NCBI GenBank assembly: GCA_042571515.1
Contig: JBHPHX010000001.1
Coordinates: 75,508 to 111,678 of the forward strand
Length of the DNA stretch: 36,171 nt
Direction: 5' to 3'
Source: Patescibacteria group bacterium
Lineage (GTDB): Bacteria > Patescibacteriota > WWE3 > UBA101185 > UBA10185
In this document: positions 1-36,171 of the stretch, in pieces
Position numbering within the stretch: the first letter of the stretch is position 1
How the letters are laid out: each line of letters begins with the position of its first letter
Notes under the pieces: model-generated
Database searches by the model: none
What the model was told of the DNA's origin: nothing
Seen by the model: only the letters and a program-made list of their open reading frames with translations
Position numbers and translations under genes: made by a program

Positions 1-40
1 AGTATCCGACAACAGTGTGAAAAAACTATTAAGCTCCCTG

Positions 41-1132
41 TTAACCCCCCCACCTAAGCCTTGACTGGGTCTGTCTACCAACTCTTGTGACCGATAGGAA
101 ATGGTTTATGGCAGGGCGTCTGCCTTCCTCAAAATAATCCTTATCAAAAAATATATGACCATCTGTTATAGCCATTAGGTTCGTTTGAATATACCCCGAT
201 ATATCACCCTCTACGGTCTCTGCTACAACCAGACAAGTTATAGATTTGGGACCCTTATCAGTCTTAAAATTCCCCGCTCTCTCGAGTAACCTTGCATGTG
301 TGTAAAAAATGTCTCCGGGGTAGGATCCCCTTCCTGGAAACTTGTTATTAACCAAGGAAATTTCTCTGTAAAACTTAGCATGTGTGGTTAGATCATCCAG
401 AATCAGAAGGACGTCATGTCCTTGGTCTTTAAAATATTCCGCCAGGGCCATGGCCGTGTATGGAGTGATATAAATAAGGCCTAGGGGATCTGTAGAGGCT
501 GAGATTACCATCAGAAGCTTGTCCATAATTCCCTCCTCTTTAGCAAAATCCTCTATATTTCTTATATCAGCCTTTCTTTTAGCAATACTTGCATAAATAC
601 AAATTACATCCTCTTTAGCTTGTTTTAACATTGTCTGAAGTAAGAACTCGGTTTTTCCAATTTTTCTATCTCCAACAACAAGCTCTCTTTGCCCCCTGCC
701 AAGGGGGATCATGAGATCAACCAAAGTTACCCCAGTTAAAAACGGCTTGGTGATTCTTGATCTTTTGGCTATTTCTGGAGATGTAAAAACGTCAACCGCT
801 CTAAACTCCGGGTCACTTGGGAAGGGTCCGCTGCCCTCACACAGGGGGTTAAGGGATTGGCCCAGAAACGAAGTGTGTACCGGTACAGTAAGGTTTTTGT
901 TTGTACGAGCCACTTTACTACCAATTCCTATTCTAGGGTCACCAAGCAATAACACCTCTACGTATTCGTTTGTCATACCTAAAACATATCCAATTCCACC
1001 GGATTCAAATAGCACCAGCTCTCTGGGGCGGGCACCGGGCAATCCTTGTACCTGCACCACGGGGGGTTTAACAAGCTGAACGTATCCCAGCTCTTCTATC
1101 TCCTGTAGGCAGGTCTGAAAATCAAAATCCAT
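41..1132 (-). CDS. atpA: Divergent F1-ATPase alpha-like subunit, apparently frameshifted near the 3' end (an alternative frame stays open to the window edge)
   Basis: Motifs: GVTLVDLMIPLGRGQRELVVGDRKIGKT (Walker A), DVLLILDDL, PGRGSYPGDIFYTHARLLERAG, ITDGHIFF, GRRPAIN..SVTRVG. ATG at 1132 follows a GGAGGGGAG RBS. The stop follows a G7 run. Confidence 0.88.
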   Translation of the reverse strand: MDFDFQTCLQEIEELGYVQLVKPPVVQVQGLPGARPRELVLFESGGIGYVLGMTNEYVEVLLLGDPRIGIGSKVARTNKNLTVPVHTSFLGQSLNPLCEGSGPFPSDPEFRAVDVFTSPEIAKRSRITKPFLTGVTLVDLMIPLGRGQRELVVGDRKIGKTEFLLQTMLKQAKEDVICIYASIAKRKADIRNIEDFAKEEGIMDKLLMVISASTDPLGLIYITPYTAMALAEYFKDQGHDVLLILDDLTTHAKFYREISLVNNKFPGRGSYPGDIFYTHARLLERAGNFKTDKGPKSITCLVVAETVEGDISGYIQTNLMAITDGHIFFDKDYFEEGRRPAINHFLSVTRVGRQTQSRLRWGG

Positions 1133-1586
1133 CTCCCCTCCCCCATGGATAACTTTCAAAAATCTTGTCTAAAGTGGCGTTAAAATATACACCCTCATAC
1201 TCCATTATGACTCCACCATCCAGGAGGGTATTTACTTCAATATCAAGTAAAAACTCACCCCTCACATTATTTAAAAACCATGAGTAAACCTTCTCAATAA
1301 AAGACTCGCTTGGGAAAATGGCTATGGTTAGATGTATTACTTTTACATTTTTTAGATACCAAATTAAGTCATCTAAAACACCTGCTAAGTTCTTATTTTC
1401 ATACAGCGCGGAATCTAGCAAATTTGCCATTTCCAAGGATATAGATTCCTTTAAGGACTCCAAAACCAGGTGGTCTCCTTTTTTGAACAGCTCCCCACGC
1501 TTGTTCTCAAGTAGAGAAACTAGAGCTAGCGCAGCTTTGTGGGTTTTTATATTTTTACACCACTGTTTGGAAATTGCAGAATTCAT
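1122..1586 (-). CDS. atpH: ATP synthase delta/OSCP-like subunit
   Basis: C-terminus LDIEVNTLLDGGVIMEYEGVYFNATL resembles the delta C-terminal motif. Lies between b-like and alpha-like genes with overlapping stop/start codons. Confidence 0.7.
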   Translation of the reverse strand: MNSAISKQWCKNIKTHKAALALVSLLENKRGELFKKGDHLVLESLKESISLEMANLLDSALYENKNLAGVLDDLIWYLKNVKVIHLTIAIFPSESFIEKVYSWFLNNVRGEFLLDIEVNTLLDGGVIMEYEGVYFNATLDKIFESYPWGRGDGF

Positions 1587-2296
1587 ATCCTCTTGAACTT
1601 TTCAGAATTTTTTATTGTCTCTAGTGCATTGAGAATCAAATTCTCATGATCCTTGTTTGTCATAGATCTTCGTAAAATGTCTTGGGTGGCCTGATCAACT
1701 GTGCTTCGTAAGGTACCGTCTACTTCTTTTAGTTTTTGGTCCTTATATCGTTTTATTTCTTCATTTGTCTTAACTAATTCCTGATTAACTTTTTCCTCTA
1801 AACTCCCCTTTGTTTTGGCTACTTCTATCTTTAGTACTTCCACAAACTTTTCTAATTCCATCAGCATCTCACCTTTTATTTCATTGAACGACAGCTTGAA
1901 TTCCTTAAGGGCGATATCCTTTTCCACCTCCATTGTCTGCCTATACTTTTGGAACACGTTGTGGGTCAGTTCTTCAAAATGTTTAGCTTGGCTCCTGGCT
2001 ACCATATTCAATTTTTTAGTTAAACCTTCCTCTACATAATTGTGGAGCTCCCTAGACTCACTTAGAATATCCTGGGCTTTTCTGTTGGCACTTTTTACAA
2101 TCTGCAGAGACTCTTTTCTTGCTGTATCTACAATCTTTAGAGCCTCGGAATAGGCTTCTTCCTGAGAACCTTTTGCACTATTTTTTCTAAAGCGGGATTC
2201 AGCTATATGCGTGTATATAATATATAGCACAATGAAAATGAGGCTGGAAAAAGAAACTAAAAAGATAAAGAGCAAAGTATAATATAACGTCATCAT
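1583..2296 (-). CDS. atpF: ATP synthase b-like stator subunit, elongated (N-terminal TM plus long coiled coil)
   Basis: Single N-terminal hydrophobic helix, charged helical body, C-terminal ATQDILRRSMTNKDHENLILNALE like b subunits. Operon position fits. Confidence 0.6.
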   Translation of the reverse strand: MMTLYYTLLFIFLVSFSSLIFIVLYIIYTHIAESRFRKNSAKGSQEEAYSEALKIVDTARKESLQIVKSANRKAQDILSESRELHNYVEEGLTKKLNMVARSQAKHFEELTHNVFQKYRQTMEVEKDIALKEFKLSFNEIKGEMLMELEKFVEVLKIEVAKTKGSLEEKVNQELVKTNEEIKRYKDQKLKEVDGTLRSTVDQATQDILRRSMTNKDHENLILNALETIKNSEKFKRI

Positions 2297-2300
2297 ATAT

Positions 2301-3101
<801 letters not shown>

Positions 3102-3243
3102 CTATACATGAAGACTGACATACTTTTTCAAAAACCATTTATTGTTGGCGAGCAATTTAGCCTGGAAAAAAATATGACAATATTTACTCAAAAAAGGCCT
3201 GGAGATTGAGTTTATACTAAGAAAAAATTGAGTAAAAAAAGTG

Positions 3244-3272
3244 TTGACATTTTACTCTCAGCTACCTACTAT
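3244..3272 (+). promoter_or_regulatory. Sigma70-type promoter of the giant protein gene
   Basis: TTGACA-17 bp-TACTAT, about 60 bp upstream of the ATG at 3335. Confidence 0.7.
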
Positions 3273-3334
3273 ATACATAACCTTATTATTTGTTGAAACA
3301 ATAACCTTTAATAGGGTAAAAAGGTTTAGAAATT

Positions 3335-6300
3335 ATGCCTGCCCAAGGCCAAGCAAAAACACTATCATATCAGCCCCAATTAACTATTTCTAAGGCTGCA
3401 GTATTTTTGGGAATATCCCCCTCATCTCTCAGAAGGTATGAAAAAGAAGGTCGAATAACTACAAAACGACTAGAAAATGGGTACAGAGTATATTCTAAGG
3501 ATAACCTGGAGAGTTTAAGATCCAAACTCGAAATTGAAAGAAATCAAAGAAAAATTCAGATCCAAAAAAAAGCTATTGCTCGAAAAAAAGAATTGGAGAA
3601 ACTTCAAACGCAGCCGGAACCTGGGGTTATAAGATCAGACTTCGCAAAACCCTATTTGGCAAGTGGATTAAAAGTTTTTAGTTTAATCATTCTTTCAATT
3701 ACCCTATCCCTAGGAACGCTTTTTGTCCAGGATGATATTCCCTCTTTTTCAGGACAAATTGGCACTATCCTAGGCTTCAAAACTACAAAACCAGAAATGC
3801 AGGTTGGCTCTAGTGTAGAAGGTCAGGTTTTGGCAGATTATGACCTAAATAAAGAATACGAAATTAACTATAATATTCCTGCTACGTTCTTTGAAGGTGT
3901 AACCACAAACTCTATTTCTGGTGTAGAAATAATTGACACAACTACCGAGGATACCCTTGAAACAGCACTAGATATAGCTGGGGAGGTTGTTAGTACAGGT
4001 ATGCTATCTACTGTAATAGCAGATGGTGTCATAGATGGAGCTAATTTAATAGATGATTTTGAGTATGCGGGGGATGCGACGTTTAGTGGTGATACTACGT
4101 TCGGTGGTGAAGCTACATTTGAAGATAATGTATCCGTAGATGGGGAAACAGTGCTATCCGGAGATATTACACTAGAGGGAGATACTACAACAGAGGGTAC
4201 TTTTGACATAGATGGGGACTGGAGTATTTCTGGTACTGATGTAGACGCAACGGCAGATGAGCTCAACTCCATTGGTGGCGTAACAGATACTATAGCTATC
4301 ATTGATGGCTCTACTGTTACGGCAGGAGGGGTTATGTTTGGGAATGGAAGCATAATGACTCAGGATGCCGCGAATTTCTTTTGGGATGATACAAACAATT
4401 ACCTTGGACTTGGAAAAGCTAACCCAGCTTATGGACTAGATGTTGCAGGTACATTTAATGTAGATGGAGCAACTACACTTGATGGAGCGGTAACATTAGG
4501 AGATGCAACAGGTGATGATATAACAATAACAGGATATGTAGCATCAAATGTAATACCAAAAACTACCGATACCTATGACCTTGGCTTAAGTTCTGTTTCC
4601 AGAATGAATACCATGGATCAAGATCTTTCTGCTGCTGACGCTTCCTTTATTGGAGAAGATGCGGATGATTTTAGTGGCCATTTAGTCTCTTCAGCCGGTG
4701 ATGTTAATGGTGACGGTTATGATGATATTTTGATTGGGGCGGCTTGGGATTCCGACGGCATGGCGGCTGCGATGGCTGGTGAAACTTATCTAATCCTAGG
4801 CAAGGCTACGGGGTGGGCTATGGACACAGACTTATCGGCCGCTGATGCTTCCTTCATTAGTGAGGAGGCTACTGACAATAGCGGTTTTGCAGTCTCTTCC
4901 GCTGGTGATGTTAATGGTGATGGCTATGATGATATTTTGATTGGGGCTTGGGGTAATGATGACGGTGGCAATCCTTATGCCGGCCAGACTTATCTAATCC
5001 TAGGTAAAGCCACAGGCTGGGCCATGGATACGAATTTATCAACTGCCGATGCTTCATTTTGGGGTGAAAATGGCTGGGACAGAAGTGGTTTTGCAGTCTC
5101 TTCCGCTGGTGATGTTAATGGTGATGGCTATGATGATTTCGTCATTGGGGCCTGGGGCGATGACGATGGCGGCAACCTTGCTGGCCAGGCTTACCTTATC
5201 TTAGGTAAGGCTTCGGGCTGGGCCATGGATACTGATTTATCAGCTGTAGATGCTTCATTTTGGGGCGAGGCTGCTAGTGACTATGCTGGTTTCACAGTCT
5301 CTGCCGCTGGTGATGTTAACGGTGACGGCTATGATGATATGTTGGTAAGTGGTTATGGTAATAACCAGGTCTACCTTATCTTAGGTAAAGCTTCAGGTTG
5401 GGCCATGGATACCGATTTATCAGCCGTTGATGCCTCTTTTATTGGTGAGGGTAGTGGTCAGTACGTCGCCCTACGTACCGGACTTTCTTCAGCCGGTGAT
5501 GTTAATGGTGACGGTTATGATGATATTTTGATTGGGGCGGCTTATAACGATGATGGTGCCAATAATGCTGGCCAGACTTATCTAATCCTAGGTAAAGCTA
5601 CAGGCTGGGCCATGGATACGAATTTATCAACCGCTGACGCTTCCTTTTGGGGTGAGGTTGCTAGCGATCTTAGTGGTTATTCAGCCTCCTCAGCTGGTGA
5701 TGTTAATGGTGACGGTTATGATGATATTTTGATTGGGGCGGCTTACAATGACGATGGTGGCAGTGCCGCAGGTCAAACTTATCTTATTTTTGGAAAATCC
5801 TCGGGTTGGACTATGGATACGAATCTATCTGCTTCTGATGCCTCTTTCTGGGGTGAGGATACCAGTGATTATAGTGGTTATTCTGTTTCTGGTGCCGGGG
5901 ACACTAATGGCGACGGTTATGATGATATTTTAATTGGAGCCTTTGGTGATGATGATGGCGGCGAGAATGCAGGCCAAACATATTTGATTCTCTCCGATGG
6001 AAGTCAGTGGGATAATATATATGCTAGAAATGTAAAGGCTGGAGATTCTTTAAATGTAGGGGCTCATTTAAGATTACATCATGATACTATCCAGGCTTTG
6101 AGCCCCTTGTATTTAGATTCTACAAGAGTAAACGTTTTAGGTGGGTTAACTACTTTAGGGTATGTGGGTATAGGGTTCTCAGCACCAACTTCAGAACTTC
6201 ACATTGGAGGAACTACTCCCCTTTTAACAATAGGTGATGCGGGAGAAGAAGATACTGCTATGCTTTTTGATGGAGCTGCACAAGACTTTCACATTGGTCT

Positions 6301-9300
6301 TGATGATTCTTTAGATGATTTAGTTATCGGGACAGGATCAACTTTAGGTGCTGGTAACTTAGTAACTATTGAAAATGGAGGTAATGTAGGGATTGGAAAG
6401 ACTAATCCTGGGTATAACTTGGACGTTGCAGGTACATTTAATGTAGATGGAGCAACTACACTTGATGGAGCAGTAACATTAGGTGATGCAACAGGTGATG
6501 ATATAACAATAACAGGATATATAGCATCAGGTATTATTCCTAAAACAGATGATACATATGATCTAGGATCAGATGCATTAAGGTGGCAAAGTATATATGT
6601 AGGACCAGGATCTTTAAGTATAGGATCCTCTTCTCCAGATGAAGAATATACCCTATCCTGGGATGCAACAGAAAACTATCTTGGTTTTAACTACAATGCA
6701 TCAGGTAACCCTGAGATGGTTATTGATTCTTCAGGACAGGTGGGGATTGGAACGACAGCACCATCTTCGCAGCTTCAAGTAGCAGGAAACGTCGTTATTG
6801 GTGATGCCGCCACCGCCACAGACTACACTCTCACCTTTGATGGTGAAACTAATGATGGTGTTCTCACCTGGATGGAGAATGAAGACTATTTATTATTCAG
6901 CGACGATATTTACATGGCCTCCAGTCAAATCATATATTTTGACGGCGGGGGTGCAGCTCAAACGAATGGTGCTGGCCGTTTATATCTTACCGGACCAACC
7001 AGCATCGATTTTAGTTCTGGAATAGGTAACATAGATACAGTTTTGCGGTTTTTAGGGACTGATTATTCAGGTGTTCTCACCTGGATGGAAGACGAGGATT
7101 TGTTTTTATTTGATGACACTATAGAGATTAGAGGTACAGCTAAAAACCTTTTAATGACAGGGGTAGCCCACACTACCATATCTACTGATCCTATGCTTTC
7201 GATGGCAGCCAATGATTCTTTTCCTGTTGAAATGATTTCTGCTGGACCAGATAATAACGATAGCCCACTTATCAATTGGTTTAGAGCTAAAGGTACTCTG
7301 GAGGGTTCAGAAGCGGATGTTGTAGACGGTAACAGACTAGGAGCATTTCAGGCCAGAGCTTACGTGGGTGGGTGGCAACCAGCTTCAGCACAAATGAACT
7401 TTAGGGTTGATGGTGCACCAGGAACATATGCTCCAGGTTTGATTGAATTTACTGTAGGGGATGCAGATAATACTGCAGTTACCAGAACAGCTTTTCAGAT
7501 TAACAGTAATTTGAGTTCAAAAGCCTATGGTAATTTTACGATAGGAAATGGAGTAGCAACAACAGATTACACCCTCACCTTTGATGGTGAAACTAATGAT
7601 GGTGTTCTCACCTGGATGGAGGATGAAGACTACTTTCAGTTCTCTGATGAGATATTACTTCTAGACGGGGAGAAACTCATACTAGGTACTGGTAGCGACG
7701 GTACTCTTTACTCATCCTCTGATGATATCTACTTTGAAAATGATACCAGTGACAAAGATATCATCTTTAAGGTTAATGACGGGGGTGTAGATACTGAGGT
7801 AATGAGAATAGATTCCTCAACACCACAAATAGATTTTACTGTACTAGGGGTTAAAATTGGATCTGATACTTCTGAGTTTAACCCAACACTTACGTTCTCT
7901 GGTGTAGATAATGACGGCATTATAGGCTGGATGGAGGATGAAGACTACTTTTTGTTTCTTGATGACATTCTCCTTTTAGATGGTGAGAAACTAATCTTAG
8001 GGACTGGCTCTGACGGTACTCTTTACTCATCTTCTGATGATATATATTTTGAAAATGATACTCAAGATAAAGATATTATCTTTAAGATTAATGATAATGG
8101 TGTTGATACTGATATCTTGCATATTGATGGGAGTGAGTCCTGGATTGGTATAAGAACAGCTACTCCGCAGATGGGTATTGACTATGGTGGCGTGGGATCC
8201 TCGCATGGAACGTTTCTGTTTTCTGGGACTGCCGGTGGTGGCGGGGAGGGAATATCTTATGTAGATAGTGGCAGTGGTATGCGTAGAGCTATATCTTTCC
8301 CAGGAAGTGATCTTGTTGTACTCCAAAACAGAGCATCAAACGGTACAGTTGAGATAAGGGCTAATACATCAACAGCGGGCGAAAGTGGTGAACATACAAT
8401 TGGCACATTTGAAGATAACAAAATAACCATTGGGGACGGTCAAGCTGGAGTAGATTATCAATTAGCTTTCAATGGAGAAACTAACGACGGCCTCCTTACC
8501 TGGATGGAAGATGAAGATTACTTCCAGTTTGCCGATAATATAGTGGCACAAAATATTTTACCTGCGACAGATGATACATATGATTTAGGATCAGATGCAC
8601 TAAGATGGCAGAGTATATATGTAGGACCAGGATCTTTAAGTATAGGTTCCTCTTCTCCAGATGAGGAATATACCCTATCCTGGGATGCCACCTTAAACTA
8701 TCTTGGTTTTAACTACAATGCATCAGGTAACCCTGAGATGGTAATAGATTCATCAGGACAGGTGGGGATTGGGACTACGGCTCCAAGTACGGCTTTAGAC
8801 ATTGCCGGTACCGTCACTGCCACTGATTTTGCCTGCACAGACTGTTTGGAACAGGGAAATATCGCAAATAATGCCATTGGATACGGTGAATTAAAAATTG
8901 GCACCGGTTCTCAAGCGCTTAGTGATGATGCCAACGTAGACATGCATGAATACTCTTTCTTTCCCAACATGGAAAAAGATAATTGTGATAATGCTACTAG
9001 TCACGATTTGCAGATGTCTAATGATGATGAAACAGACAACACTGTCGGCCATTTCTATATTGATGTTAATAGCTCTTGTGGAGCAGGAGACGTCGATGTC
9101 CGCTGGAGCTACGTCACCTCCTCTGATCATCCTACTATCTGGACTATTATTGACTCTTTGGGCAACATCACCAAAAGCTGGGAAGCTGAGGATCCCACTG
9201 TCTATCCAGACAATCCCAATCCTCTTGCTGGTACCCCTCTTCAATCGGGAGAGTCATTCGCTTACGTTGAACCTCTAAGTATCTCCCAACTCAACACTAT

Positions 9301-10960
9301 TTATGCTTCTTTCCCTCAAACTGAGTATAATGCTATCTTTAGCGCTCTTAAACAATATTTGGTTGACGAAAGGCGCTTCCTCCCTTCCATGAGCTCCATT
9401 AATGATCTTAGCAATGTTCCCGATCGCTACCACTCAGCAGCTCGTTTCTGGGCTACCCGTTTTATCGCCAACCACTACGGTATCTCCCACTCTGAACTTA
9501 TAAAAAATACCATGTTTGTTATTTATGGGGATCTTACCCCCCAACCAAATTATTACACTTTTGTTTCTAACTATATTGACGAAAAAAACATTCAATTAGC
9601 TTCAATTAAAGTCAAGCAGGAACAACTTGATAACCTGCCCATCAACCAGAAACAGGCTGACATTGCCGAGTATTATTCCACTGGCAATAACACAAGGGAT
9701 CCAAAACCTGGAGATTTAATTTCTTTCAATCGTAAGGACAGCAGTTTTGTTACTCTAACTTCAAGATCCTATGACCCATATTTGATGGGGGTAATCTCTA
9801 CTTCTCCCCATGATACTCTGGGTCGCTCAACCGAGGATAATGATATTAAAGTTGCCTTGACAGGCAGGGCTCCTGTTAACATAAGTCCGTCAAGTGAGGC
9901 AATTGAACCTGGCGATCCAATTACATCTTCCAACACCAGTGGCTTGGGAACTAAAGCCCTAAAGCCCGGTTATGTAGTTGGTCGGGCTCTTGAATCCTGG
10001 CAGCCAGACTCAGACAAAAAATCGGTTTTAGTCCACCTTAACCTTCACTACTATGATCCTGATATTATGTTGGCAAAAAGTGATATAGACCTATTTACCT
10101 TCTCTTCAACAACTGATATAGACACTGGGGCTATTGACTTTCAACTCTTTAATCCCAATGATACCGCGGTTAGTAAAATCAACGCTTTTCAACATTTAGT
10201 CTCGGCCAATATCTCTTCGGGCTCTATTGAATCAGAGATCGTTACCGCCGACACCCTTAATATTCGGGGCCTGACCCTTGATGACTATATAGGCTCTGCT
10301 ATTCAAGGGGATCGGGAGCTGATTGAGGCTTTGCAGACAGAACAAGAGTTGGAGTGGGATAGTATAAATACTAGAGTAGATAACATAGAGGCATTATTGG
10401 AGGAATTGACTTCTGAAACTCAGGAAACAAGTGAATCTACAGAAACCCCGATAGAAACTCCATCTGAAATACTAGCTTCAATACAAAACATATTTGAGGA
10501 ATTTAAAACCTTTATAGCAGCACTGGGGCTATCCGCAACAGAAGAAACCGGGCTTGTTGTTGAAGTAGATATGAATGTACTTGGAGACACCACACTAGGA
10601 GACGTGGTAGTTACAGGGGACATACTAGCAGGACTGATTGAAATAAATACCCTAGATAACTTCATAAATATAAATAACATGATACTTCTTAAGGAAGATG
10701 GGACTGTGGAAGCCGAAAAACTTTCACTAAGTACCAACGTCTTGGGAACCTCCACAATTATAAAAGACGAAACTAAAGTAACAGTGGAAACCACCGCTAT
10801 AACAACCTCGTCTAAGGTCTTTGTCACTCCAACCATTGCAACTGATAGGGCGCTGGCCGTAACGGAAGTTAATGAGGGGGATGGGTTTGTAGTCGAGATA
10901 GGATCCTCTTCTAGCGAGGATATAGAGTTTAATTGGTTTATCGTAGACTCAAGAGAGTAA
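3335..10960 (+). CDS. Giant (2541 aa) membrane-anchored modular surface protein: MerR-type HTH, TM, FG-GAP propeller, tail-fibre-like repeats, IMC-like domain, coiled coil, C-terminal beta domain
   Basis: LTISKAAVFLGISPSSLRRYEKEG..R.ENGYRVY (HTH); VFSLIILSITLSLGTLFV (TM); 7x AGDxNGDGYDD; GxVGIGxxxP repeats; ADIAEYY...VVGRALESW; C-terminal ...EDIEFNWFIVD. Confidence 0.9.
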   Translation: MPAQGQAKTLSYQPQLTISKAAVFLGISPSSLRRYEKEGRITTKRLENGYRVYSKDNLESLRSKLEIERNQRKIQIQKKAIARKKELEKLQTQPEPGVIRSDFAKPYLASGLKVFSLIILSITLSLGTLFVQDDIPSFSGQIGTILGFKTTKPEMQVGSSVEGQVLADYDLNKEYEINYNIPATFFEGVTTNSISGVEIIDTTTEDTLETALDIAGEVVSTGMLSTVIADGVIDGANLIDDFEYAGDATFSGDTTFGGEATFEDNVSVDGETVLSGDITLEGDTTTEGTFDIDGDWSISGTDVDATADELNSIGGVTDTIAIIDGSTVTAGGVMFGNGSIMTQDAANFFWDDTNNYLGLGKANPAYGLDVAGTFNVDGATTLDGAVTLGDATGDDITITGYVASNVIPKTTDTYDLGLSSVSRMNTMDQDLSAADASFIGEDADDFSGHLVSSAGDVNGDGYDDILIGAAWDSDGMAAAMAGETYLILGKATGWAMDTDLSAADASFISEEATDNSGFAVSSAGDVNGDGYDDILIGAWGNDDGGNPYAGQTYLILGKATGWAMDTNLSTADASFWGENGWDRSGFAVSSAGDVNGDGYDDFVIGAWGDDDGGNLAGQAYLILGKASGWAMDTDLSAVDASFWGEAASDYAGFTVSAAGDVNGDGYDDMLVSGYGNNQVYLILGKASGWAMDTDLSAVDASFIGEGSGQYVALRTGLSSAGDVNGDGYDDILIGAAYNDDGANNAGQTYLILGKATGWAMDTNLSTADASFWGEVASDLSGYSASSAGDVNGDGYDDILIGAAYNDDGGSAAGQTYLIFGKSSGWTMDTNLSASDASFWGEDTSDYSGYSVSGAGDTNGDGYDDILIGAFGDDDGGENAGQTYLILSDGSQWDNIYARNVKAGDSLNVGAHLRLHHDTIQALSPLYLDSTRVNVLGGLTTLGYVGIGFSAPTSELHIGGTTPLLTIGDAGEEDTAMLFDGAAQDFHIGLDDSLDDLVIGTGSTLGAGNLVTIENGGNVGIGKTNPGYNLDVAGTFNVDGATTLDGAVTLGDATGDDITITGYIASGIIPKTDDTYDLGSDALRWQSIYVGPGSLSIGSSSPDEEYTLSWDATENYLGFNYNASGNPEMVIDSSGQVGIGTTAPSSQLQVAGNVVIGDAATATDYTLTFDGETNDGVLTWMENEDYLLFSDDIYMASSQIIYFDGGGAAQTNGAGRLYLTGPTSIDFSSGIGNIDTVLRFLGTDYSGVLTWMEDEDLFLFDDTIEIRGTAKNLLMTGVAHTTISTDPMLSMAANDSFPVEMISAGPDNNDSPLINWFRAKGTLEGSEADVVDGNRLGAFQARAYVGGWQPASAQMNFRVDGAPGTYAPGLIEFTVGDADNTAVTRTAFQINSNLSSKAYGNFTIGNGVATTDYTLTFDGETNDGVLTWMEDEDYFQFSDEILLLDGEKLILGTGSDGTLYSSSDDIYFENDTSDKDIIFKVNDGGVDTEVMRIDSSTPQIDFTVLGVKIGSDTSEFNPTLTFSGVDNDGIIGWMEDEDYFLFLDDILLLDGEKLILGTGSDGTLYSSSDDIYFENDTQDKDIIFKINDNGVDTDILHIDGSESWIGIRTATPQMGIDYGGVGSSHGTFLFSGTAGGGGEGISYVDSGSGMRRAISFPGSDLVVLQNRASNGTVEIRANTSTAGESGEHTIGTFEDNKITIGDGQAGVDYQLAFNGETNDGLLTWMEDEDYFQFADNIVAQNILPATDDTYDLGSDALRWQSIYVGPGSLSIGSSSPDEEYTLSWDATLNYLGFNYNASGNPEMVIDSSGQVGIGTTAPSTALDIAGTVTATDFACTDCLEQGNIANNAIGYGELKIGTGSQALSDDANVDMHEYSFFPNMEKDNCDNATSHDLQMSNDDETDNTVGHFYIDVNSSCGAGDVDVRWSYVTSSDHPTIWTIIDSLGNITKSWEAEDPTVYPDNPNPLAGTPLQSGESFAYVEPLSISQLNTIYASFPQTEYNAIFSALKQYLVDERRFLPSMSSINDLSNVPDRYHSAARFWATRFIANHYGISHSELIKNTMFVIYGDLTPQPNYYTFVSNYIDEKNIQLASIKVKQEQLDNLPINQKQADIAEYYSTGNNTRDPKPGDLISFNRKDSSFVTLTSRSYDPYLMGVISTSPHDTLGRSTEDNDIKVALTGRAPVNISPSSEAIEPGDPITSSNTSGLGTKALKPGYVVGRALESWQPDSDKKSVLVHLNLHYYDPDIMLAKSDIDLFTFSSTTDIDTGAIDFQLFNPNDTAVSKINAFQHLVSANISSGSIESEIVTADTLNIRGLTLDDYIGSAIQGDRELIEALQTEQELEWDSINTRVDNIEALLEELTSETQETSESTETPIETPSEILASIQNIFEEFKTFIAALGLSATEETGLVVEVDMNVLGDTTLGDVVVTGDILAGLIEINTLDNFININNMILLKEDGTVEAEKLSLSTNVLGTSTIIKDETKVTVETTAITTSSKVFVTPTIATDRALAVTEVNEGDGFVVEIGSSSSEDIEFNWFIVDSRE
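4442..6529 (+). repeat. Near-identical 105-bp intragenic direct repeats (4442-4546 and 6425-6529)
   Basis: Both encode VAGTFNVDGATTLDGAVTLGDATGDDITITGY(V/I)AS, with only a few nucleotide differences. Confidence 0.9.
4604..5992 (+). repeat. Seven tandem ~200-bp FG-GAP (integrin-alpha-like) repeats within the giant ORF
   Basis: AGD(V/T)NGDGYDD cores near 4691, 4898, 5101, 5303, 5490, 5691 and 5891; most are followed by YLILGKAxGWAMDT. Confidence 0.9.
6545..8772 (+). repeat. Near-identical 206-bp intragenic direct repeats (6545-6750 and 8567-8772), enclosing further repeats (DGxLTWMEDEDY about 5x; LLDGEKLILGTGSDG... 2x)
   Basis: Both encode TDDTYDLGSDALRWQSIYVGPGSLSIG...PEMVIDSSGQVGIG; differences are mostly at third codon positions. 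Confidence 0.9.
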
Positions 10961-10964
10961 ACAA

Positions 10965-11075
10965 TTATTTTCTATTCTTATCTCTTTTCTCGATAATGAT
11001 GGGTAAAGTCATTATCACCATAGCTAGAAGGCCAATTGAACCTGCTAAATAAAATATACCTAAACCATCTACCAT
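10965..11075 (-). CDS. 36-aa single-pass membrane peptide (not in the ORF track)
   Basis: MVDGLGIFYLAGSIGLLAMVIMTLPIIIEKRDKNRK*. The ATG abuts the upstream stop (TAAATG); hydrophobic core with a basic tail. Confidence 0.55.
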   Translation of the reverse strand: MVDGLGIFYLAGSIGLLAMVIMTLPIIIEKRDKNRK

Positions 11076-11306
11076 TTAGATATTCCTTAAAATTAATAAA
11101 CTGTACGTTAACGAACATAGGCTCAAAAATAATCCAGTAAGTACCTTCAATAGATCAATACTAACATTGCCAAAAATGGAAGGCAACACAAAGGAGCCAA
11201 TAAAAAGCATACCCAGGTCTGAAAATGTTCCTGATATTCTTTCCAGTTGTAATCTAGAAAATGTAGGGGTGATTTTCTTGAATTTTATATAAATTATCCT
11301 TTTCAT
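11076..11306 (-). CDS. Small two-TM hypothetical membrane protein
   Basis: 76-aa ORF coupled to the comM stop (ATGA overlap); two hydrophobic segments. Confidence 0.65.
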   Translation of the reverse strand: MKRIIYIKFKKITPTFSRLQLERISGTFSDLGMLFIGSFVLPSIFGNVSIDLLKVLTGLFLSLCSLTYSLLILRNI

Positions 11307-12829
11307 AACTTAACCCTATATTGCAGCGCCTCGGCAATATGCTCCCTTTTAATATCCTCACTACTCTCCAAATCTGCAATAGTTCTAGCTACTTTAATAA
11401 TTTTAAAATATGCCCTGGCAGAAAGATTAAATTTTGTCACAGCTTGCTTCAAAATTATGTCAACTTCCTTAGATAAAACACAAAATTTACTCATATTCCT
11501 GTTTTCCATCTCTGCATTAGTAAAAATCCCCAGTCCAACAAAACGCTTGGATTGCATTTTTCTAGCCAAAGATACCTTATTTAATATGTCCCTGGATGTA
11601 TATTTGTCTACTTTTTTCTTTTTATTAAGAGACAATTCTTCCACTTCCACTGGAGACACCTGGACATGCAAATCGATTCTGTCTAATATTGGCCCTGAGA
11701 TCTTTTTGCTGTAACGGTTCACTTGAAACTGAGTACATTCACAATCTTTTTTTGGGTGATTAAGATATCCGCAGGGACATGGGTTGCTGGCAGCCACCAA
11801 AATAAATCTACATGGAAAAGTAATCGCACTATTACTCCTGGAAATTGTTATTTCTCCATCTTCAATGGGTTGTCTCAAACTTTCTAGTACATGTCTTGGA
11901 AATTCAGAAAACTCATCTAGAAATAACACTCCCCTATGCGCCAAACTTATCTCTCCTGGTTTAGGATACGATCCTCCACCAATCAAACCGGCATATGAAG
12001 TTGTGTGATGTGGAGTTCTACACTGTCTATTTGAAATAAGAGACTTGTTTGGAGCAATATAACCAGCTGAGGAATATATTTTAGTTACCTCCAAACTTTC
12101 CTCAAATGTTAATGTAGGCAGTATAGAAGGAAGGGCCTTAGCAAGCATAGTCTTTCCTCCTCCTGGAGGACCTATCATAAGAACGTTATGGCCGCCTGCT
12201 GCAGCAATCTCTAGGGCTCGTTTTGCCTTTTGTTGCCCTAAAATGTCTCCCATATCAAGCGGGTTATTGCCCGGCGAAAACCCGCGATTATTTAAAACAA
12301 ATTTTGTGGGCTTGATCTTCACAGACCCAACAAGATGGGAAAATAAGGCATCCAAACTTTCAACCCCAAAAACCTCAACTCCCTTAATAGCCGCTGCTTC
12401 TTGAGCACAACTTTTGGGAACAAAGACTTGTTTTATACCCTTTTCTCTTGCAAAAATTGATACTAGTAAGCTTCCTCTTGTATGGCGCAAACTTCCATCC
12501 AATGAGAGCTCACCATAAAATATAGACTTCTCCGGTATCTTCGCTTCCGTAATAGCAGACATTAATCCGGCTGCAATAGGTAAATCGTAAAAAGATCCTT
12601 CTTTGGGAAGATCTGCTGGTGCTAAATTTATGGTTATTTTTCTATTGGGAAAGTCAAAATCAGAATTTATTAGCGCTGTTTTGACCCTATCTCTGCTTTC
12701 AGCTACGGCTTTACTGGGAAGTCCAACAATGTCAAACCTAGGCATTCCCCTACTTGCAATATTGGCCTCCACCTCTACTCCAATAGTATCAATACCATAA
12801 TTTGCCGCTGAATTTACTTTAATCAACAT
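11303..12829 (-). CDS. comM: YifB/ComM Mg-chelatase-family AAA+ ATPase
   Basis: IVGLP..AVAESRDRV, ITINLAPADLPKEGS.YDL, GPPGGGKT, PGEISLAHRGVLFLDE, NPCPCG, EALQYR. True start at 12829 with a GGAGG RBS. Confidence 0.95.
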   Translation of the reverse strand: MLIKVNSAANYGIDTIGVEVEANIASRGMPRFDIVGLPSKAVAESRDRVKTALINSDFDFPNRKITINLAPADLPKEGSFYDLPIAAGLMSAITEAKIPEKSIFYGELSLDGSLRHTRGSLLVSIFAREKGIKQVFVPKSCAQEAAAIKGVEVFGVESLDALFSHLVGSVKIKPTKFVLNNRGFSPGNNPLDMGDILGQQKAKRALEIAAAGGHNVLMIGPPGGGKTMLAKALPSILPTLTFEESLEVTKIYSSAGYIAPNKSLISNRQCRTPHHTTSYAGLIGGGSYPKPGEISLAHRGVLFLDEFSEFPRHVLESLRQPIEDGEITISRSNSAITFPCRFILVAASNPCPCGYLNHPKKDCECTQFQVNRYSKKISGPILDRIDLHVQVSPVEVEELSLNKKKKVDKYTSRDILNKVSLARKMQSKRFVGLGIFTNAEMENRNMSKFCVLSKEVDIILKQAVTKFNLSARAYFKIIKVARTIADLESSEDIKREHIAEALQYRVKL

Positions 12830-13676
12830 AATACTTTCCTCCCTCCTCAAAAATCTGACCCGACAAAAGTAACATTGTAATTTCCGCCCCAACTTCAGAG
12901 GCTCCCAAACCCAATGTTTCACATAATATGTCCATATCCATTGGTTCTCTGGCCAAGCTAGACACAATCTCACTTCTTAAGGCATCACCAACAGAAACCT
13001 CTTTGAAAATAGGCAGGTCTTCGTAACCTCGACCAAATACATTTAATATGTCCTCTGCGTTTCTCACTAGCATAGCCCCAGAAGAAATAAGGTTATTTGC
13101 GCCAACGGAAGTAGATGACGTAATTTGCCCTGGGACTGCCAAAAGCTCTCTTCTAAACTCTCTGGTTAATCCCGCAGTAATAAGAGATCCACTCTTTTTT
13201 GCCGCCTCAACAACCAAGGTGGCCTGAGAAATACCTGCCACTATCCTATTTCTTTTTGGGTAAGTCCATAGTTGGGGTCTCACATCTCCGGGGTATTCCG
13301 AAATGACGAGACCCCCACTATCTAAAATCTCGTAGTACAAATCCTGTTGGTGGTCGGGGTTGATACACTCCACACCGCACGCCAAAACGGCTATTGTCTT
13401 GCCTTTAGCTGCTAGCGACGCCCTGTGGGCAGTGGCATCTATACCGTACATAAATCCGGAAACTACAGTCACACCTCGACTGGCCACCTCATACACCAGC
13501 TTTTCTGTAACCCTCCTTCCATATACTGTCATCCTCCTACTTCCCACTACGGCAAGGCAGTTGTCAAACAGGCTTCTATCCCAGTTTCCCTTATAGTAGA
13601 GCACTTCCGGAGGATCGGGTATTTCTTTAAGTAGTGTGGGGTACGTGGAACTATCTACGCTAACAGAACCGTACAT
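12819..13676 (-). CDS. dprA: DNA-processing protein DprA
   Basis: YPTLLKEIPDPP, AVVGSR, VSGFMYGIDATAH, RNRIVAG, VVEAAKKSGSLITA, C-terminal winged helix. Alternative start at 13688. Confidence 0.95.
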   Translation of the reverse strand: MYGSVSVDSSTYPTLLKEIPDPPEVLYYKGNWDRSLFDNCLAVVGSRRMTVYGRRVTEKLVYEVASRGVTVVSGFMYGIDATAHRASLAAKGKTIAVLACGVECINPDHQQDLYYEILDSGGLVISEYPGDVRPQLWTYPKRNRIVAGISQATLVVEAAKKSGSLITAGLTREFRRELLAVPGQITSSTSVGANNLISSGAMLVRNAEDILNVFGRGYEDLPIFKEVSVGDALRSEIVSSLAREPMDMDILCETLGLGASEVGAEITMLLLSGQIFEEGGKYYVD

Positions 13677-13714
13677 AATCAAAAACATACACGCTGTAAT
13701 TACAGGTGGAAATA

Positions 13715-13745
13715 ACTAAAATTCTAGCAAGACTAGAATTTTAGT
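13715..13745. promoter_or_regulatory. Palindromic box ATTCTAG-N5-CTAGAAT upstream of dprA
   Basis: actaaaattctag-caaga-ctagaattttagt (13-bp arms); same core at 14405 and 33803. Confidence 0.6.
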
Positions 13746-14361
13746 CTAAGGGGTCAGACCCGTACGGGTCTGACCCCGATAAGAGGTAATCTTTATAATC
13801 ACTTTTCTTATTACCAAAAAACTTGAGTATATGACATTCCTCAACAAAATCCCAATTACTCTGGCTTCCTCTACTGACATATCCGGGAGCACTAGAATAC
13901 TTATAATTCACAGAGTACTCGGGGTCGTGTGGATCTGGGTTGAGATGAATATATTTAGAAGTATGTATAAAATCAAAATCATCTTTAATTAGTCTGGCTT
14001 TATATACCCCCTGCAGTAAATGACCCGTTCTCCCACGTCTTTTGTTAAGGTAATAAGTAATACTAATGTTCAAACTGCGCATAAAATTAGACATACCTGA
14101 AATTGAACGCTGGCTCAATAAAAAGTGATAATGATTTTCCAATATACAAAAGGCAAAAAGGTTAATCTCGTTACTGTAGTTTCTAACTTGCCTGGTAGAC
14201 AGCTTGTTCCCGGCGTTTTCAATTAAATACCTTTGCAGAAGCATAAGTACAATCTCAAAGTCTTCTTCGGAAAACAAAAAGGTTTCCTTGTTAACTCCGC
14301 GGTTGTAGATATGATAAATCCCATGTTCCTTATAGTCCTTCACTGCATTCTTCGTTGGCAT
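13741..14361 (-). mobile_element. REP-associated tyrosine transposase (RAYT, Y1 HUH family)
   Basis: YHIYNRG, FAFCILENHYHFLL (HUH), RTGHLLQGVYK, KYIHLNP, YKYSS; flanked by REP-like palindromes. Confidence 0.9.
13750..13777. repeat. REP-like perfect 28-bp palindrome, copy 1
   Basis: ggggtcagacccgtacgggtctgacccc; overlaps the last codons of the RAYT (GSDPYGSDP). Confidence 0.85.
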
Positions 14362-14400
14362 GTTCTAGTGATAACACATACCCTTGTGGGAATAAATAAC

Positions 14401-14427
14401 CAAAATTCTAGTTAAACTAGAATTTTG
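14401..14427. promoter_or_regulatory. Palindromic box ATTCTAG-N5-CTAGAAT upstream of the RAYT gene
   Basis: caaaattctagtt-a-aactagaattttg. Confidence 0.6.
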
Positions 14428-14433
14428 CTCTAA

Positions 14434-14463
14434 AGGGGTCAGACCCGTACGGGTCTGACCCCT
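14434..14463. repeat. REP-like perfect palindrome, copy 2
   Basis: aggggtcagacccgtacgggtctgacccct; identical 28-bp core to copy 1. Confidence 0.85.
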
Positions 14464-14473
14464 AGGTCTCACC

Positions 14474-14502
14474 TTGACGGAATTTACATCATGATATACA
14501 CT
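14474..14502 (+). promoter_or_regulatory. rplJL promoter
   Basis: TTGACG-17 bp-TACACT. Confidence 0.7.
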
Positions 14503-14511
14503 ACCCAAGTA

Positions 14512-14550
14512 TCCAAAGACAGCAAGCATAGTGCTAAGTCTTGCCGAGGA
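14512..14550 (+). promoter_or_regulatory. Compact ribosomal protein L10 leader
   Basis: tccAAAGACAGCAAG...CTAA.tCTTGCCGAGGa resembles the AAGACAG..GG/TAA..CC.GCCGAGG core; it sits directly before the rplJ start and overlaps its RBS. Confidence 0.7.
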
Positions 14551-14556
14551 GTGAAC

Positions 14557-15081
14557 ATGCCAAATATACAAAAGCAAGAAAAAGTTAAAGAGCTAAGAGA
14601 AAAGATTGGTAAAGCCAAATCTATCATTTTTGCTGATTATCAAGGAATCAGAGTCAATGACCTCAATGAATTTAGGCAAAAAATCAAAGACAATGGCGGA
14701 GAAATTAGCGTTTCTAAAAACACTTTAATGAAAATTGCACTCAAAGAAGAGGGCGTGGACTACAAAGAGTTAGATGGCCCAATAGCAGTTATCTTTGGTT
14801 ATGAGGATGCTATCTCCCCTATTAAAACTATATACGAATATGTCAAAAAATTAGAATTACCCAAGGTCAAGGCAGCTTTCATTGATGGGGTGTATACAGC
14901 CGTTGAAAAAGTGGAGGAAATAAGCCAACTTCCTTCCAAAGAGGAACTATTAGCCAGAGTTGTGGGCAGTCTTAACACCCCAATTTCTGGAATTGTTAAT
15001 GTATTAGGTGGTACAAGAAGAAATTTAGTTACAGTCTTATCCGCAGTAGCAGATAAGCAAGGTGGAGAGGGGGTGTCTTAG
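14557..15081 (+). CDS. rplJ: 50S ribosomal protein L10
   Basis: KSIIFADYQG, VSKNTLMKIAL, LPSKEELLARVVG; AGGAG RBS. Confidence 0.96.
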   Translation: MPNIQKQEKVKELREKIGKAKSIIFADYQGIRVNDLNEFRQKIKDNGGEISVSKNTLMKIALKEEGVDYKELDGPIAVIFGYEDAISPIKTIYEYVKKLELPKVKAAFIDGVYTAVEKVEEISQLPSKEELLARVVGSLNTPISGIVNVLGGTRRNLVTVLSAVADKQGGEGVS

Positions 15082-15489
15082 ATGGCAGAAGAAATTAAAC
15101 TAAGTGCAAATACAAAAAAGATTATGGATATGGTCGAGAAAATGACCGTTTTAGAGCTTAATGACCTAGTCAAAGCGCTAGAAGAAAAATTTGGCGTTTC
15201 CGCTGCTGCTCCAGTTATGATGGGGGCAATGCCTGCAGGAAATGGCAATGGAAACAGCGAGCCTGTAGAGGAACAGAGTGAATTTGATGTGGTATTGGCT
15301 GACGCTGGTGGCAATAAGATAGCGGTTATTAAAGCCGTTAGGGAGCTTAACCAGGCGCTTGGATTGGTAGAGGCTAAGACACTTGTAGAGTCTACTCCCA
15401 AACCAGTTCTGGAGGGTGTTAAAAAGGAAGAGGCCGAGGAAGCTAAGAAAAAGCTTGAAGAAGCTGGCGGAAAAGTGGAATTAAAATAA
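15082..15489 (+). CDS. rplL: 50S ribosomal protein L7/L12
   Basis: [44 protein letters not shown]. Confidence 0.98.
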
Positions 15490-15500
15490 CGGTTATATAC

Positions 15501-15611
15501 GAAAACGAATATGTCCTACGTCACTAAGTCCTCGCAATTCTGTAACTCACTTCGTTCCTAACAGAATTAGCTGCGAAACCGTGACTTTAGGACATTCTCG
15601 TTTTCTTTTTT
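15501..15611 (+). terminator. Long (~105 nt) imperfect hairpin with T-tract between convergent rplL and galT-like genes
   Basis: Nested arms gaaaacga/tcgttttc, atgtccta/taggacat, gtcac/gtgac, tcgc/gcga, aattctgt/acagaatt; followed by Ts. Confidence 0.6.
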
Positions 15612-16579
15612 CATTTTTTTGCTTCGTCTGCGATTGTGACATTACAGCCACCATCTCCACATAAAGCTTCAATGGCCTCTCCTAAAGCTTTTGCTGCATC
15701 CTCTGGTGTGGCTTTATCACTTACCCAAATTCCAGCCCCTAACTCCAGTCCACCAAAAACCTTCAGGTGGGGTATAAACCCCATATGCCAGTGGTAAGGC
15801 TCATGTCTTTGAGTGTGAATCCAAAAGTTTCTATCTGGTTTGTCAAATAATGCGTTGTATGCACCTAAGGCTAACTTCAGGACCATCGCTAGGTCATTTA
15901 TCTCTACCTCATTAATAAAGCCAAAATTTGGCTTATGTGATTTGGGAAGAAGCATTACCTCGTAACTCCATCGGGAGGCCTCGGGTACCAAAATAACAAA
16001 GTGGCCCGAATCATAAGCAATTCTAGAACCATCTGCCAATTCCTTTTCCAGCAAATCACACCAAAAACACCTGTTGTACTCGTTAAAATAATGCAAAGCC
16101 TCCTCCTTCTCCCTTTCAATAATCCCGGGAAATCCTTTAAGTGCAACAATTTGAGAGTGGGGGTGAACTAAGGAAGCTCCGGCTTTTCCTCCCCTATTAT
16201 TAAATATAAAAACCTCTTTATCCTGACCCGTAAAGTGATGTAGCCGATTTAGAAGAGCACGAATTATCCGCACCCCCTGTTCATGGGGTAATCCCTCAAT
16301 ATCTCTATTCTCATATGGGGAGTGTACAACTATCTCATGATCCTCAAGAATGGGAAATTTATTCGGAAAAACACGCACATTCCAATCATCTGTATCTTGG
16401 TAGCTTGCTTCAGGTGTTAGGTGCTCATTTCCTTTGGCAAAAAAATCAACCTTCTTCTCTGGTTTCTTCTTTTTCTTTTTACCTCCTGCGACAGCCCCAG
16501 TCTGGTCCGCTCTTTTAGCACGGCTGGTAGCCAAAATTGTAGGATATTTTGTTAGCTCATCAAATACAAAGTTACTCAT
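15611..16579 (-). CDS. galT: GalT-family hexose-1-phosphate nucleotidyltransferase
   Basis: VRVFPNKFP, HEIVVHSP, AGASLVHPHSQ, CFWC, YHWH, GGLELGAG. Confidence 0.85.
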   Translation of the reverse strand: MSNFVFDELTKYPTILATSRAKRADQTGAVAGGKKKKKKPEKKVDFFAKGNEHLTPEASYQDTDDWNVRVFPNKFPILEDHEIVVHSPYENRDIEGLPHEQGVRIIRALLNRLHHFTGQDKEVFIFNNRGGKAGASLVHPHSQIVALKGFPGIIEREKEEALHYFNEYNRCFWCDLLEKELADGSRIAYDSGHFVILVPEASRWSYEVMLLPKSHKPNFGFINEVEINDLAMVLKLALGAYNALFDKPDRNFWIHTQRHEPYHWHMGFIPHLKVFGGLELGAGIWVSDKATPEDAAKALGEAIEALCGDGGCNVTIADEAKK

Positions 16580-17982
16580 ATGGACAGTTCTATAATTTTA
16601 TTGTATAGGTCCTTGTACTTTTTTGCACTAACTTCCCAACCAAAGTCCTCTTTCATCGCAAACTTCACCATTTGTTCGTAATCACCACTTTCCCAAACTT
16701 TAAGTGCCTCAAAAATGGCCTCCACTAGTTGTTTACTTGTATATTTTTCAAAGACAAAACCGTTGTGACCGTGTTTAACAGTATCTTTCAGCCCCCCAAC
16801 CCCTCTCACAATAGGCAAACTGCCGTACCACATAGAAATCATTTGTGTTAGACCACAGGGTTCATATTTTGAGGGAATTAGGAAAAAGTCACTTGCTGCA
16901 TAAATTTCTCTGGCTAGATCCACATCAAACATAATATTGCACGACACGTCTCCCTTCAGACCTTCGGTACTATTTAGCTTCTCAAATTTTTTCTCCCAAG
17001 TAGGACTTCCTGTACCCAGTAGAACAAACTGACCACCTTTGTGAACAATTGATGGTACAGCTTCATGCAAGATATCAAGCCCTTTTTGTCTTGGATCCAA
17101 TCTAGAAATAAAGCCAAAAATAGGTTTGTCACCATCTATATTTAACCCCAATTTGTCTTTTAAACTCTCCTTGTGTCCCTTTTTAACAGTTTTCCAATTG
17201 TCAACATTAAAATCCCTTGGAAAAACCGAGTAATCAATCCCGTTTAGAATGCCCACCAACCTATCTTTTCTGGATACTAAAACATCAGTTAGATCTATAC
17301 CAAATTCTGGGGTTTTTATCTCTTCGGCGTAGCTCTCAGAAACCGTGTTAACATAATCGCTAGTAGTCACTCCCTGCAAGAGCAAACTAATATCTCCGTC
17401 TTGGATATCCCAATCTATTAGTGGGTGTACGCCTGGGTTCAAACCCAAATCCTTAACCAATTCTGGATCCCCCTTACCTTGGTAGAGCAGGTTATGGATT
17501 GTAAACAAAGTACCCGGCCTCTCCGCGTGTAGCTCTTCATTTAATAAGTGGGTAACCATGCCGGTGTGCCAGTCGTGGCAGTGAATAACGTCGTAAGTGT
17601 TAAATCTAGCCTTGATATACTCCACTACAACCCTGCAAAAGAAAGAATACATTTCCGTCTCAGAAGCATTATTTAAAAAAGCGCTCTTGCCACCAATATT
17701 GAAATACTTAGAACTCCTAGGCAATAGCACATCTACATTAGATTTGGGTAGCTTTGTCTTAAATATCTCAACCGTGTGAGACTCTCCATCAAAAGGCACC
17801 TCTATTTCCAAAGCCTTAATAAGTTTGAACTTTACTTTTTTTATTGTGGGGTAAAATGGGACAATAACATCCGCATCAATTCCTAGACTTTCTAGAGACT
17901 TAGGTAAGGAGCCTATTACATCGCCAAGACCCCCCATCTTTACAATTGGAGCCACTTCCGAGGCAGCAAGAAGTACTTTCAT
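16576..17982 (-). CDS. glgA: Glycogen synthase (GT5)
   Basis: KMGGLGDV, HCHDWH, FTIHNL.YQG, GILNGID, PSKYEPCGLTQM, GGLKDTV. Confidence 0.93.
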   Translation of the reverse strand: MKVLLAASEVAPIVKMGGLGDVIGSLPKSLESLGIDADVIVPFYPTIKKVKFKLIKALEIEVPFDGESHTVEIFKTKLPKSNVDVLLPRSSKYFNIGGKSAFLNNASETEMYSFFCRVVVEYIKARFNTYDVIHCHDWHTGMVTHLLNEELHAERPGTLFTIHNLLYQGKGDPELVKDLGLNPGVHPLIDWDIQDGDISLLLQGVTTSDYVNTVSESYAEEIKTPEFGIDLTDVLVSRKDRLVGILNGIDYSVFPRDFNVDNWKTVKKGHKESLKDKLGLNIDGDKPIFGFISRLDPRQKGLDILHEAVPSIVHKGGQFVLLGTGSPTWEKKFEKLNSTEGLKGDVSCNIMFDVDLAREIYAASDFFLIPSKYEPCGLTQMISMWYGSLPIVRGVGGLKDTVKHGHNGFVFEKYTSKQLVEAIFEALKVWESGDYEQMVKFAMKEDFGWEVSAKKYKDLYNKIIELSI

Positions 17983-18002
17983 AAGTTATAGAGTAACACA
18001 TT

Positions 18003-19475
18003 TCACATTTGCCTAAAATTCTTCTTTGCAAAATCGCTAAATTCCTTTGGATCGTGTTCAAGATATGGTTTAACAGAGGGTATTTGCCTAGCAGTCCAAA
18101 GCTCATTTACGATATGCAACACATCATAGATATCGGTACCTTGCTTCAGCTTCAAAATCGCATCCCTCCACTTAATGGCCTTTTCAAAATCTCTCTTTTC
18201 TGCTGCTTTTTTCATCTCATCCTCAAATTCTAGAATAATTTGGTTATACCACTCTGCAGGGGCGCGCTTGTTGAAAGGCTCTTTCATATATGTACTTGAG
18301 TTTTCTAAATGCATTTTCCTAATGTGTCCAGTTCTTTGCCACTCAAACGCCTGGTCCATTATTTTTCTGTATAGATCATCCGCTTTACCTAATTGTCGCT
18401 CTGAACTCCCTAGTTTAACCAACACCTCTTTTAAGCTATATGCCCCAAATTCAATCATTTCCAAACTCCACCAGGGCTTGGCCGAGGCCCACCAAAACTG
18501 ATCAGATGCAATTGCTTTGTCCATTAATTCCCTAGCCTGTTTATAATCTTCAGTTTCTTTATCTTTTTGGGATCTAACAGCTTCCAAAACATACTCCAGT
18601 AGCTCCCATTGAAGTTTGTGAATTGGGTTGCTGGGATCCTTCCAAAGTATAAAAGAATTTTGTTCGGTATATTCATCTCCCAACCAATAATCCTGTTCTT
18701 CATTTGTCCAGGTACTCGGACGAATAGAAACCTCCTCAACGTCGTTAATGTCCAATTCGGATGTAAAACTTGAGTTCATGTGATTTAGTATGTCAAACAG
18801 TACTTTTTCATGACCAATTCTATGATGTCCGAAGGTTTCAGCATCCATAACACAGAACCAATATTTACCCTGCTGTTGTAGATCTTTCGTCTCCTTTAAC
18901 AATGATTCAACATCTCTGATAACGGCAGATAGGATTAAGGCGCTTACTCTCTTGTTTCTAAAAAACACATGTAGACCAGAGTCCTTATCCTTATAAATTT
19001 TGGTGGAAACTTCACTATTTTCCTTTTTGGCAATTTGCGGGGCAGCAATCCATTTGTACCCCATCTCTAAAACGATCTTTAATACTTTTGGGTTTACAGC
19101 CATTTCGGGTGAAAAAAACCCTTTCGGGTTATATAGGTCCCCAAATACTTCCTTATGTAGGTCGTCATTAAGTTCTATTTGTCTTTTTATCTCTTCTTCC
19201 TGTAGTAAAGGTAAAAAAGCATGGTGCATACTGCTAGAAGTAAATTCGATTTGGTTTTGTTTCGCAAGTTTTTTTATATCTTCTATAACATCTTTGTACC
19301 CATTTTCTAGAAGCAGTTTTGTTAGAACACCACTAACGTTAATAGTCACTTTAGCATTTTTATTTTTTAGTAATCCTTTGAGAAGGGGTCGGTAGCTCTC
19401 GTTTACAACCCTATCCAAAATATCAAATTGCTGGTTGTGGGGCTGATAAAAATGGAGTAAAAAACAGATTTTCAC
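18003..19475 (-). CDS. Glycoside hydrolase family 57 protein with C-terminal UvrB/UvrC-type helical hairpin
   Basis: LHFYQP, ESYRP, HAFLPL, GFFSPEMA, MDAETFGHH, SDQFWW; EMKKAAEKRDFEKAIKWRD near the C-terminus. GTG start. Confidence 0.85.
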   Translation of the reverse strand: MKICFLLHFYQPHNQQFDILDRVVNESYRPLLKGLLKNKNAKVTINVSGVLTKLLLENGYKDVIEDIKKLAKQNQIEFTSSSMHHAFLPLLQEEEIKRQIELNDDLHKEVFGDLYNPKGFFSPEMAVNPKVLKIVLEMGYKWIAAPQIAKKENSEVSTKIYKDKDSGLHVFFRNKRVSALILSAVIRDVESLLKETKDLQQQGKYWFCVMDAETFGHHRIGHEKVLFDILNHMNSSFTSELDINDVEEVSIRPSTWTNEEQDYWLGDEYTEQNSFILWKDPSNPIHKLQWELLEYVLEAVRSQKDKETEDYKQARELMDKAIASDQFWWASAKPWWSLEMIEFGAYSLKEVLVKLGSSERQLGKADDLYRKIMDQAFEWQRTGHIRKMHLENSSTYMKEPFNKRAPAEWYNQIILEFEDEMKKAAEKRDFEKAIKWRDAILKLKQGTDIYDVLHIVNELWTARQIPSVKPYLEHDPKEFSDFAKKNFRQM

Positions 19476-20692
19476 AGTTTTCCTTCAATTTCTGCGACTT
19501 TTTCAGCTATGCCGGAAGTATCCTGACCTATTCTGGCATACTTTTCATACTGGGCCAGAATTTCTCTAATTATCTCTGGGTTGTAGAGATTTTTCCCCAT
19601 GATTTCTTTTTTTGAGGCCCACCAAAATTGATCACTATTCATAAGTTGTAAAACTAATAATTCTTTAGAAATATCTTTCTCAAAAACCTCATTTTGTATA
19701 GAGCCTAACTTTTCTGTATCCCAAATTGGGAACGCTCCTAAATTCTCAATAACTTCTGTTGGGGTTTCCGGCTTGTAATTTTCTAAAACTTCATTTAACA
19801 AATTCCACAGCTCGTCCTGTACCTCGCTCCCAGAATTTACCCAAAATGGATAAATATTTCCATCGGAAATATCCTCTAAGGAAGCCCCCCAGGTGGACTC
19901 TGCTATATTATTGACATTTTGATTAACGCCATCCCCCATTGCTTGAGAAACCGTTGTCATATTTATTCCGAAATTTTCACACTCACTTAATAAACCCTCC
20001 AGGACATAAATCCCCTCTTTATAGTGATGTCCAAAATATTCCGCATCCAGCGCTACTACGGCAATATCTTTTATTTTTTGAGCCTCCGAAAGAATGTCAT
20101 GAACATCTGTGTCGCGTTTAAATGAAATTAGGTTACTCAGTCCTGTGTGTCTGACTGCAATTTTTATCTGTGAATCCTCCAAGTTTAGAAAGGCTTTGTC
20201 CCGTTTTTCTACGGCAACAGAATCCACCAAAACCCACTCGTACCCCAAGTCATTTAAGACTCGTACCACAGATTCGGATACTGCCAATTCGGGCGGGAAG
20301 AATCCTCTTACATTTTTAACTAAAATGGCGTCCTCTCCCTCAAAACCCTTATGGTTACCAAAATAAAATCCCAGACCATACTCATTTAATAAAATTTGCT
20401 TCTCTACCGCCCAATCTGGCATTTTCGGCAACAGGGCGTGGTAAGCCGCGCTTGAAACCAACTCAATAGAACCAGTCTCTGATAGTTCTTTGATTGAATC
20501 TAGGAACTCGGAATATCCATGCTTGTGGAGTTGATAAATTGTGCTAAGTGGAATACTCAATGTTACAGATGCGTGTTTGTTGTTTTTTAGGAACCGTACT
20601 AAAGGCAAATACGAGGCATCAGCAATCTTCCTAAAGACTTTTGGGTCTTGAAAGGAGGGTTGATACATATGCAAGACAAGAGCTAAATTCAC
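19472..20692 (-). CDS. Glycoside hydrolase family 57 protein
   Basis: LHMYQP, YHALLP, GFFPPELA, LDAEYFGHH, SDQFWW. GTG start. Confidence 0.85.
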   Translation of the reverse strand: MNLALVLHMYQPSFQDPKVFRKIADASYLPLVRFLKNNKHASVTLSIPLSTIYQLHKHGYSEFLDSIKELSETGSIELVSSAAYHALLPKMPDWAVEKQILLNEYGLGFYFGNHKGFEGEDAILVKNVRGFFPPELAVSESVVRVLNDLGYEWVLVDSVAVEKRDKAFLNLEDSQIKIAVRHTGLSNLISFKRDTDVHDILSEAQKIKDIAVVALDAEYFGHHYKEGIYVLEGLLSECENFGINMTTVSQAMGDGVNQNVNNIAESTWGASLEDISDGNIYPFWVNSGSEVQDELWNLLNEVLENYKPETPTEVIENLGAFPIWDTEKLGSIQNEVFEKDISKELLVLQLMNSDQFWWASKKEIMGKNLYNPEIIREILAQYEKYARIGQDTSGIAEKVAEIEGKL

Positions 20693-20714
20693 AGAGTGAT
20701 TATACCAAAACGAA

Positions 20715-20816
20715 CAAAAAATCCCAGAGTTTGTCCTGGGAGAGACCGTCTCATATTCTCCTGCCCACAGAATAAGAGACGTTAACGTCTAACCCAGGAC
20801 AAGCCCTAGGATTAGT
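20715..20816 (-). ncRNA. Candidate ~100-nt rod-shaped small RNA
   Basis: Own near-consensus promoter; nested pairing aatcc/ggatt, ttgtcctggg/cccaggacaa, agac/gtct, cgtctc/gagacg, tattct/agaata; ends in a U6 tract. Confidence 0.55.
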
Positions 20817-20822
20817 GCAGTC

Positions 20823-20851
20823 AGTATAGCAAATGTATATAGGTCTGTCAA
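20823..20851 (-). promoter_or_regulatory. Sigma70 promoter of the candidate sRNA
   Basis: Minus-strand TTGACA-17 bp-TATACT with an extended TG. Confidence 0.75.
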
Positions 20852-20854
20852 ATA

Positions 20855-22387
20855 TTAGGAGAGGTAATCCTCTATAGTTTTTTCGTCAACATTTTTCTTA
20901 CTTCTGAACAGAGTTGCTAGGTCATAAAGTTTCACATACTCCTTACCACTGAACCCCCAGCTAAAGTCTGACTTCATAGCATTAGTTTGTAGCTTCTTCC
21001 ATAATTTTTTATTCCTAAAAAGTTCTGCCGCTCTAATAATGGAAGCAAAAAGTGAAAAAACATCAAAGTCGGAAAACACAAAACCGTTTCCTTTTTTGGT
21101 AACGGAATCAAAATTTTCAACCGTGTCAGCTAGACCTCCCACCTTTCTTACGATTGGGACAGCACCATACCTCAAAGCTTCAATCTGTACGATTCCACAA
21201 GGCTCAAATCTGGAAGGGAATAATATACAATCACAGCCACCGAACACAAGCCGTGGTAACGTAAAGTTGGGAAAGGGGTGAAGACCAACCTTATCAGGAA
21301 ACCTTTTTTTCAAATCTCTCAAACTATTAAGCAATCCCTCATCCCCTCCTCCGATTTGTACAAATTGCACATCATAATCCTTCATAACATGGTGTAAGGT
21401 TTCAACAATTAGATCCACTCCTTTTTGATACTCTACCCTACCCACAAATCCCAGTAATAAGGTATCCTTCTTTACTGGCAAGTCAAACTCTCTTTGCAGG
21501 GCAGCCTTATTTTTTGCTCGTAAGTCTATGGAACCAATATCAAAGTTTTGCGCCAGTAAGTTGTCCGTTTTAGGATTATACTCGTCGTAGTCGAGCCCAT
21601 TTATTATTCCAAATAACTTACCCCTAAGTTCCAATAATAGCCTGTCCAACCCCTCACCAAATTCTGGTGTAAGAATTTCTTTGGCATAGGTTTTGGAAAC
21701 AGCATTTACAACATCTGAGTAAAGAATCCCTCTCTTCATAAAATTCTGGGAGTCTAAAACAGGAGAAAAGAATGGAGCTACAGGGGACTTACCATCGTCA
21801 AAGGCCAATTCTGAGCTATTTCTGGAACTTAACATATGTCCCTGAATTGATAAATTATGAATAGTAAATACAGTTGCTATATTTGCTAGTTCAGGATCTT
21901 TTTTTAACTCTGTTTTAATATAATTAGAAACAATTCCGGTGTGCCAGTCGTTGCAGTGAATTATATCTGGCACAAACTTTCCGGTTTTTATAAACTCTAT
22001 AACTCCCCTTGAGAGTAGCGCCCACCTGATGGGGTCATCACTATATCCGTAAACATTTGCTCTTTTTTCATAGTATTCTTGATTCTCTAAAAAATAAGAA
22101 GTAACACCATGCTCACTTCGATGACTTTTAACATTACATATTAAATGGGGGTTGTTCTCATCTGAAGTTGGCACCTTCAAACCACGGCAAACAGAACGTA
22201 ATTTAAACTTATCTTGATCAATAGAGCCATATTTTGGCATAAATGGCCTCACTTCGCAGCCGAGATTGTTCAAAGTTCCTGAAAGATAGGCTACAACATT
22301 GGAAAAACCACCAACAGTAGCGTAGGGGGCGGCCTCCGCAGCGACCATTAATACTTTATATTTCTTCTTTTTTACCGATCTGACCAT
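20855..22387 (-). CDS. glgA: Second glycogen synthase (GT5)
   Basis: HCNDWH, FTIHNL, GIINGLD, QKGVDL, PSRFEPCGIVQ, GGLADTV. The N-terminal KxGG motif is altered to TVGG. Confidence 0.88.
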   Translation of the reverse strand: MVRSVKKKKYKVLMVAAEAAPYATVGGFSNVVAYLSGTLNNLGCEVRPFMPKYGSIDQDKFKLRSVCRGLKVPTSDENNPHLICNVKSHRSEHGVTSYFLENQEYYEKRANVYGYSDDPIRWALLSRGVIEFIKTGKFVPDIIHCNDWHTGIVSNYIKTELKKDPELANIATVFTIHNLSIQGHMLSSRNSSELAFDDGKSPVAPFFSPVLDSQNFMKRGILYSDVVNAVSKTYAKEILTPEFGEGLDRLLLELRGKLFGIINGLDYDEYNPKTDNLLAQNFDIGSIDLRAKNKAALQREFDLPVKKDTLLLGFVGRVEYQKGVDLIVETLHHVMKDYDVQFVQIGGGDEGLLNSLRDLKKRFPDKVGLHPFPNFTLPRLVFGGCDCILFPSRFEPCGIVQIEALRYGAVPIVRKVGGLADTVENFDSVTKKGNGFVFSDFDVFSLFASIIRAAELFRNKKLWKKLQTNAMKSDFSWGFSGKEYVKLYDLATLFRSKKNVDEKTIEDYLS

Positions 22388-22434
22388 GGTCAGATTGTAC
22401 CATAAAGTAGTCTGAAAAGCTTTAACCGCGGGCG

Positions 22435-23373
22435 TTAATCTATTACGCTCTCTATTTCCTCTTTGAAGTTGGTGTCTCCAAAGGCTTCTGCATCTTTTTT
22501 CAACTGTTCCTTTGAGACAACAAATAATCCATGCATTTCCTCCTTGTTAGCGTATATGGTGTCCTCATCTGTCAAAATAAGACAGAGTTGGGCATCCGTT
22601 TGTTCTGCCGGAGTTAGTCTTAGCGCTTTCTCAAAAAAGTTCTTGTCAACACTTCTTGCATAAATGTGAAGGGCTGCAAAGGGTTTGATTGGCTTGTGCA
22701 AGGACAGGCCCGCATTAAGGGTAAACGCATAGTCCTTATCTGCATCTCGTGCACTTTTATCAATATTCTGTGCAATTTCCTTTAAACCACCTAGCATGCT
22801 TCTGTAGTAAAGAAAGGATGGGGTTTGTTTCTCGGGTTTTGGGGCTGGGGCCGGCTCAGGTGCTGGTTCGTCACCACCCAATGAGGCTACTTCTTCCTTG
22901 GGGGGAGCAGGTTGCTCCTCCTTGAATTTGTTGGCTGCCTCTCTGAATTTTGCTAACCAATCTACATCTTCCTCAGTTTGGCTGGGTTGTTCCGCGGGGG
23001 GTGCAGGGGGTGGAGGAGGTGGAGCTGGAGGAGAAACTGGTTGTTTCTCGACCTTTGGTTCAGGAACGGGATCTGGAACTACTGGGGCTTTTGGAGCAGG
23101 GGGAGTTGGTTCAGAAACAGGTTTAGCCTGAACAACAGGGAGCGCCAGGGCCTCTTCTTCCTCAACTTCAAGTTCTGCTGCAACTTGATCTGGGACACCG
23201 CTAGGATACAAAAAGTCTAAAATATTATCTTTTGTAAACCTATGTCTGCCAGTAGCTGTCTTAACGTCAGCAATTAATTTTCCATCCTCCAAGTATCTGT
23301 AGACGGAGCGGAGGCTAACTCCAAGAATTTTGGCCACTTCCGTGGTCGTATAAAGTTTATCTTCTAATTTCAT
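22435..23373 (-). CDS. Excisionase/MerR-type HTH protein with Pro-rich linker and AbiEi-like C-terminal domain
   Basis: YTTTEVAKILGVSLRSVYRYLEDGKL..T.TGRHRF; PPAPPPPPPAPP; YAFTLNAG..LHIYA...GLFVVSKEQLKKD. Upstream TTGACA-17 bp-TTTCAT. Confidence 0.75.
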   Translation of the reverse strand: MKLEDKLYTTTEVAKILGVSLRSVYRYLEDGKLIADVKTATGRHRFTKDNILDFLYPSGVPDQVAAELEVEEEEALALPVVQAKPVSEPTPPAPKAPVVPDPVPEPKVEKQPVSPPAPPPPPPAPPAEQPSQTEEDVDWLAKFREAANKFKEEQPAPPKEEVASLGGDEPAPEPAPAPKPEKQTPSFLYYRSMLGGLKEIAQNIDKSARDADKDYAFTLNAGLSLHKPIKPFAALHIYARSVDKNFFEKALRLTPAEQTDAQLCLILTDEDTIYANKEEMHGLFVVSKEQLKKDAEAFGDTNFKEEIESVID

Positions 23374-23419
23374 ATATAAATGAAACCATTAGGCATTAAA
23401 CATGTCAATTAGTTTCGGG

Positions 23420-24310
23420 TTATATTTTGTGAGTTTTAATGAATTGAAGCATTACTTTTACTGGAAATAGCGGGAATGACATAAAAATTCGTTTAAATCT
23501 CCAAGGCTGGATAAATAGACTATACAACCACTCAATATGTAGGGTTTTATAAATTTTATTAGGCTCTGGCATATAACCGGTTAAATAGTCAAACTTTCTG
23601 CCTATACCAATACCAACTTTCATAGGAATACTAGACTTATTGCGCGCAAACCACTTTTCCTGGAAAACAGGACCATAAGCAATTAAAATTAAATCTATAG
23701 TTGATATATTATGACTTTTCAACAACTTCCTTATATAAGATCCTGTTTTGGTGTCGTCCTTTGCATTTCTGTCAAACTGGGATGTTGCTCCAATAATGTT
23801 AATGGTGGGATATTTCTTCCTTAGAACTTCTGCTGCATCTGCTGCCATGTCGTAATTTCCATCCTCAAAATTTCCTTTTTTGTCTCTTGGTCTCCCCCCA
23901 AGTAGGAGTACACTTTTCCCATTTTCTGCTGCATACTTAAGTAGCTTTTCCGACAGCTCTATACCAGTTATTATCTCCCCAATTCCATTTTTTTTAAAAC
24001 TTTGAATAAATCCTACCTTCAGTCCAGCTAATATCACTTTTGGGTAAAACATTACCCCTCTTTTAATATTGCTCGCCTCTTTCAAAAACGCTTCCGCTTG
24101 TAGCACCCCAACACCATCAGGCATGGAGTATGAAGATTCGTTAAGTATCCTTTTAAATTCTTTATCTTGTTGGGCACGCATTATAAAGTAGGGGCTCGTA
24201 GTAGCAATTAGGTGTGAGCCCTTTGTATCGAATAAATTAGCAACTGCCTCAACTGCAGTATCTATTGTAAAACCAAAATCTACGTTTACATCAAGTATCT
24301 TTTTCTTCAT
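23420..24310 (-). CDS. WecB/TagA/CpsF family glycosyltransferase
   Basis: PDGVGV, ITGIEL, VLLLGG, AYGPVFQEKW, GIG..FDYLTG, EWLYSLFIQPWR. Confidence 0.88.
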   Translation of the reverse strand: MKKKILDVNVDFGFTIDTAVEAVANLFDTKGSHLIATTSPYFIMRAQQDKEFKRILNESSYSMPDGVGVLQAEAFLKEASNIKRGVMFYPKVILAGLKVGFIQSFKKNGIGEIITGIELSEKLLKYAAENGKSVLLLGGRPRDKKGNFEDGNYDMAADAAEVLRKKYPTINIIGATSQFDRNAKDDTKTGSYIRKLLKSHNISTIDLILIAYGPVFQEKWFARNKSSIPMKVGIGIGRKFDYLTGYMPEPNKIYKTLHIEWLYSLFIQPWRFKRIFMSFPLFPVKVMLQFIKTHKI

Positions 24311-24312
24311 TT

Positions 24313-25317
24313 CTAGTCCTTTATCATACTCTTACTAAATATTTCTAGATTTTCTATGGATCTACCCAAACCTTGAACCACGCAATAGAGGGGATCATCT
24401 GCTAAATGAGCAGGGACGCCGGTAAAAGAACTAATATATTTGTCTAGGTTTTTCAGTAGGGCGCCTCCCCCACTTAGGACAATACCTTTGTCTATAATAT
24501 CTGATGCTAATTCTGGCGGGGTTTTCTCCAAAACATTTTTCACACCTGAAGCAATACTTGAAATGGGAGACTCTAGACAAGAGACAACCTCTGTGGAAGT
24601 AAGGTTAATAGTTTTGGGAAACCCGGAGATAGAGTCTCTACCCTTCACCTCCATACTTTGCTCCTTGTGCAGTGGAACCGCAGCACCAATCGTAATTTTG
24701 ACATTCTCTGACATGTTAGGACCAATTACTAGCCCGTGCTGGCGTCTGACATACTGTGCTATTGCCTCATCTAAAGTGGTACCTCCAATCCTTATGCTTC
24801 CATGCACAACCATGCCATATAGCGAAACAATCGCGATTTCCGTAGTTCCGCCGCCTATATTTACAATCATATTGCCGCTTGCCTCCGAAACTGGCAGTCC
24901 AGCCCCAATGGCAGCAGCCAGCGGCTCAGGCATTAGGTAGGCTTTGCGTGCTCCAGCGGAATAAGCTGCCTCAATAACAGCACGTGCCTCCACGGAAGTG
25001 GCCCCAGCTGGAATGGAAATCATAACATCGGGTTTAAGTAACCTGGATCTGCCTATGGCTTTACCAACAAAATATCTAAGAAGGGCTTCCGTGACTAGAT
25101 AGTCTGCAATAACTCCACTGCGCAAAGGCTTCAGGGCCTCAATATTCTCCGGCGTTTTACCCAGCATATTGCGGGCTTCTTCTCCCACCGCAACTATTTT
25201 TTCGTCATCTTTGGAAATAGCCACAACGGTTGGCTCTTTTAAAATCACACCCTTGCCGGAAACATACACTATAGAGTTGGCAGTACCTAGATCAATAGCA
25301 ATTTTTCTCGAAAGCAT
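24313..25317 (-). CDS. mreB: Rod shape-determining actin homolog MreB/Mbl
   Basis: IAIDLGTANS, EPTVVA, GVIADY, EPLAAAIGAGLP, IGGGTTE, TPPELASDI, LSGGGALL. Confidence 0.95.
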   Translation of the reverse strand: MLSRKIAIDLGTANSIVYVSGKGVILKEPTVVAISKDDEKIVAVGEEARNMLGKTPENIEALKPLRSGVIADYLVTEALLRYFVGKAIGRSRLLKPDVMISIPAGATSVEARAVIEAAYSAGARKAYLMPEPLAAAIGAGLPVSEASGNMIVNIGGGTTEIAIVSLYGMVVHGSIRIGGTTLDEAIAQYVRRQHGLVIGPNMSENVKITIGAAVPLHKEQSMEVKGRDSISGFPKTINLTSTEVVSCLESPISSIASGVKNVLEKTPPELASDIIDKGIVLSGGGALLKNLDKYISSFTGVPAHLADDPLYCVVQGLGRSIENLEIFSKSMIKD

Positions 25318-25412
25318 ACGTGTATTATATCAAGTTCGGTTTTCCTTTCATAACGGTAAGAAACTACCAAATTTCCAGAGAAAATAGAATTTTGGTATGG
25401 TAAAATCCTTTT

Positions 25413-26570
25413 ATGCTTCAAAGAAGTGGGTTTCAAACATTATTAACATTAATTATATTAGTGGGCATGACCACCCTGCTTTTTTTGTATACCTCGGGAT
25501 ATAGAATTCAACGCGAGAAAGACAGCACTACAATTGACCTAACAAAAACGGGCATGATAGGAGCAAAATCTGTACCCGATGGGGCCAACGTGTATTTAGA
25601 TGGAAAACTTAGAACCGCTACAGATGACACCATCGCAGGAGTGGAACCAGGAATACATACATTAAAAATCGCTAAAAAAGGATATGAGGTTTGGGAAAAA
25701 GAGATTGAGGTATTCGAAGAATTGGTTTCTGATATAACTGCTATCTTAGTATCCCAAAGCCCAAGACTGGAACCACTAACAAATACTGGGGCACAAAACC
25801 CAAGTATCTCCCCTTCTCTAGATAAGCTTGCATATTTCTCAAAAGACGAAACATCCCCTGGGGTATGGGTACTCTCTATGGGCCAAGGAGCAATTGGGCT
25901 TTTTAAAACAAATCCCGCCGTCATCTTAGAAGACACTGTCATAAACAAATATTCAGAGGGAGAGTCCATTATGTGGTCTCCAGATGAAACACAGCTTCTA
26001 GTGCAAATGGCACCTGGTAGACACTACCTAGTAGATTTACAAACCAATACTGCAAGGACTGTAATAAATTTAGACACTCTATTAGTAGATTGGAGAGCTA
26101 TACAAGATAAGAAGCGCGTGGATTTCATTTCCAAATTGGATATTCCCGACAACATAAAACAACTGGCTGTTTCTGAGGAAGTCTCCTGGGCTCCGGATCA
26201 GAAAAAATTTCTATATACTGAGCAGGTAGGCGACACACTTCAGTATCGTGTATACAACATGGAAAAACCCTTACCTGTTGGGGAAAAGGTAGAAACAGTC
26301 GTCTTTGAAACGAACGCCAACTCTCTTCAACCAACTGTAACTTGGTATGCGGATAGTTTCCACTTGCTTTTGGCCGAAGGTAATATAGAAGGAGAAAAGC
26401 AAGGAATTATTTATATAATCAGAATTGATGGTTCCAATAAGACCGAGGTCTACAGCAATACTCTACACTCTCCACATGTCTATAGCGCGCCGGGGGGAGA
26501 CAAAGTAATAGTTCTAACTTCTGTGAAGTCTGGAGAGCAAATTAATTTATATACTGTTGGGCTTCGTTAA
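25413..26570 (+). CDS. Membrane-anchored PEGA-domain protein with TolB-like repeats
   Basis: N-terminal TM, TGMIGAKSVPDGANVYLDG..PGIHTLKIAKKGYEVW, repeated (W)SPD motifs. Confidence 0.8.
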   Translation: MLQRSGFQTLLTLIILVGMTTLLFLYTSGYRIQREKDSTTIDLTKTGMIGAKSVPDGANVYLDGKLRTATDDTIAGVEPGIHTLKIAKKGYEVWEKEIEVFEELVSDITAILVSQSPRLEPLTNTGAQNPSISPSLDKLAYFSKDETSPGVWVLSMGQGAIGLFKTNPAVILEDTVINKYSEGESIMWSPDETQLLVQMAPGRHYLVDLQTNTARTVINLDTLLVDWRAIQDKKRVDFISKLDIPDNIKQLAVSEEVSWAPDQKKFLYTEQVGDTLQYRVYNMEKPLPVGEKVETVVFETNANSLQPTVTWYADSFHLLLAEGNIEGEKQGIIYIIRIDGSNKTEVYSNTLHSPHVYSAPGGDKVIVLTSVKSGEQINLYTVGLR

Positions 26571-27222
26571 CTTCTATTAATTTAGCGGTCACTACTAACC
26601 TATTAAAGGTGGTTCCAGGTGGATGGCAGGTTTGTAATGTCAAAATAGGTTCAATAACAGCTCGATCTATTGGGTTCACATTCCAACCCTTTACAACTTC
26701 CGAATTTACAACTTCATATACATAAATGTCTCTCTCAAAAAAGATGTGAACCCTATCCCCTATCTCCAGTTTCCTAAGCAAATTAAACACGTTTGCATAT
26801 TTACCCAATCTCCAAAAATTGAGGGAAGCATGAGCAAACAAGTAGGTGTTGCCTGGATTTTTAGAGGGATATTTGGAAACAGAGGCATGTGCAACTCCCC
26901 ACTTCAATGCTTCTAGATAAGCTTTCTCGTTTGTTACCGGCACATCTACTACGATGGGAACATTCACACCGATTTTTTCAATCACAATAGAGAAATCTTT
27001 ATTTACGGGCTTAATAGATATGGGCCGGGTGGTCAAAAATCTGGCGAAAACACTGTCTTCTTGTGCCGTGTCATCTTCCAATCTGAGCTCTTGGTTTCTA
27101 AACTCTTTTAGGCGGAACCAAACCTCGTCAATGATAAGCGGGCCAAAAGCGAATAGCAGGAATACAATTCCTATGAAGGTGAGTAGGTTGGGAATATATT
27201 TTTTGTATTTTGTCAGGTTCAC
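26542..27222 (-). CDS. Sortase-family protein
   Basis: N-terminal TM, GVAH, PGNTYLFAH, FNLLRKLEIGD, LTLQTC.PPGT...R catalytic motifs. Confidence 0.9.
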   Translation of the reverse strand: MNLTKYKKYIPNLLTFIGIVFLLFAFGPLIIDEVWFRLKEFRNQELRLEDDTAQEDSVFARFLTTRPISIKPVNKDFSIVIEKIGVNVPIVVDVPVTNEKAYLEALKWGVAHASVSKYPSKNPGNTYLFAHASLNFWRLGKYANVFNLLRKLEIGDRVHIFFERDIYVYEVVNSEVVKGWNVNPIDRAVIEPILTLQTCHPPGTTFNRLVVTAKLIEVNEAQQYIN

Positions 27223-27267
27223 ACAGATATTATATCAGGACCTTATGTTAAAATAACGGCTGTACCT

Positions 27268-27342
27268 GCCTCCGTAGTTAAATGGATATAACAAGCCCCT
27301 CCTAAGGGCTAGTTACAGGTTCGATTCCTGTCGGGGGCACCA
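27268..27342 (+). tRNA. tRNA-Arg(CCT)
   Basis: GCCTCCG/CGGGGGC acceptor stem, AGCCC-CT-CCT-AA-GGGCT anticodon arm, GGTTCGATTCC T arm, CCA end. Confidence 0.95.
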
Positions 27343-27464
27343 TGATTCAACAGGCTCACTGCAAGTGGGCGTGGTGAATCATAATGTCCCTGGCTAGGAC
27401 TGAAGCTAGCAGGTTCATACTTCTGAGGTATTCCGAAGAAGGTAGCGAAACGCAGTTTCGCGTC

Positions 27465-27514
27465 TTCCTGTCGGGGGCACCATGATTCAACAGGCTCACT
27501 GCAAGTGGGCGTGG
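27465..27514 (+). repeat. Exact 50-bp duplicate of the tRNA-Arg 3' end and trailer (27325-27374)
   Basis: ttcctgtcgggggcaccatgattcaacaggctcactgcaagtgggcgtgg occurs twice, 140 bp apart. Confidence 0.9.
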
Positions 27515-27536
27515 CGAATAATAAAGTTTACAAAAT

Positions 27537-27624
27537 GGAGGGGTGCGAGAGCGGTTTAATCGGCTGGTCTTGAAAACCATGCGTCCTAACGGACACGAGG
27601 GTTCGAATCCCTCCCCCTCCGCCA
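27537..27624 (+). tRNA. tRNA-Ser(TGA)
   Basis: GGAGGGG/CCCCTCC acceptor stem, TGGT-CT-TGA-AA-ACCA anticodon arm, long variable arm, GGTTCGAATCC, GCCA end. Confidence 0.95.
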
Positions 27625-27983
27625 GTGGAATTTCATACAATACCCCATTTACACTCACTAAAAATATGGTATGTTAAGTCATAGAAATAAGAGAATATAT
27701 TTCCTATTTAGGCTCTATAAATGATTAGATAGGAAAAGGAAATATATATAAGGAGCCTGAGAAAGCCTCATATCCTTATTATTACCATATTTTGTCATAC
27801 TGACAATCTAGGCGGGTATCCTCCATTATTTGGACCCCTCAAATGTGCTTGAAAGCATCTTGCTAGCTTTATCCTTAGAGATCTTTACAAGTATATGGTG
27901 ACAAGCTATCGTATTCTTGTAAGGATTTGGAAAAATAACAATCTACGGGTGCTTGGGGGCTATTTCAGATTTAGGTAGAAATG

Positions 27984-28565
27984 TCAGTATGAATAAAGGT
28001 CTTCGTGTACTCGTTTATAGTCTAATAATTCGTCTTTTTTAAACCAAAGTTTGATCTCTTCCTCAGCTTCATCTGTCTCCCCCGAGGCATGTATTAAATT
28101 CAAGACTCCTCTCTTCCTTTTCATACTAGTCAAGGCGGAATCTAGTCCAAAATCCCCCCTTATAGTCCCTGCGGGGGCTGTATCTGGATAAGTAGAACCA
28201 ACTATAATTCTAATTTTACTGACAGCGTTGGGCCCTTCAAAAACAAAAGCCATAACGGGCCCTAAATCAAACATTTTATATAACCACTCGTTCACTTGTT
28301 TTCCGATCTCTTCCGCATCTTCGGTTCCAAAAATATCCTTGGCATCTAAACCAAAGGTCTTACAGTCCTTCAAGTTAAATTCCCCAACCTTCTTATGCCA
28401 TTTACTATCTTTTTTGTAGTGCTTTCTAACCACTTCGGAATCTGCCCGCAAAAGCTTTGCACCAATTATTTTTAGTCCTGCTTTTTCAAATCTGGAAATT
28501 ATTTCACCGGCAATTCCACGTTGAACGGCGTCGGGTTTTAGTAAAACTAAGGATCTTTCAATCAT
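27984..28565 (-). CDS. ndk: Nucleoside diphosphate kinase
   Basis: ERSLVLLKPDAVQRG, GTIRGDF, NLIHASG. Confidence 0.95.
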   Translation of the reverse strand: MIERSLVLLKPDAVQRGIAGEIISRFEKAGLKIIGAKLLRADSEVVRKHYKKDSKWHKKVGEFNLKDCKTFGLDAKDIFGTEDAEEIGKQVNEWLYKMFDLGPVMAFVFEGPNAVSKIRIIVGSTYPDTAPAGTIRGDFGLDSALTSMKRKRGVLNLIHASGETDEAEEEIKLWFKKDELLDYKRVHEDLYSY

Positions 28566-28586
28566 GGGATTGATGTTAACAAAAAT

Positions 28587-29624
28587 TTACTCTTCCAACA
28601 AGATCTCAACAATATTAAATTTGCCTTCCTCATCTACTTCCAGTATAGAAAATCTAGGCGATTGCAGCCCTCTTGAAGGATCAATTGCCCCCACAACAAT
28701 ATGTTCCAGGGTGCTTCTTTCGGGATCTATAGAATTACTAGACCTATGATGGTCGGCAGCAACCACTCCCCTCACCTTTGAATTTCTTAAAACCTCCAAG
28801 ATCTCTTCTCTCTGGGAAGCAATATCCTCATCCTCCTCGCCATTAACGTACCCCATAACCGGACTTACAACAGAAACAATTGGGCTAAAAACAGGCTGGG
28901 CTAATATAACAAAATCTGCGTCTGTCACTTCATTTCTAAACCAGGCTATGCTGTCCTCAAAAATTGGGGTGTGATTGGCACTATTGTCGAGAATTACAAA
29001 CTTGTTGCCCTCAATAGTTATCGTCGTATTGGATCTTCCAAAAACTTGGGTAAAATTCTCCCAAGGATCATCTTTGTTCGCCCCATCTGCCAGATCATGG
29101 TCCCCAGGCAGCACACTGTAACTAAGCCCACTGTTATCCAATACAACCTTAGCCTCTTGTAGGGATTCTAACTCACCATAGTTCGTGGCATCTCCCAGAA
29201 AGAATACGTGGTTCACACTATTCGTTTTTGCCATATGAAGGGCTTTAGTTAGCTGGGCATTGTCATCATGAGAATCTCCCATAAGAGCAACCTTAAAGAT
29301 GGGCTCTGTTACCGTTACTGGCCTGGAATCTTTCCCATCCCTCTCGCTTTGGGAAGAAGATACACTTGGGGCGATACTCGTGTTCATCACCCTTTCTGCA
29401 AAACTACCTGCAACCTGTCCCACTCTTTCCTCCGATAAACCCAGTCTAGCTAAAATAGGGCTGGATATACGCACAATCTTGTCTGTATCTAAATCTGAAA
29501 CTCCCCTTACAAATAGTGAGACCGCAAGAACAAAGGCAGAAAGAATAACAATAGAAAGAATAGATCTTGAAAATCTTGAAAATATTCCCGTTCTTCTTTT
29601 GCGGTATGTTCGTCTCTTGACCAT
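28587..29624 (-). CDS. Membrane-anchored calcineurin-like metallophosphoesterase
   Basis: N-terminal TM; GDSH, LGDAT, PGDHD, ADHH motifs. Confidence 0.82.
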   Translation of the reverse strand: MVKRRTYRKRRTGIFSRFSRSILSIVILSAFVLAVSLFVRGVSDLDTDKIVRISSPILARLGLSEERVGQVAGSFAERVMNTSIAPSVSSSQSERDGKDSRPVTVTEPIFKVALMGDSHDDNAQLTKALHMAKTNSVNHVFFLGDATNYGELESLQEAKVVLDNSGLSYSVLPGDHDLADGANKDDPWENFTQVFGRSNTTITIEGNKFVILDNSANHTPIFEDSIAWFRNEVTDADFVILAQPVFSPIVSVVSPVMGYVNGEEDEDIASQREEILEVLRNSKVRGVVAADHHRSSNSIDPERSTLEHIVVGAIDPSRGLQSPRFSILEVDEEGKFNIVEILLEE

Positions 29625-29669
29625 GGTAATTACATTTTAACAAAATGGTAGCGGGTGTGCCCATCCGCG

Positions 29670-31406
29670 TCACATTTTATCAACTGTTCTTATACCCAGC
29701 AAACCCAGGGCGTTTTGTAGCACTTGGGCACTGGCCCAAACCAAATGTAGCCTAAACATCTTTTGATCCTCATCCTCAGTCCCTAATACAGGCACACTGG
29801 CATAAAAAGAGTTAAAACTTTGTGCCAGCTCAAAGGTAAAGTTGGCAATCAGGTTTGGGGCAAATCTTTCCCCTGCCTCTTCTACCACTTCCTGAAACTG
29901 ATACATAATCCTAAGCACATCTTTCTCCCTTTCCTCCAAAGGAACGTCAATAGGGGAGTAGTCGTTAAACATTTCCTGGGTAAATCCAGCTTTTTCCAGT
30001 ACGGACTTAGCCCGAGCATAGGTATACATCAAATACGGGCCTGTATTACCCTCAAATTTGGTGGCAAGATTATAGTCAAATACCACATTTTGTTTGGGAT
30101 CAACTCGCAACATACCATATCTATAAGCTCCTATGGCTACCTTTCTTATAATTTCCCCAACATCTGGTAAATCAGATTCAACCTCCTCTTCTTCTAGTTT
30201 TGTTAGCTTCTCAAAAACTTCGTCTGCGTCCATAACTAAACCCTTTCTAGAGGACATCTCACCTTCTGGGAGACTTACTGTGCCATAGGAAACGTGGTGA
30301 AGTCTGTCAGCCCATTCATAGCCTAAAGCCTTAGCTATTTCAAAAAGTTGCTTAAAATAATCAGATTGTCGGTAGTCGACTACATATAACCTTTTGTCGA
30401 ATTTGTATTTTTCGAAACCATCTCTTGCCATATCAATATCTTGTGTAGCGTAAACCGAAGTTCCGTCGCTTCTTAACAACACCTTATCCGGAAGGCCAAG
30501 CTTTTCTAGCCTTGCAATGACTGCCCCAGTCTCATCCTTTTCGGCAATACCGTCATTTATTGCCTTTTGTACCACCTTCTTGCCACTTTCCTTATAATCG
30601 CTTTGGTAGAACCAAACATCAAACTCCGCTCCCTCGTTTGCATAAGTCTCCTTCCAGCCTTCGTATACCCAACCTGTTATCTTTTTCCATAAATCTATTG
30701 TTTCTTCCTCTCCAGCTTCCAAACTCCTGAATAGCTCCGTTACCTTTTCTTTCAACTCGGGATCTTTTTCCTCCTCTTGGGTATATTTGACATATAACAT
30801 CCCAACAAAGTGGTCGGGTTTTCTATCTGGTTTCTGATTCTCAAAATGCATTTTGTACATGAGCATAGACTTACAAATATGTGTGCCCCAATCATTCATA
30901 TAATTAGCTTTGACCACATCATAATTTAAAAACTCAAAGATATTCGCTAGGGAACTACCAAGAAAGTTATTTCTAGAATGACCAATGTGTAAAGGTTTGT
31001 TTGGATTGGGTTGGGAGTACTCAATTAACACAATTTTTTGGTCACCAGTATCGCTGGACCCATAGGAAGTTGGGTTGTTTGACACTTGGTAGGGTAAATT
31101 CTTTAACCAATTATCGGATAATTTGAAATTTATAAAGCCGGGTGACGAGCACTCTATACTCTCAAAAATGGGGTACTTGTCTTCAAGAAACTCAAACTCC
31201 ATATCAAAACTGTGTAGCTCATAGCACAGTTTTTTGGCAATATCCATTGGTGACTGATTGAGTTTCTTTGTCAGGGTAAGTGCAACGTTTGTTGAGAAAT
31301 CACCGTGGATTTTGTTGTCGGGATGCTCAATAAGTACAATCTCTAATGCAATATCAAACGCATTTTTGACTGATTCTATTACTTTTTGCTCTAAATAGTC
31401 CTTCAT
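29670..31406 (-). CDS. argS: Arginine--tRNA ligase
   Basis: GDFSTN, PGFINF, EYSQPNPNKPLHIGH, MSSRKG, FEGNTGPYLMYTYAR. Confidence 0.96.
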   Translation of the reverse strand: MKDYLEQKVIESVKNAFDIALEIVLIEHPDNKIHGDFSTNVALTLTKKLNQSPMDIAKKLCYELHSFDMEFEFLEDKYPIFESIECSSPGFINFKLSDNWLKNLPYQVSNNPTSYGSSDTGDQKIVLIEYSQPNPNKPLHIGHSRNNFLGSSLANIFEFLNYDVVKANYMNDWGTHICKSMLMYKMHFENQKPDRKPDHFVGMLYVKYTQEEEKDPELKEKVTELFRSLEAGEEETIDLWKKITGWVYEGWKETYANEGAEFDVWFYQSDYKESGKKVVQKAINDGIAEKDETGAVIARLEKLGLPDKVLLRSDGTSVYATQDIDMARDGFEKYKFDKRLYVVDYRQSDYFKQLFEIAKALGYEWADRLHHVSYGTVSLPEGEMSSRKGLVMDADEVFEKLTKLEEEEVESDLPDVGEIIRKVAIGAYRYGMLRVDPKQNVVFDYNLATKFEGNTGPYLMYTYARAKSVLEKAGFTQEMFNDYSPIDVPLEEREKDVLRIMYQFQEVVEEAGERFAPNLIANFTFELAQSFNSFYASVPVLGTEDEDQKMFRLHLVWASAQVLQNALGLLGIRTVDKM

Positions 31407-31436
31407 AACACCTCATACGATACATTTATAATACCT

Positions 31437-32150
31437 TCAATCAATAAAAACCTCAATACTTCCTTCCATGTCTGTTCTTAGAACCTCACATTCAATTTCC
31501 CTTAAAAAACTTAATACTTCTTGGTGGGGGTGACCATACATATTTCCTTTACCTACAGGGATTAGGCAGTATTTTGGACGAAGATGTAGCAGGAATTCCT
31601 TATTTAACGCGTTTTTTGCACCATGATGTGGAACCTTATAAACTTCCAAAGGACCGTCAATGTAGTAATCCAATCTTTCCATATTTATATAACTCTGGCC
31701 CTCGCTTTCTAGATCACCCATAAAAAGTGCCTCAAAGTTTCCATAATCTAACAGTACAATAATAGATGAGTTATTTTCGTCACAAGTTTTACAAGGCTGA
31801 AAAATTACAAGCGTGACATCCCCCCATTTGTAGACAGATTTTTGTGGCCACCCAAGCTTGCAATATGTAGAAAGTCTCTCCAACCCCCGCTTATGATCCG
31901 CATGGGGGTGGGTGAGTACCACCAGATCCAAATTGCATGTTCCGAAAGGGGACTCTTTCCTCAAATGTCTAGAGATTTCATAGTTTGGCCCGCCGTCAAT
32001 AAGAGCTTTTCCCCAGGGAGTTCTTATATAAACTGCATCCCCCTGACCTACATCAAAAACCCTTATTGAGAACGGGTGGTTTTGATTACGGAGGGTATAA
32101 ACCCCTATACAGAAGCAGATGAGAAATAAATACACTTTTACTTGCGACAT
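31437..32150 (-). CDS. ComEC-associated metallo-beta-lactamase-fold nuclease (stand-alone)
   Basis: FDVGQGDA, LIDGG, LTHPHADH, NNSS, LFMGD, KVPHHG, YGHPH, RTD. Confidence 0.88.
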   Translation of the reverse strand: MSQVKVYLFLICFCIGVYTLRNQNHPFSIRVFDVGQGDAVYIRTPWGKALIDGGPNYEISRHLRKESPFGTCNLDLVVLTHPHADHKRGLERLSTYCKLGWPQKSVYKWGDVTLVIFQPCKTCDENNSSIIVLLDYGNFEALFMGDLESEGQSYINMERLDYYIDGPLEVYKVPHHGAKNALNKEFLLHLRPKYCLIPVGKGNMYGHPHQEVLSFLREIECEVLRTDMEGSIEVFID

Positions 32151-33136
32151 TTTACTAACATAAAGACAAAAAAGTAGTAAATAATAAGAAATTTCAACCC
32201 AATTGTAATGCCAATTGAGGCGTGAGGCACTTTGGAAAAAAATTCCACAACGGTGGTGAAATACTCCAGAGGCATGTACGCTAGTAGTCCTACAGCCTCA
32301 TTAATAATCGGTATAGCTCCCACCATAATTAACACTCCACCAAGAATTGTTGTCAACGGCACAGTCCAGAGGATAAGAAAATTAACTAAAGGTGAAATCA
32401 GACTTATCGTACCAAAGCTGTACGAAATCAACGGCCAAACCAGCACCTGGGCCGCCAGGGTGGCACTTAAATCCTCTATTAACACCCCCTTAGCCTCTAA
32501 TCTCTTTTCTAAGAAGCTTTGAACTGGATTAGCAAATAGGACCAGGCCCAGAGTGGCTAGGAAACTGAGTTGAAAGCTCAATGAAAACAAATACAGGGGA
32601 TTGATTACAAGCATAACTAGGGCCGAAAATACAAGAACAGCTTGGACAGGGATCTTGCGTCCGTAGTACTTTCCTAAGGTAAAAATACTACCCATTATCC
32701 AAGCCCTAATAACCGGGGGGTCAAATCCGGAAATTACCGCGTATCCAAGAGTGCAAATTACCGCAGGTAATAAATTTTTTATTTTGTAAGGTTGGCCGAA
32801 GATTCTAAAGATCAGAGTGTAGACCAAACTAATATTGAACCCGGAAACAACTACGACGTGGATGGTCCCAGTTTCTCGAAGCATGTCGTTAAACGTAGGT
32901 AAGAAGGAAAAATAATTGGCACCAATTGTCATCCCTAACAAAAGCTCGCTATGTGGGCTAGGTAGTAAACTATTCACGACTTCTTGGGAATATTTATGAA
33001 CATCCTCAACCCATTTGTATGACGAGTCTCCCCTATCCTGAGACATAATCACACAATTTTTGAGGGATCTTTGGCATACATTGTCTAGTCTGAAAAGGAC
33101 AAAAATAACCAAAAAAGCAAAAATAATTTTACTCAT
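32138..33136 (-). CDS. comEC: ComEC/Rec2 competence membrane domain
   Basis: GTIHVVVVSGFNI, PPVIRAWIM, NP.YLFSLSFQLSFLATLG. Confidence 0.9.
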   Translation of the reverse strand: MSKIIFAFLVIFVLFRLDNVCQRSLKNCVIMSQDRGDSSYKWVEDVHKYSQEVVNSLLPSPHSELLLGMTIGANYFSFLPTFNDMLRETGTIHVVVVSGFNISLVYTLIFRIFGQPYKIKNLLPAVICTLGYAVISGFDPPVIRAWIMGSIFTLGKYYGRKIPVQAVLVFSALVMLVINPLYLFSLSFQLSFLATLGLVLFANPVQSFLEKRLEAKGVLIEDLSATLAAQVLVWPLISYSFGTISLISPLVNFLILWTVPLTTILGGVLIMVGAIPIINEAVGLLAYMPLEYFTTVVEFFSKVPHASIGITIGLKFLIIYYFFVFMLVKCRK

Positions 33137-33758
33137 ATACCAGATCTTTTTTTATATCCTCCAAAGTAGAGGCCTTAACGCCCGACTTTTCTTTTAGGCT
33201 TTCAAAATCGGCGTACGGTCGATTATCAACTATTTTCTGAGCGTAGGTAGGCCCAATACCTGGAAGACCATCTAATTCCTCCATTGTTGCCTTGTTTACA
33301 TTCAATTTCCCCGTTTTGGTACTAGGTTCCTCTAAGGGTGTCGTCTCGGGAATGTCAAATTCGAGGGGTATAATATCGTAAATTTCCTCATTTATGATAT
33401 CCCACTCAAATGGAACGTATACTTTCTGTCCGTCTTCAAGTTTGGAAGACAAATTTAGATTCTTTGAAACCCACTCTTTAGAAACCTGAGTTTGTATTCC
33501 TTCCCCTTGTTTTAGCAGATCCACAACTAGAGAGCTGTCGGGCAACTGGTATACCCCTGGCTTATTTACTGCACCAGATATATCTGCAAATATATAACCT
33601 CCCACTCCCTCTGAATCTACGCAAATCTCTTTTTTAGAGAACACGTATTTGGAAAGTAGCAAGGAAACAAAAACTCCACCTAAAAACAAGGATACAGGAT
33701 AAATGTAAATATATTTTGTAGAAATAGTTTGGAGTATTTTAGCCAGGGATATATCCAT
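33129..33758 (-). CDS. comEA: ComEA DNA receptor (TM, SLBB, HhH)
   Basis: ADISGAVNKPGVY, NLSSKLEDGQKVYVP, LNVNKATMEELDGLPGIGP. RBS before the ATG at 33758. Confidence 0.92.
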   Translation of the reverse strand: MDISLAKILQTISTKYIYIYPVSLFLGGVFVSLLLSKYVFSKKEICVDSEGVGGYIFADISGAVNKPGVYQLPDSSLVVDLLKQGEGIQTQVSKEWVSKNLNLSSKLEDGQKVYVPFEWDIINEEIYDIIPLEFDIPETTPLEEPSTKTGKLNVNKATMEELDGLPGIGPTYAQKIVDNRPYADFESLKEKSGVKASTLEDIKKDLVYE

Positions 33759-33799
33759 GTCCCCTACCCTGACATACAAATATATATTAGGGAAGCACC

Positions 33800-33824
33800 A
33801 ATATTCTAGTTAAACTAGAATATT
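33800..33824. promoter_or_regulatory. Palindromic box ATTCTAG-N5-CTAGAAT upstream of comEA
   Basis: aatattctagtt-a-aactagaatatt; the 19-bp core is identical to the 14405 copy. Confidence 0.6.
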
Positions 33825-33909
33825 AATTAACGCATATTCCCCGCAAACCTACCCCTATTATGGACTTGTAAGTAACATTATTCCCGCATATTTCCCGCGA
33901 AAGGTTTAC

Positions 33910-33938
33910 AAAAGAGAAGACGCCATCTAAATGACGCC
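33910..33938 (-). terminator. Intrinsic terminator after the ArsR gene
   Basis: Minus strand ggcgtcat-ttag-atggcgtc followed by ttctctttt. Confidence 0.6.
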
Positions 33939-33961
33939 TTATCTTAGGAAGAGGTAACCTT

Positions 33962-34258
33962 CTAGTTACCTTCCATTGCCTTTATTAGTATTTCCTCAAA
34001 AGCAGGGTTTTTCTTGAGATCTTTTATCAAGGAGACGAATCTCGCCTCGTTGAGTTTATAAAAGACCTCTCTACCTCTTTTATTATTTTTCAGAAATCCA
34101 AGTGAAGCCAAAACTCTAAGGTGGTGAGAAGCTAGGTTCTCCTCCACATTTAGCTTGTCTGCCACCCAACTTACGTTCTGGGGGCCTTCACTCAGGAATC
34201 TTAAAATTTTTAGCCTGTTCTTGTCGGAAAAAGCCTTTGAAATTTTTTCCTGATTCAT
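33962..34258 (-). CDS. ArsR/SmtB family transcriptional regulator
   Basis: KAFSDKNRLKILRFL, ASHHLRVL, RGREVFYKL. Confidence 0.9.
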   Translation of the reverse strand: MNQEKISKAFSDKNRLKILRFLSEGPQNVSWVADKLNVEENLASHHLRVLASLGFLKNNKRGREVFYKLNEARFVSLIKDLKKNPAFEEILIKAMEGN

Positions 34259-34331
34259 GTATTCAATATATAACATTAATTGGGACAATTCAACTAGTTA
34301 CAAACTATCTTTGGTGATACAATATTTGCAT

Positions 34332-34985
34332 ATGAAAAACTATATTGAGGTAAACCAATTAGTAAAGAAACTAAAAAGTAAAAAGGTGGATTTGGGAAAA
34401 GGAGATCCTTACAACAGGTTGAGGTATTACACAAAGATTGGGTGGCTTCCACATATGGAAAGAAAACAGGCCAAATCAGGCTCTGTCAAGGGCCATTATC
34501 CCGTCTGGGTGCTTTCAAGGCTAATATTAATAGATGATTTAAAAAAGAGGGGCTTTAGTAATAAAGAAATAGGTGAAAAAATTAACACTCGCACCAAACT
34601 TCAGGATCTTTACACAAAAGTTAACTCGCCTCGTATAAAAAGCAGGATTACCACCTACCTAATTTTGATTTTGTTAATATTTATACTTCTTAGTGAACTA
34701 GGGGTTATTAATATATCCAAACCCAAAAATACCACTGTTGTTTTAAGCGAATTTATAACCATCTTGGACAGTGGAAACTCAACTGTTCCTTTATACAATG
34801 ATAGAACTTTTATAAGAAGTGCCTTTATAGATGAGGAATCGAAGATATATGTTACCTTCACACAGGATTATTCCCCCGCAAATAGGTATTGGGTGGGTGA
34901 AATTGAACCTGGCAAAGGATTTTACTTAAGATTAGATGCTCCCGTGAAGAGCAATTCGGATTTTTCTTGGTGGATCAGCAATTAA
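34332..34985 (+). CDS. MerR-type HTH + TM + C-terminal beta domain shared with the giant protein
   Basis: RLRYYTKIGWLP..GHYP..LSRLILIDDLKKRGFSNKEI; YLILILLIFILL (TM); SKIYVT..GKGF..DFSWWI. Confidence 0.8.
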   Translation: MKNYIEVNQLVKKLKSKKVDLGKGDPYNRLRYYTKIGWLPHMERKQAKSGSVKGHYPVWVLSRLILIDDLKKRGFSNKEIGEKINTRTKLQDLYTKVNSPRIKSRITTYLILILLIFILLSELGVINISKPKNTTVVLSEFITILDSGNSTVPLYNDRTFIRSAFIDEESKIYVTFTQDYSPANRYWVGEIEPGKGFYLRLDAPVKSNSDFSWWISN

Positions 34986-35017
34986 AGACATCTTTCCCGT
35001 TACGGGAAAGTGTTATA

Positions 35018-35046
35018 TTGACACTTTGTAATCCTCAAACTACAAT
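35018..35046 (+). promoter_or_regulatory. Sigma70 promoter
   Basis: TTGACA-17 bp-TACAAT, preceded by hairpin ctttcccg-tta-cgggaaag (34992-35010). Confidence 0.75.
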
Positions 35047-35076
35047 AAATATAGTTAATCATTTATAAGGAGGAAA

Positions 35077-36171
35077 ATGAATAAATCCGAATTTAATTTA
35101 GACAAGGTTTTTGGAGTACTGTTAGCCCTTTTGGTGTTCTTAATGCCCGTGTTCTTTCTGCCAATCACCACAGAGTTTTTTGAATTTAACAAGTTAATGC
35201 TATTGACTGGGTTTTCCATAATTCTAACTGTATTGTGGATTGTCAAAATCGTACAGAAAAAAGGCCTGGGTGTTGTTAAGTCTGTTATTGATCTTCCGCT
35301 GTTCCTTTTCACCGCTGTAACCGTTCTTTCTGCAATCTTTTCCCTAAACAAAGATACTAGTATCTTTGGAAGTCAGGGGCGCTGGTTTCCAAGTATGTTT
35401 TCGATACTTGTGATGTACGTATTTTATTACATCCTTACAGCAAATCTTAAAGGAAGGGGGGCTATTAAGGCGGTTGTTTACTCCCTCCTAGCCGGGGCCA
35501 CAGCCTCAAGCCTAGTCACTCTATTTAGCTACTTTGGAATGTATGTTGGGTCCGCTTCTTATCTAAAAACACCTTCATTTAATACAACAGGATCTGGAGC
35601 AACTGCTTCAATTTTGGCGGCACTGGGAGCAATAATAGCCTTTTCATCCCTAATATATGAAACAAGAATATCGAGCAAACTTGCGCTTGTTGTTTCTATT
35701 GTTGTTAACTTCTTCCTAGCGTTACTCATCCCATCTTCTGCCTCTTGGGCAGTGTTAGTCATTGGCGGGTTGGGAATTTTGCTTTTCTCAAGTTTTGATC
35801 TAATAAAGAAAAATGGAGTAATTCTTAATATGGTCGCGGGTATAATGCTGGCGCTTACTTTAATGGTACTCTCCCCTACCACTAGAGATTTTATTGTAAA
35901 TGAGAACCATCCACAGGAGCTCAAGCTATCCCCAAAACAGTCCTGGATAATTGCTTCCTCTACAATTCGAGACTTTCCACTACTGGCAACGGGCCCCTCC
36001 TCCTTTTACCTAAATTTTCCACGTTACAGGGCTATTTCTATGAATACAGGTGATTTTTGGAATCTGAATTTTGACAAACCATACAACGAAGTGTTCAATA
36101 GTGTCGCAACCTTAGGTATTGTCGGAACTATTGCCGGAGTATTTCTAGCTATGAAAATGTTAAAAACTTTA
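35077..36171 (+). CDS. Polytopic O-antigen-ligase-like membrane protein, truncated by the window end
   Basis: AGGAGG RBS; MNKSEFNLDKVFGVLLALLVFLMPVFFLPITTEFFEFNK..., many TM helices, PLLATGPSSF..F.RYR...DKPYNE..ATLGIVG. No stop before the edge. Confidence 0.8.
   Translation, partial: MNKSEFNLDKVFGVLLALLVFLMPVFFLPITTEFFEFNKLMLLTGFSIILTVLWIVKIVQKKGLGVVKSVIDLPLFLFTAVTVLSAIFSLNKDTSIFGSQGRWFPSMFSILVMYVFYYILTANLKGRGAIKAVVYSLLAGATASSLVTLFSYFGMYVGSASYLKTPSFNTTGSGATASILAALGAIIAFSSLIYETRISSKLALVVSIVVNFFLALLIPSSASWAVLVIGGLGILLFSSFDLIKKNGVILNMVAGIMLALTLMVLSPTTRDFIVNENHPQELKLSPKQSWIIASSTIRDFPLLATGPSSFYLNFPRYRAISMNTGDFWNLNFDKPYNEVFNSVATLGIVGTIAGVFLAMKMLKTL

Follow-up and report, generated by a model that had tools for sequence, protein, structure and literature searches.

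Gene content of the locus

The window analysed here is a 36,171-nucleotide stretch of a WWE3 genome of the Patescibacteria (G000). Its minus strand carries genes for c-like, b-like, delta-like and alpha subunits of an F-type ATPase, and a giant ORF is transcribed divergently from them on the plus strand (Table 1). A preliminary description of this DNA had reported that gene order with no a-subunit gene preceding it, and the ORFs are as described: upstream of the c-like gene there is a 245-bp gap and then the divergent giant gene. It had also proposed looking to the left of the window for gamma and beta, which were found immediately beyond the edge together with epsilon. The locus comprises seven co-linear genes in total: c-like, b, delta, alpha, gamma, beta and epsilon.

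Table 1. Features of the operon, the giant gene and the region between them (positions in the window).
Feature	Position	Strand	Basis or remark
Alpha, C-terminal part in shifted frame	1-81	-	ORF C1:75145-75588; extends past the left edge
Alpha, N-terminal 372 aa	41-1159	-	PF00006, E 1.8e-66; P-loop GDRKIGKT; Arg-finger motif TRVG
7-G run disrupting the alpha frame	45-51	-	relatives' reading requires 6
Delta (OSCP-type), short, 154 aa	1122-1586	-	family profile and Pfam OSCP
b-type peripheral-stalk subunit, 248 aa as listed	1583-2329	-	family profile A3
c-like protein, 262 aa	2301-3089	-	probable start 3062
Two-helix hairpin of c-like protein, residues 186-262	2304-2534	-	hhalign and VIA fold comparison
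Exported N-terminal domain of c-like protein, beta-tulip type, residues 33-160	2610-2993	-	structure model and fold comparison
Signal peptide of c-like protein	3000-3062	-	read from sequence; cleavage site inferred
Divergent control region	3090-3334		promoter-like site, inverted repeat, leader hairpin/palindrome
Inverted repeat GAGTAAAA/TTTTACTC	3230-3257		spans -35 of the giant gene's promoter-like site
Promoter-like site	3244-3272	+	giant gene side
Leader hairpin or palindrome	about 3280-3317		stem kept in relatives, where compensatory changes occur
Giant surface protein, 2541 aa	3335-10960	+	ORF; 7 FG-GAP repeats
N-module of giant	3335-4480	+	alignment A5; single-copy, adjoins operon
MerR-type HTH of giant	3383-3520	+	Pfam
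Membrane helix of giant	about 3656-3727	+	followed by the first ectodomain, conserved
Domain in giant common with c-like protein, residues 2109-2240	9659-10054	+	BLASTP, tblastn
C-terminal module of giant, residues 2330-2541	10322-10957	+	BLASTP; weak Pfam K1-lyase_C, E 0.0013

The catalytic motifs of the head are present in both subunits (GGSGVGKT, GERTREG and LFFMDN in beta, GDRKIGKT and TRVG in alpha), covering Walker A, the catalytic Glu and the Arg finger, and PF00006 is matched twice in the operon, consistent with an alpha3beta3 head. Gamma, epsilon, alpha, b and delta all fall below their NCBIfam cut-offs. Alpha reaches 329-360 bits with the NCBIfam alpha models; in a relative, G001, gamma scores 72 against a cut-off of 194 bits and epsilon 38 against 67, while beta reaches the atpD cut-off (481 vs 463 bits). 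The peripheral-stalk subunits were identified through their families. Profile A2 of the delta-like family matches solved delta subunits at E 7e-7 and Pfam OSCP is matched by 8 of 14 family members, although the window's copy searched alone gave no match. The b-like protein, which perhaps starts at the Met of MMT..., is a single N-terminal membrane helix followed by a long helix, and the best solved matches of profile A3 are ATP synthase b subunits (E 1.7e-6 and 1e-4). As judged from its sequences, the operon encodes a catalytically equipped F1 head together with a central and a peripheral stalk.

The local alpha gene is interrupted by its 7-G run. The ORF that continues it in the shifted frame reads GGGVNRELNSFFTLLSD and agrees with the relatives' alpha downstream of RWGVNRE. 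A misassembly, a slipped-strand variant or a recent frameshift accounts for the run. Among 18 relatives' type-B operons, that is, those containing the c-like gene, the alpha ORF measures 427-515 aa (mostly 483-515) and holds both halves in all but one (17/18). Given the frameshift, the local copy may be inactive.

A c-like subunit with an altered ion site

The c-like protein probably starts at 3062, because residue 10 is the first residue in both the database copy P0002 and the Atlas record. In aligned family members with a complete N-terminus, a hydrophobic segment precedes the exported domain. Pfam ATP-synt_C found no match at E<=10 anywhere in G000. The two-helix hairpin nevertheless aligns with canonical c subunits of related genomes by hhalign (Prob 94.5, E 7.5e-8), and its structure model matches c subunits in VIA with Z about 10 and rmsd 1.5-2.3. 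This profile match makes the hairpin a homologue of subunit c. The c-like family is large, comprising 1084 clusters at E<=0.001, and tightly conserved: 23 sequences, each only 44-57% identical to the window's copy, have 34 invariant columns in common. The invariant positions include R226, N227 and P228, which form the RNP loop, and N241; T245 is near-invariant and, like N241, a conserved polar residue of helix 2. In F-ATPase subunit c, the cytoplasmic RNP loop contacts gamma and epsilon.

At the ion site, F246 lies opposite the canonical ion-binding Glu (AFAEAL) in the hhalign alignment, and helix 2 is free of acidic residues (D/E) in all 23 aligned family members. To our knowledge, every characterised rotary ATPase requires a ring carboxylate. 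Helix 1 does not keep the glycine-rich packing motif of canonical c subunits, so ring formation by the c-like protein is only predicted.

Absence of a recognisable a subunit

The a subunit was sought with three profile models. PF00119 gave no matches at E<=10 in G000, which is 75.5% complete. Across 41 related genomes the c-like gene was found in 26 and PF00119 in only six, and 23 of the 26 c-like holders lacked a PF00119 match. The same model had no match in 12 of 19 holders from a phylum-wide sample, in which it was matched in 104 of 201 genomes overall, and no match in the complete named WWE3 genome CP006914.1. TIGR01131 and PF01496 found nothing over their cut-offs in five holders, including the single-contig G017. 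Nor does the operon have a spare gene for an a subunit, since c-like, b and delta account for all three positions ahead of alpha. An a subunit of highly divergent sequence might be missed by all three models. The reading of the complex as something other than an ordinary chemiosmotic ATP synthase is nonetheless upheld by the missing a subunit and the Phe at the ion-binding position. With no a subunit, how the stator holds against the rotor is unexplained, which counts against the explanation that we favour below.

An exported domain with a phage-type fold

The c-like protein and the giant share a domain, as the preliminary description had noticed: residues 38-144 of the former align with residues 2115-2222 of the latter in BLASTP (39/110 identities, 35%; E 3e-9), and the c-like family profile matches the giant at E 1.6e-17. 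When either domain was searched by tblastn against the whole 557-kb genome, only these two copies were found (E 2.6e-10 and 6e-10), the next matches being at E 0.5 or worse. Beyond this genome the domain is a common module, with 8071 other cluster representatives, and occurs in thousands of other large proteins.

Structure comparison, which covers the c-like copy, assigned the exported domain to a phage-type fold. Its model (pLDDT 86) matches the phi29 gp12 C-terminal fragment 3gqh_A in VIA with Z 13.7 and rmsd 2.5 over 115 aligned residues at 21% identity, indicating a beta-tulip fold like that of gp12 residues 692-854. Phage cement and decoration proteins follow in VIA with Z 8-11.5, and Foldseek agrees on the gp12-type fold (E 7e-4). 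The c-like protein also has a weak Pfam Phage_cement_2 match. Pfam Peptidase_G2 (PF11962) matched neither window protein. Among 32 short homologues of the giant's domain, six matched it (E<=0.01), two of them above the cut-off, with some of these matches falling on a second domain copy, and one Atlas structure neighbour is a Peptidase_G2 cluster. A sequence-level match to solved gp12 was sought in the PDB and none was found. The motif A-DIAE-YY directly precedes the giant's copy, and D-[LIVFY]-A-E is present in 135 of the 150 best homologues of that domain. We take this D-x-A-E motif to be equivalent to the catalytic pair of gp12, in which self-cleavage takes place at the N-terminal boundary of the domain and release needs ATP. 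The c-like copy instead has D-F-A-V right behind its signal peptide, and the Glu of the motif is missing. The fold and profile checks suggested earlier for the c-like copy and the hairpin therefore returned a gp12-type beta-tulip and a c homologue. According to the available part of a preprint (10.1101/216911), gp12 D4 is a tandem beta-tulip trimerisation autochaperone whose sequence is homologous to some bacterial adhesion proteins.

The giant protein and its pairing with the operon

The giant begins with a MerR-type HTH that exceeds the cut-offs of both PF00376 (39.1 vs 28.2 bits) and PF13411 (29.1 vs 21.6 bits) and that contains residues invariant across 15 syntenic giants. Its best FG-GAP stretch in Pfam is residues 719-750. 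The C-terminal module is common to the syntenic giants of G001, G017, G023 and G175 and is also found in second neighbouring ORFs of G009 and G099.

The head-to-head arrangement of operon and giant, central to the preliminary description, proved to be conserved. The giant is adjacent and divergent to the operon in 14 of 20 relatives and at most 7 kb away in four more; its N-module was not found near the operon in the other two, G024 and G031. It lies next to the operon in 7 of 13 further phylum-sample genomes, with no N-module in the fetched stretch in four of the 13, and beside it in all five named genomes, at a distance of 0.2-1.6 kb; in reading these counts, related genomes are not independent samples. 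The N-module is single-copy in G000, G017, G023 and G015, and strong matches to it (E<=1e-50) were confined to genomes that have the c-like gene, 15 of 26, against 0 of 15 lacking that gene.

The shared domain does not follow this pattern. G017, G023 and G015 have complete syntenic giants that lack it, which speaks against the earlier idea that it links the two by like-with-like docking. The expected co-occurrence of the operon with large proteins bearing the domain likewise failed to appear, such proteins being present in 10 of 26 genomes with the operon and in 5 of 15 without it. The conserved tie between operon and giant, as read from these comparisons, is synteny rather than the shared domain.

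Both promoter-side palindromes lie in the region between the two genes. In the leader stem, 75% of cells are paired, compared with 36-48% when the stem is slid, and 7 of 11 pairs show compensatory changes. An Rfam search of the control region gave no match. The palindromes are candidate operators for the MerR HTH of the giant.

Distribution and relation to canonical F1Fo

The operon is a conserved system of the Patescibacteria, found in tiny uncultured bacteria of WWE3, Levybacteria and others, and 18 of 20 loci preserve the gene order c-like...alpha-gamma-beta-epsilon. The preliminary description had raised the possibility of a separate canonical atp operon. This is present in three relatives, G008, G020 and G026, where the two types lie on different contigs; in G000, neither PF00119 nor ATP-synt_C was matched at E<=10. 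Overall, 7 of 19 phylum-sample holders and 3 of 26 related holders also keep the canonical operon. The alpha/beta phylogeny proposed earlier placed canonical alpha and canonical beta in one clade each (100% SH-aLRT), apart from the type-B rows. These trees show the c-like operon as a lineage separate from canonical F1Fo. In G025 (99% complete), a c-like gene and a giant N-module 6 kb off were found without any F1 genes, so the c-like protein may work without the ATPase.

Interpretation

The best explanation of these results is that the system is a lineage-specific remodelled F-type ATPase of the Patescibacteria, paired with one giant surface protein. We consider a non-chemiosmotic, ATP-driven role coupled to the giant to be the best reading of the sequence data, with about an even chance of being correct. 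Because the ion site and the a subunit are both missing, the complex would be unable to couple to an ion gradient. ATP hydrolysis would instead turn or strain the ring against a head held by b and delta, and a crown of exported domains on the outside of the membrane would be moved as a result. The giant would be the working partner, as load, substrate or anchor, and through its HTH it probably also regulates the promoter region that it shares with the divergent operon. Such a remodelled rotary ATPase, encoded beside a giant surface protein, hints at an ATP-driven surface device. The observation in the preliminary description is confirmed and its interpretation partly supported; any motor, export or docking function of the c-like ring and the giant is inference.

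Two alternatives keep the giant in the picture. The link might be regulatory only, the giant being a membrane-tethered MerR-type regulator and sensor that controls the operon and itself, while the ATPase has a job unrelated to the ectodomain, such as ATP turnover. The HTH, with its above-cut-off matches and invariant residues, fits this, as do the inverted repeat over the -35, the conserved palindrome or hairpin in the leader and the divergent layout, which is typical of MerR regulators. The compensatory changes, however, are no less compatible with an RNA hairpin than with a protein operator, and it is left unexplained why a ring subunit gained an exported domain of the type found in large surface proteins, or why G025 retains the c-like and giant genes without F1. 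Such regulation is also compatible with our favoured explanation, not exclusive of it, and as the whole answer we regard it as unlikely. We are similarly doubtful of an export or assembly machine, in which F1 and the c-like ring help to translocate, fold or release the giant's ectodomain and the gp12-D4-like domain of the ring serves as a trans-acting autochaperone or docks with the giant's copy. The fold match to the phi29 autochaperone fragment favours it, and the D-F-A-V behind the signal peptide resembles an already released domain, giant-type copies keeping D-x-A-E; syntenic giants without their own copy could be served by the copy in trans. Yet large domain-bearing proteins do not co-occur with the operon, the domain is a common module, the PDB held no sequence-level gp12 match, and we know of no c-ring that conducts proteins. 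That D4 is a trimerisation autochaperone homologous to some bacterial adhesion proteins (10.1101/216911, as far as available) adds to the points in favour.

The remaining alternatives concern the ATPase itself. It could still be a synthase or pump that translocates ions, if its a subunit escaped recognition and ions bind at an unconventional site, for instance N241/T245. All F1 and stalk subunits are present, N241 and T245 are conserved polar residues, and the accessible literature treats Patescibacteria F-type ATPases as ordinary, Kantor et al. 2013 (PMC3812714), in the passages concerned, assuming a, b and c beside F1. Against this stand the failure of three a-subunit models, complete genomes included, an operon without a spare gene, the replacement of the ring carboxylate by Phe and the holders that also keep a canonical operon; we consider this reading improbable. 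Still less probable is a decaying relic, a former ATP synthase that lost its a subunit and ion site and is disappearing. The frameshifted alpha in G000, the loss of F1 in G025 and the five subunits below NCBIfam cut-offs would be expected of decay, but the c-like family is large and tightly conserved, alpha ORFs run to 427-515 aa in the 18 relatives, catalytic motifs are intact, and both the gene order and the pairing with the giant persist from family to family within the phylum. As a reading of the whole family, decay is already unlikely.

Comparison with known systems

The ATPase operon of WWE3 RAAC2 (Kantor et al. 2013, mBio, PMC3812714) is the same system: its complete genome, CP006914.1, contains the c-like gene and an adjacent divergent giant with a 4483-aa frame. 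In the passages of that paper on the operon, the odd gene set is treated in one paragraph, a, b and c subunits are assumed beside F1 with direction and ion left open, and the putative c subunit is noted to be like a membrane protein in OP11/WWE3 ATPase operons; those passages are silent on the absent a subunit, the replaced carboxylate, the exported domain and the giant. Beyond this paragraph the system appears to be undescribed in the searchable literature, which, in its accessible parts, treats Patescibacteria F-type ATPases as ordinary.

The operon shares with canonical F1Fo the alpha, beta, gamma, epsilon, delta and b subunits, a c-homologous hairpin and the gene order minus a. It differs from it in lacking the a subunit and in having Phe for the ring Glu, and its c-like subunit has an added signal peptide and an exported domain of about 130 residues. 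The b-like protein exceeds the b chains among its solved matches (156-171 aa) by about 80 residues, and epsilon is short in the relatives' c-like operons (83-123 aa). In its c-like copy, the shared domain has the fold of the phi29 gp12 D4 autochaperone, grouped here with the Pfam Peptidase_G2 IMC domain, and of cement proteins; unlike gp12 D4, this copy is N-terminal, with a signal peptide directly in front of it and a membrane hairpin fused to it, and the Glu of D-x-A-E is missing. The giant resembles MerR regulators in its N-terminal HTH. MerR regulators are soluble dimers with a C-terminal effector domain and an operator in their own divergent promoter, and the giant has a membrane helix and a giant ectodomain in place of that effector domain.

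Two other groups of additional F-type ATPases were compared. N-ATPases likewise come from an additional, divergent F-type operon that accompanies the main one, but they keep a and an ion-binding c and have a different gene order; the alt_F1F0 models scored 321-429 bits against cut-offs of 750-752, which rejects an N-ATPase identity. Membership in the Mycoplasma F1-like families was rejected too, the NCBIfam MSC_0618/0619 and MMOB1660/1670 models scoring 234-392 bits against cut-offs of 520-850. The F1-like ATPase of M. mobile gliding works with giant surface proteins. As presented in the relevant parts of Beven et al. 2012 (PMC3369863) and of Toyonaga et al. 2021 and 2025 on the M. mobile gliding motor, the Mycoplasma Type 2 and Type 3 enzymes are, like the system described here, additional F1-type ATPases that accompany or replace the genuine enzyme, have a membrane sector of non-canonical type and belong to host-dependent bacteria with reduced genomes. 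Genes for b, delta and c are missing from the Mycoplasma clusters, which have three unrelated proteins instead and are marked by family-specific membrane proteins (Beven et al. 2012, PMC3369863, in the part describing them), whereas the c-like operon retains b, delta and a c-derived subunit. We infer by analogy that the nearest functional parallel to the c-like operon is likely provided by these Mycoplasma F1-like ATPases with their giant surface proteins.

Organization of the ATPase locus

The minus-strand ATPase genes and the divergent giant gene (Table) lie in a 557-kb genome assembly of 31 contigs that is 75.5% complete, the window covering C1:75508-111678. Directly left of the window edge, where the preliminary description had suggested looking for gamma and beta, we found the remainder of alpha followed by gamma, beta and epsilon.

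Features of the ATPase-giant locus and of neighboring regions of the window
Feature	Position	Strand	Length	Remark
Alpha ORF	41-1159	minus	372 aa	
G run in alpha	45-51			seven G in the assembly
Delta-like ORF	1122-1586	minus	154 aa	
b-like ORF	1583-2329	minus	248 aa	
c-like ORF	2301-3089	minus	262 aa	
Half-site	3183-3191			related to GAGTAAAA/TTTTACTC
Half-site	3206-3214			related to GAGTAAAA/TTTTACTC
Inverted repeat	3230-3257			perfect 8-nt repeat, GAGTAAAA/TTTTACTC
Leader stem/palindrome	3280-3317			consensus AACCTTACTAAATGTTG...CATTTnATAAGG
Giant ORF	3335-10960	plus	2541 aa	beyond a 245-bp gap
ORF with transposase match	13741-14361		206 aa	between DprA and L10/L12
Glycogen operon	15611-22387			

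The alpha gene is split by a frameshift at the G run, where six G residues would be needed for the RWGVNRE reading of the relatives. Because both halves are present in 17 of 18 relatives' alpha ORFs from this operon type (type-B, 427-515 aa), the break is local to the source genome. The run may represent an assembly error, a slipped-strand (phase-variable) site or a recent frameshift; the alpha part downstream of it is still open and conserved, which is why it may be one of the first two.

The gene order from c-like to alpha-gamma-beta-epsilon is retained in 18 of 20 fetched loci. Of these 18, single-sequence phmmer searches detected a b gene in 17 and a delta gene in 13. One related genome (G008; locus L030, G008:C14, 8597-9415) has a 272-aa b-like gene that abuts alpha without a separate delta gene, and this may be a b-delta fusion. 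Delta was undetected by the single-sequence search in four other loci, yet a right-sized gap is present there.

The remaining genes of the window are housekeeping genes: ComM-like, DprA, L10/L12, the glycogen operon, MreB, sortase, NDK, ArgRS and ComEC/ComEA. The glycogen operon encodes a GalT-like protein, two starch-synthase-type glycosyltransferases and two GH57 proteins, and resembles the one reported by Kantor et al. (2013) for WWE3 RAAC2, except for the alpha-amylase-like gene of the latter. The resemblance is in keeping with a window that comes from a WWE3-like genome. The ORF between DprA and L10/L12 had a marginal match to an IS200-like Y1 transposase (26.3 bits, cut-off 23).

An F1 with both stalks

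The catalytic subunits carry the usual motifs, namely GGSGVGKT, GERTREG and LFFMDN in beta and GDRKIGKT and TRVG in alpha. In the related genome G001, beta, with 481 bits, narrowly passed the NCBIfam atpD cut-off of 463 bits; the scores of alpha, gamma and epsilon fell under theirs, and b and delta matched none of the NCBIfam ATP-synthase b or delta models. The delta-like family profile matched solved delta subunits (E 7e-7), with Pfam OSCP matched by eight of 14 members, and the best solved match of the b-like family profile was ATP synthase b (E 1.7e-6). Judged from its sequences, the F1 with both stalks is apparently competent.

The c-like protein is a c-derived subunit that lacks the ion-binding Glu and bears an exported domain

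The c-like family is large: of 4806 candidates, 1084 clusters belong to it at E ≤ 0.001. In the 120 clusters listed, proteins are 211-298 aa long, and eleven are named JGI COG subunit c/K, one NCBI 'ATP synthase F0 subunit C' and two 'signal peptidase I', the others being hypothetical or without a name. Eight public MAG records with this Patescibacteria-type c-like gene (L115, L116, L125, L127, L128, L140, L143 and L144) bear the title 'uncultured Gammaproteobacteria', and many more are called 'uncultured Candidatus Saccharibacteria', names that seem to be generic or wrong labels.

In the 23 aligned members, a hydrophobic N-terminus is followed by a domain of ~130 residues, a linker and a pair of membrane helices with an almost invariant loop between them. 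Profile comparison with four canonical c subunits from related genomes (hhalign Prob 94.5, E 7.5e-8) showed that the hairpin is homologous to subunit c. The canonical ion-binding Glu (AFAEAL) aligns with F246. Helix 2 is free of acidic residues in all 23 members; its N241 is invariant and its T245 almost invariant. In the AlphaFold model (pLDDT 86), a beta domain at 33-160 precedes a helical hairpin at 189-261 that superposes on c subunits (Z about 10, rmsd 1.5-2.3). Since helical hairpins commonly reach such Z values, more weight is given to the sequence profile as evidence for homology.

The best fold match of the beta domain was the C-terminal fragment of phi29 gp12 (3gqh_A; Z 13.7, rmsd 2.5, 115 residues, 21% identity), followed by phage cement/decoration proteins (Z 8-11.5). 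The c-like protein is a c-derived subunit that retains the stalk-facing loop, lacks the ion site and bears an exported beta-tulip domain. A preprint (10.1101/216911) describes the matched gp12 region (D4) as a tandem beta-tulip 'autochaperone' for trimerisation and mentions an earlier observation of sequence homology to some bacterial adhesion proteins.

No subunit a was found in most holders of the c-like gene

We found no match to PF00119 (subunit a) or PF00137 (subunit c) in the source genome at E ≤ 10. Among this genome and 40 relatives, 26 were counted as having a full c-like gene (holders). PF00119, and PF00137 above its cut-off, occurred in the same six of the 41 genomes. Three holders (G008, G020 and G026) have a canonical a-c-...-alpha-beta operon plus the c-like operon on separate contigs; as these alone among the holders have both, 23 of the 26 have no subunit a detectable with PF00119.

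Among 201 evenly drawn Patescibacteria genomes, each at least 85% complete, 19 have a full c-like gene and 104 have PF00119. Seven of the 19 have both and 12 have no a. TIGR01131 and PF01496 gave nothing above their cut-offs in five holders, including the single-contig genome G017, and the complete genome of WWE3 RAAC2 (CP006914.1) carries the c-like gene and yielded nothing with PF00119. A quick, midpoint-rooted tree of Patescibacteria sequences placed the canonical alpha and canonical beta subunits in clades of their own (each 100% SH-aLRT), apart from the type-B copies.

A diverged c-like gene with the loop LTELSRNPMG occurs at 9957-10736 in a 99%-complete relative (G025; locus L040, G025:C5), and no F1 genes were found anywhere in that genome. 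Its MerR-giant gene is 6 kb from the c-like gene, separated by ArgRS, MBL-fold, ComEC and ComEA genes, the same genes that lie at 29.6-33.8 kb in the window.

The shared domain is a common module

The head-to-head arrangement of the operon and a giant protein with a domain in common, as first described, was confirmed by the ORF layout and by BLASTP. Residues 38-144 of the c-like protein align with residues 2115-2222 of the giant (35% identity, E 3e-9), a match well beyond chance, and these are the only two copies in the whole source genome.

As a link between operon and giant, the domain did not hold up. In BLAST and whole-genome searches it was absent from the syntenic giants of G017 (1799 aa) and G023 (6421 aa), which are complete, and from the 8840-aa frame of G015. 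The proposed co-occurrence of the operon with large proteins bearing the domain was not borne out either: such proteins are encoded by 10 of the 26 operon-bearing genomes and by five of the 15 others. Counting giants with the shared domain within 10 kb on either side of the operon gave two of 20 loci; this test was flawed, because giant genes are cut at fetch limits or contig ends and because the conserved feature is not the shared domain but the giant's N-terminal module.

At E ≤ 0.001 the domain occurs in 8071 cluster representatives. Among these, the 150 best matches have lengths of 522-5766 aa, with the domain ending a median of 440 residues ahead of the C-terminus, and 135 of them carry a D-[LIVFY]-A-E motif at its N-terminal edge (DIAE in the giant). 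The c-like copy has D-F-A-V at this position, directly after the signal peptide. We take the motif to be comparable to the cleavage site of gp12, a protein whose release depends on ATP. Six of 32 short homologues matched Pfam Peptidase_G2 (IMC autoproteolytic domain), two of them above cut-off. Against PDB sequences, the giant-type domain profile did not match gp12; its best match was an Aureispira grappling-hook protein (E 0.053).

The N-terminal module of the giant is conserved beside the c-like gene

Neighbor clustering and BLAST showed that the divergent immediate neighbor of the c-like gene is homologous to the giant over the first ~380 residues, which comprise a MerR-type HTH, a membrane helix and a first ectodomain (N-module), and often over the last ~200 as well. 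Such a homologue adjoins the c-like gene divergently in 14 of 20 relatives. The N-module lies within about 7 kb in four more (G019, G025, G035 and G039), and none was found near the c-like gene in the other two (G024 and G031). Among 13 further holders from the phylum sample it lies beside the c-like gene in seven and was not found in the fetched stretch of four; two more contigs end too early. It was present in all five named genomes, divergent and 0.2-1.6 kb from the c-like gene.

The module is single-copy in the source genome, G017, G023 and G015, every match falling in one open frame beside the operon, and G001 has two adjacent copies. Strong full-length matches to the module (E ≤ 1e-50) were found in 15 of the 26 genomes with a c-like gene and none of the 15 without, although relatives are not independent samples. 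The c-like gene is paired, phylum-wide, with one giant membrane-anchored protein that has a DNA-binding-type cytoplasmic end.

These partners vary widely in length. The shortest has 1795 aa, and the longest open frames reach 6425 aa (G023; L043, G023:C14:750751-...) and 8840 aa (G015; L042, G015:C7). The G015 frame contains many copies of a ~70-residue repeat that is also found at residues ~300-376 of the window's giant. For the last 456 residues of the giant, AlphaFold modelling from a five-row alignment gave a mean pLDDT of 50, too poor for a fold search. Complex prediction of c-like residues 31-185 with giant ectodomain residues 132-400 scored 0.10 against a mark of 0.32, which is evidence neither for nor against contact.

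Candidate control elements between the divergent genes

The inverted repeat between the two genes flanks TTGACA, the -35 element of a promoter-like site of the giant gene, and could be an operator bound by the MerR-type head of the giant itself; related half-sites lie nearby (Table). Between this site and the giant start, a leader stem is conserved in 12 genomes, at the same place in loci L021-L030 and L037. The 3' arm of the stem and the likely ribosome-binding site of the giant gene overlap. Tested by hand, 75% of its cells are paired vs 36-48% when slid, with compensatory changes in seven of 11 pairs. RNAalifold returned no consensus structure for the leader and Rfam no match within 3000-3450. 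Either an RNA hairpin or an operator could account for the stem.

A possible mechanical role for the ATPase

The preliminary description proposed a non-chemiosmotic ATPase tied to the giant by the domain they share. The failure to find a in most holders and the absence of a ring carboxylate, together with the synteny, favor the first part and the tie itself; the shared domain as its basis is not supported. We infer that the complex hydrolyses ATP and neither uses nor makes an ion gradient. Its output would be movement or strain of a putative ring and its outer crown, with the giant as a working partner whose HTH is probably a regulator of the divergent promoters. Against such an ATPase-giant machine stand the broken alpha gene of the source genome and the relative G025, which keeps the c-like gene and the giant module without an F1.

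A more specific, and in our estimate improbable, version is a transmembrane mechanical transducer. Cytoplasmic ATP would turn an ion-blind ring, and the beta-tulip crown would work outside the cell, where ATP is absent, as the swivel, tensioner or energy-driven chaperone/release factor of the giant adhesin-like fibre encoded beside the operon. Through its MerR-type cytoplasmic head, the fibre would in turn exert feedback on the promoter that both share. If true, this would be the first rotary ATPase with extracellular mechanical work, not ion transport, as its output. If the proposed non-chemiosmotic reading is right, the type-B operon being the sole F-type ATPase in most holders, metabolic reconstructions that score 'complex V' or ATP synthase in these lineages would be wrong. 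Research on attachment or surface dynamics in these episymbiont-like cells would have a concrete machine to test, for which complete genomes such as CP006914.1 would be defined targets for structural and biochemical work.

Comparison with known systems

Rotary F-type ATPases are textbook ion-coupled machines. The prior description that we found is one paragraph of Kantor et al. (2013), in which a putative c subunit is likened to a membrane protein encoded in OP11/WWE3 ATPase operons, and which leaves the function open. Other Patescibacteria papers and a 2026 review, in the parts that concern the F-type ATPase, regard it as ordinary. A 2026 preprint on rotary-ATPase evolution (10.64898/2026.10.01.756066) examines 'unusual genomic neighborhoods' of CPR beta subunits; its sections 14, 15, 19 and 20 do not describe the c-like/giant system, which its supplementary figures may show. 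In the literature searched we found no account of the missing a, the carboxylate loss, the domain exported with the c-like protein or the pairing with a giant, a point on which the supplements of Kantor et al. (2013) and of the preprint may bear.

The Mycoplasma F1-like ATPases are the closest system in concept. The window's system is not a member: the ATPase genes of the window and G001 score far under the cut-offs of the NCBIfam models for the Mycoplasma F1-like families, and likewise for N-ATPases. It would represent a second, independent case, in the other large group of bacteria that are reduced and host-dependent, with a putative ring kept, ion-blind and with an exported domain attached, and its operon is tied by synteny to one giant surface protein.

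Follow-up and report, generated by a model that had tools for sequence, protein, structure and literature searches.

A MerR-type helix-turn-helix domain joined to a giant, membrane-anchored surface fibre in Patescibacteria

The fibre locus

The window analysed here, a stretch of 36,171 nucleotides from the draft genome (75% complete) of an uncultured Patescibacteria (CPR) bacterium, contains a fibre gene whose open reading frame (ORF) exceeds every other in length across the 557-kb assembly (Table 1). Its 2,541-residue product consists, in order, of a MerR-type winged helix-turn-helix (HTH) domain, a basic helix, one transmembrane (TM) helix and an acidic, repeat-rich ectodomain, and is best explained as a type II (N-in, C-out) membrane-anchored surface fibre. 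The initial annotation had read the same order from the sequence (an HTH at about residues 16-62, a basic coiled coil, one TM segment, an acidic repeat-rich body), with which Pfam, AlphaFold2 (AF2), hydropathy and charge counts agree; the span that it gave for the first three elements, 3335-3730, corresponds to residues 1-132.

Immediately upstream, and transcribed in the opposite direction, lies an atypical F-type ATPase operon whose leading gene encodes a c-subunit-like fusion protein. The fibre gene adjoins and diverges from this operon in 12 of the 16 genomes in which the operon's first gene was found, and classical MerR regulators are likewise divergent from their targets. On the other side, comM and dprA are located just 3' of the fibre gene, and comEC and comEA also fall inside the window; a link to DNA uptake was nevertheless rejected, as this com/dprA synteny is present in 0/5 orthologous 3' flanks.

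Table 1. Features of the fibre locus (positions in the window; residue numbers refer to the fibre protein)
Feature	Position	Strand	Basis or remark
Conserved divergent neighbour	2301..3089	-	Signal peptide, beta domain and ATP-synthase-c-like hairpin
Candidate promoter (TTGTGA-16-TATAAT), divergent operon	3069..3096	-	Ends 7 nt before ATG 3062
Four copies or variants of TTGAGTAAA	3183..3257		About 22-23 bp apart, between the divergent promoters
Candidate promoter (TTGACA-17-TACTAT), fibre gene	3244..3272	+	Consensus scan
5' leader with inverted repeats	3277..3334	+	CCTT can pair with Shine-Dalgarno AAAGG (3320-3324); moderate support
Fibre gene (P0001)	3335..10960	+	Single ORF, 2,541 aa; HTH-TM-fibre protein
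N-terminal tail, residues 1-15	3335..3379	+	M-P-A-Q start kept in relatives
Minimal MerR-type winged HTH, residues 16-62	3380..3520	+	Pfam, AF2 (pLDDT 96-98), Foldseek, invariant residues
Single long basic helix, residues 55-92 (38 residues)	3497..3610	+	AF2; charge count
Short linker, residues 93-108	3611..3658	+	Low AF2 confidence; length hypervariable in relatives
Single TM helix (signal anchor), residues 109-130	3659..3724	+	AF2 helix; hydropathy 106-133
Acidic, repeat-rich ectodomain, about 2,410 aa	3725..10957	+	Charge count, internal exact repeats
FG-GAP region, seven repeats, residues about 437-900	4643..6034	+	Pfam, 128.5 bits, 7 stretches
Beta domain common to the divergent neighbour protein, residues 2115-2222	9677..10000	+	BLASTP
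Weak K1-lyase_C-like C-terminal domain, residues 2470-2537	10742..10945	+	19.6 bits, below the cut-off of 27

Topology prediction yields a single TM segment by hydropathy and by AF2, the hydropathy segment being the sole one in the first 1500 residues. Past it, the ectodomain carries 388 D/E against 88 K/R and many exact internal repeats, 15-42 aa long, with FG-GAP repeat cores at residues 455-788. Its beta domain is 35% identical to that of the divergent neighbour protein (BLASTP, 110 aa, E 3e-9), and the C-terminus is kept in four of the five orthologous 3' ends fetched. Pfam finds no Peptidase_S74 in the 2,541-aa protein, and the ectodomain contains no recognisable sensor domain. The outer body, which comprises an FG-GAP propeller and repeat modules resembling those of tail fibres, is most likely an attachment fibre.

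The N-terminal domain and its relatives

Pfam matches at the N-terminus are restricted to MerR-type and HTH_17 models, including MerR (PF00376, residues 17-53) at 39.1 bits (cut-off 28.2) and MerR_1 (PF13411, residues 17-62) at 29.1 bits (cut-off 21.6), the latter aligned at positions 2-47 of 69 only. By sequence, the domain matches CueR (E 2e-4) and 6ama. The AF2 model (residues 1-180, with 24 aligned sequences as input) has block-mean pLDDT values of 88-98 across residues 11-90 and predicts a strand (15-17), two helices (18-25 and 29-37) and a pair of strands (43-45 and 51-54), followed beyond the wing by one long helix (55-92) and a further helix (109-130); it thus contains the strand, two helices, beta hairpin and helix of the winged HTH fold. 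The top Foldseek matches, which have a probability of 1.00 yet an E of only about 1e-3, are the BldC-DNA complexes 6ama/6amk (rmsd 1.4 Å, 49-50 aa), RacA-DNA 5i44 (third and eighth in rank, target-based TM-score 0.62-0.67) and the Pukovnik Xis 4j2n. Further matches include GlnR/TnrA, HiNmlR, CarH, SoxR and CueR, and no classical MerR regulator is among the best structural matches. The initial annotation's designation of the domain as MerR-type is therefore borne out by Pfam scores above cut-off, with a restriction as to kind: judging from the predicted model, the domain is the MerR fold in its minimal version, similar to BldC, RacA and Xis and lacking the classical effector domain, and not a classical regulator.

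Seven columns of the 24-sequence alignment, whose members are 21-32% identical to the query, are invariant (M1, S28, R33, E36, I41, R45 and R51), six of them within the HTH, and their persistence beside a freely varying linker points to purifying selection. Conserved signature residues and DNA-bound structural neighbours together suggest that the domain binds double-stranded DNA. In the adjoining helix, residues 60-92 comprise 11 K/R against 4 D/E. A complex prediction with three copies of residues 1-140 scored 0.00, and an ESM Atlas search with residues 1-420 gave scores of 0.78 or less, which serve as leads only.

The fusion is no one-off but belongs to an extensive family whose members frequently carry HTHs in tandem. 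Matches to it, many of them in ORFs 1,300-8,840 aa long, were obtained in 42/60 relatives (28/36 within the same family), and the HTH-linker-TM plan of the N-terminus is present at 11/11 and 18/20 fetched loci, a recurrence that argues against a chance join. An exhaustive protein search returned 705 representative matches; among the best 150 of these, 15 are at least 2,000 aa long. Each genome of the family has one copy of the gene. Relatives often carry two HTHs, and others 4, 8 or 12 in one chain; their domains include collagen, K1-lyase_C and Peptidase_S74, the last in 5 of 71 family members scanned and far C-terminal, outside the cell. The order in the protein and its relatives is HTH, TM, fibre and then S74, if present. 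All named members are from Patescibacteria, including Saccharibacteria, and bear automatic names only; public records label them as MerR-family regulators and, in one case, as an adhesin. A word-indexed search with residues 1-160 against proteins of 1,397-4,447 aa found the query alone, and a single-protein search of genome contigs gave no confirmed relative. In the literature searched, including the main text of PMC10633639, no description of a MerR-type HTH joined to a TM segment and a giant fibre was found.

Could the fusion be an artefact, in which a small MerR-type gene was misjoined to a fibre gene by an error of sequencing or assembly, or by a mis-called start? The assembly is an incomplete draft, and alternative in-frame starts do exist, within the HTH or shortly ahead of the TM segment only, among them a TTG at codon 108 that would yield a signal-peptide-like N-terminus. 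Comparative data effectively refute this explanation, to which we give a negligible probability: the HTH lies in an uninterrupted frame at 29 of the 31 loci fetched from other genera; of 89 database relatives with a length of 230 aa or more, 72 have exactly one TM segment after the HTH(s); and both the Shine-Dalgarno sequence and the predicted promoter lie 5' of the HTH. M1 is invariant and at many loci of relatives is directly followed by P-A-Q or similar residues; with these and the HTH itself kept, the start lies 5' of the HTH and not downstream of it, one of the two outcomes that the initial annotation had named as fatal to its claim. At the level of sequence comparison, the HTH-TM-fibre fusion is thus genuine and kept across genera, with the MerR-defining HTH residues unvarying. 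A role of the HTH as a general N-terminal or export tag of large surface proteins was rejected, as the other giant ORF of the genome (2,396 aa) has an ordinary, hydrophobic, signal-like N-terminus without an HTH.

The shared upstream region and possible roles of the HTH domain

Both promoter-like sites in the region between the divergent genes come from consensus scans only, and a -35 element (TTGAC) is visible 5' of most orthologues of the fibre gene. The predicted spacers are 17 and 16 bp, as against 19-20 bp at MerR-activated promoters, and a MerR-type promoter with a 20-bp spacer was rejected for the fibre gene, for which the scan gives 17 bp. Two of the TTGAGTAAA copies are exact and inverted (3183-3191 and 3228-3236). 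GAGTAAA occurs 10 times (9 in the same orientation) in 8/29 orthologous upstream regions, against 2.06 expected, a total reached in 0/2000 shuffles, although such counts overstate independence, since relatives share ancestry. A half-site matrix derived from orthologue leaders found 3 matches in the promoter region and its largest cluster elsewhere in the window; 59/100 shuffles did equally well, and no operator was identified. As for the leader, its element finds its best match within the 557-kb genome in the fibre gene's own leader, and a hand-drawn helix has moderate support. RNAalifold detected no consensus structure for it, Rfam gave no match in 3000-3500, and a covariance model gained one of 14 held-out HTH-gene loci (L019), weakly (E 0.85) and at the expected position. 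The leader element may act at the RNA level and be unrelated to the HTH.

Our leading interpretation, held tentatively at a probability of about 0.4, is that the HTH binds DNA while tethered to the membrane and acts on the divergent promoters within the region that both transcription units share. The minimal MerR/BldC/RacA-type domain, on its 38-residue basic helix, would be fixed to the cytoplasmic side of the membrane and bind double-stranded DNA, its likeliest target being the roughly 270-bp region between the fibre gene and the ATPase operon; the fibre protein would thereby control its own gene and/or the operon in cis. Since each of the two genes codes for a membrane protein, the locus should already be located at the membrane while transcription, translation and insertion proceed in a coupled manner. 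Small MerR-type HTHs have to act in groups, so fibre assembly or clustering outside would set the number of adjacent HTHs inside, and this clustering could provide feedback on fibre number or engagement. The contact-sensing transcription factor, the chromosome tether and the autoregulation suggested in the initial annotation all stay inferences. A local regulatory role is favoured by the conservation of the divergent operon, together with the GAGTAAA enrichment and the gene-specific leader element; Pfam matches above cut-off, DNA-bound minimal MerR folds as structural neighbours, the invariant HTH columns, the conserved fusion and the failure of the export-tag explanation point the same way. 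Against it stand the negative half-site cluster test with no operator identified, the short promoter spacers, the resemblance of relatives with 4, 8 or 12 HTHs to bulk-DNA avidity devices, an ectodomain without a recognisable sensor domain, and a leader lacking an RNAalifold consensus, to which the covariance model added L019 only, and weakly.

The HTH arrays, with the likeness to RacA and BldC, keep alive a somewhat unlikely alternative, namely that the domain binds many or non-specific chromosomal sites and pins the nucleoid at the fibre's place in the membrane, for example an attachment pole, serving DNA positioning or segregation and not gene regulation. RacA-DNA is within the three best structural matches, and RacA itself, an N-terminal winged HTH followed by a coiled coil, anchors the chromosome to the pole via DivIVA (PMC4914108), a link for which the TM helix would stand in here. 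The best match, BldC, binds direct repeats as cooperative multimers (PMC5859096), relatives have chains with 2, 4, 8 or 12 HTHs, and the helix beside the HTH is strongly basic. A single copy per genome, a conserved divergent operon and gene-specific upstream motifs are, however, the signature of a local regulator.

Two further explanations dispense with a DNA-binding domain held at the membrane. In RodZ, the HTH binds MreB, and the HTH here could similarly have lost DNA binding and become a cytoplasmic protein-binding or anchoring module that positions, stabilises or helps to export the fibre. RodZ has a similar layout, in which a single TM segment joins an HTH and a basic juxtamembrane stretch to an outer domain, mreB lies within the window (24313-25317), and the promoter region yielded no operator. 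We regard this as distinctly unlikely, given that the conserved residues are a MerR DNA-binding signature, the nearest structures are DNA complexes, no protein-binding use of the fold ranks high among the structural matches, and the HTH of RodZ is of another type. The domain might instead be released by cleavage in a Notch- or RseA-like manner, host contact or force leading to a cut near or within the TM segment that frees a soluble HTH. A huge ectodomain would suit mechanical or contact input, S, T and G abound in the TM segment, MYRF, whose chain unites a TM segment with DNA-binding and tailspike-derived domains, is activated by cleavage (PMC3742443), and two Peptidase_M50 site-2 protease homologues are encoded in the genome. 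The presence of the latter is uninformative, since site-2 proteases occur in all 14 control genomes; the 24-sequence alignment reveals no conserved cleavage motif in the hypervariable linker or the TM segment; and the Peptidase_S74 of relatives, being extracellular and far C-terminal, cannot release the HTH by self-cleavage. We consider this route highly improbable.

An extension of the membrane-tethered regulator, speculative and quite improbable as it stands, would make the HTH-TM-fibre protein the inward-signalling arm of a surface machine, with the fibre and the atypical F-type ATPase as one functional unit. Fibre assembly or host engagement would cluster the HTHs, which would bind the shared divergent promoter and switch the ATPase; the ATPase would possess a c-like ring without the ion-binding carboxylate, bearing the fibre's beta domain outside the cell. 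Attachment would thus be coupled to an ATP-driven envelope device, through a path from contact to DNA that needs no soluble intermediate, in bacteria whose regulators are very few.

CPR bacteria are ultrasmall, many are attached to host cells, few of their regulators are known, and their surface biology is mostly unknown. With one to twelve cytoplasmic DNA-binding domains joined to a host-facing fibre that can reach about 8,800 residues, the family would link surface and chromosome directly, a link usable for gene control or DNA positioning; bacteria that carry such a protein may thus have a direct connection from their surface to their DNA. The MerR-family and adhesin labels in public records hide this architecture, and a second, unexpected lead comes from the association, itself conserved, with the operon of an atypical ATPase. 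Cultivable, genetically tractable strains of Saccharibacteria exist, and a bench test is feasible because this group is among the named members.

Comparison with known systems

Close parallels in overall plan are one-component membrane regulators: like ToxR and CadC, the protein combines a cytoplasmic N-terminal DNA-binding domain, one TM segment and an extracytoplasmic C-terminal part in a single polypeptide. The DNA-binding domain of ToxR and CadC is an OmpR-type winged helix, whereas that described here is MerR-type, with no OmpR-type Pfam match at the N-terminus, and outside the cytoplasm they have a small sensor domain in place of a 2,410-aa fibre. The target gene of CadC adjoins the regulator gene (PMC5430869, PMC11484849).

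Among proteins with a related HTH, RacA of Bacillus subtilis likewise begins with a MerR-like winged HTH, and the helical or coiled-coil part behind it attaches DNA to the envelope. RacA is soluble and reaches the membrane via DivIVA, however, while the fibre protein has its own TM helix and a giant ectodomain, to which its helix leads in place of a DivIVA-binding C-terminal coiled coil. Streptomyces BldC and phage Xis share the minimal MerR-like domain without an effector domain, and the multimers that BldC forms on direct repeats (PMC5859096) parallel the HTH tandems found in relatives; with its 68 residues, BldC is a stand-alone protein, in contrast to a domain covalently tied to membrane and fibre. 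Classical MerR regulators (MerR, CueR, SoxR, BmrR) possess a second helical pair, an antiparallel dimerisation coiled coil and a C-terminal effector region, where the present protein has one long helix and then a TM segment past the wing, and no effector domain. The plan of RodZ is alike, but its HTH is Xre-type.

The outer part invites other comparisons. Phage tail fibres and the fibres of predatory bacteria resemble the family in their repeat modules and C-terminal chaperone-type domains, and weak sequence matches link the fibre protein to PDB chains 8ond (bd2133) and 8ojn, which we take to be Bdellovibrio fibre proteins; such fibres have neither a cytoplasmic DNA-binding domain nor an N-terminal signal anchor of this kind. 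In the gliding machinery of Mycoplasma mobile, a derived F1-like ATPase operates together with giant surface proteins anchored in the membrane (PMC8406192, PMC7052211); the pairing of a giant fibre gene with an atypical F-type ATPase operon, known here from gene order, is similar by analogy only, with no sequence relation. Animal MYRF, finally, unites a DNA-binding domain, a TM segment and a tailspike-derived, trimerising Peptidase_S74 in one chain (PMC3742443). Its S74 is cytoplasmic, is flanked by the DNA-binding domain and the TM segment, and frees the factor, whereas the S74 of relatives is extracellular, at the far end of the chain; the fibre protein has a K1-lyase_C match of sub-threshold score only.

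A conserved chain of MerR-type HTH, transmembrane segment and giant fibre-like body

The fibre gene encodes a conserved, uninterrupted chain comprising a minimal MerR-type helix-turn-helix (HTH), a basic helix, a transmembrane segment (TM) and a giant fibre-like body. It is the largest ORF of the whole 557-kb assembly (75% complete), where it occurs in one copy. Residues 1-132 correspond to span 3335-3730, and ATG 3335 is the first start codon past the upstream stop; between it and the TM the frame offers two further starts, a TTG within the HTH and a TTG at codon 108. A query with residues 1-160 found matches in 42 of 60 relatives (28/36 for the same family), often in frames open over 1,339 to 8,840 aa. 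In all of the first 11 loci, inspected by eye, the order is Met, P-A-Q-like residues, HTH, charged linker, hydrophobic segment and a conserved start of the outer body. Eighteen of 20 additional loci carry an HTH-bearing frame, 16 of them with a TM above threshold; in the HTH-bearing loci L015 and L026 the hydrophobic stretches are weaker and fall below it. Relatives share ancestry, and counts among them are non-independent. Across 24 aligned N-termini, 21-32% identical to the window's protein, M1, S28, R33, E36, I41, R45 and R51 are invariant, while the linker is free to vary in length and sequence. Because relatives share this N-terminal plan and these residues, the start-codon question is settled: translation begins upstream of the HTH rather than downstream of it, and the fusion of HTH to fibre proposed in the initial annotation is real.

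Features of the window and of the fibre protein (residue numbers refer to the fibre gene product)
Feature	Position	Strand	Remarks
F-type ATPase operon	to 41 and beyond	-	c-like, 248-aa ORF, 154-aa ORF, alpha, gamma, beta, epsilon
Neighbour ORF, 262 aa	2301-3089	-	likely start ATG 3062; divergent from fibre gene
Neighbour promoter-like site TTGTGA-16-TATAAT	directly 5' of ATG 3062	-	consensus scan
9-mer TTGAGTAAA, two exact copies	3183-3191, 3228-3236		inverted; both between divergent promoters
Fibre-gene promoter-like site TTGACA-17-TACTAT	3244-3272	+	consensus scan; upstream of ATG 3335
Palindromic 5' leader	3277-3334	+	between -10 site and ATG
Shine-Dalgarno AAAGG	3320-3324	+	5' of ATG 3335
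Fibre gene ORF	3335-10960	+	2,541 aa, one ORF
FG-GAP region	residues about 437-900	+	seven repeats, Pfam
K1-lyase_C match	residues 2470-2537	+	Pfam, below threshold
Competence-type genes	11303-13688, 31437-33779	-	
206-aa ORF	13741-14361	-	between dprA and rplJ
312-aa HTH_17 protein gene	22435-23373	-	two genes from mreB
PEGA-domain protein gene	25413-26570	+	near mreB
Sortase gene	26542-27222	-	near mreB

The annotated MerR-type HTH near residues 16-62 is borne out by profile and by fold. Pfam places MerR (PF00376) at residues 17-53 (39.1 bits, cut-off 28.2) and MerR_1 at 17-62, with sub-threshold NCBIfam matches to HspR, FtsR, CueR and ZntR in the same stretch; the best PDB matches by sequence are CueR (E 2e-4) and 6ama (8e-4). 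AlphaFold2 (AF2), run on the 24-sequence alignment, in which the HTH signature residues are unvarying, models residues 11-90 with block-mean pLDDT of 88-98, in the order strand, helix, helix, beta hairpin, long helix (55-92), short uncertain linker and helix 109-130. The top Foldseek matches in the PDB are BldC-DNA complexes 6ama and 6amk (rmsd 1.4 A across 49-50 residues), followed by RacA-DNA (5i44) and the mycobacteriophage Pukovnik Xis (4j2n), and lower down by GlnR/TnrA, HiNmlR, CarH, MtaN, SoxR and CueR; the small size of the domain keeps E-values no better than about 1e-3. The match to MerR_1 covers just positions 2-47 of 69, and this is therefore a minimal MerR-like form, without the second helical pair, the antiparallel coiled coil for dimerisation and the effector domain that classical MerR regulators have. 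Elsewhere in the window, a 312-aa protein without TM combines an N-terminal HTH_17 (Xis-like), a long proline-rich acidic linker and an unassigned C-terminal domain, its gene being flanked by a WecG-type glycosyltransferase gene on one side and starch-synthase-like genes on the other.

The body beyond the single TM, called by a simple hydropathy scan and the AF2 model, is as large, acidic and repeat-rich as first described, with 388 D/E vs 88 K/R in 2,410 residues and repeated modules, some of them exact repeats as long as 42 aa; the N-terminal 108 residues hold 23 K/R vs 11 D/E. At the immediate TM flanks the family's positive-inside signal is modest (mean +1.9 on the N side vs +0.9 on the C side; N > C in 50/86 proteins, N < C in 21/86). 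We infer an N-in/C-out topology because the chain starts with a folded 110-aa domain that has no signal peptide, and the FG-GAP/fibre-type body comes after its only TM. The body weakly matches PDB chains 8ond (bd2133) and 8ojn, which we take to be Bdellovibrio fibre proteins, and residues 2115-2222 are common to the product of the neighbouring 262-aa gene (35% identity, E 3e-9). The window also holds a PEGA-domain protein gene and a sortase gene, so that a sortase is available for surface proteins. A second giant ORF of the genome (2,396 aa, contig C13, start 4160, minus strand) begins with an ordinary hydrophobic, signal-like N-terminus, after which comes a stretch extremely rich in glutamate and valine, and no HTH was found in it.

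An exhaustive phmmer search of 1.84 billion representatives with residues 1-160 returned 705 matches at E <= 1e-3 (29 at <= 1e-10). Among the best 150 of these, most contain two matched stretches (tandem HTHs), 25 reach 1,000 aa or more and 15 reach 2,000 aa or more, and 72 of the 89 members of at least 230 aa have exactly one predicted TM. Two relatives consist almost entirely of tandem MerR-type HTHs: P0002 has eight in 623 aa, with a TM at residues 492-524 near the C-terminal end and only about 100 residues beyond it, and P0003 has 12 in 1,015 aa. Pfam scans of 53 mid-sized and 18 giant members, at differing thresholds (1e-4 and 1e-9), found MerR/HTH_17 in all but one, and seldom recognised outer domains (Peptidase_S74 in 5, SH3_3 in 4, K1-lyase_C in 2, collagen and Laminin_G_3 in 1 each of the 71). 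In a sample of 300 other phylum genomes, 76 have a match at E <= 1e-5; the full N-terminal plan occurs only in the window's own family (f1) and in f2, f9 and f45, while giants with tandem HTHs are present in other families. Source names include 'MerR family DNA-binding transcriptional regulator' (proteins of 2,849, 4,594 and 4,471 aa), 'excisionase family DNA binding domain-containing protein' and 'fibronectin-binding autotransporter adhesin', from organisms named Patescibacteria group bacterium, Candidatus Saccharibacteria and Candidatus Andersenbacteria.

The divergent ATPase operon

The divergent partner operon of the fibre gene is conserved. Of the 31 loci fetched, 13 have a homologue of the neighbour, the c-like fusion protein heading this operon, next to the fibre gene. 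The neighbour was located in 16 genomes; in 12 of them it adjoins the fibre gene (<= 1.2 kb) and is divergent from it, and in the remaining four the pair lie 6 kb apart (one) or on different contigs (two), or there is no HTH match (one). Downstream, comM and dprA are conserved neighbours in 0/5 orthologous loci and rplJ in 2/5; the 206-aa ORF weakly matches an IS200-like Y1 transposase, which may explain the local synteny break. The competence-type genes encode a ComM-like Mg-chelatase ATPase, DprA, ComEC (Competence + Lactamase_B, as two ORFs) and a ComEA-like HHH_3 protein.

A signal peptide, a beta domain and a C-terminal two-helix hairpin make up the neighbour. For the AF2 model of the beta domain, the top Foldseek matches are phage cement proteins and a C-terminal fragment of phi29 gp12 (3gqh); the hairpin resembles c subunits of ATP synthase (with 3v3c_F, 30% identity and an rmsd of 1.7 A across 70 aa, E 0.049). 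Such subunits make up 5/8 matches of the hairpin in a PDB profile search (E 0.017-0.03), with the GRNP loop aligned; their carboxylate column is I, V or L in the neighbour family. In a survey covering the window's genome and 25 relatives, neither ATP-synt_C nor ATP-synt_A of Pfam was found in the window's genome (75% complete) or in 14 of the 15 same-family relatives searched. Of those 15, 11 have the c-like fusion at full length; in one relative (G008) the fusion coexists with canonical a/c genes. In most of the window's family, therefore, the F-type ATPase may have no recognisable ion path. The alpha subunit is divided between two overlapping minus-strand ORFs, at 6146-6589 and 6549-7667 of L039 (window 41-1159 plus DNA just before the window), one of 372 aa carrying the nucleotide-binding domain and the other of 147 aa carrying ATP-synt_ab_C; the division is genuine or stems from a frameshift or a sequencing error.

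Proposed regulation by a membrane-tethered HTH

The conserved elements upstream of the fibre gene are gene-specific. The exact copies of TTGAGTAAA, spotted post hoc, are the only two in the 36-kb window and are followed by two 2-mismatch copies at about 22-23-bp spacing. GAGTAAA occurs 10 times (nine in one orientation) in eight loci among the other 29 upstream regions, vs 2.06 expected, a total reached by 0/2,000 shuffles, a figure inflated by shared ancestry. The leader palindrome is kept in 18/30 loci; its 3' arm holds the Shine-Dalgarno, making it a candidate translation-control hairpin, and the element may act at the RNA level. Statistical support for the hairpin is moderate: a hand-drawn 10-bp helix has 74.6% of cells paired vs 31-51% in slid controls, with 16 compensatory cells, a result reached by 5/500 shuffles. 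RNAalifold predicted nothing for the leader, Rfam gave no match to it, and a covariance model recovered one extra held-out locus, L019, by a weak match at the expected position (E 0.85). The best genome-wide match of the 5'-arm matrix is the fibre gene's own leader, and a third copy of this arm lies just upstream of the -35 in four loci. With a half-site matrix built from orthologues, the promoter region did not stand out as a cluster (59/100 shuffles were equally good), and these analyses yielded nothing linking the motifs to the HTH.

The HTH probably binds DNA. We favour, at a probability of about 0.4, a membrane-tethered local regulator of the shared divergent region, because the gene is present in one copy per genome, its divergent layout is regulator-like and its upstream motifs are gene-specific. 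The HTH would act on the region between the fibre gene and the divergent ATPase operon. Both the fibre gene and its neighbour encode membrane proteins, and the locus should therefore be at the membrane. Minimal MerR-like domains function as multimers (BldC, PMC5859096); how the fibre oligomerises outside the cell could thus set how many HTHs sit side by side inside.

The HTH arrays of relatives and the nearest structures favour a RacA-like tether acting through the HTH, to which we give a lower probability. That the domain serves as a RodZ-like adaptor, with no DNA binding at all, is less likely still. Release of the HTH by cleavage is unsupported and the least probable of these readings; site-2 proteases, which might effect it, are universal, and the S74 domains of relatives are extracellular.

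Relation to known systems

The fibre protein would be, in kind, a membrane-tethered DNA-binding protein. MerR-type HTH-TM-giant fibre proteins are described neither in the literature searched nor, by term search, in the main text of PMC10633639. The comparison with ToxR/CadC made in the initial annotation stands for the plan, that of a membrane one-component system, but the protein stands outside that group because it carries another kind of DNA-binding domain and an outer part of a different nature. With RacA the protein shares its fold and the logic of envelope anchoring, although it is anchored directly by its own TM. MYRF offers a eukaryotic parallel in which the domain order differs.

Follow-up and report, generated by a model that had tools for sequence, protein, structure and literature searches.

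A candidate regulator site at a fixed promoter position in competence genes of a WWE3-type Patescibacteria family

The CRP-S/Sxy (TfoX) competence regulon is found in Pasteurellaceae, Enterobacteriaceae and Vibrionaceae, and its motif is TGCGA-N6-TCGCA. Pairs of an XRE repressor and a protease are also known, namely ImmR/ImmA and DdrO/IrrE. The SOS network of Patescibacteria was reportedly studied by Sanchez-Osuna, Barbe and Erill in 2017, and we know of no cultured member of the WWE3-type family treated here. Natural competence has been shown experimentally in Saccharibacteria (Cell 2023, PMC10633639); the available parts of that paper raise the extent of competence across Patescibacteria and name no regulator. 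A literature search found no competence regulator, and no motif such as the one reported below, described for Patescibacteria.

The window, the 36,171-nt stretch of Patescibacteria DNA that was analysed, contains exactly three matches to the palindrome ATTCTAG-N5-CTAGAAT, located at 13721-13739, 14405-14423 and 33803-33821. Each lies upstream of a minus-strand ATG (CAT on the plus strand), at 13674-13676 for dprA, 14359-14361 for a RAYT-like gene and 33756-33758 for comEA, with palindrome-to-ATG distances of 45, 44 and 45 nt, respectively. The three boxes and this spacing, first pointed out by the first-pass annotation, were all reproduced, and no match occurred in any of 100 dinucleotide-preserving shuffles of the window. 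Start codons were called by a simple rule of our own. The longest open reading frames begin further upstream (ATG 13688 for dprA, TTG 33779 for comEA); promoter geometry and relatives support the starts at 13676 and 33758 chosen in the first-pass annotation.

The dprA gene (12819-13676, minus strand) encodes the Pfam domains DNA_processg_A and DprA_WH. Upstream of it lies the first palindrome, the unstranded ATTCTAGCAAGACTAGAAT (13721-13739), whose arms reach 13716-13744. The predicted dprA promoter (13684-13712, minus strand), derived from an anchored profile of 24 dprA upstream regions, comprises a -35 hexamer TTTCCA at 13707-13712, a 17-nt spacer and a -10 hexamer TATGTT at 13684-13689, which is 7 nt from the ATG at 13676 and would give a leaderless mRNA. 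Downstream of dprA is a comM-like Mg-chelatase/AAA gene (11303-12973, minus strand, Pfam), whose listed reading frame overlaps the end of dprA and whose start is provisional; the dprA-comM order also occurs in the related genome G007. Local alignment revealed a 68-bp duplication of ~90% identity. Copy A (13710-13777, unstranded) holds the -35 region, the palindrome and a REP-like hairpin, GGGGTCAGACCCGTACGGGTCTGACCCC (13750-13777), and copy B (14394-14462, unstranded) holds the second palindrome and a REP-like hairpin at 14435-14462. Since both lie within this one duplication, the dprA and RAYT palindromes are not independent. The RAYT-like gene (13741-14361, minus strand) encodes a Y1 (IS200-type) transposase (Pfam Y1_Tnp, E 8.5e-6), and its predicted promoter, upstream of the ATG at 14361, has a -35 hexamer TTTATT at 14391-14396 and a weak -10 hexamer TATCAC at 14368-14373. 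The final codons of this gene pass through the copy A hairpin. The RAYT-associated duplication may have supplied the relocated dprA-comM operon with its site in this genome.

The third palindrome, ATTCTAGTTAAACTAGAAT (33803-33821, unstranded), precedes the comEA-comEC genes (31437-33758, minus strand, Pfam), in which comEA occupies 33129-33758 and comEC is split into two reading frames, a Competence domain at 32138-33136 and a metallo-beta-lactamase domain at 31437-32150. The comEA promoter (33766-33794, minus strand), predicted by analogy with the geometry in relatives, has a -35 hexamer TTCCCT at 33789-33794, a 17-nt spacer, a weak -10 hexamer CAGGGT at 33766-33771 and 7 nt to the ATG at 33758. 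Directly upstream of comEA is an ArsR-type HTH gene (33962-34288, minus strand, Pfam HTH_5), and between it and the palindrome are two pairs of 11-bp-phased direct repeats, GCGGKAAW (33826-33898, minus strand; plus-strand positions 33826-33844 and 33880-33898). At least three copies of the repeat occur in 25/30 comEA loci, and the strict tandem pattern is found once in the 557-kb assembly that contains the window (G000) and not at all in the reversed control. The repeats are a putative second cis-element, specific to comEA. Beyond arsR, the gene at 34332-34982 (plus strand) encodes a homologue (47% identical to the protein of G007 by tblastn) of a MerR-like membrane protein that relatives encode divergently from dprA and that sits beside dprA in 17/30 dprA loci. 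It is a marker of the presumed ancestral order, in which the MerR-like gene diverges from dprA-comM-arsR-comEA-comEC.

Outside the window, the assembly has one further exact copy of the palindrome, at C5:18791. The exact-pattern totals are thus four in G000 and, correspondingly, eight in G007, with none for the backward control pattern. Approximately eight degenerate copies in G000 have the common flanks ACCAAA/TTTGGT. One of these, the unstranded TTTCCAGAGAAAATAGAAT (25372-25390), with perfect flanks, lies between mreB (start 25317, minus strand) and a PEGA-domain gene (start 25413, plus strand) and does not show the 9-nt promoter geometry described below. The other G000 copies that depart from this geometry are those at rpsF-ssb (where 39 nt instead of 9 separate it from the closest good -35), at topA and within comFC. 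Across the family the conserved core is tTCTA-N7-TAGAa, which at 17 bp is shorter than the pattern seen in the window. The sixth base of the arm varies, TAGAG, TAGAC and TAGAT being common and position 16 being A in only 0.5 of cases; ATTCTAG-N5-CTAGAAT is the local form of this family-wide palindrome. The GC-rich REP hairpin behaves as a dispersed repeat, GGGGTCAGACCC being present in 5 copies and its shorter core GGTCAGACC in 12. The palindrome was also considered as such a dispersed repeat travelling with RAYT (a REPtron), which failed because it sits at orthologous promoters in genomes where no RAYT was found.

Promoter geometry was assessed by a strict rule requiring, within 250 nt upstream of the gene, a match at 8 or more of the 10 palindrome positions and a TT 9 nt beyond them. 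Only the best 30 loci per gene were read from 61 sampled family genomes, related genomes not being independent, and the rule was satisfied at 24/30 dprA, 20/30 comEA, 24/30 recA and 8/20 RAYT loci, with a chance expectation of 0.03-0.07 per region. The site is 43-45 nt from the start in 15 of the 20 comEA loci so identified; by eye, 13/20 RAYT loci have a palindrome (at least 7/10 matches) 43-46 nt before the ATG. The site with 9-nt geometry was present in 18/27 radC loci, and under the strict rule it was found in 0/10 genomes for recA promoters of other families. The dprA profile (24/30 loci) was anchored on the palindrome, so that the -35 played no part in selection. Exactly 9 nt past the palindrome it reads T 1.0, T 0.92 and G 0.54, followed by TAnnTT 17 nt after the -35 and by the start codon 6-7 nt further on. 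The conserved layout is a palindrome, 9 nt, a sigma-70-type -35 hexamer (TTGnnn), a spacer of 16-17 nt and a TAnnnT -10 hexamer. The 9-nt offset from the -35 places the palindrome centre near -53. A LexA-type operator overlapping the -35, -10 or start of its targets was tried as a description and does not apply, since at dprA, comEA and recA there are 9 nt between the end of the site and the downstream -35. The fixed distance to the start codon that had been proposed earlier holds in the window. However, recA genes have Shine-Dalgarno leaders and palindrome-to-ATG distances of 35 to 109 nt with constant spacing to the TTG; the true anchor is the -35 hexamer, and the constant distance to the ATG results from promoter geometry and from the leaderless form predicted for many of the mRNAs. 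The exact composite TCTA-N7-TAGA-N10-TTG gave 273 matches versus 46 for the backward control in the 61 family genomes, and 8 versus 5 in five non-family genomes. The loose 10-position motif alone was not enriched genome-wide (1249 versus 1348 in the reversed control, at least 8 matches).

The genes that bear the palindrome are comEA-comEC, dprA-comM, recA, radC and a yraN-like gene; in some genomes it also precedes comFC, rpsF-ssb, rmuC, RAYT-like genes and a 23S-intron homing endonuclease, and in three genera the gene of a secreted M23-peptidase protein is a target. The first-pass annotation had looked to comF, pilin, recA, ssb or radA genes and to conservation in relatives for support. The data bear it out for the three of these five genes that were covered, comF, recA and ssb, which are among the targets, and for conservation, since across many genera the palindrome keeps its promoter position before dprA, comEA, recA, radC and comFC.

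We favour, with moderate confidence, the reading that the three boxes are sites for a dimeric regulator of a competence regulon, positioned near -53 for contact with RNA polymerase, with an XRE protein as the likeliest binder. A dimeric transcription factor would bind tTCTA-N7-TAGAa and control DNA-uptake and recombination genes in this one family. A dimer bound near -53 would touch RNA polymerase and transcription would be activated; the palindrome-bound regulator probably acts as an activator. The likeliest candidate is an XRE (HTH_3) protein of 69-109 residues whose gene is divergent from radC. In this assembly the gene (C2:105534-105821, outside the window) encodes 95 residues, P0001, which match HTH_3 (PF01381) with an E value of 8.9e-13, while the G007 orthologue matches at 6.8e-15. 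The nearest solved structures by sequence are weak matches (best E 1.7e-6). The candidate is without a sensor domain, and the region of its recognition helix is nearly invariant, like the motif core. The XRE gene is present in 60/61 family genomes, and a search of 10 genomes of other families returned only two weak matches. It is the divergent neighbour of radC in 27/30 loci, and in 20/27 of these the spacer holds the palindrome, 0-9 nt from the called XRE start. In this assembly one palindrome lies at -53 of the predicted radC promoter and also overlaps the -10/start region of the XRE promoter; XRE would thus activate radC and the remaining targets and at the same time restrain its own production. 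In another family (f4), XRE-like genes away from radC have an exact TCTA-N7-TAGA before the ATG in 4/5 loci. Comparative genomics supports the earlier proposal of an operator for an undescribed competence or DNA-damage regulator. The local proteins put forward with it, ArsR and the HTH proteins, are not favoured, since the arsR promoter is without the palindrome and the XRE protein encoded outside the window, whose own promoter has the site, is the better candidate.

The same site and regulon may instead belong to a repressor within a circuit of the SOS or DdrO kind; this is a possibility, though not a likely one. XRE would then silence recA, ssb, dprA, radC, mobile-element genes and its own gene until a DNA signal inactivated it, conceivably through the adjacent RadC with its JAB/MPN metalloprotease motif. 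The core promoters (TTGnnn, TAnnnT) have fairly good -35 and -10 hexamers and no obvious need for an activator, so a repressor fits them too. Its target set (recA, ssb, rmuC, radC, transposase and homing endonuclease) would resemble those of DNA-damage regulons, and the circuit also agrees with an XRE protein that lacks a sensor domain and is encoded beside radC, with a palindrome overlapping the -10/start region of the XRE gene itself and with RadC JAMM residues H-N-H-P...S...D that are invariant or nearly so. However, repression would not require the site to keep to a single fixed position outside the polymerase footprint. Over several gene families, more than 70 promoters have it 9 nt before the -35, and in none does it cover the -35/-10 of the target. 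In addition, comEA, comEC and comFC are uptake genes rather than repair genes. The favoured reading has other points against it, as several G000 copies are off-geometry, the window comEA and RAYT -10 hexamers are weak, and ArsR is tightly linked to comEA and as conserved as XRE. Binding of the palindrome by the ArsR-type protein or by another regulator, and not by XRE, is nonetheless unlikely. The arsR gene is directly upstream of comEA in 29/30 loci, is unusually conserved (54-79% identity) and belongs to the ancestral cluster dprA-comM-arsR-comEA-comEC, and winged-helix ArsR dimers bind palindromes. Yet its leaderless promoter (TTGAAT...TGTATATT) has no recurrent palindrome at a fixed place, the GCGGKAAW repeats beside arsR, unique to comEA, would more naturally be bound by a factor dedicated to comEA, and almost all ArsR proteins act as repressors, a poor match to a site at -53. 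Moreover, 62-65% identical ArsR orthologues stand in a different context in two genomes of another family, whose recA promoters lack the site. The palindrome accompanies XRE-like genes into family f4.

Three further explanations of the box were weighed. It could itself be a promoter element, with the TAGAAT arm as a -10 in a bidirectional promoter or in an alternative-sigma site like the ComX cin-box. TAGAAT resembles TATAAT, a minus-strand consensus scan lists TAGACT-16-TAGAAT and TTTAGA-18-TAGAAT, a distance of ~45 nt to the ATG would fit a short leader, and the cin-box TACGAATA has GAATA in common with the palindrome. This is very improbable given that the arm varies at its sixth base across the family, that a separate TTG...TAnnnT promoter lies downstream at constant spacing, and that sigma-factor elements are not dyad-symmetric. 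Even less credible is a mobile REP/RAYT repeat or terminator hairpin with no regulatory role, although two of the three window copies fall, together with a REP-like hairpin, in the duplication on either side of the RAYT gene, and the G000 copies fold as RNA at -13 to -17 kcal/mol (one being flagged terminator-like), have common ACCAAA/TTTGGT flanks and in one case lie within comFC. Only two of the five REP hairpins adjoin a palindrome, and the motif is not always attached to a REP copy, two of the ~12 G000 sites adjoining one. RAYT homologues were found in 14/61 family genomes, often several per genome, and the palindrome is found at orthologous promoters (20-24/30 loci for dprA, comEA and recA) in genomes where no RAYT was found. 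The 7-nt spacer lacks self-complementarity in most genera, which leaves room for no more than a 5-bp stem; many copies also lie between divergent genes, where nothing terminates, and the spacing to the -35 is constant. Taken by itself as an intrinsic terminator, with a GC-rich stem and a U-run downstream of a gene, the box gives mixed signs, the RNA folds of the G000 copies and the flagged one speaking for it, the unpairable spacers and divergent positions against it. Least credible of all is a lineage-specific LexA (SOS) operator. The targets do include recA and ssb, and a LexA homologue (209 aa, with an S24 peptidase domain) is present here and in 57/61 family genomes, but lexA promoters satisfy the strict rule in 2/30 cases, about the chance level, and have their own repeat, TTCGGTA/TACCGAA, over the -35/-10 region. 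At least two copies of that repeat occur in 19/30 lexA, 1/30 recA, 0/30 dprA and 0/30 comEA regions.

RAYT-like genes and the rRNA (23S)-intron homing endonuclease have the same palindrome-plus-promoter module as dprA, recA and comEA; their expression would therefore coincide with the entry of single-stranded or foreign DNA into the cell. We suggest tentatively that selfish DNA may have plugged into the host competence switch, that XRE and RadC could form a two-part module in which RadC, long an enigma and with a JAB metalloprotease fold, tunes XRE, and that RAYT-linked duplication may rewire genes, as seemingly for dprA-comM here. Under the favoured reading of an XRE-bound activator site, the element would provide a testable control point for DNA uptake that combines a 17-bp site in a rigid promoter architecture with a limited set of targets and two candidate proteins. 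It is testable in a heterologous host and would yield regulated and leaderless promoter parts for later genetics in these organisms. The radC gene gains a regulatory neighbourhood, and, within the scope of one family and computational evidence, the RAYT and homing endonuclease genes would make a clean case of mobile genes in a host regulon.

Each of the described systems shares part of this arrangement. ComX (sigma-X) of streptococci acts through the cin-box on comEA/EC, comF, dprA, radC, recA, ssb and a murein hydrolase, to which the M23-peptidase protein corresponds here; however, what the alternative sigma factor recognises there is an asymmetric element of the -10 type, whereas the present site is a dyad at ~-53 accompanied by an ordinary -35/-10. 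A cin-box-type asymmetric -10-proximal element with a conserved final T was tried as a description of the box and failed, the last position of the arm being variable and the promoters having their own -35/-10 downstream. DdrO/IrrE (RDRM, Deinococcus) and ImmR/ImmA (ICEBs1) likewise combine a small XRE protein with a neighbouring metalloprotease-like gene and with recA, ssb and mobile-element genes, but they are repressors with operators over promoters and a different motif, and the partner is a COG2856 protease, not RadC/JAB. ComK of Bacillus subtilis is a dedicated competence activator upstream of the -35 that also drives recA and ssb. Its K-boxes, unlike the present site, are paired AAAA-N5-TTTT boxes; ComK (PF06338) had no match in G000, G071, G070 and G017, and one marginal partial match in G007 (23.9 bits, model positions 5-62 of 152). 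The CRP-S/Sxy regulon likewise relies on a palindrome that serves activation from a position upstream of the core promoter, and it has a near-identical gene set, dprA, comM, radC, ssb, comEA (comE1), comEC (rec2) and comF. The motif differs, however, and the candidate here is a 95-residue XRE protein; cNMP-binding (PF00027) and TfoX (PF04993) domains were each found in 0/5 family genomes, with control genomes positive. Lambda CI at OR2/OR3 (PRM/PR), with its Cro/CI-type HTH, shares the HTH_3 family and a 17-bp dyad operator, and in both cases a single bound dimer would serve two divergent promoters, activating one and closing the other, with the protein limiting its own synthesis. The site centre is near -53 here versus -42 for CI, and the system described here is chromosomal and would serve a multi-operon cellular regulon.

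The 36-kb window has exactly three copies of ATTCTAG-N5-CTAGAAT (13721, 14405 and 33803); none of 100 shuffled sequences contained any match. The copies are located upstream of three minus-strand genes: dprA (ATG at 13676; Pfam DNA_processg_A), a RAYT-like gene of the Y1/IS200 type (ATG at 14361) and comEA (ATG at 33758), which is followed by comEC as two ORFs. The respective core-to-ATG distances are 45, 44 and 45 nt. When its spacer reads, for example, TTAAA, the box forms a perfect palindrome of 19–25 bp about one central base, a shape more in keeping with a site for a dimeric DNA-binding protein than with an RNA stem-loop. The first-pass annotation took the box for the operator of an undescribed competence or DNA-damage regulator, and the retention of the palindrome at the promoters of dprA, comEA, recA and radC across the WWE3-type family of this genome argues for an operator of a competence/recombination regulator. 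The regulon is proposed here from comparison of sequences.

Among 40 relatives, the exact 19-mer was found only in G007, a genome of the same family and another genus, with eight sites versus none for the backward control, all before or between genes. Three of the sites belong to divergent pairs: dprA-comM and a MerR-like gene, radC and an XRE gene, and the gene for a large secreted protein (with an M23-peptidase-like region) and a polyamine-synthase-like gene. The other five are associated with recA-recX, a RAYT-like gene, rpsF, a gene for a secreted 203-residue protein and a LAGLIDADG-type ORF carried by an insertion in the 23S rRNA gene. The motif precedes three of the five genes at which enrichment had been anticipated (comF, recA and ssb).

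For each gene, 61 family genomes were searched and the best 30 loci examined. Upstream of dprA, the family-wide form TTCTA-N7-TAGAA is matched at 8 or more of 10 positions in 24 of the best 30 loci, and in 20 it ends 43–45 nt before the start codon. Only the palindrome was used to anchor the profile of these regions; downstream sequence played no part in their selection. Positions 0–16 read tTCTAnTnnnAnTAGAa; positions 26–28 (T 1.0, T 0.92, G 0.54) mark a −35 hexamer starting exactly 9 nt past the palindrome; positions 49–54 (TAnnTT) form a −10 after a 17-nt spacer; and the start codon follows at ~61–63. This leaves no space for a Shine-Dalgarno sequence, so that dprA-type mRNAs are predicted to be leaderless, and the palindrome centre would lie near −53. 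The reading of TAGAAT as a −10 was rejected in view of the family-wide promoter profile and motif comparison. Putatively leaderless promoters are common throughout the family (dprA, comEA, radC, arsR, MerR-like and RAYT genes); in many such genes the −10 hexamer lies 6–7 nt before the start codon with no Shine-Dalgarno sequence, again predicting leaderless mRNAs. Judged by titles, a literature search gave no treatment of leaderless transcription in Patescibacteria.

A strict rule was applied to other promoters, namely at least 8 of 10 palindrome positions with TT 9 nt after, within 250 nt upstream. By chance it would be satisfied 0.03 times per 250 nt in the genome containing the window and equally often in the reversed control of that genome; the corresponding figure for the pooled loci, true sites included, is 0.07. 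By this rule comEA has a site in 20 of its best 30 loci, 15 of them at 43–45 nt. The recA and lexA genes have GGAGG-type leaders. With such Shine-Dalgarno leaders the palindrome-to-ATG distance of recA ranges from 35 to 109 nt, whereas the palindrome, the 9-nt interval, TTG and a good −10 are kept in 24 of the best 30 loci. The fixed distance to the start codon, which holds at the three window sites, is therefore a property of the promoter and not a rule for start codons. The exact composite TCTA-N7-TAGA-N10-TTG has 273 matches in the 61 family genomes versus 46 in the backward control, and 8 versus 5 in five genomes of other families. In ten genomes drawn from nine further families within the class, no recA promoter had the site. 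Within the genomes sampled, the regulon is a feature of this family only.

The assembly of the genome containing the window (557 kb, 31 contigs, 75% complete) has a fourth exact copy of the box, at C5:18791 (contig:position), and about eight degenerate copies with common flanks ACCAAA...TTTGGT. Copies adjoin radC and the divergent XRE gene (C2:105830), comFC (C4:3080; Pribosyltran and double zinc ribbon), a second RAYT-like gene (C1:53369 and 53430), rmuC (C5:18760 and 18791), rpsF-ssb (C1:37162), and mreB with a PEGA-domain gene (window 25372). The comFC coding sequence itself contains a near-perfect copy (C4:3666–3684) with the genome-specific ACCAAA flank and no promoter-like geometry; its presence hints that the extended 31-bp form may spread by duplication. 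The flanks of the extended site vary by genome, from ACCAAA/TTTGGT here to ATAT in G007. Counts of a loose 10-position motif in this genome versus the reversed control were 1249 versus 1348 at 8 or more matches, 128 versus 142 at 9 or more, and 14 versus 4 at 10/10. Only the composite of palindrome and −35 is informative genome-wide, not the loose motif count.

The three window sites are not all independent. In relatives the gene order is a MerR-like gene divergent from dprA-comM-arsR-comEA-comEC; here the MerR-like gene (34332–34982) adjoins arsR-comEA-comEC, and dprA-comM is 20 kb off, beside the RAYT gene. The segments 13710–13777 and 14394–14462 are a ~90% identical duplication spanning the −35 region, the palindrome and a REP hairpin. 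Either the dprA site was copied from the RAYT promoter module or the copying went the other way, so these sites do not count as independent evidence. The comEA site is its own, kept or gained. The GC-rich REP-like hairpin GGGGTCAGACCC has five copies in the genome and adjoins the palindrome only at the two that flank the RAYT gene, so the concern that the motif might always be attached to REP copies does not hold. The comEC gene is split into ORFs that overlap by 13 nt, with the Competence domain at 32138–33136 and the metallo-beta-lactamase domain at 31437–32150. A further ORF of the window (3335–10960; 2541 residues) joins an N-terminal MerR-type HTH to FG-GAP repeats, a combination that is unusual for so large a surface-type protein.

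Further members were found through composite matches in four more genomes. A site precedes comFC in G007 and G071, with a leader of ~77 nt, as in the genome containing the window. The large secreted M23-type protein has a site in G045 and G071, so that three genera have it when G007 is counted. In G071 a site also belongs to a yraN-like nuclease gene, and an intron endonuclease has one in G070. The 23S rRNA gene of G007 (locus L012, 1519–5239) is interrupted by an insertion of ~800 nt, and the promoter of the LAGLIDADG-type ORF in this insertion has the palindrome at L012 3001–3019 in standard geometry. This endonuclease module is marked by the flank ...AAGTATCTTG, found again in several family genomes and in the non-family genome G026; the endonuclease flank AAAGTATCTTG recurs in G070, G014, G041, G044, G046 and likewise G026. 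In view of this distribution, the palindrome-promoter module may move together with the 23S intron. The RAYT-like genes are patchy, present in 14 of 61 family genomes with up to four copies. By eye, a palindrome with at least 7/10 matches lies 43–46 nt before the ATG in 13 of 20 RAYT loci (8 of 20 by the strict rule), and a genome-specific hairpin is usually located immediately upstream.

Two palindromes in standard or near-standard geometry are followed by short ORF-poor stretches with terminator-like hairpins (C1:37190–37390, locus L015; C5:18810–18890, locus L016), one of which could encode a 56-residue peptide. An Rfam search (E up to 0.01) of these transcribed-looking stretches after C1:37162 and C5:18791 identified no family, returning only rRNA, tRNA and tmRNA. 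A 70-nt fragment that matches the tmRNA model is located 40 nt from the comFC-proximal palindrome (L017 2962–3032, C4 minus strand). It scores 33.5 bits, below the gathering score, and a full tmRNA gene lies 2.5 kb away (C4:52–440); the fragment may be an integration-site remnant.

The candidate regulator is the XRE protein P0001, a small protein with an HTH_3 domain encoded outside the window at C2:105534–105821. Orthologues occur in 60 of 61 family genomes; outside the family, ten genomes yielded no more than two weak matches. The gene is divergent from radC in 27 of the best 30 loci. The spacer of 54–100 nt contains two interleaved sigma-70 promoters with −35 hexamers (TTGCAA) on opposite strands, and one palindrome is present in 20 of the 27 loci. 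In 18 of 27 loci its geometry toward radC is the standard one with 9 nt, often placing it 44–45 nt from the radC start. Toward the XRE gene it lies 0–9 nt from the start codon, over the XRE −10 (TAnATT|CTAG) and predicted start site. The interleaved promoters correspond to the highly conserved CAATATAGGTTATTGCAAT-ATAT-ATTGCAATAT (L009, L026–L055; C2:105822–105893 in the genome containing the window). Each −35 falls within the spacer of the other promoter, so polymerase can probably use just one at once. The repeat ATTGCAAT-N4-ATTGCAAT was dropped as a separate operator; the genome containing the window retains only the TTGnnA halves needed for the two −35 hexamers. In another family, f4, XRE-like genes lie away from radC, and one or two exact TCTA-N7-TAGA palindromes precede the ATG in 4 of 5 loci (~0.005 expected per region by our own estimate). 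At loci L245–L249 (G029, G040, G084, G077, G080) the palindromes form a tandem pair of the type TCTA(C)-N5-7-(G)TAGA at ~−62 and −40. The motif thus tracks the XRE gene. The recA promoters of f4 genomes have no palindrome, and for this reason only self-regulation may be ancestral. The TCTA/TAGA core and the XRE HTH region, recognition helix included, are both nearly invariant in the family, so motif–regulator covariation was uninformative. These patterns tip the balance slightly toward the XRE protein as the regulator acting at the palindrome.

The main alternative is the local ArsR (window 33962–34288), whose gene adjoins comEA in 29 of the best 30 loci. However, the arsR promoter itself has no palindrome, and ArsR orthologues also occur in a family without the site. 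In G029 the XRE-like gene has an ArsR-type gene no more than ~1 kb away. ArsR is a candidate for a second, comEA-specific regulator that may target GCGGKAAW direct repeats between arsR and the comEA palindrome. These form two pairs with 11-bp phasing (window 33826–33844 and 33880–33898, minus-strand sense; ~−150/−139 and −86/−75 from the comEA start); three or more copies occur in 25 of 30 comEA loci, and the strict tandem form occurs once in the genome containing the window and never in the reversed control. The MerR-like protein divergent from dprA was set aside, since the palindrome is 8–77 nt away from the start of its gene and keeps no constant geometry. A LexA homologue is present, and its promoters have the palindrome by the strict rule in 2 of the best 30 loci, about chance. 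They have instead a TTCGGTA/TACCGAA repeat over the −35/−10 region, arranged as TTGACA, two TTCGGTA repeats and an inverted TACCGAA (C9, L021 2104–2200; L274–L303). At least two copies occur in 19 of 30 lexA regions versus 1 of 30 for recA and none of 30 for either dprA or comEA; by this count, recA in the family is without the lexA-promoter repeat. An SOS network and LexA motif have reportedly been described for Patescibacteria and may bear on recA regulation.

Sites held rigidly upstream, such as those of class-I activators, ComK and CRP-S, usually denote activation. A dimer occupying −61 to −45, on a constant DNA face 9 nt from the −35, would contact RNA polymerase and activate the target promoters, and the XRE protein or whichever regulator binds there is somewhat likelier to be an activator than anything else. 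In the XRE/radC spacer, one bound dimer would turn radC on and block the XRE promoter, a switch logic like that of lambda PRM/PR. A second possible case of one gene activated and its divergent neighbour repressed is the pair of M23-protein and polyamine-synthase-like genes. The latter (BpsA_C and AdoMet decarboxylase domains; L007, G007 C1; L232, G070) has the palindrome over its predicted −35/spacer, and in G007 the same palindrome serves the divergent M23-protein gene in standard geometry. A repressor of the SOS-like or DdrO-like kind, with the JAB protease fold of RadC perhaps as the inactivating partner, would agree with core promoters that appear competent unaided and with an XRE protein that has no sensor domain; we consider it unlikely beside activation.

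Literature searches gave no description of a competence regulator or of the palindrome motif in Patescibacteria. Five family genomes were searched for the defining proteins of the ComK and CRP-S/Sxy systems; no TfoX or cNMP-binding domain was detected in them, and for ComK there was a single marginal match. The gene set is much like those of the competence regulons under CRP-S/Sxy, ComK and ComX. The cis-element and where it is placed are unlike those of all three, as is the family of the candidate regulator.

Follow-up and report, generated by a model that had tools for sequence, protein, structure and literature searches.

The small gene near the end of the window (the whole 36,171-nt stretch of DNA analyzed here, from a genome of the candidate division WWE3) encodes a protein with a MerR-type helix-turn-helix (HTH) domain, a single transmembrane (TM) helix, and a terminal domain predicted to be a small β-sandwich. 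Our best explanation, to which we give a probability of about 0.5, is that this protein is a single-pass transmembrane transcription regulator controlling the ligase-like gene located downstream. The cytoplasmic MerR-type winged HTH would bind a conserved palindrome, TTCYCGT-N-ACGRGAA, whose center lies about 50 bp upstream of the likely start of the ligase gene. The trimeric tailspike-type ectodomain would be the outward-facing part on the outer face of the membrane, and the expression of the ligase gene would be set by what this ectodomain meets outside, such as a surface glycan or a contact. The positions of all features are listed in Table 1.

Table 1. Location of the small gene, its domains, and the neighboring and related features in the window.
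Feature	Position	Strand	Remarks
Giant gene	3335-10960	+	2541 aa; MerR HTH, hydrophobic segment, seven FG-GAP repeats, end domain
Homologous end domain of the giant	10703..10957	+	BLASTP, profile, hhalign; Pfam K1-lyase_C 19.6 bits, E 1.3e-3, cut-off 27
ArsR/SmtB-type regulator	33962..34288	-	Divergent; variable neighbor (8/25 and 8/59 loci)
Extended -10-like element TGATACAAT (TGnTAnnnT)	34315-34323	+	Putative function; 8 nt before ATG 34332
Small gene	34332..34985	+	217 aa; HTH-TM-β-sandwich protein, conserved WWE3 family
MerR-type winged HTH, residues 1-97	34332..34622	+	Pfam, model, invariant residues; presumably cytoplasmic
Single TM helix, residues 100-122	34629..34697	+	Model; continuous with the preceding helix
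End domain, residues 134-217	34731..34982	+	Predicted six-stranded β-sandwich, tailspike C-terminal / K1-lyase_C type; trimer predicted
Perfect 19-bp palindrome CTTTCCCGTTACGGGAAAG, core TTCCCGT-T-ACGGGAA	34992-35010		Candidate operator; 7 bases after the stop of the small gene
Promoter-like TTGACA-17-TACAAT (11 of 12)	35018..35046	+	For the downstream gene; begins after 7 nt from the palindrome
Wzy_C-like membrane protein, 5' part (365 aa)	35077..36171	+	Runs off the contig; Wzy_C E 5e-5, under the cut-off

The start of the small gene at 34332 is supported by the extended -10-like element that precedes it and that implies a leaderless, or nearly leaderless, mRNA. An element of the same type was found at most 30 nt from the start at 27 of 53 related loci, and the methionine at 34332 matches the starts of the 32 aligned homologues, except for a few with N-terminal extensions. 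A start at the ATG at 34257, which would add 25 residues and give a protein of 242 aa, was unsupported, the 120 homologues listed being 208 to 237 aa long. In a subset of the relatives (loci L089, L091, L094, L095, L102-L105, L107, L116, L117, L126, and L149), the small gene is not leaderless but is preceded by some 40 nt of leader, in which a conserved CTGCCCC(A)AA element lies 10-20 nt upstream of the start.

The N-terminal 60 residues are the best conserved part of the small family (32 aligned sequences), in which G22, G24, P26-Y32, T34, K35, G37, W38, M42, R44, G54, H55, and P57 are invariant. The protein of the window matched Pfam MerR_1 with 18.6 bits (E 0.0021), the cut-off being 21.6; a match at E ≤ 0.01 was found in 30 of the 32 family members, with a best value of 3e-8, and PF13411 is precomputed for many relatives of the small protein. 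The model of this region has helices at residues 7-16 and 26-34, a hairpin (strands 42-46 and 52-57), and helices at 58-72 and 77-97, which is the MerR-type order, with a low confidence (pLDDT 47-66 for residues 1-60). In the full-length model, for which confidence was high in the sandwich and low in the HTH, helix 77-97 runs into the membrane helix with no cytoplasmic domain after it, and a six-stranded sandwich occupies residues 144-216. Because arginine and lysine residues precede the TM helix and the homologous domain is extracellular, the protein presumably has an N-in topology with the sandwich outside. Transmembrane transcription regulators (TTRs) are recognized by a DNA-binding domain that shares a polypeptide with one or more TM helices, a combination that the small protein has. 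A fold search with the full-length model returned the matches of the end domain again and, in addition, only BrlR, a member of the MerR family, at a probability of 0.28. Profiles of the whole family and of the end domain gave only chance-level matches among solved structures (antibody chains at E ≥ 0.013 and the MerR structure 4ua1 at E 0.059), and neither NCBIfam nor PHROGs held a family for the small protein or its end domain.

Relatives of the small protein are numerous, with 368 found at E ≤ 1e-3, and those listed are near 220 aa long and 44-56% identical. A single copy, full-length or cut by a contig end, was present in 26 of 41 related genomes, and 22 of the 24 same-family genomes had a match. 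The small-type HTH alone was found in three further genomes, in two cases on larger ORFs (1783 and at least 492 aa) and in one beside a masked stretch. The small gene is a single-copy core gene of WWE3.

The original prediction had drawn attention to a divergent ArsR regulator and to the comE genes as neighbors of the small gene. Both are present in the window, but they are not its conserved neighbors: the ArsR gene is variable (Table 1) and ComEA lies upstream at 13 of 59 loci, against 51 of 59 loci with a Wzy-like gene directly downstream on the same strand. Likewise, a homologue of the downstream gene was found on the same strand at 22 of 25 loci of relatives, and two of the other three loci stop at a contig edge; the counts out of 59 come from 62 full-length loci of species representatives, a set that overlaps these 25. 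Full-length relatives of the downstream protein are 757-763 aa long, with a Wzy_C domain and C-terminal TPRs, one of them matching Wzy_C with 41.7 bits in addition to TPR. Two fairly complete genomes, G014 and G027, have neither the small gene nor the Wzy gene, and contig ends interrupt the pair in G006 and G013. In a sister family without the small gene, the Wzy-like gene lies behind an M23 peptidase, with no palindrome. This gene order indicates that the small gene and the co-oriented Wzy_C+TPR gene, which is O-antigen-ligase/polymerase-like, form a cassette.

Other genes of the window were also annotated. ComEC appears as two overlapping ORFs (31437-33136, minus strand), with the Competence domain at 32138-33136 and the metallo-β-lactamase part at 31437-32150. 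A 312-aa protein encoded at 22435-23373 (minus strand) starts with an HTH_17 domain, after which comes a long Pro/Glu-rich stretch, and no membrane segment was seen in it by eye. Its gene sits between a starch-synthase-type glycosyltransferase gene and a WecG-type glycosyltransferase gene adjoining MreB.

Between the small gene and the Wzy-like gene lies the perfect palindrome, followed by the promoter-like sequence, a Shine-Dalgarno-like AAGGAGG, and the ATG at 35077. When up to two mismatches were accepted, the core TTCYCGT-N-ACGRGAA was found within 260 nt after the small gene at 56 of 62 loci, and TTGAC followed it after 6-9 nt, most commonly 8 nt, at 43 of these 56. Eight loci had no flagged downstream Wzy gene, six of which were also without the palindrome. 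By hand count, 31 of the 56 sites have TTCCCG on the left and CGAGAA on the right, which gives a C·A mismatch in the middle of the stem when read as coding-strand RNA and thus favors a DNA site over a terminator hairpin. No Rfam match was found for positions 33800-35300 at E ≤ 1.

The end domain was modeled alone with 45 sequences, and a pLDDT of 93.8 was obtained. The C-terminal domains of three phage tailspike depolymerases were its best structural matches, namely 9k4a_A (Z 10.5, rmsd 4.6, 80 aligned), 7w1c_A (Z 9.1, rmsd 3.3, 79 aligned), and 7eea_A (Z 8.5, rmsd 4.2, 75 aligned), followed by a match with Z 6.7. According to a warning of the structure tool, models that have no true relatives commonly reach a best Z of 7-8 by chance. 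The same tailspike proteins came out on top with Foldseek (best E 6.4e-3, none at E ≤ 1e-3). The small protein of the window gave no match to Pfam K1-lyase_C (PF24146) at E ≤ 0.1, whereas 4 of the 32 small-family members matched it at E ≤ 0.01; the cut-off of 27 was passed by the relatives P0189 (32.7), a small-family variant with an insert, and P0214 (28.1), both strong matches of the end-domain profile. In these models, the end domain is a small β-sandwich of the phage-tailspike C-terminal type (K1-lyase_C). A tblastn search of P0189 against 50,697 phage records returned no match.

In K1 lyase, three such sandwiches make a dome at the trimer axis (PMC8822698). Prediction of the ectodomain of the small protein as a homotrimer gave a score of 0.93, against 0.00 for the best of three controls, with contacts agreeing at 91% or more between runs and a partner pLDDT of at least 88. 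In the calibration of this score, 20 of 30 proteins with structures solved as pairs of one chain reached the mark, compared with 1 of 23 single-chain structures; since solved tailspike trimers exist, the score may reflect likeness only. The predicted interface involves the conserved segments 38-56 and 79-83, and it contains the segment that distinguishes small from large end domains, YSPAxRYW in the former and a shorter T/S-rich stretch in the latter. The ectodomain probably forms, as far as such modeling goes, a trimer on the outer face of the membrane.

This end domain is widely distributed. Its profile recovered 4540 carriers at E ≤ 1e-3, 1330 of them at E ≤ 1e-10, from 1.84 billion cluster representatives, and the domain ended at most 10 residues from the C-terminus in 138 of the top 150, whose lengths range from 58 to 6147 aa. 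In the related genomes, large ORFs (665 to 8840 aa) carry it at their extreme C-terminus. A Pfam scan of 25 of the top 150 carriers, selected because a hydrophobic segment lies within their first 260 residues (one carrier was omitted as too long), detected a MerR HTH in 4, an N-terminal Phage_int_SAM domain in 3, K1-lyase_C in 6, and Peptidase_S74, located 250-370 residues before the end, in 10. Peptidase_S74 is the self-cleaving chaperone of endosialidase, and Pfam did not report it in the giant of the window at E ≤ 0.1. The other anchors among the carriers included Phage_int_SAM with a TM segment or signal-like N-termini. The end domain is thus a general module that closes thousands of Patescibacteria surface proteins with varied N-terminal anchors. 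In P0232, P0250, and P0254 (1720-1908 aa), a phage-integrase SAM-like DNA-binding domain comes first and a hydrophobic segment follows at about residue 140; therefore, at least two kinds of DNA-binding domain may be found on the cytoplasmic end of such surface proteins.

The original prediction had presented the small protein as a miniature version of the giant protein encoded in the same window, with the same layout (MerR-like HTH and TM segment) and an alignable terminal domain. The likeness itself was confirmed. BLASTP aligned residues 118-215 of the small protein with residues 2450-2536 of the giant (27/98 identities, 28%, E 4e-5), and the terminal motifs originally quoted are present in this alignment. 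When the whole genome, translated in six frames, was searched with a profile built from 32 small-family members, the last 80 residues of the giant were also recovered (E 1.5e-9, 36.3 bits). The pairwise HMM alignment that had been proposed, performed with hhalign between 25 small ectodomains and 21 large-protein C-termini, gave a probability of 98.8% (E 8.2e-17, 72 columns), a figure inflated because the large set was chosen with the small-family profile. The giant matches Pfam MerR with an E-value of 6.3e-10 and has a hydrophobic segment from about residue 113. The suggested class of proteins with an HTH, a TM segment, a variable part, and an end domain also holds, for a Pfam MerR HTH is followed by a hydrophobic segment at about 115-150 and, at the last residues, by the end domain in the giant of the window and in all four complete giants of relatives (4/4, 1804-8840 aa). 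The reading as a miniature was not supported: the end domain is promiscuous, as described above, and a profile of the HTH of the small family found no giant HTH at E ≤ 1 in the related genomes. The small protein belongs to a separate family with its own HTH subtype, and the giant shares with it only the common end module and the general layout. A search with the C-terminus of the giant returned a single homologue near its length, P0122 (2995 aa, WWE3). ComM and DprA lie directly after the giant in the window (11303-13688, minus strand) and directly beside the small gene in G015 (L052 7956-10365), so that competence genes recur near both the small protein and the giant, without a fixed order.

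The palindrome is not restricted to the cassette. In the genome that contains the window (G000), TTCYCGT-N-ACGRGAA occurs in 4 exact copies and in 11 copies with at most one mismatch, compared with means of 0.06 and 0.51 and maxima of 2 and 4 for 199 permuted palindromes. The exact copies are located at 34994-35008 of the window and at G000:C2:47644, C2:90750, and C5:20408, and 7 more have one mismatch. Ten of the 11 copies are inside long ORFs, and the idea that these coding-region palindromes encode one conserved peptide was rejected, as the phases, the peptides, and the proteins all differ. Some relatives contain 7-25 copies, against 0-1 for a reversed control in the five genomes examined closely (up to 3 copies of this control across all 41 genomes), and in G015, 24 of 25 copies fall inside genes of many functions. 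Among the 41 genomes, the count is 0-1 in those families of the class that lack the small-type HTH, an association of motif and gene that follows phylogeny, with kin that are not independent. Nine genomes with the small gene have only 0-3 copies, and G027 (97% complete) has 24 copies, although no small gene and no Wzy gene were detected there, making another binder of the palindrome possible. Since most copies lie inside unrelated genes, the simple operator model fails to explain the genome-wide copies. This intragenic palindrome is a separate signal that could point to a chromosome-organizing system.

These copies form the basis of a different and quite unlikely explanation, in which the small protein would be a chromosome-to-membrane tether: its anchored HTH would bind the dispersed palindromes, in a Noc-like manner or as a segregation anchor, and the copy next to its own gene would be one of many. 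ParB and Noc bind at sites that are spread over genes of varied function, in more than one frame. The strong over-representation of the palindrome, its multiple copies in relatives, and their position in genes of many functions and in different reading frames, like such sites, agree with this explanation, as does a search of 11 genomes of the class for ParB_N, which gave no match in any of them, with or without the small gene (ten of them 92-100% complete, and G000 75.5%). ParB or Noc themselves were dropped as the explanation of the palindrome, given this absence of ParB_N and the fact that the consensus sequences of canonical parS and of the Noc site had no match within one mismatch in G000. 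The corresponding expectation that genomes without the small gene would have ParB failed, since sister families without the small gene also lack ParB_N, and the resulting lack of a complementary pattern speaks against a tether, as do the many copies in G027 and the low copy number in nine carriers of the small gene. A doubtful extension of the same idea is that a trimeric membrane DNA anchor, with HTHs bound to the scattered 15-17 bp palindrome, might pin the WWE3 chromosome to the envelope, with the copy at the ligase promoter coupling glycan synthesis to anchoring or to a lectin-like contact of the ectodomain. The small protein may alternatively bind no DNA in practice and be an envelope structural or adaptor subunit, as a partner of the Wzy_C+TPR protein or a RodZ-like scaffold, with an HTH that contacts a protein and a palindrome bound by another factor. 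We consider this unlikely. RodZ has an identical layout (HTH, one TM helix, and a small outside β-domain), the small gene is tightly paired with the gene of a membrane enzyme, an MreB gene is present in the window (24313-25317), and a search of 4 same-family genomes, G000 included, detected no RodZ_C; however, the HTH is MerR-type with an invariant helix-wing pattern in the family, matches to the RodZ families were not obtained, G025 has a RodZ_C protein and the small gene together, and the conserved palindrome adjoins the small gene.

The role suggested by the original prediction, in which the small protein works with the giant fiber by nucleating it, capping it, co-trimerizing with it via the end domain, or regulating its gene, is very improbable. 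The two end domains are homologous, both proteins are membrane-anchored with the HTH inside, and wherever the small gene and a large carrier are on one contig, they are 10-27 kb apart and on the same strand (G000, G008, G010, G015, G023, and G026), but this regional linkage may simply be inherited gene order. In the search of the 41 related genomes with the profile of 32 small-family members, 12 genomes had the small gene and no detected large carrier. Moreover, an end domain is already present on the giant, the predicted interface includes the segment in which small and large end domains differ, and the domain is present on thousands of unrelated carriers, so that an end domain common to the small protein and the giant fiber is no evidence of partnership. 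The proposal that the small protein regulates the system may be right, but the system would be the downstream ligase-like gene, as no copy of the palindrome was found near the promoter or the start of the giant gene. Regulation of the ligase-like gene remains our preferred reading, although a DNA site with two-fold symmetry is a poor match for a trimeric ectodomain.

Several known systems resemble parts of the small protein. With the proteins that carry K1-lyase_C (PF24146; PDB 7w1c, 9k4a, and 7eea), it shares the predicted fold, the very C-terminal position, and the predicted trimeric packing. Unlike in tailspikes, the sandwich directly follows a membrane helix, without a β-helix or fiber, and the protein is cellular, not viral. 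The order of parts is that of RodZ, whereas the class of HTH and the outside domain differ, HTH_25 and RodZ_C not being among the Pfam matches of the small protein at E ≤ 0.1. A likeness to Noc would exist only if the tether were real, as a membrane-associated protein with dispersed, mostly intragenic palindromes; in contrast to Noc, the small protein has no ParB domain, and a true TM helix replaces the amphipathic link.

The small protein has in common with the MerR family the N-terminal HTH, the wing, and the two helices that follow, together with a palindromic candidate site of about 17 bp. It differs from canonical MerR proteins in having no cytoplasmic effector domain, and the helix that would normally be part of the dimer coiled coil enters the membrane. 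The canonical operator is located inside a long promoter spacer of 19-20 bp, whereas here the promoter has a 17-bp spacer and the candidate site precedes its -35 box. TnrA and GlnR are small MerR-family members that act from sites upstream of -35. No description of the small family or of the palindrome was found in a search of the full-text literature, and neither MerR nor helix-turn-helix occurs in the main text of a preprint on giant genes.

Few regulators can be recognized in the tiny genomes of WWE3 and other Patescibacteria, which are epibionts that have not been cultured. The class that the small protein most resembles under our preferred reading is that of the TTRs, such as ToxR, TcpP, and CadC, surveyed in PMC10269533; MerR and Patescibacteria are both absent from the main text of this survey, and its supplementary tables may list MerR-type TTRs. 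As in these regulators, a cytoplasmic DNA-binding domain, a single TM helix, and an outside domain are joined in one polypeptide, and the gene lies beside its likely target. The differences concern both ends of the protein, the DNA-binding domain being MerR-type and not an OmpR-type winged helix, and the outside domain being a tailspike-type β-sandwich that is predicted to be a trimer. A conserved, single-copy regulator with such an outside domain beside a glycan ligase gene would represent a testable circuit for the control of the cell surface.
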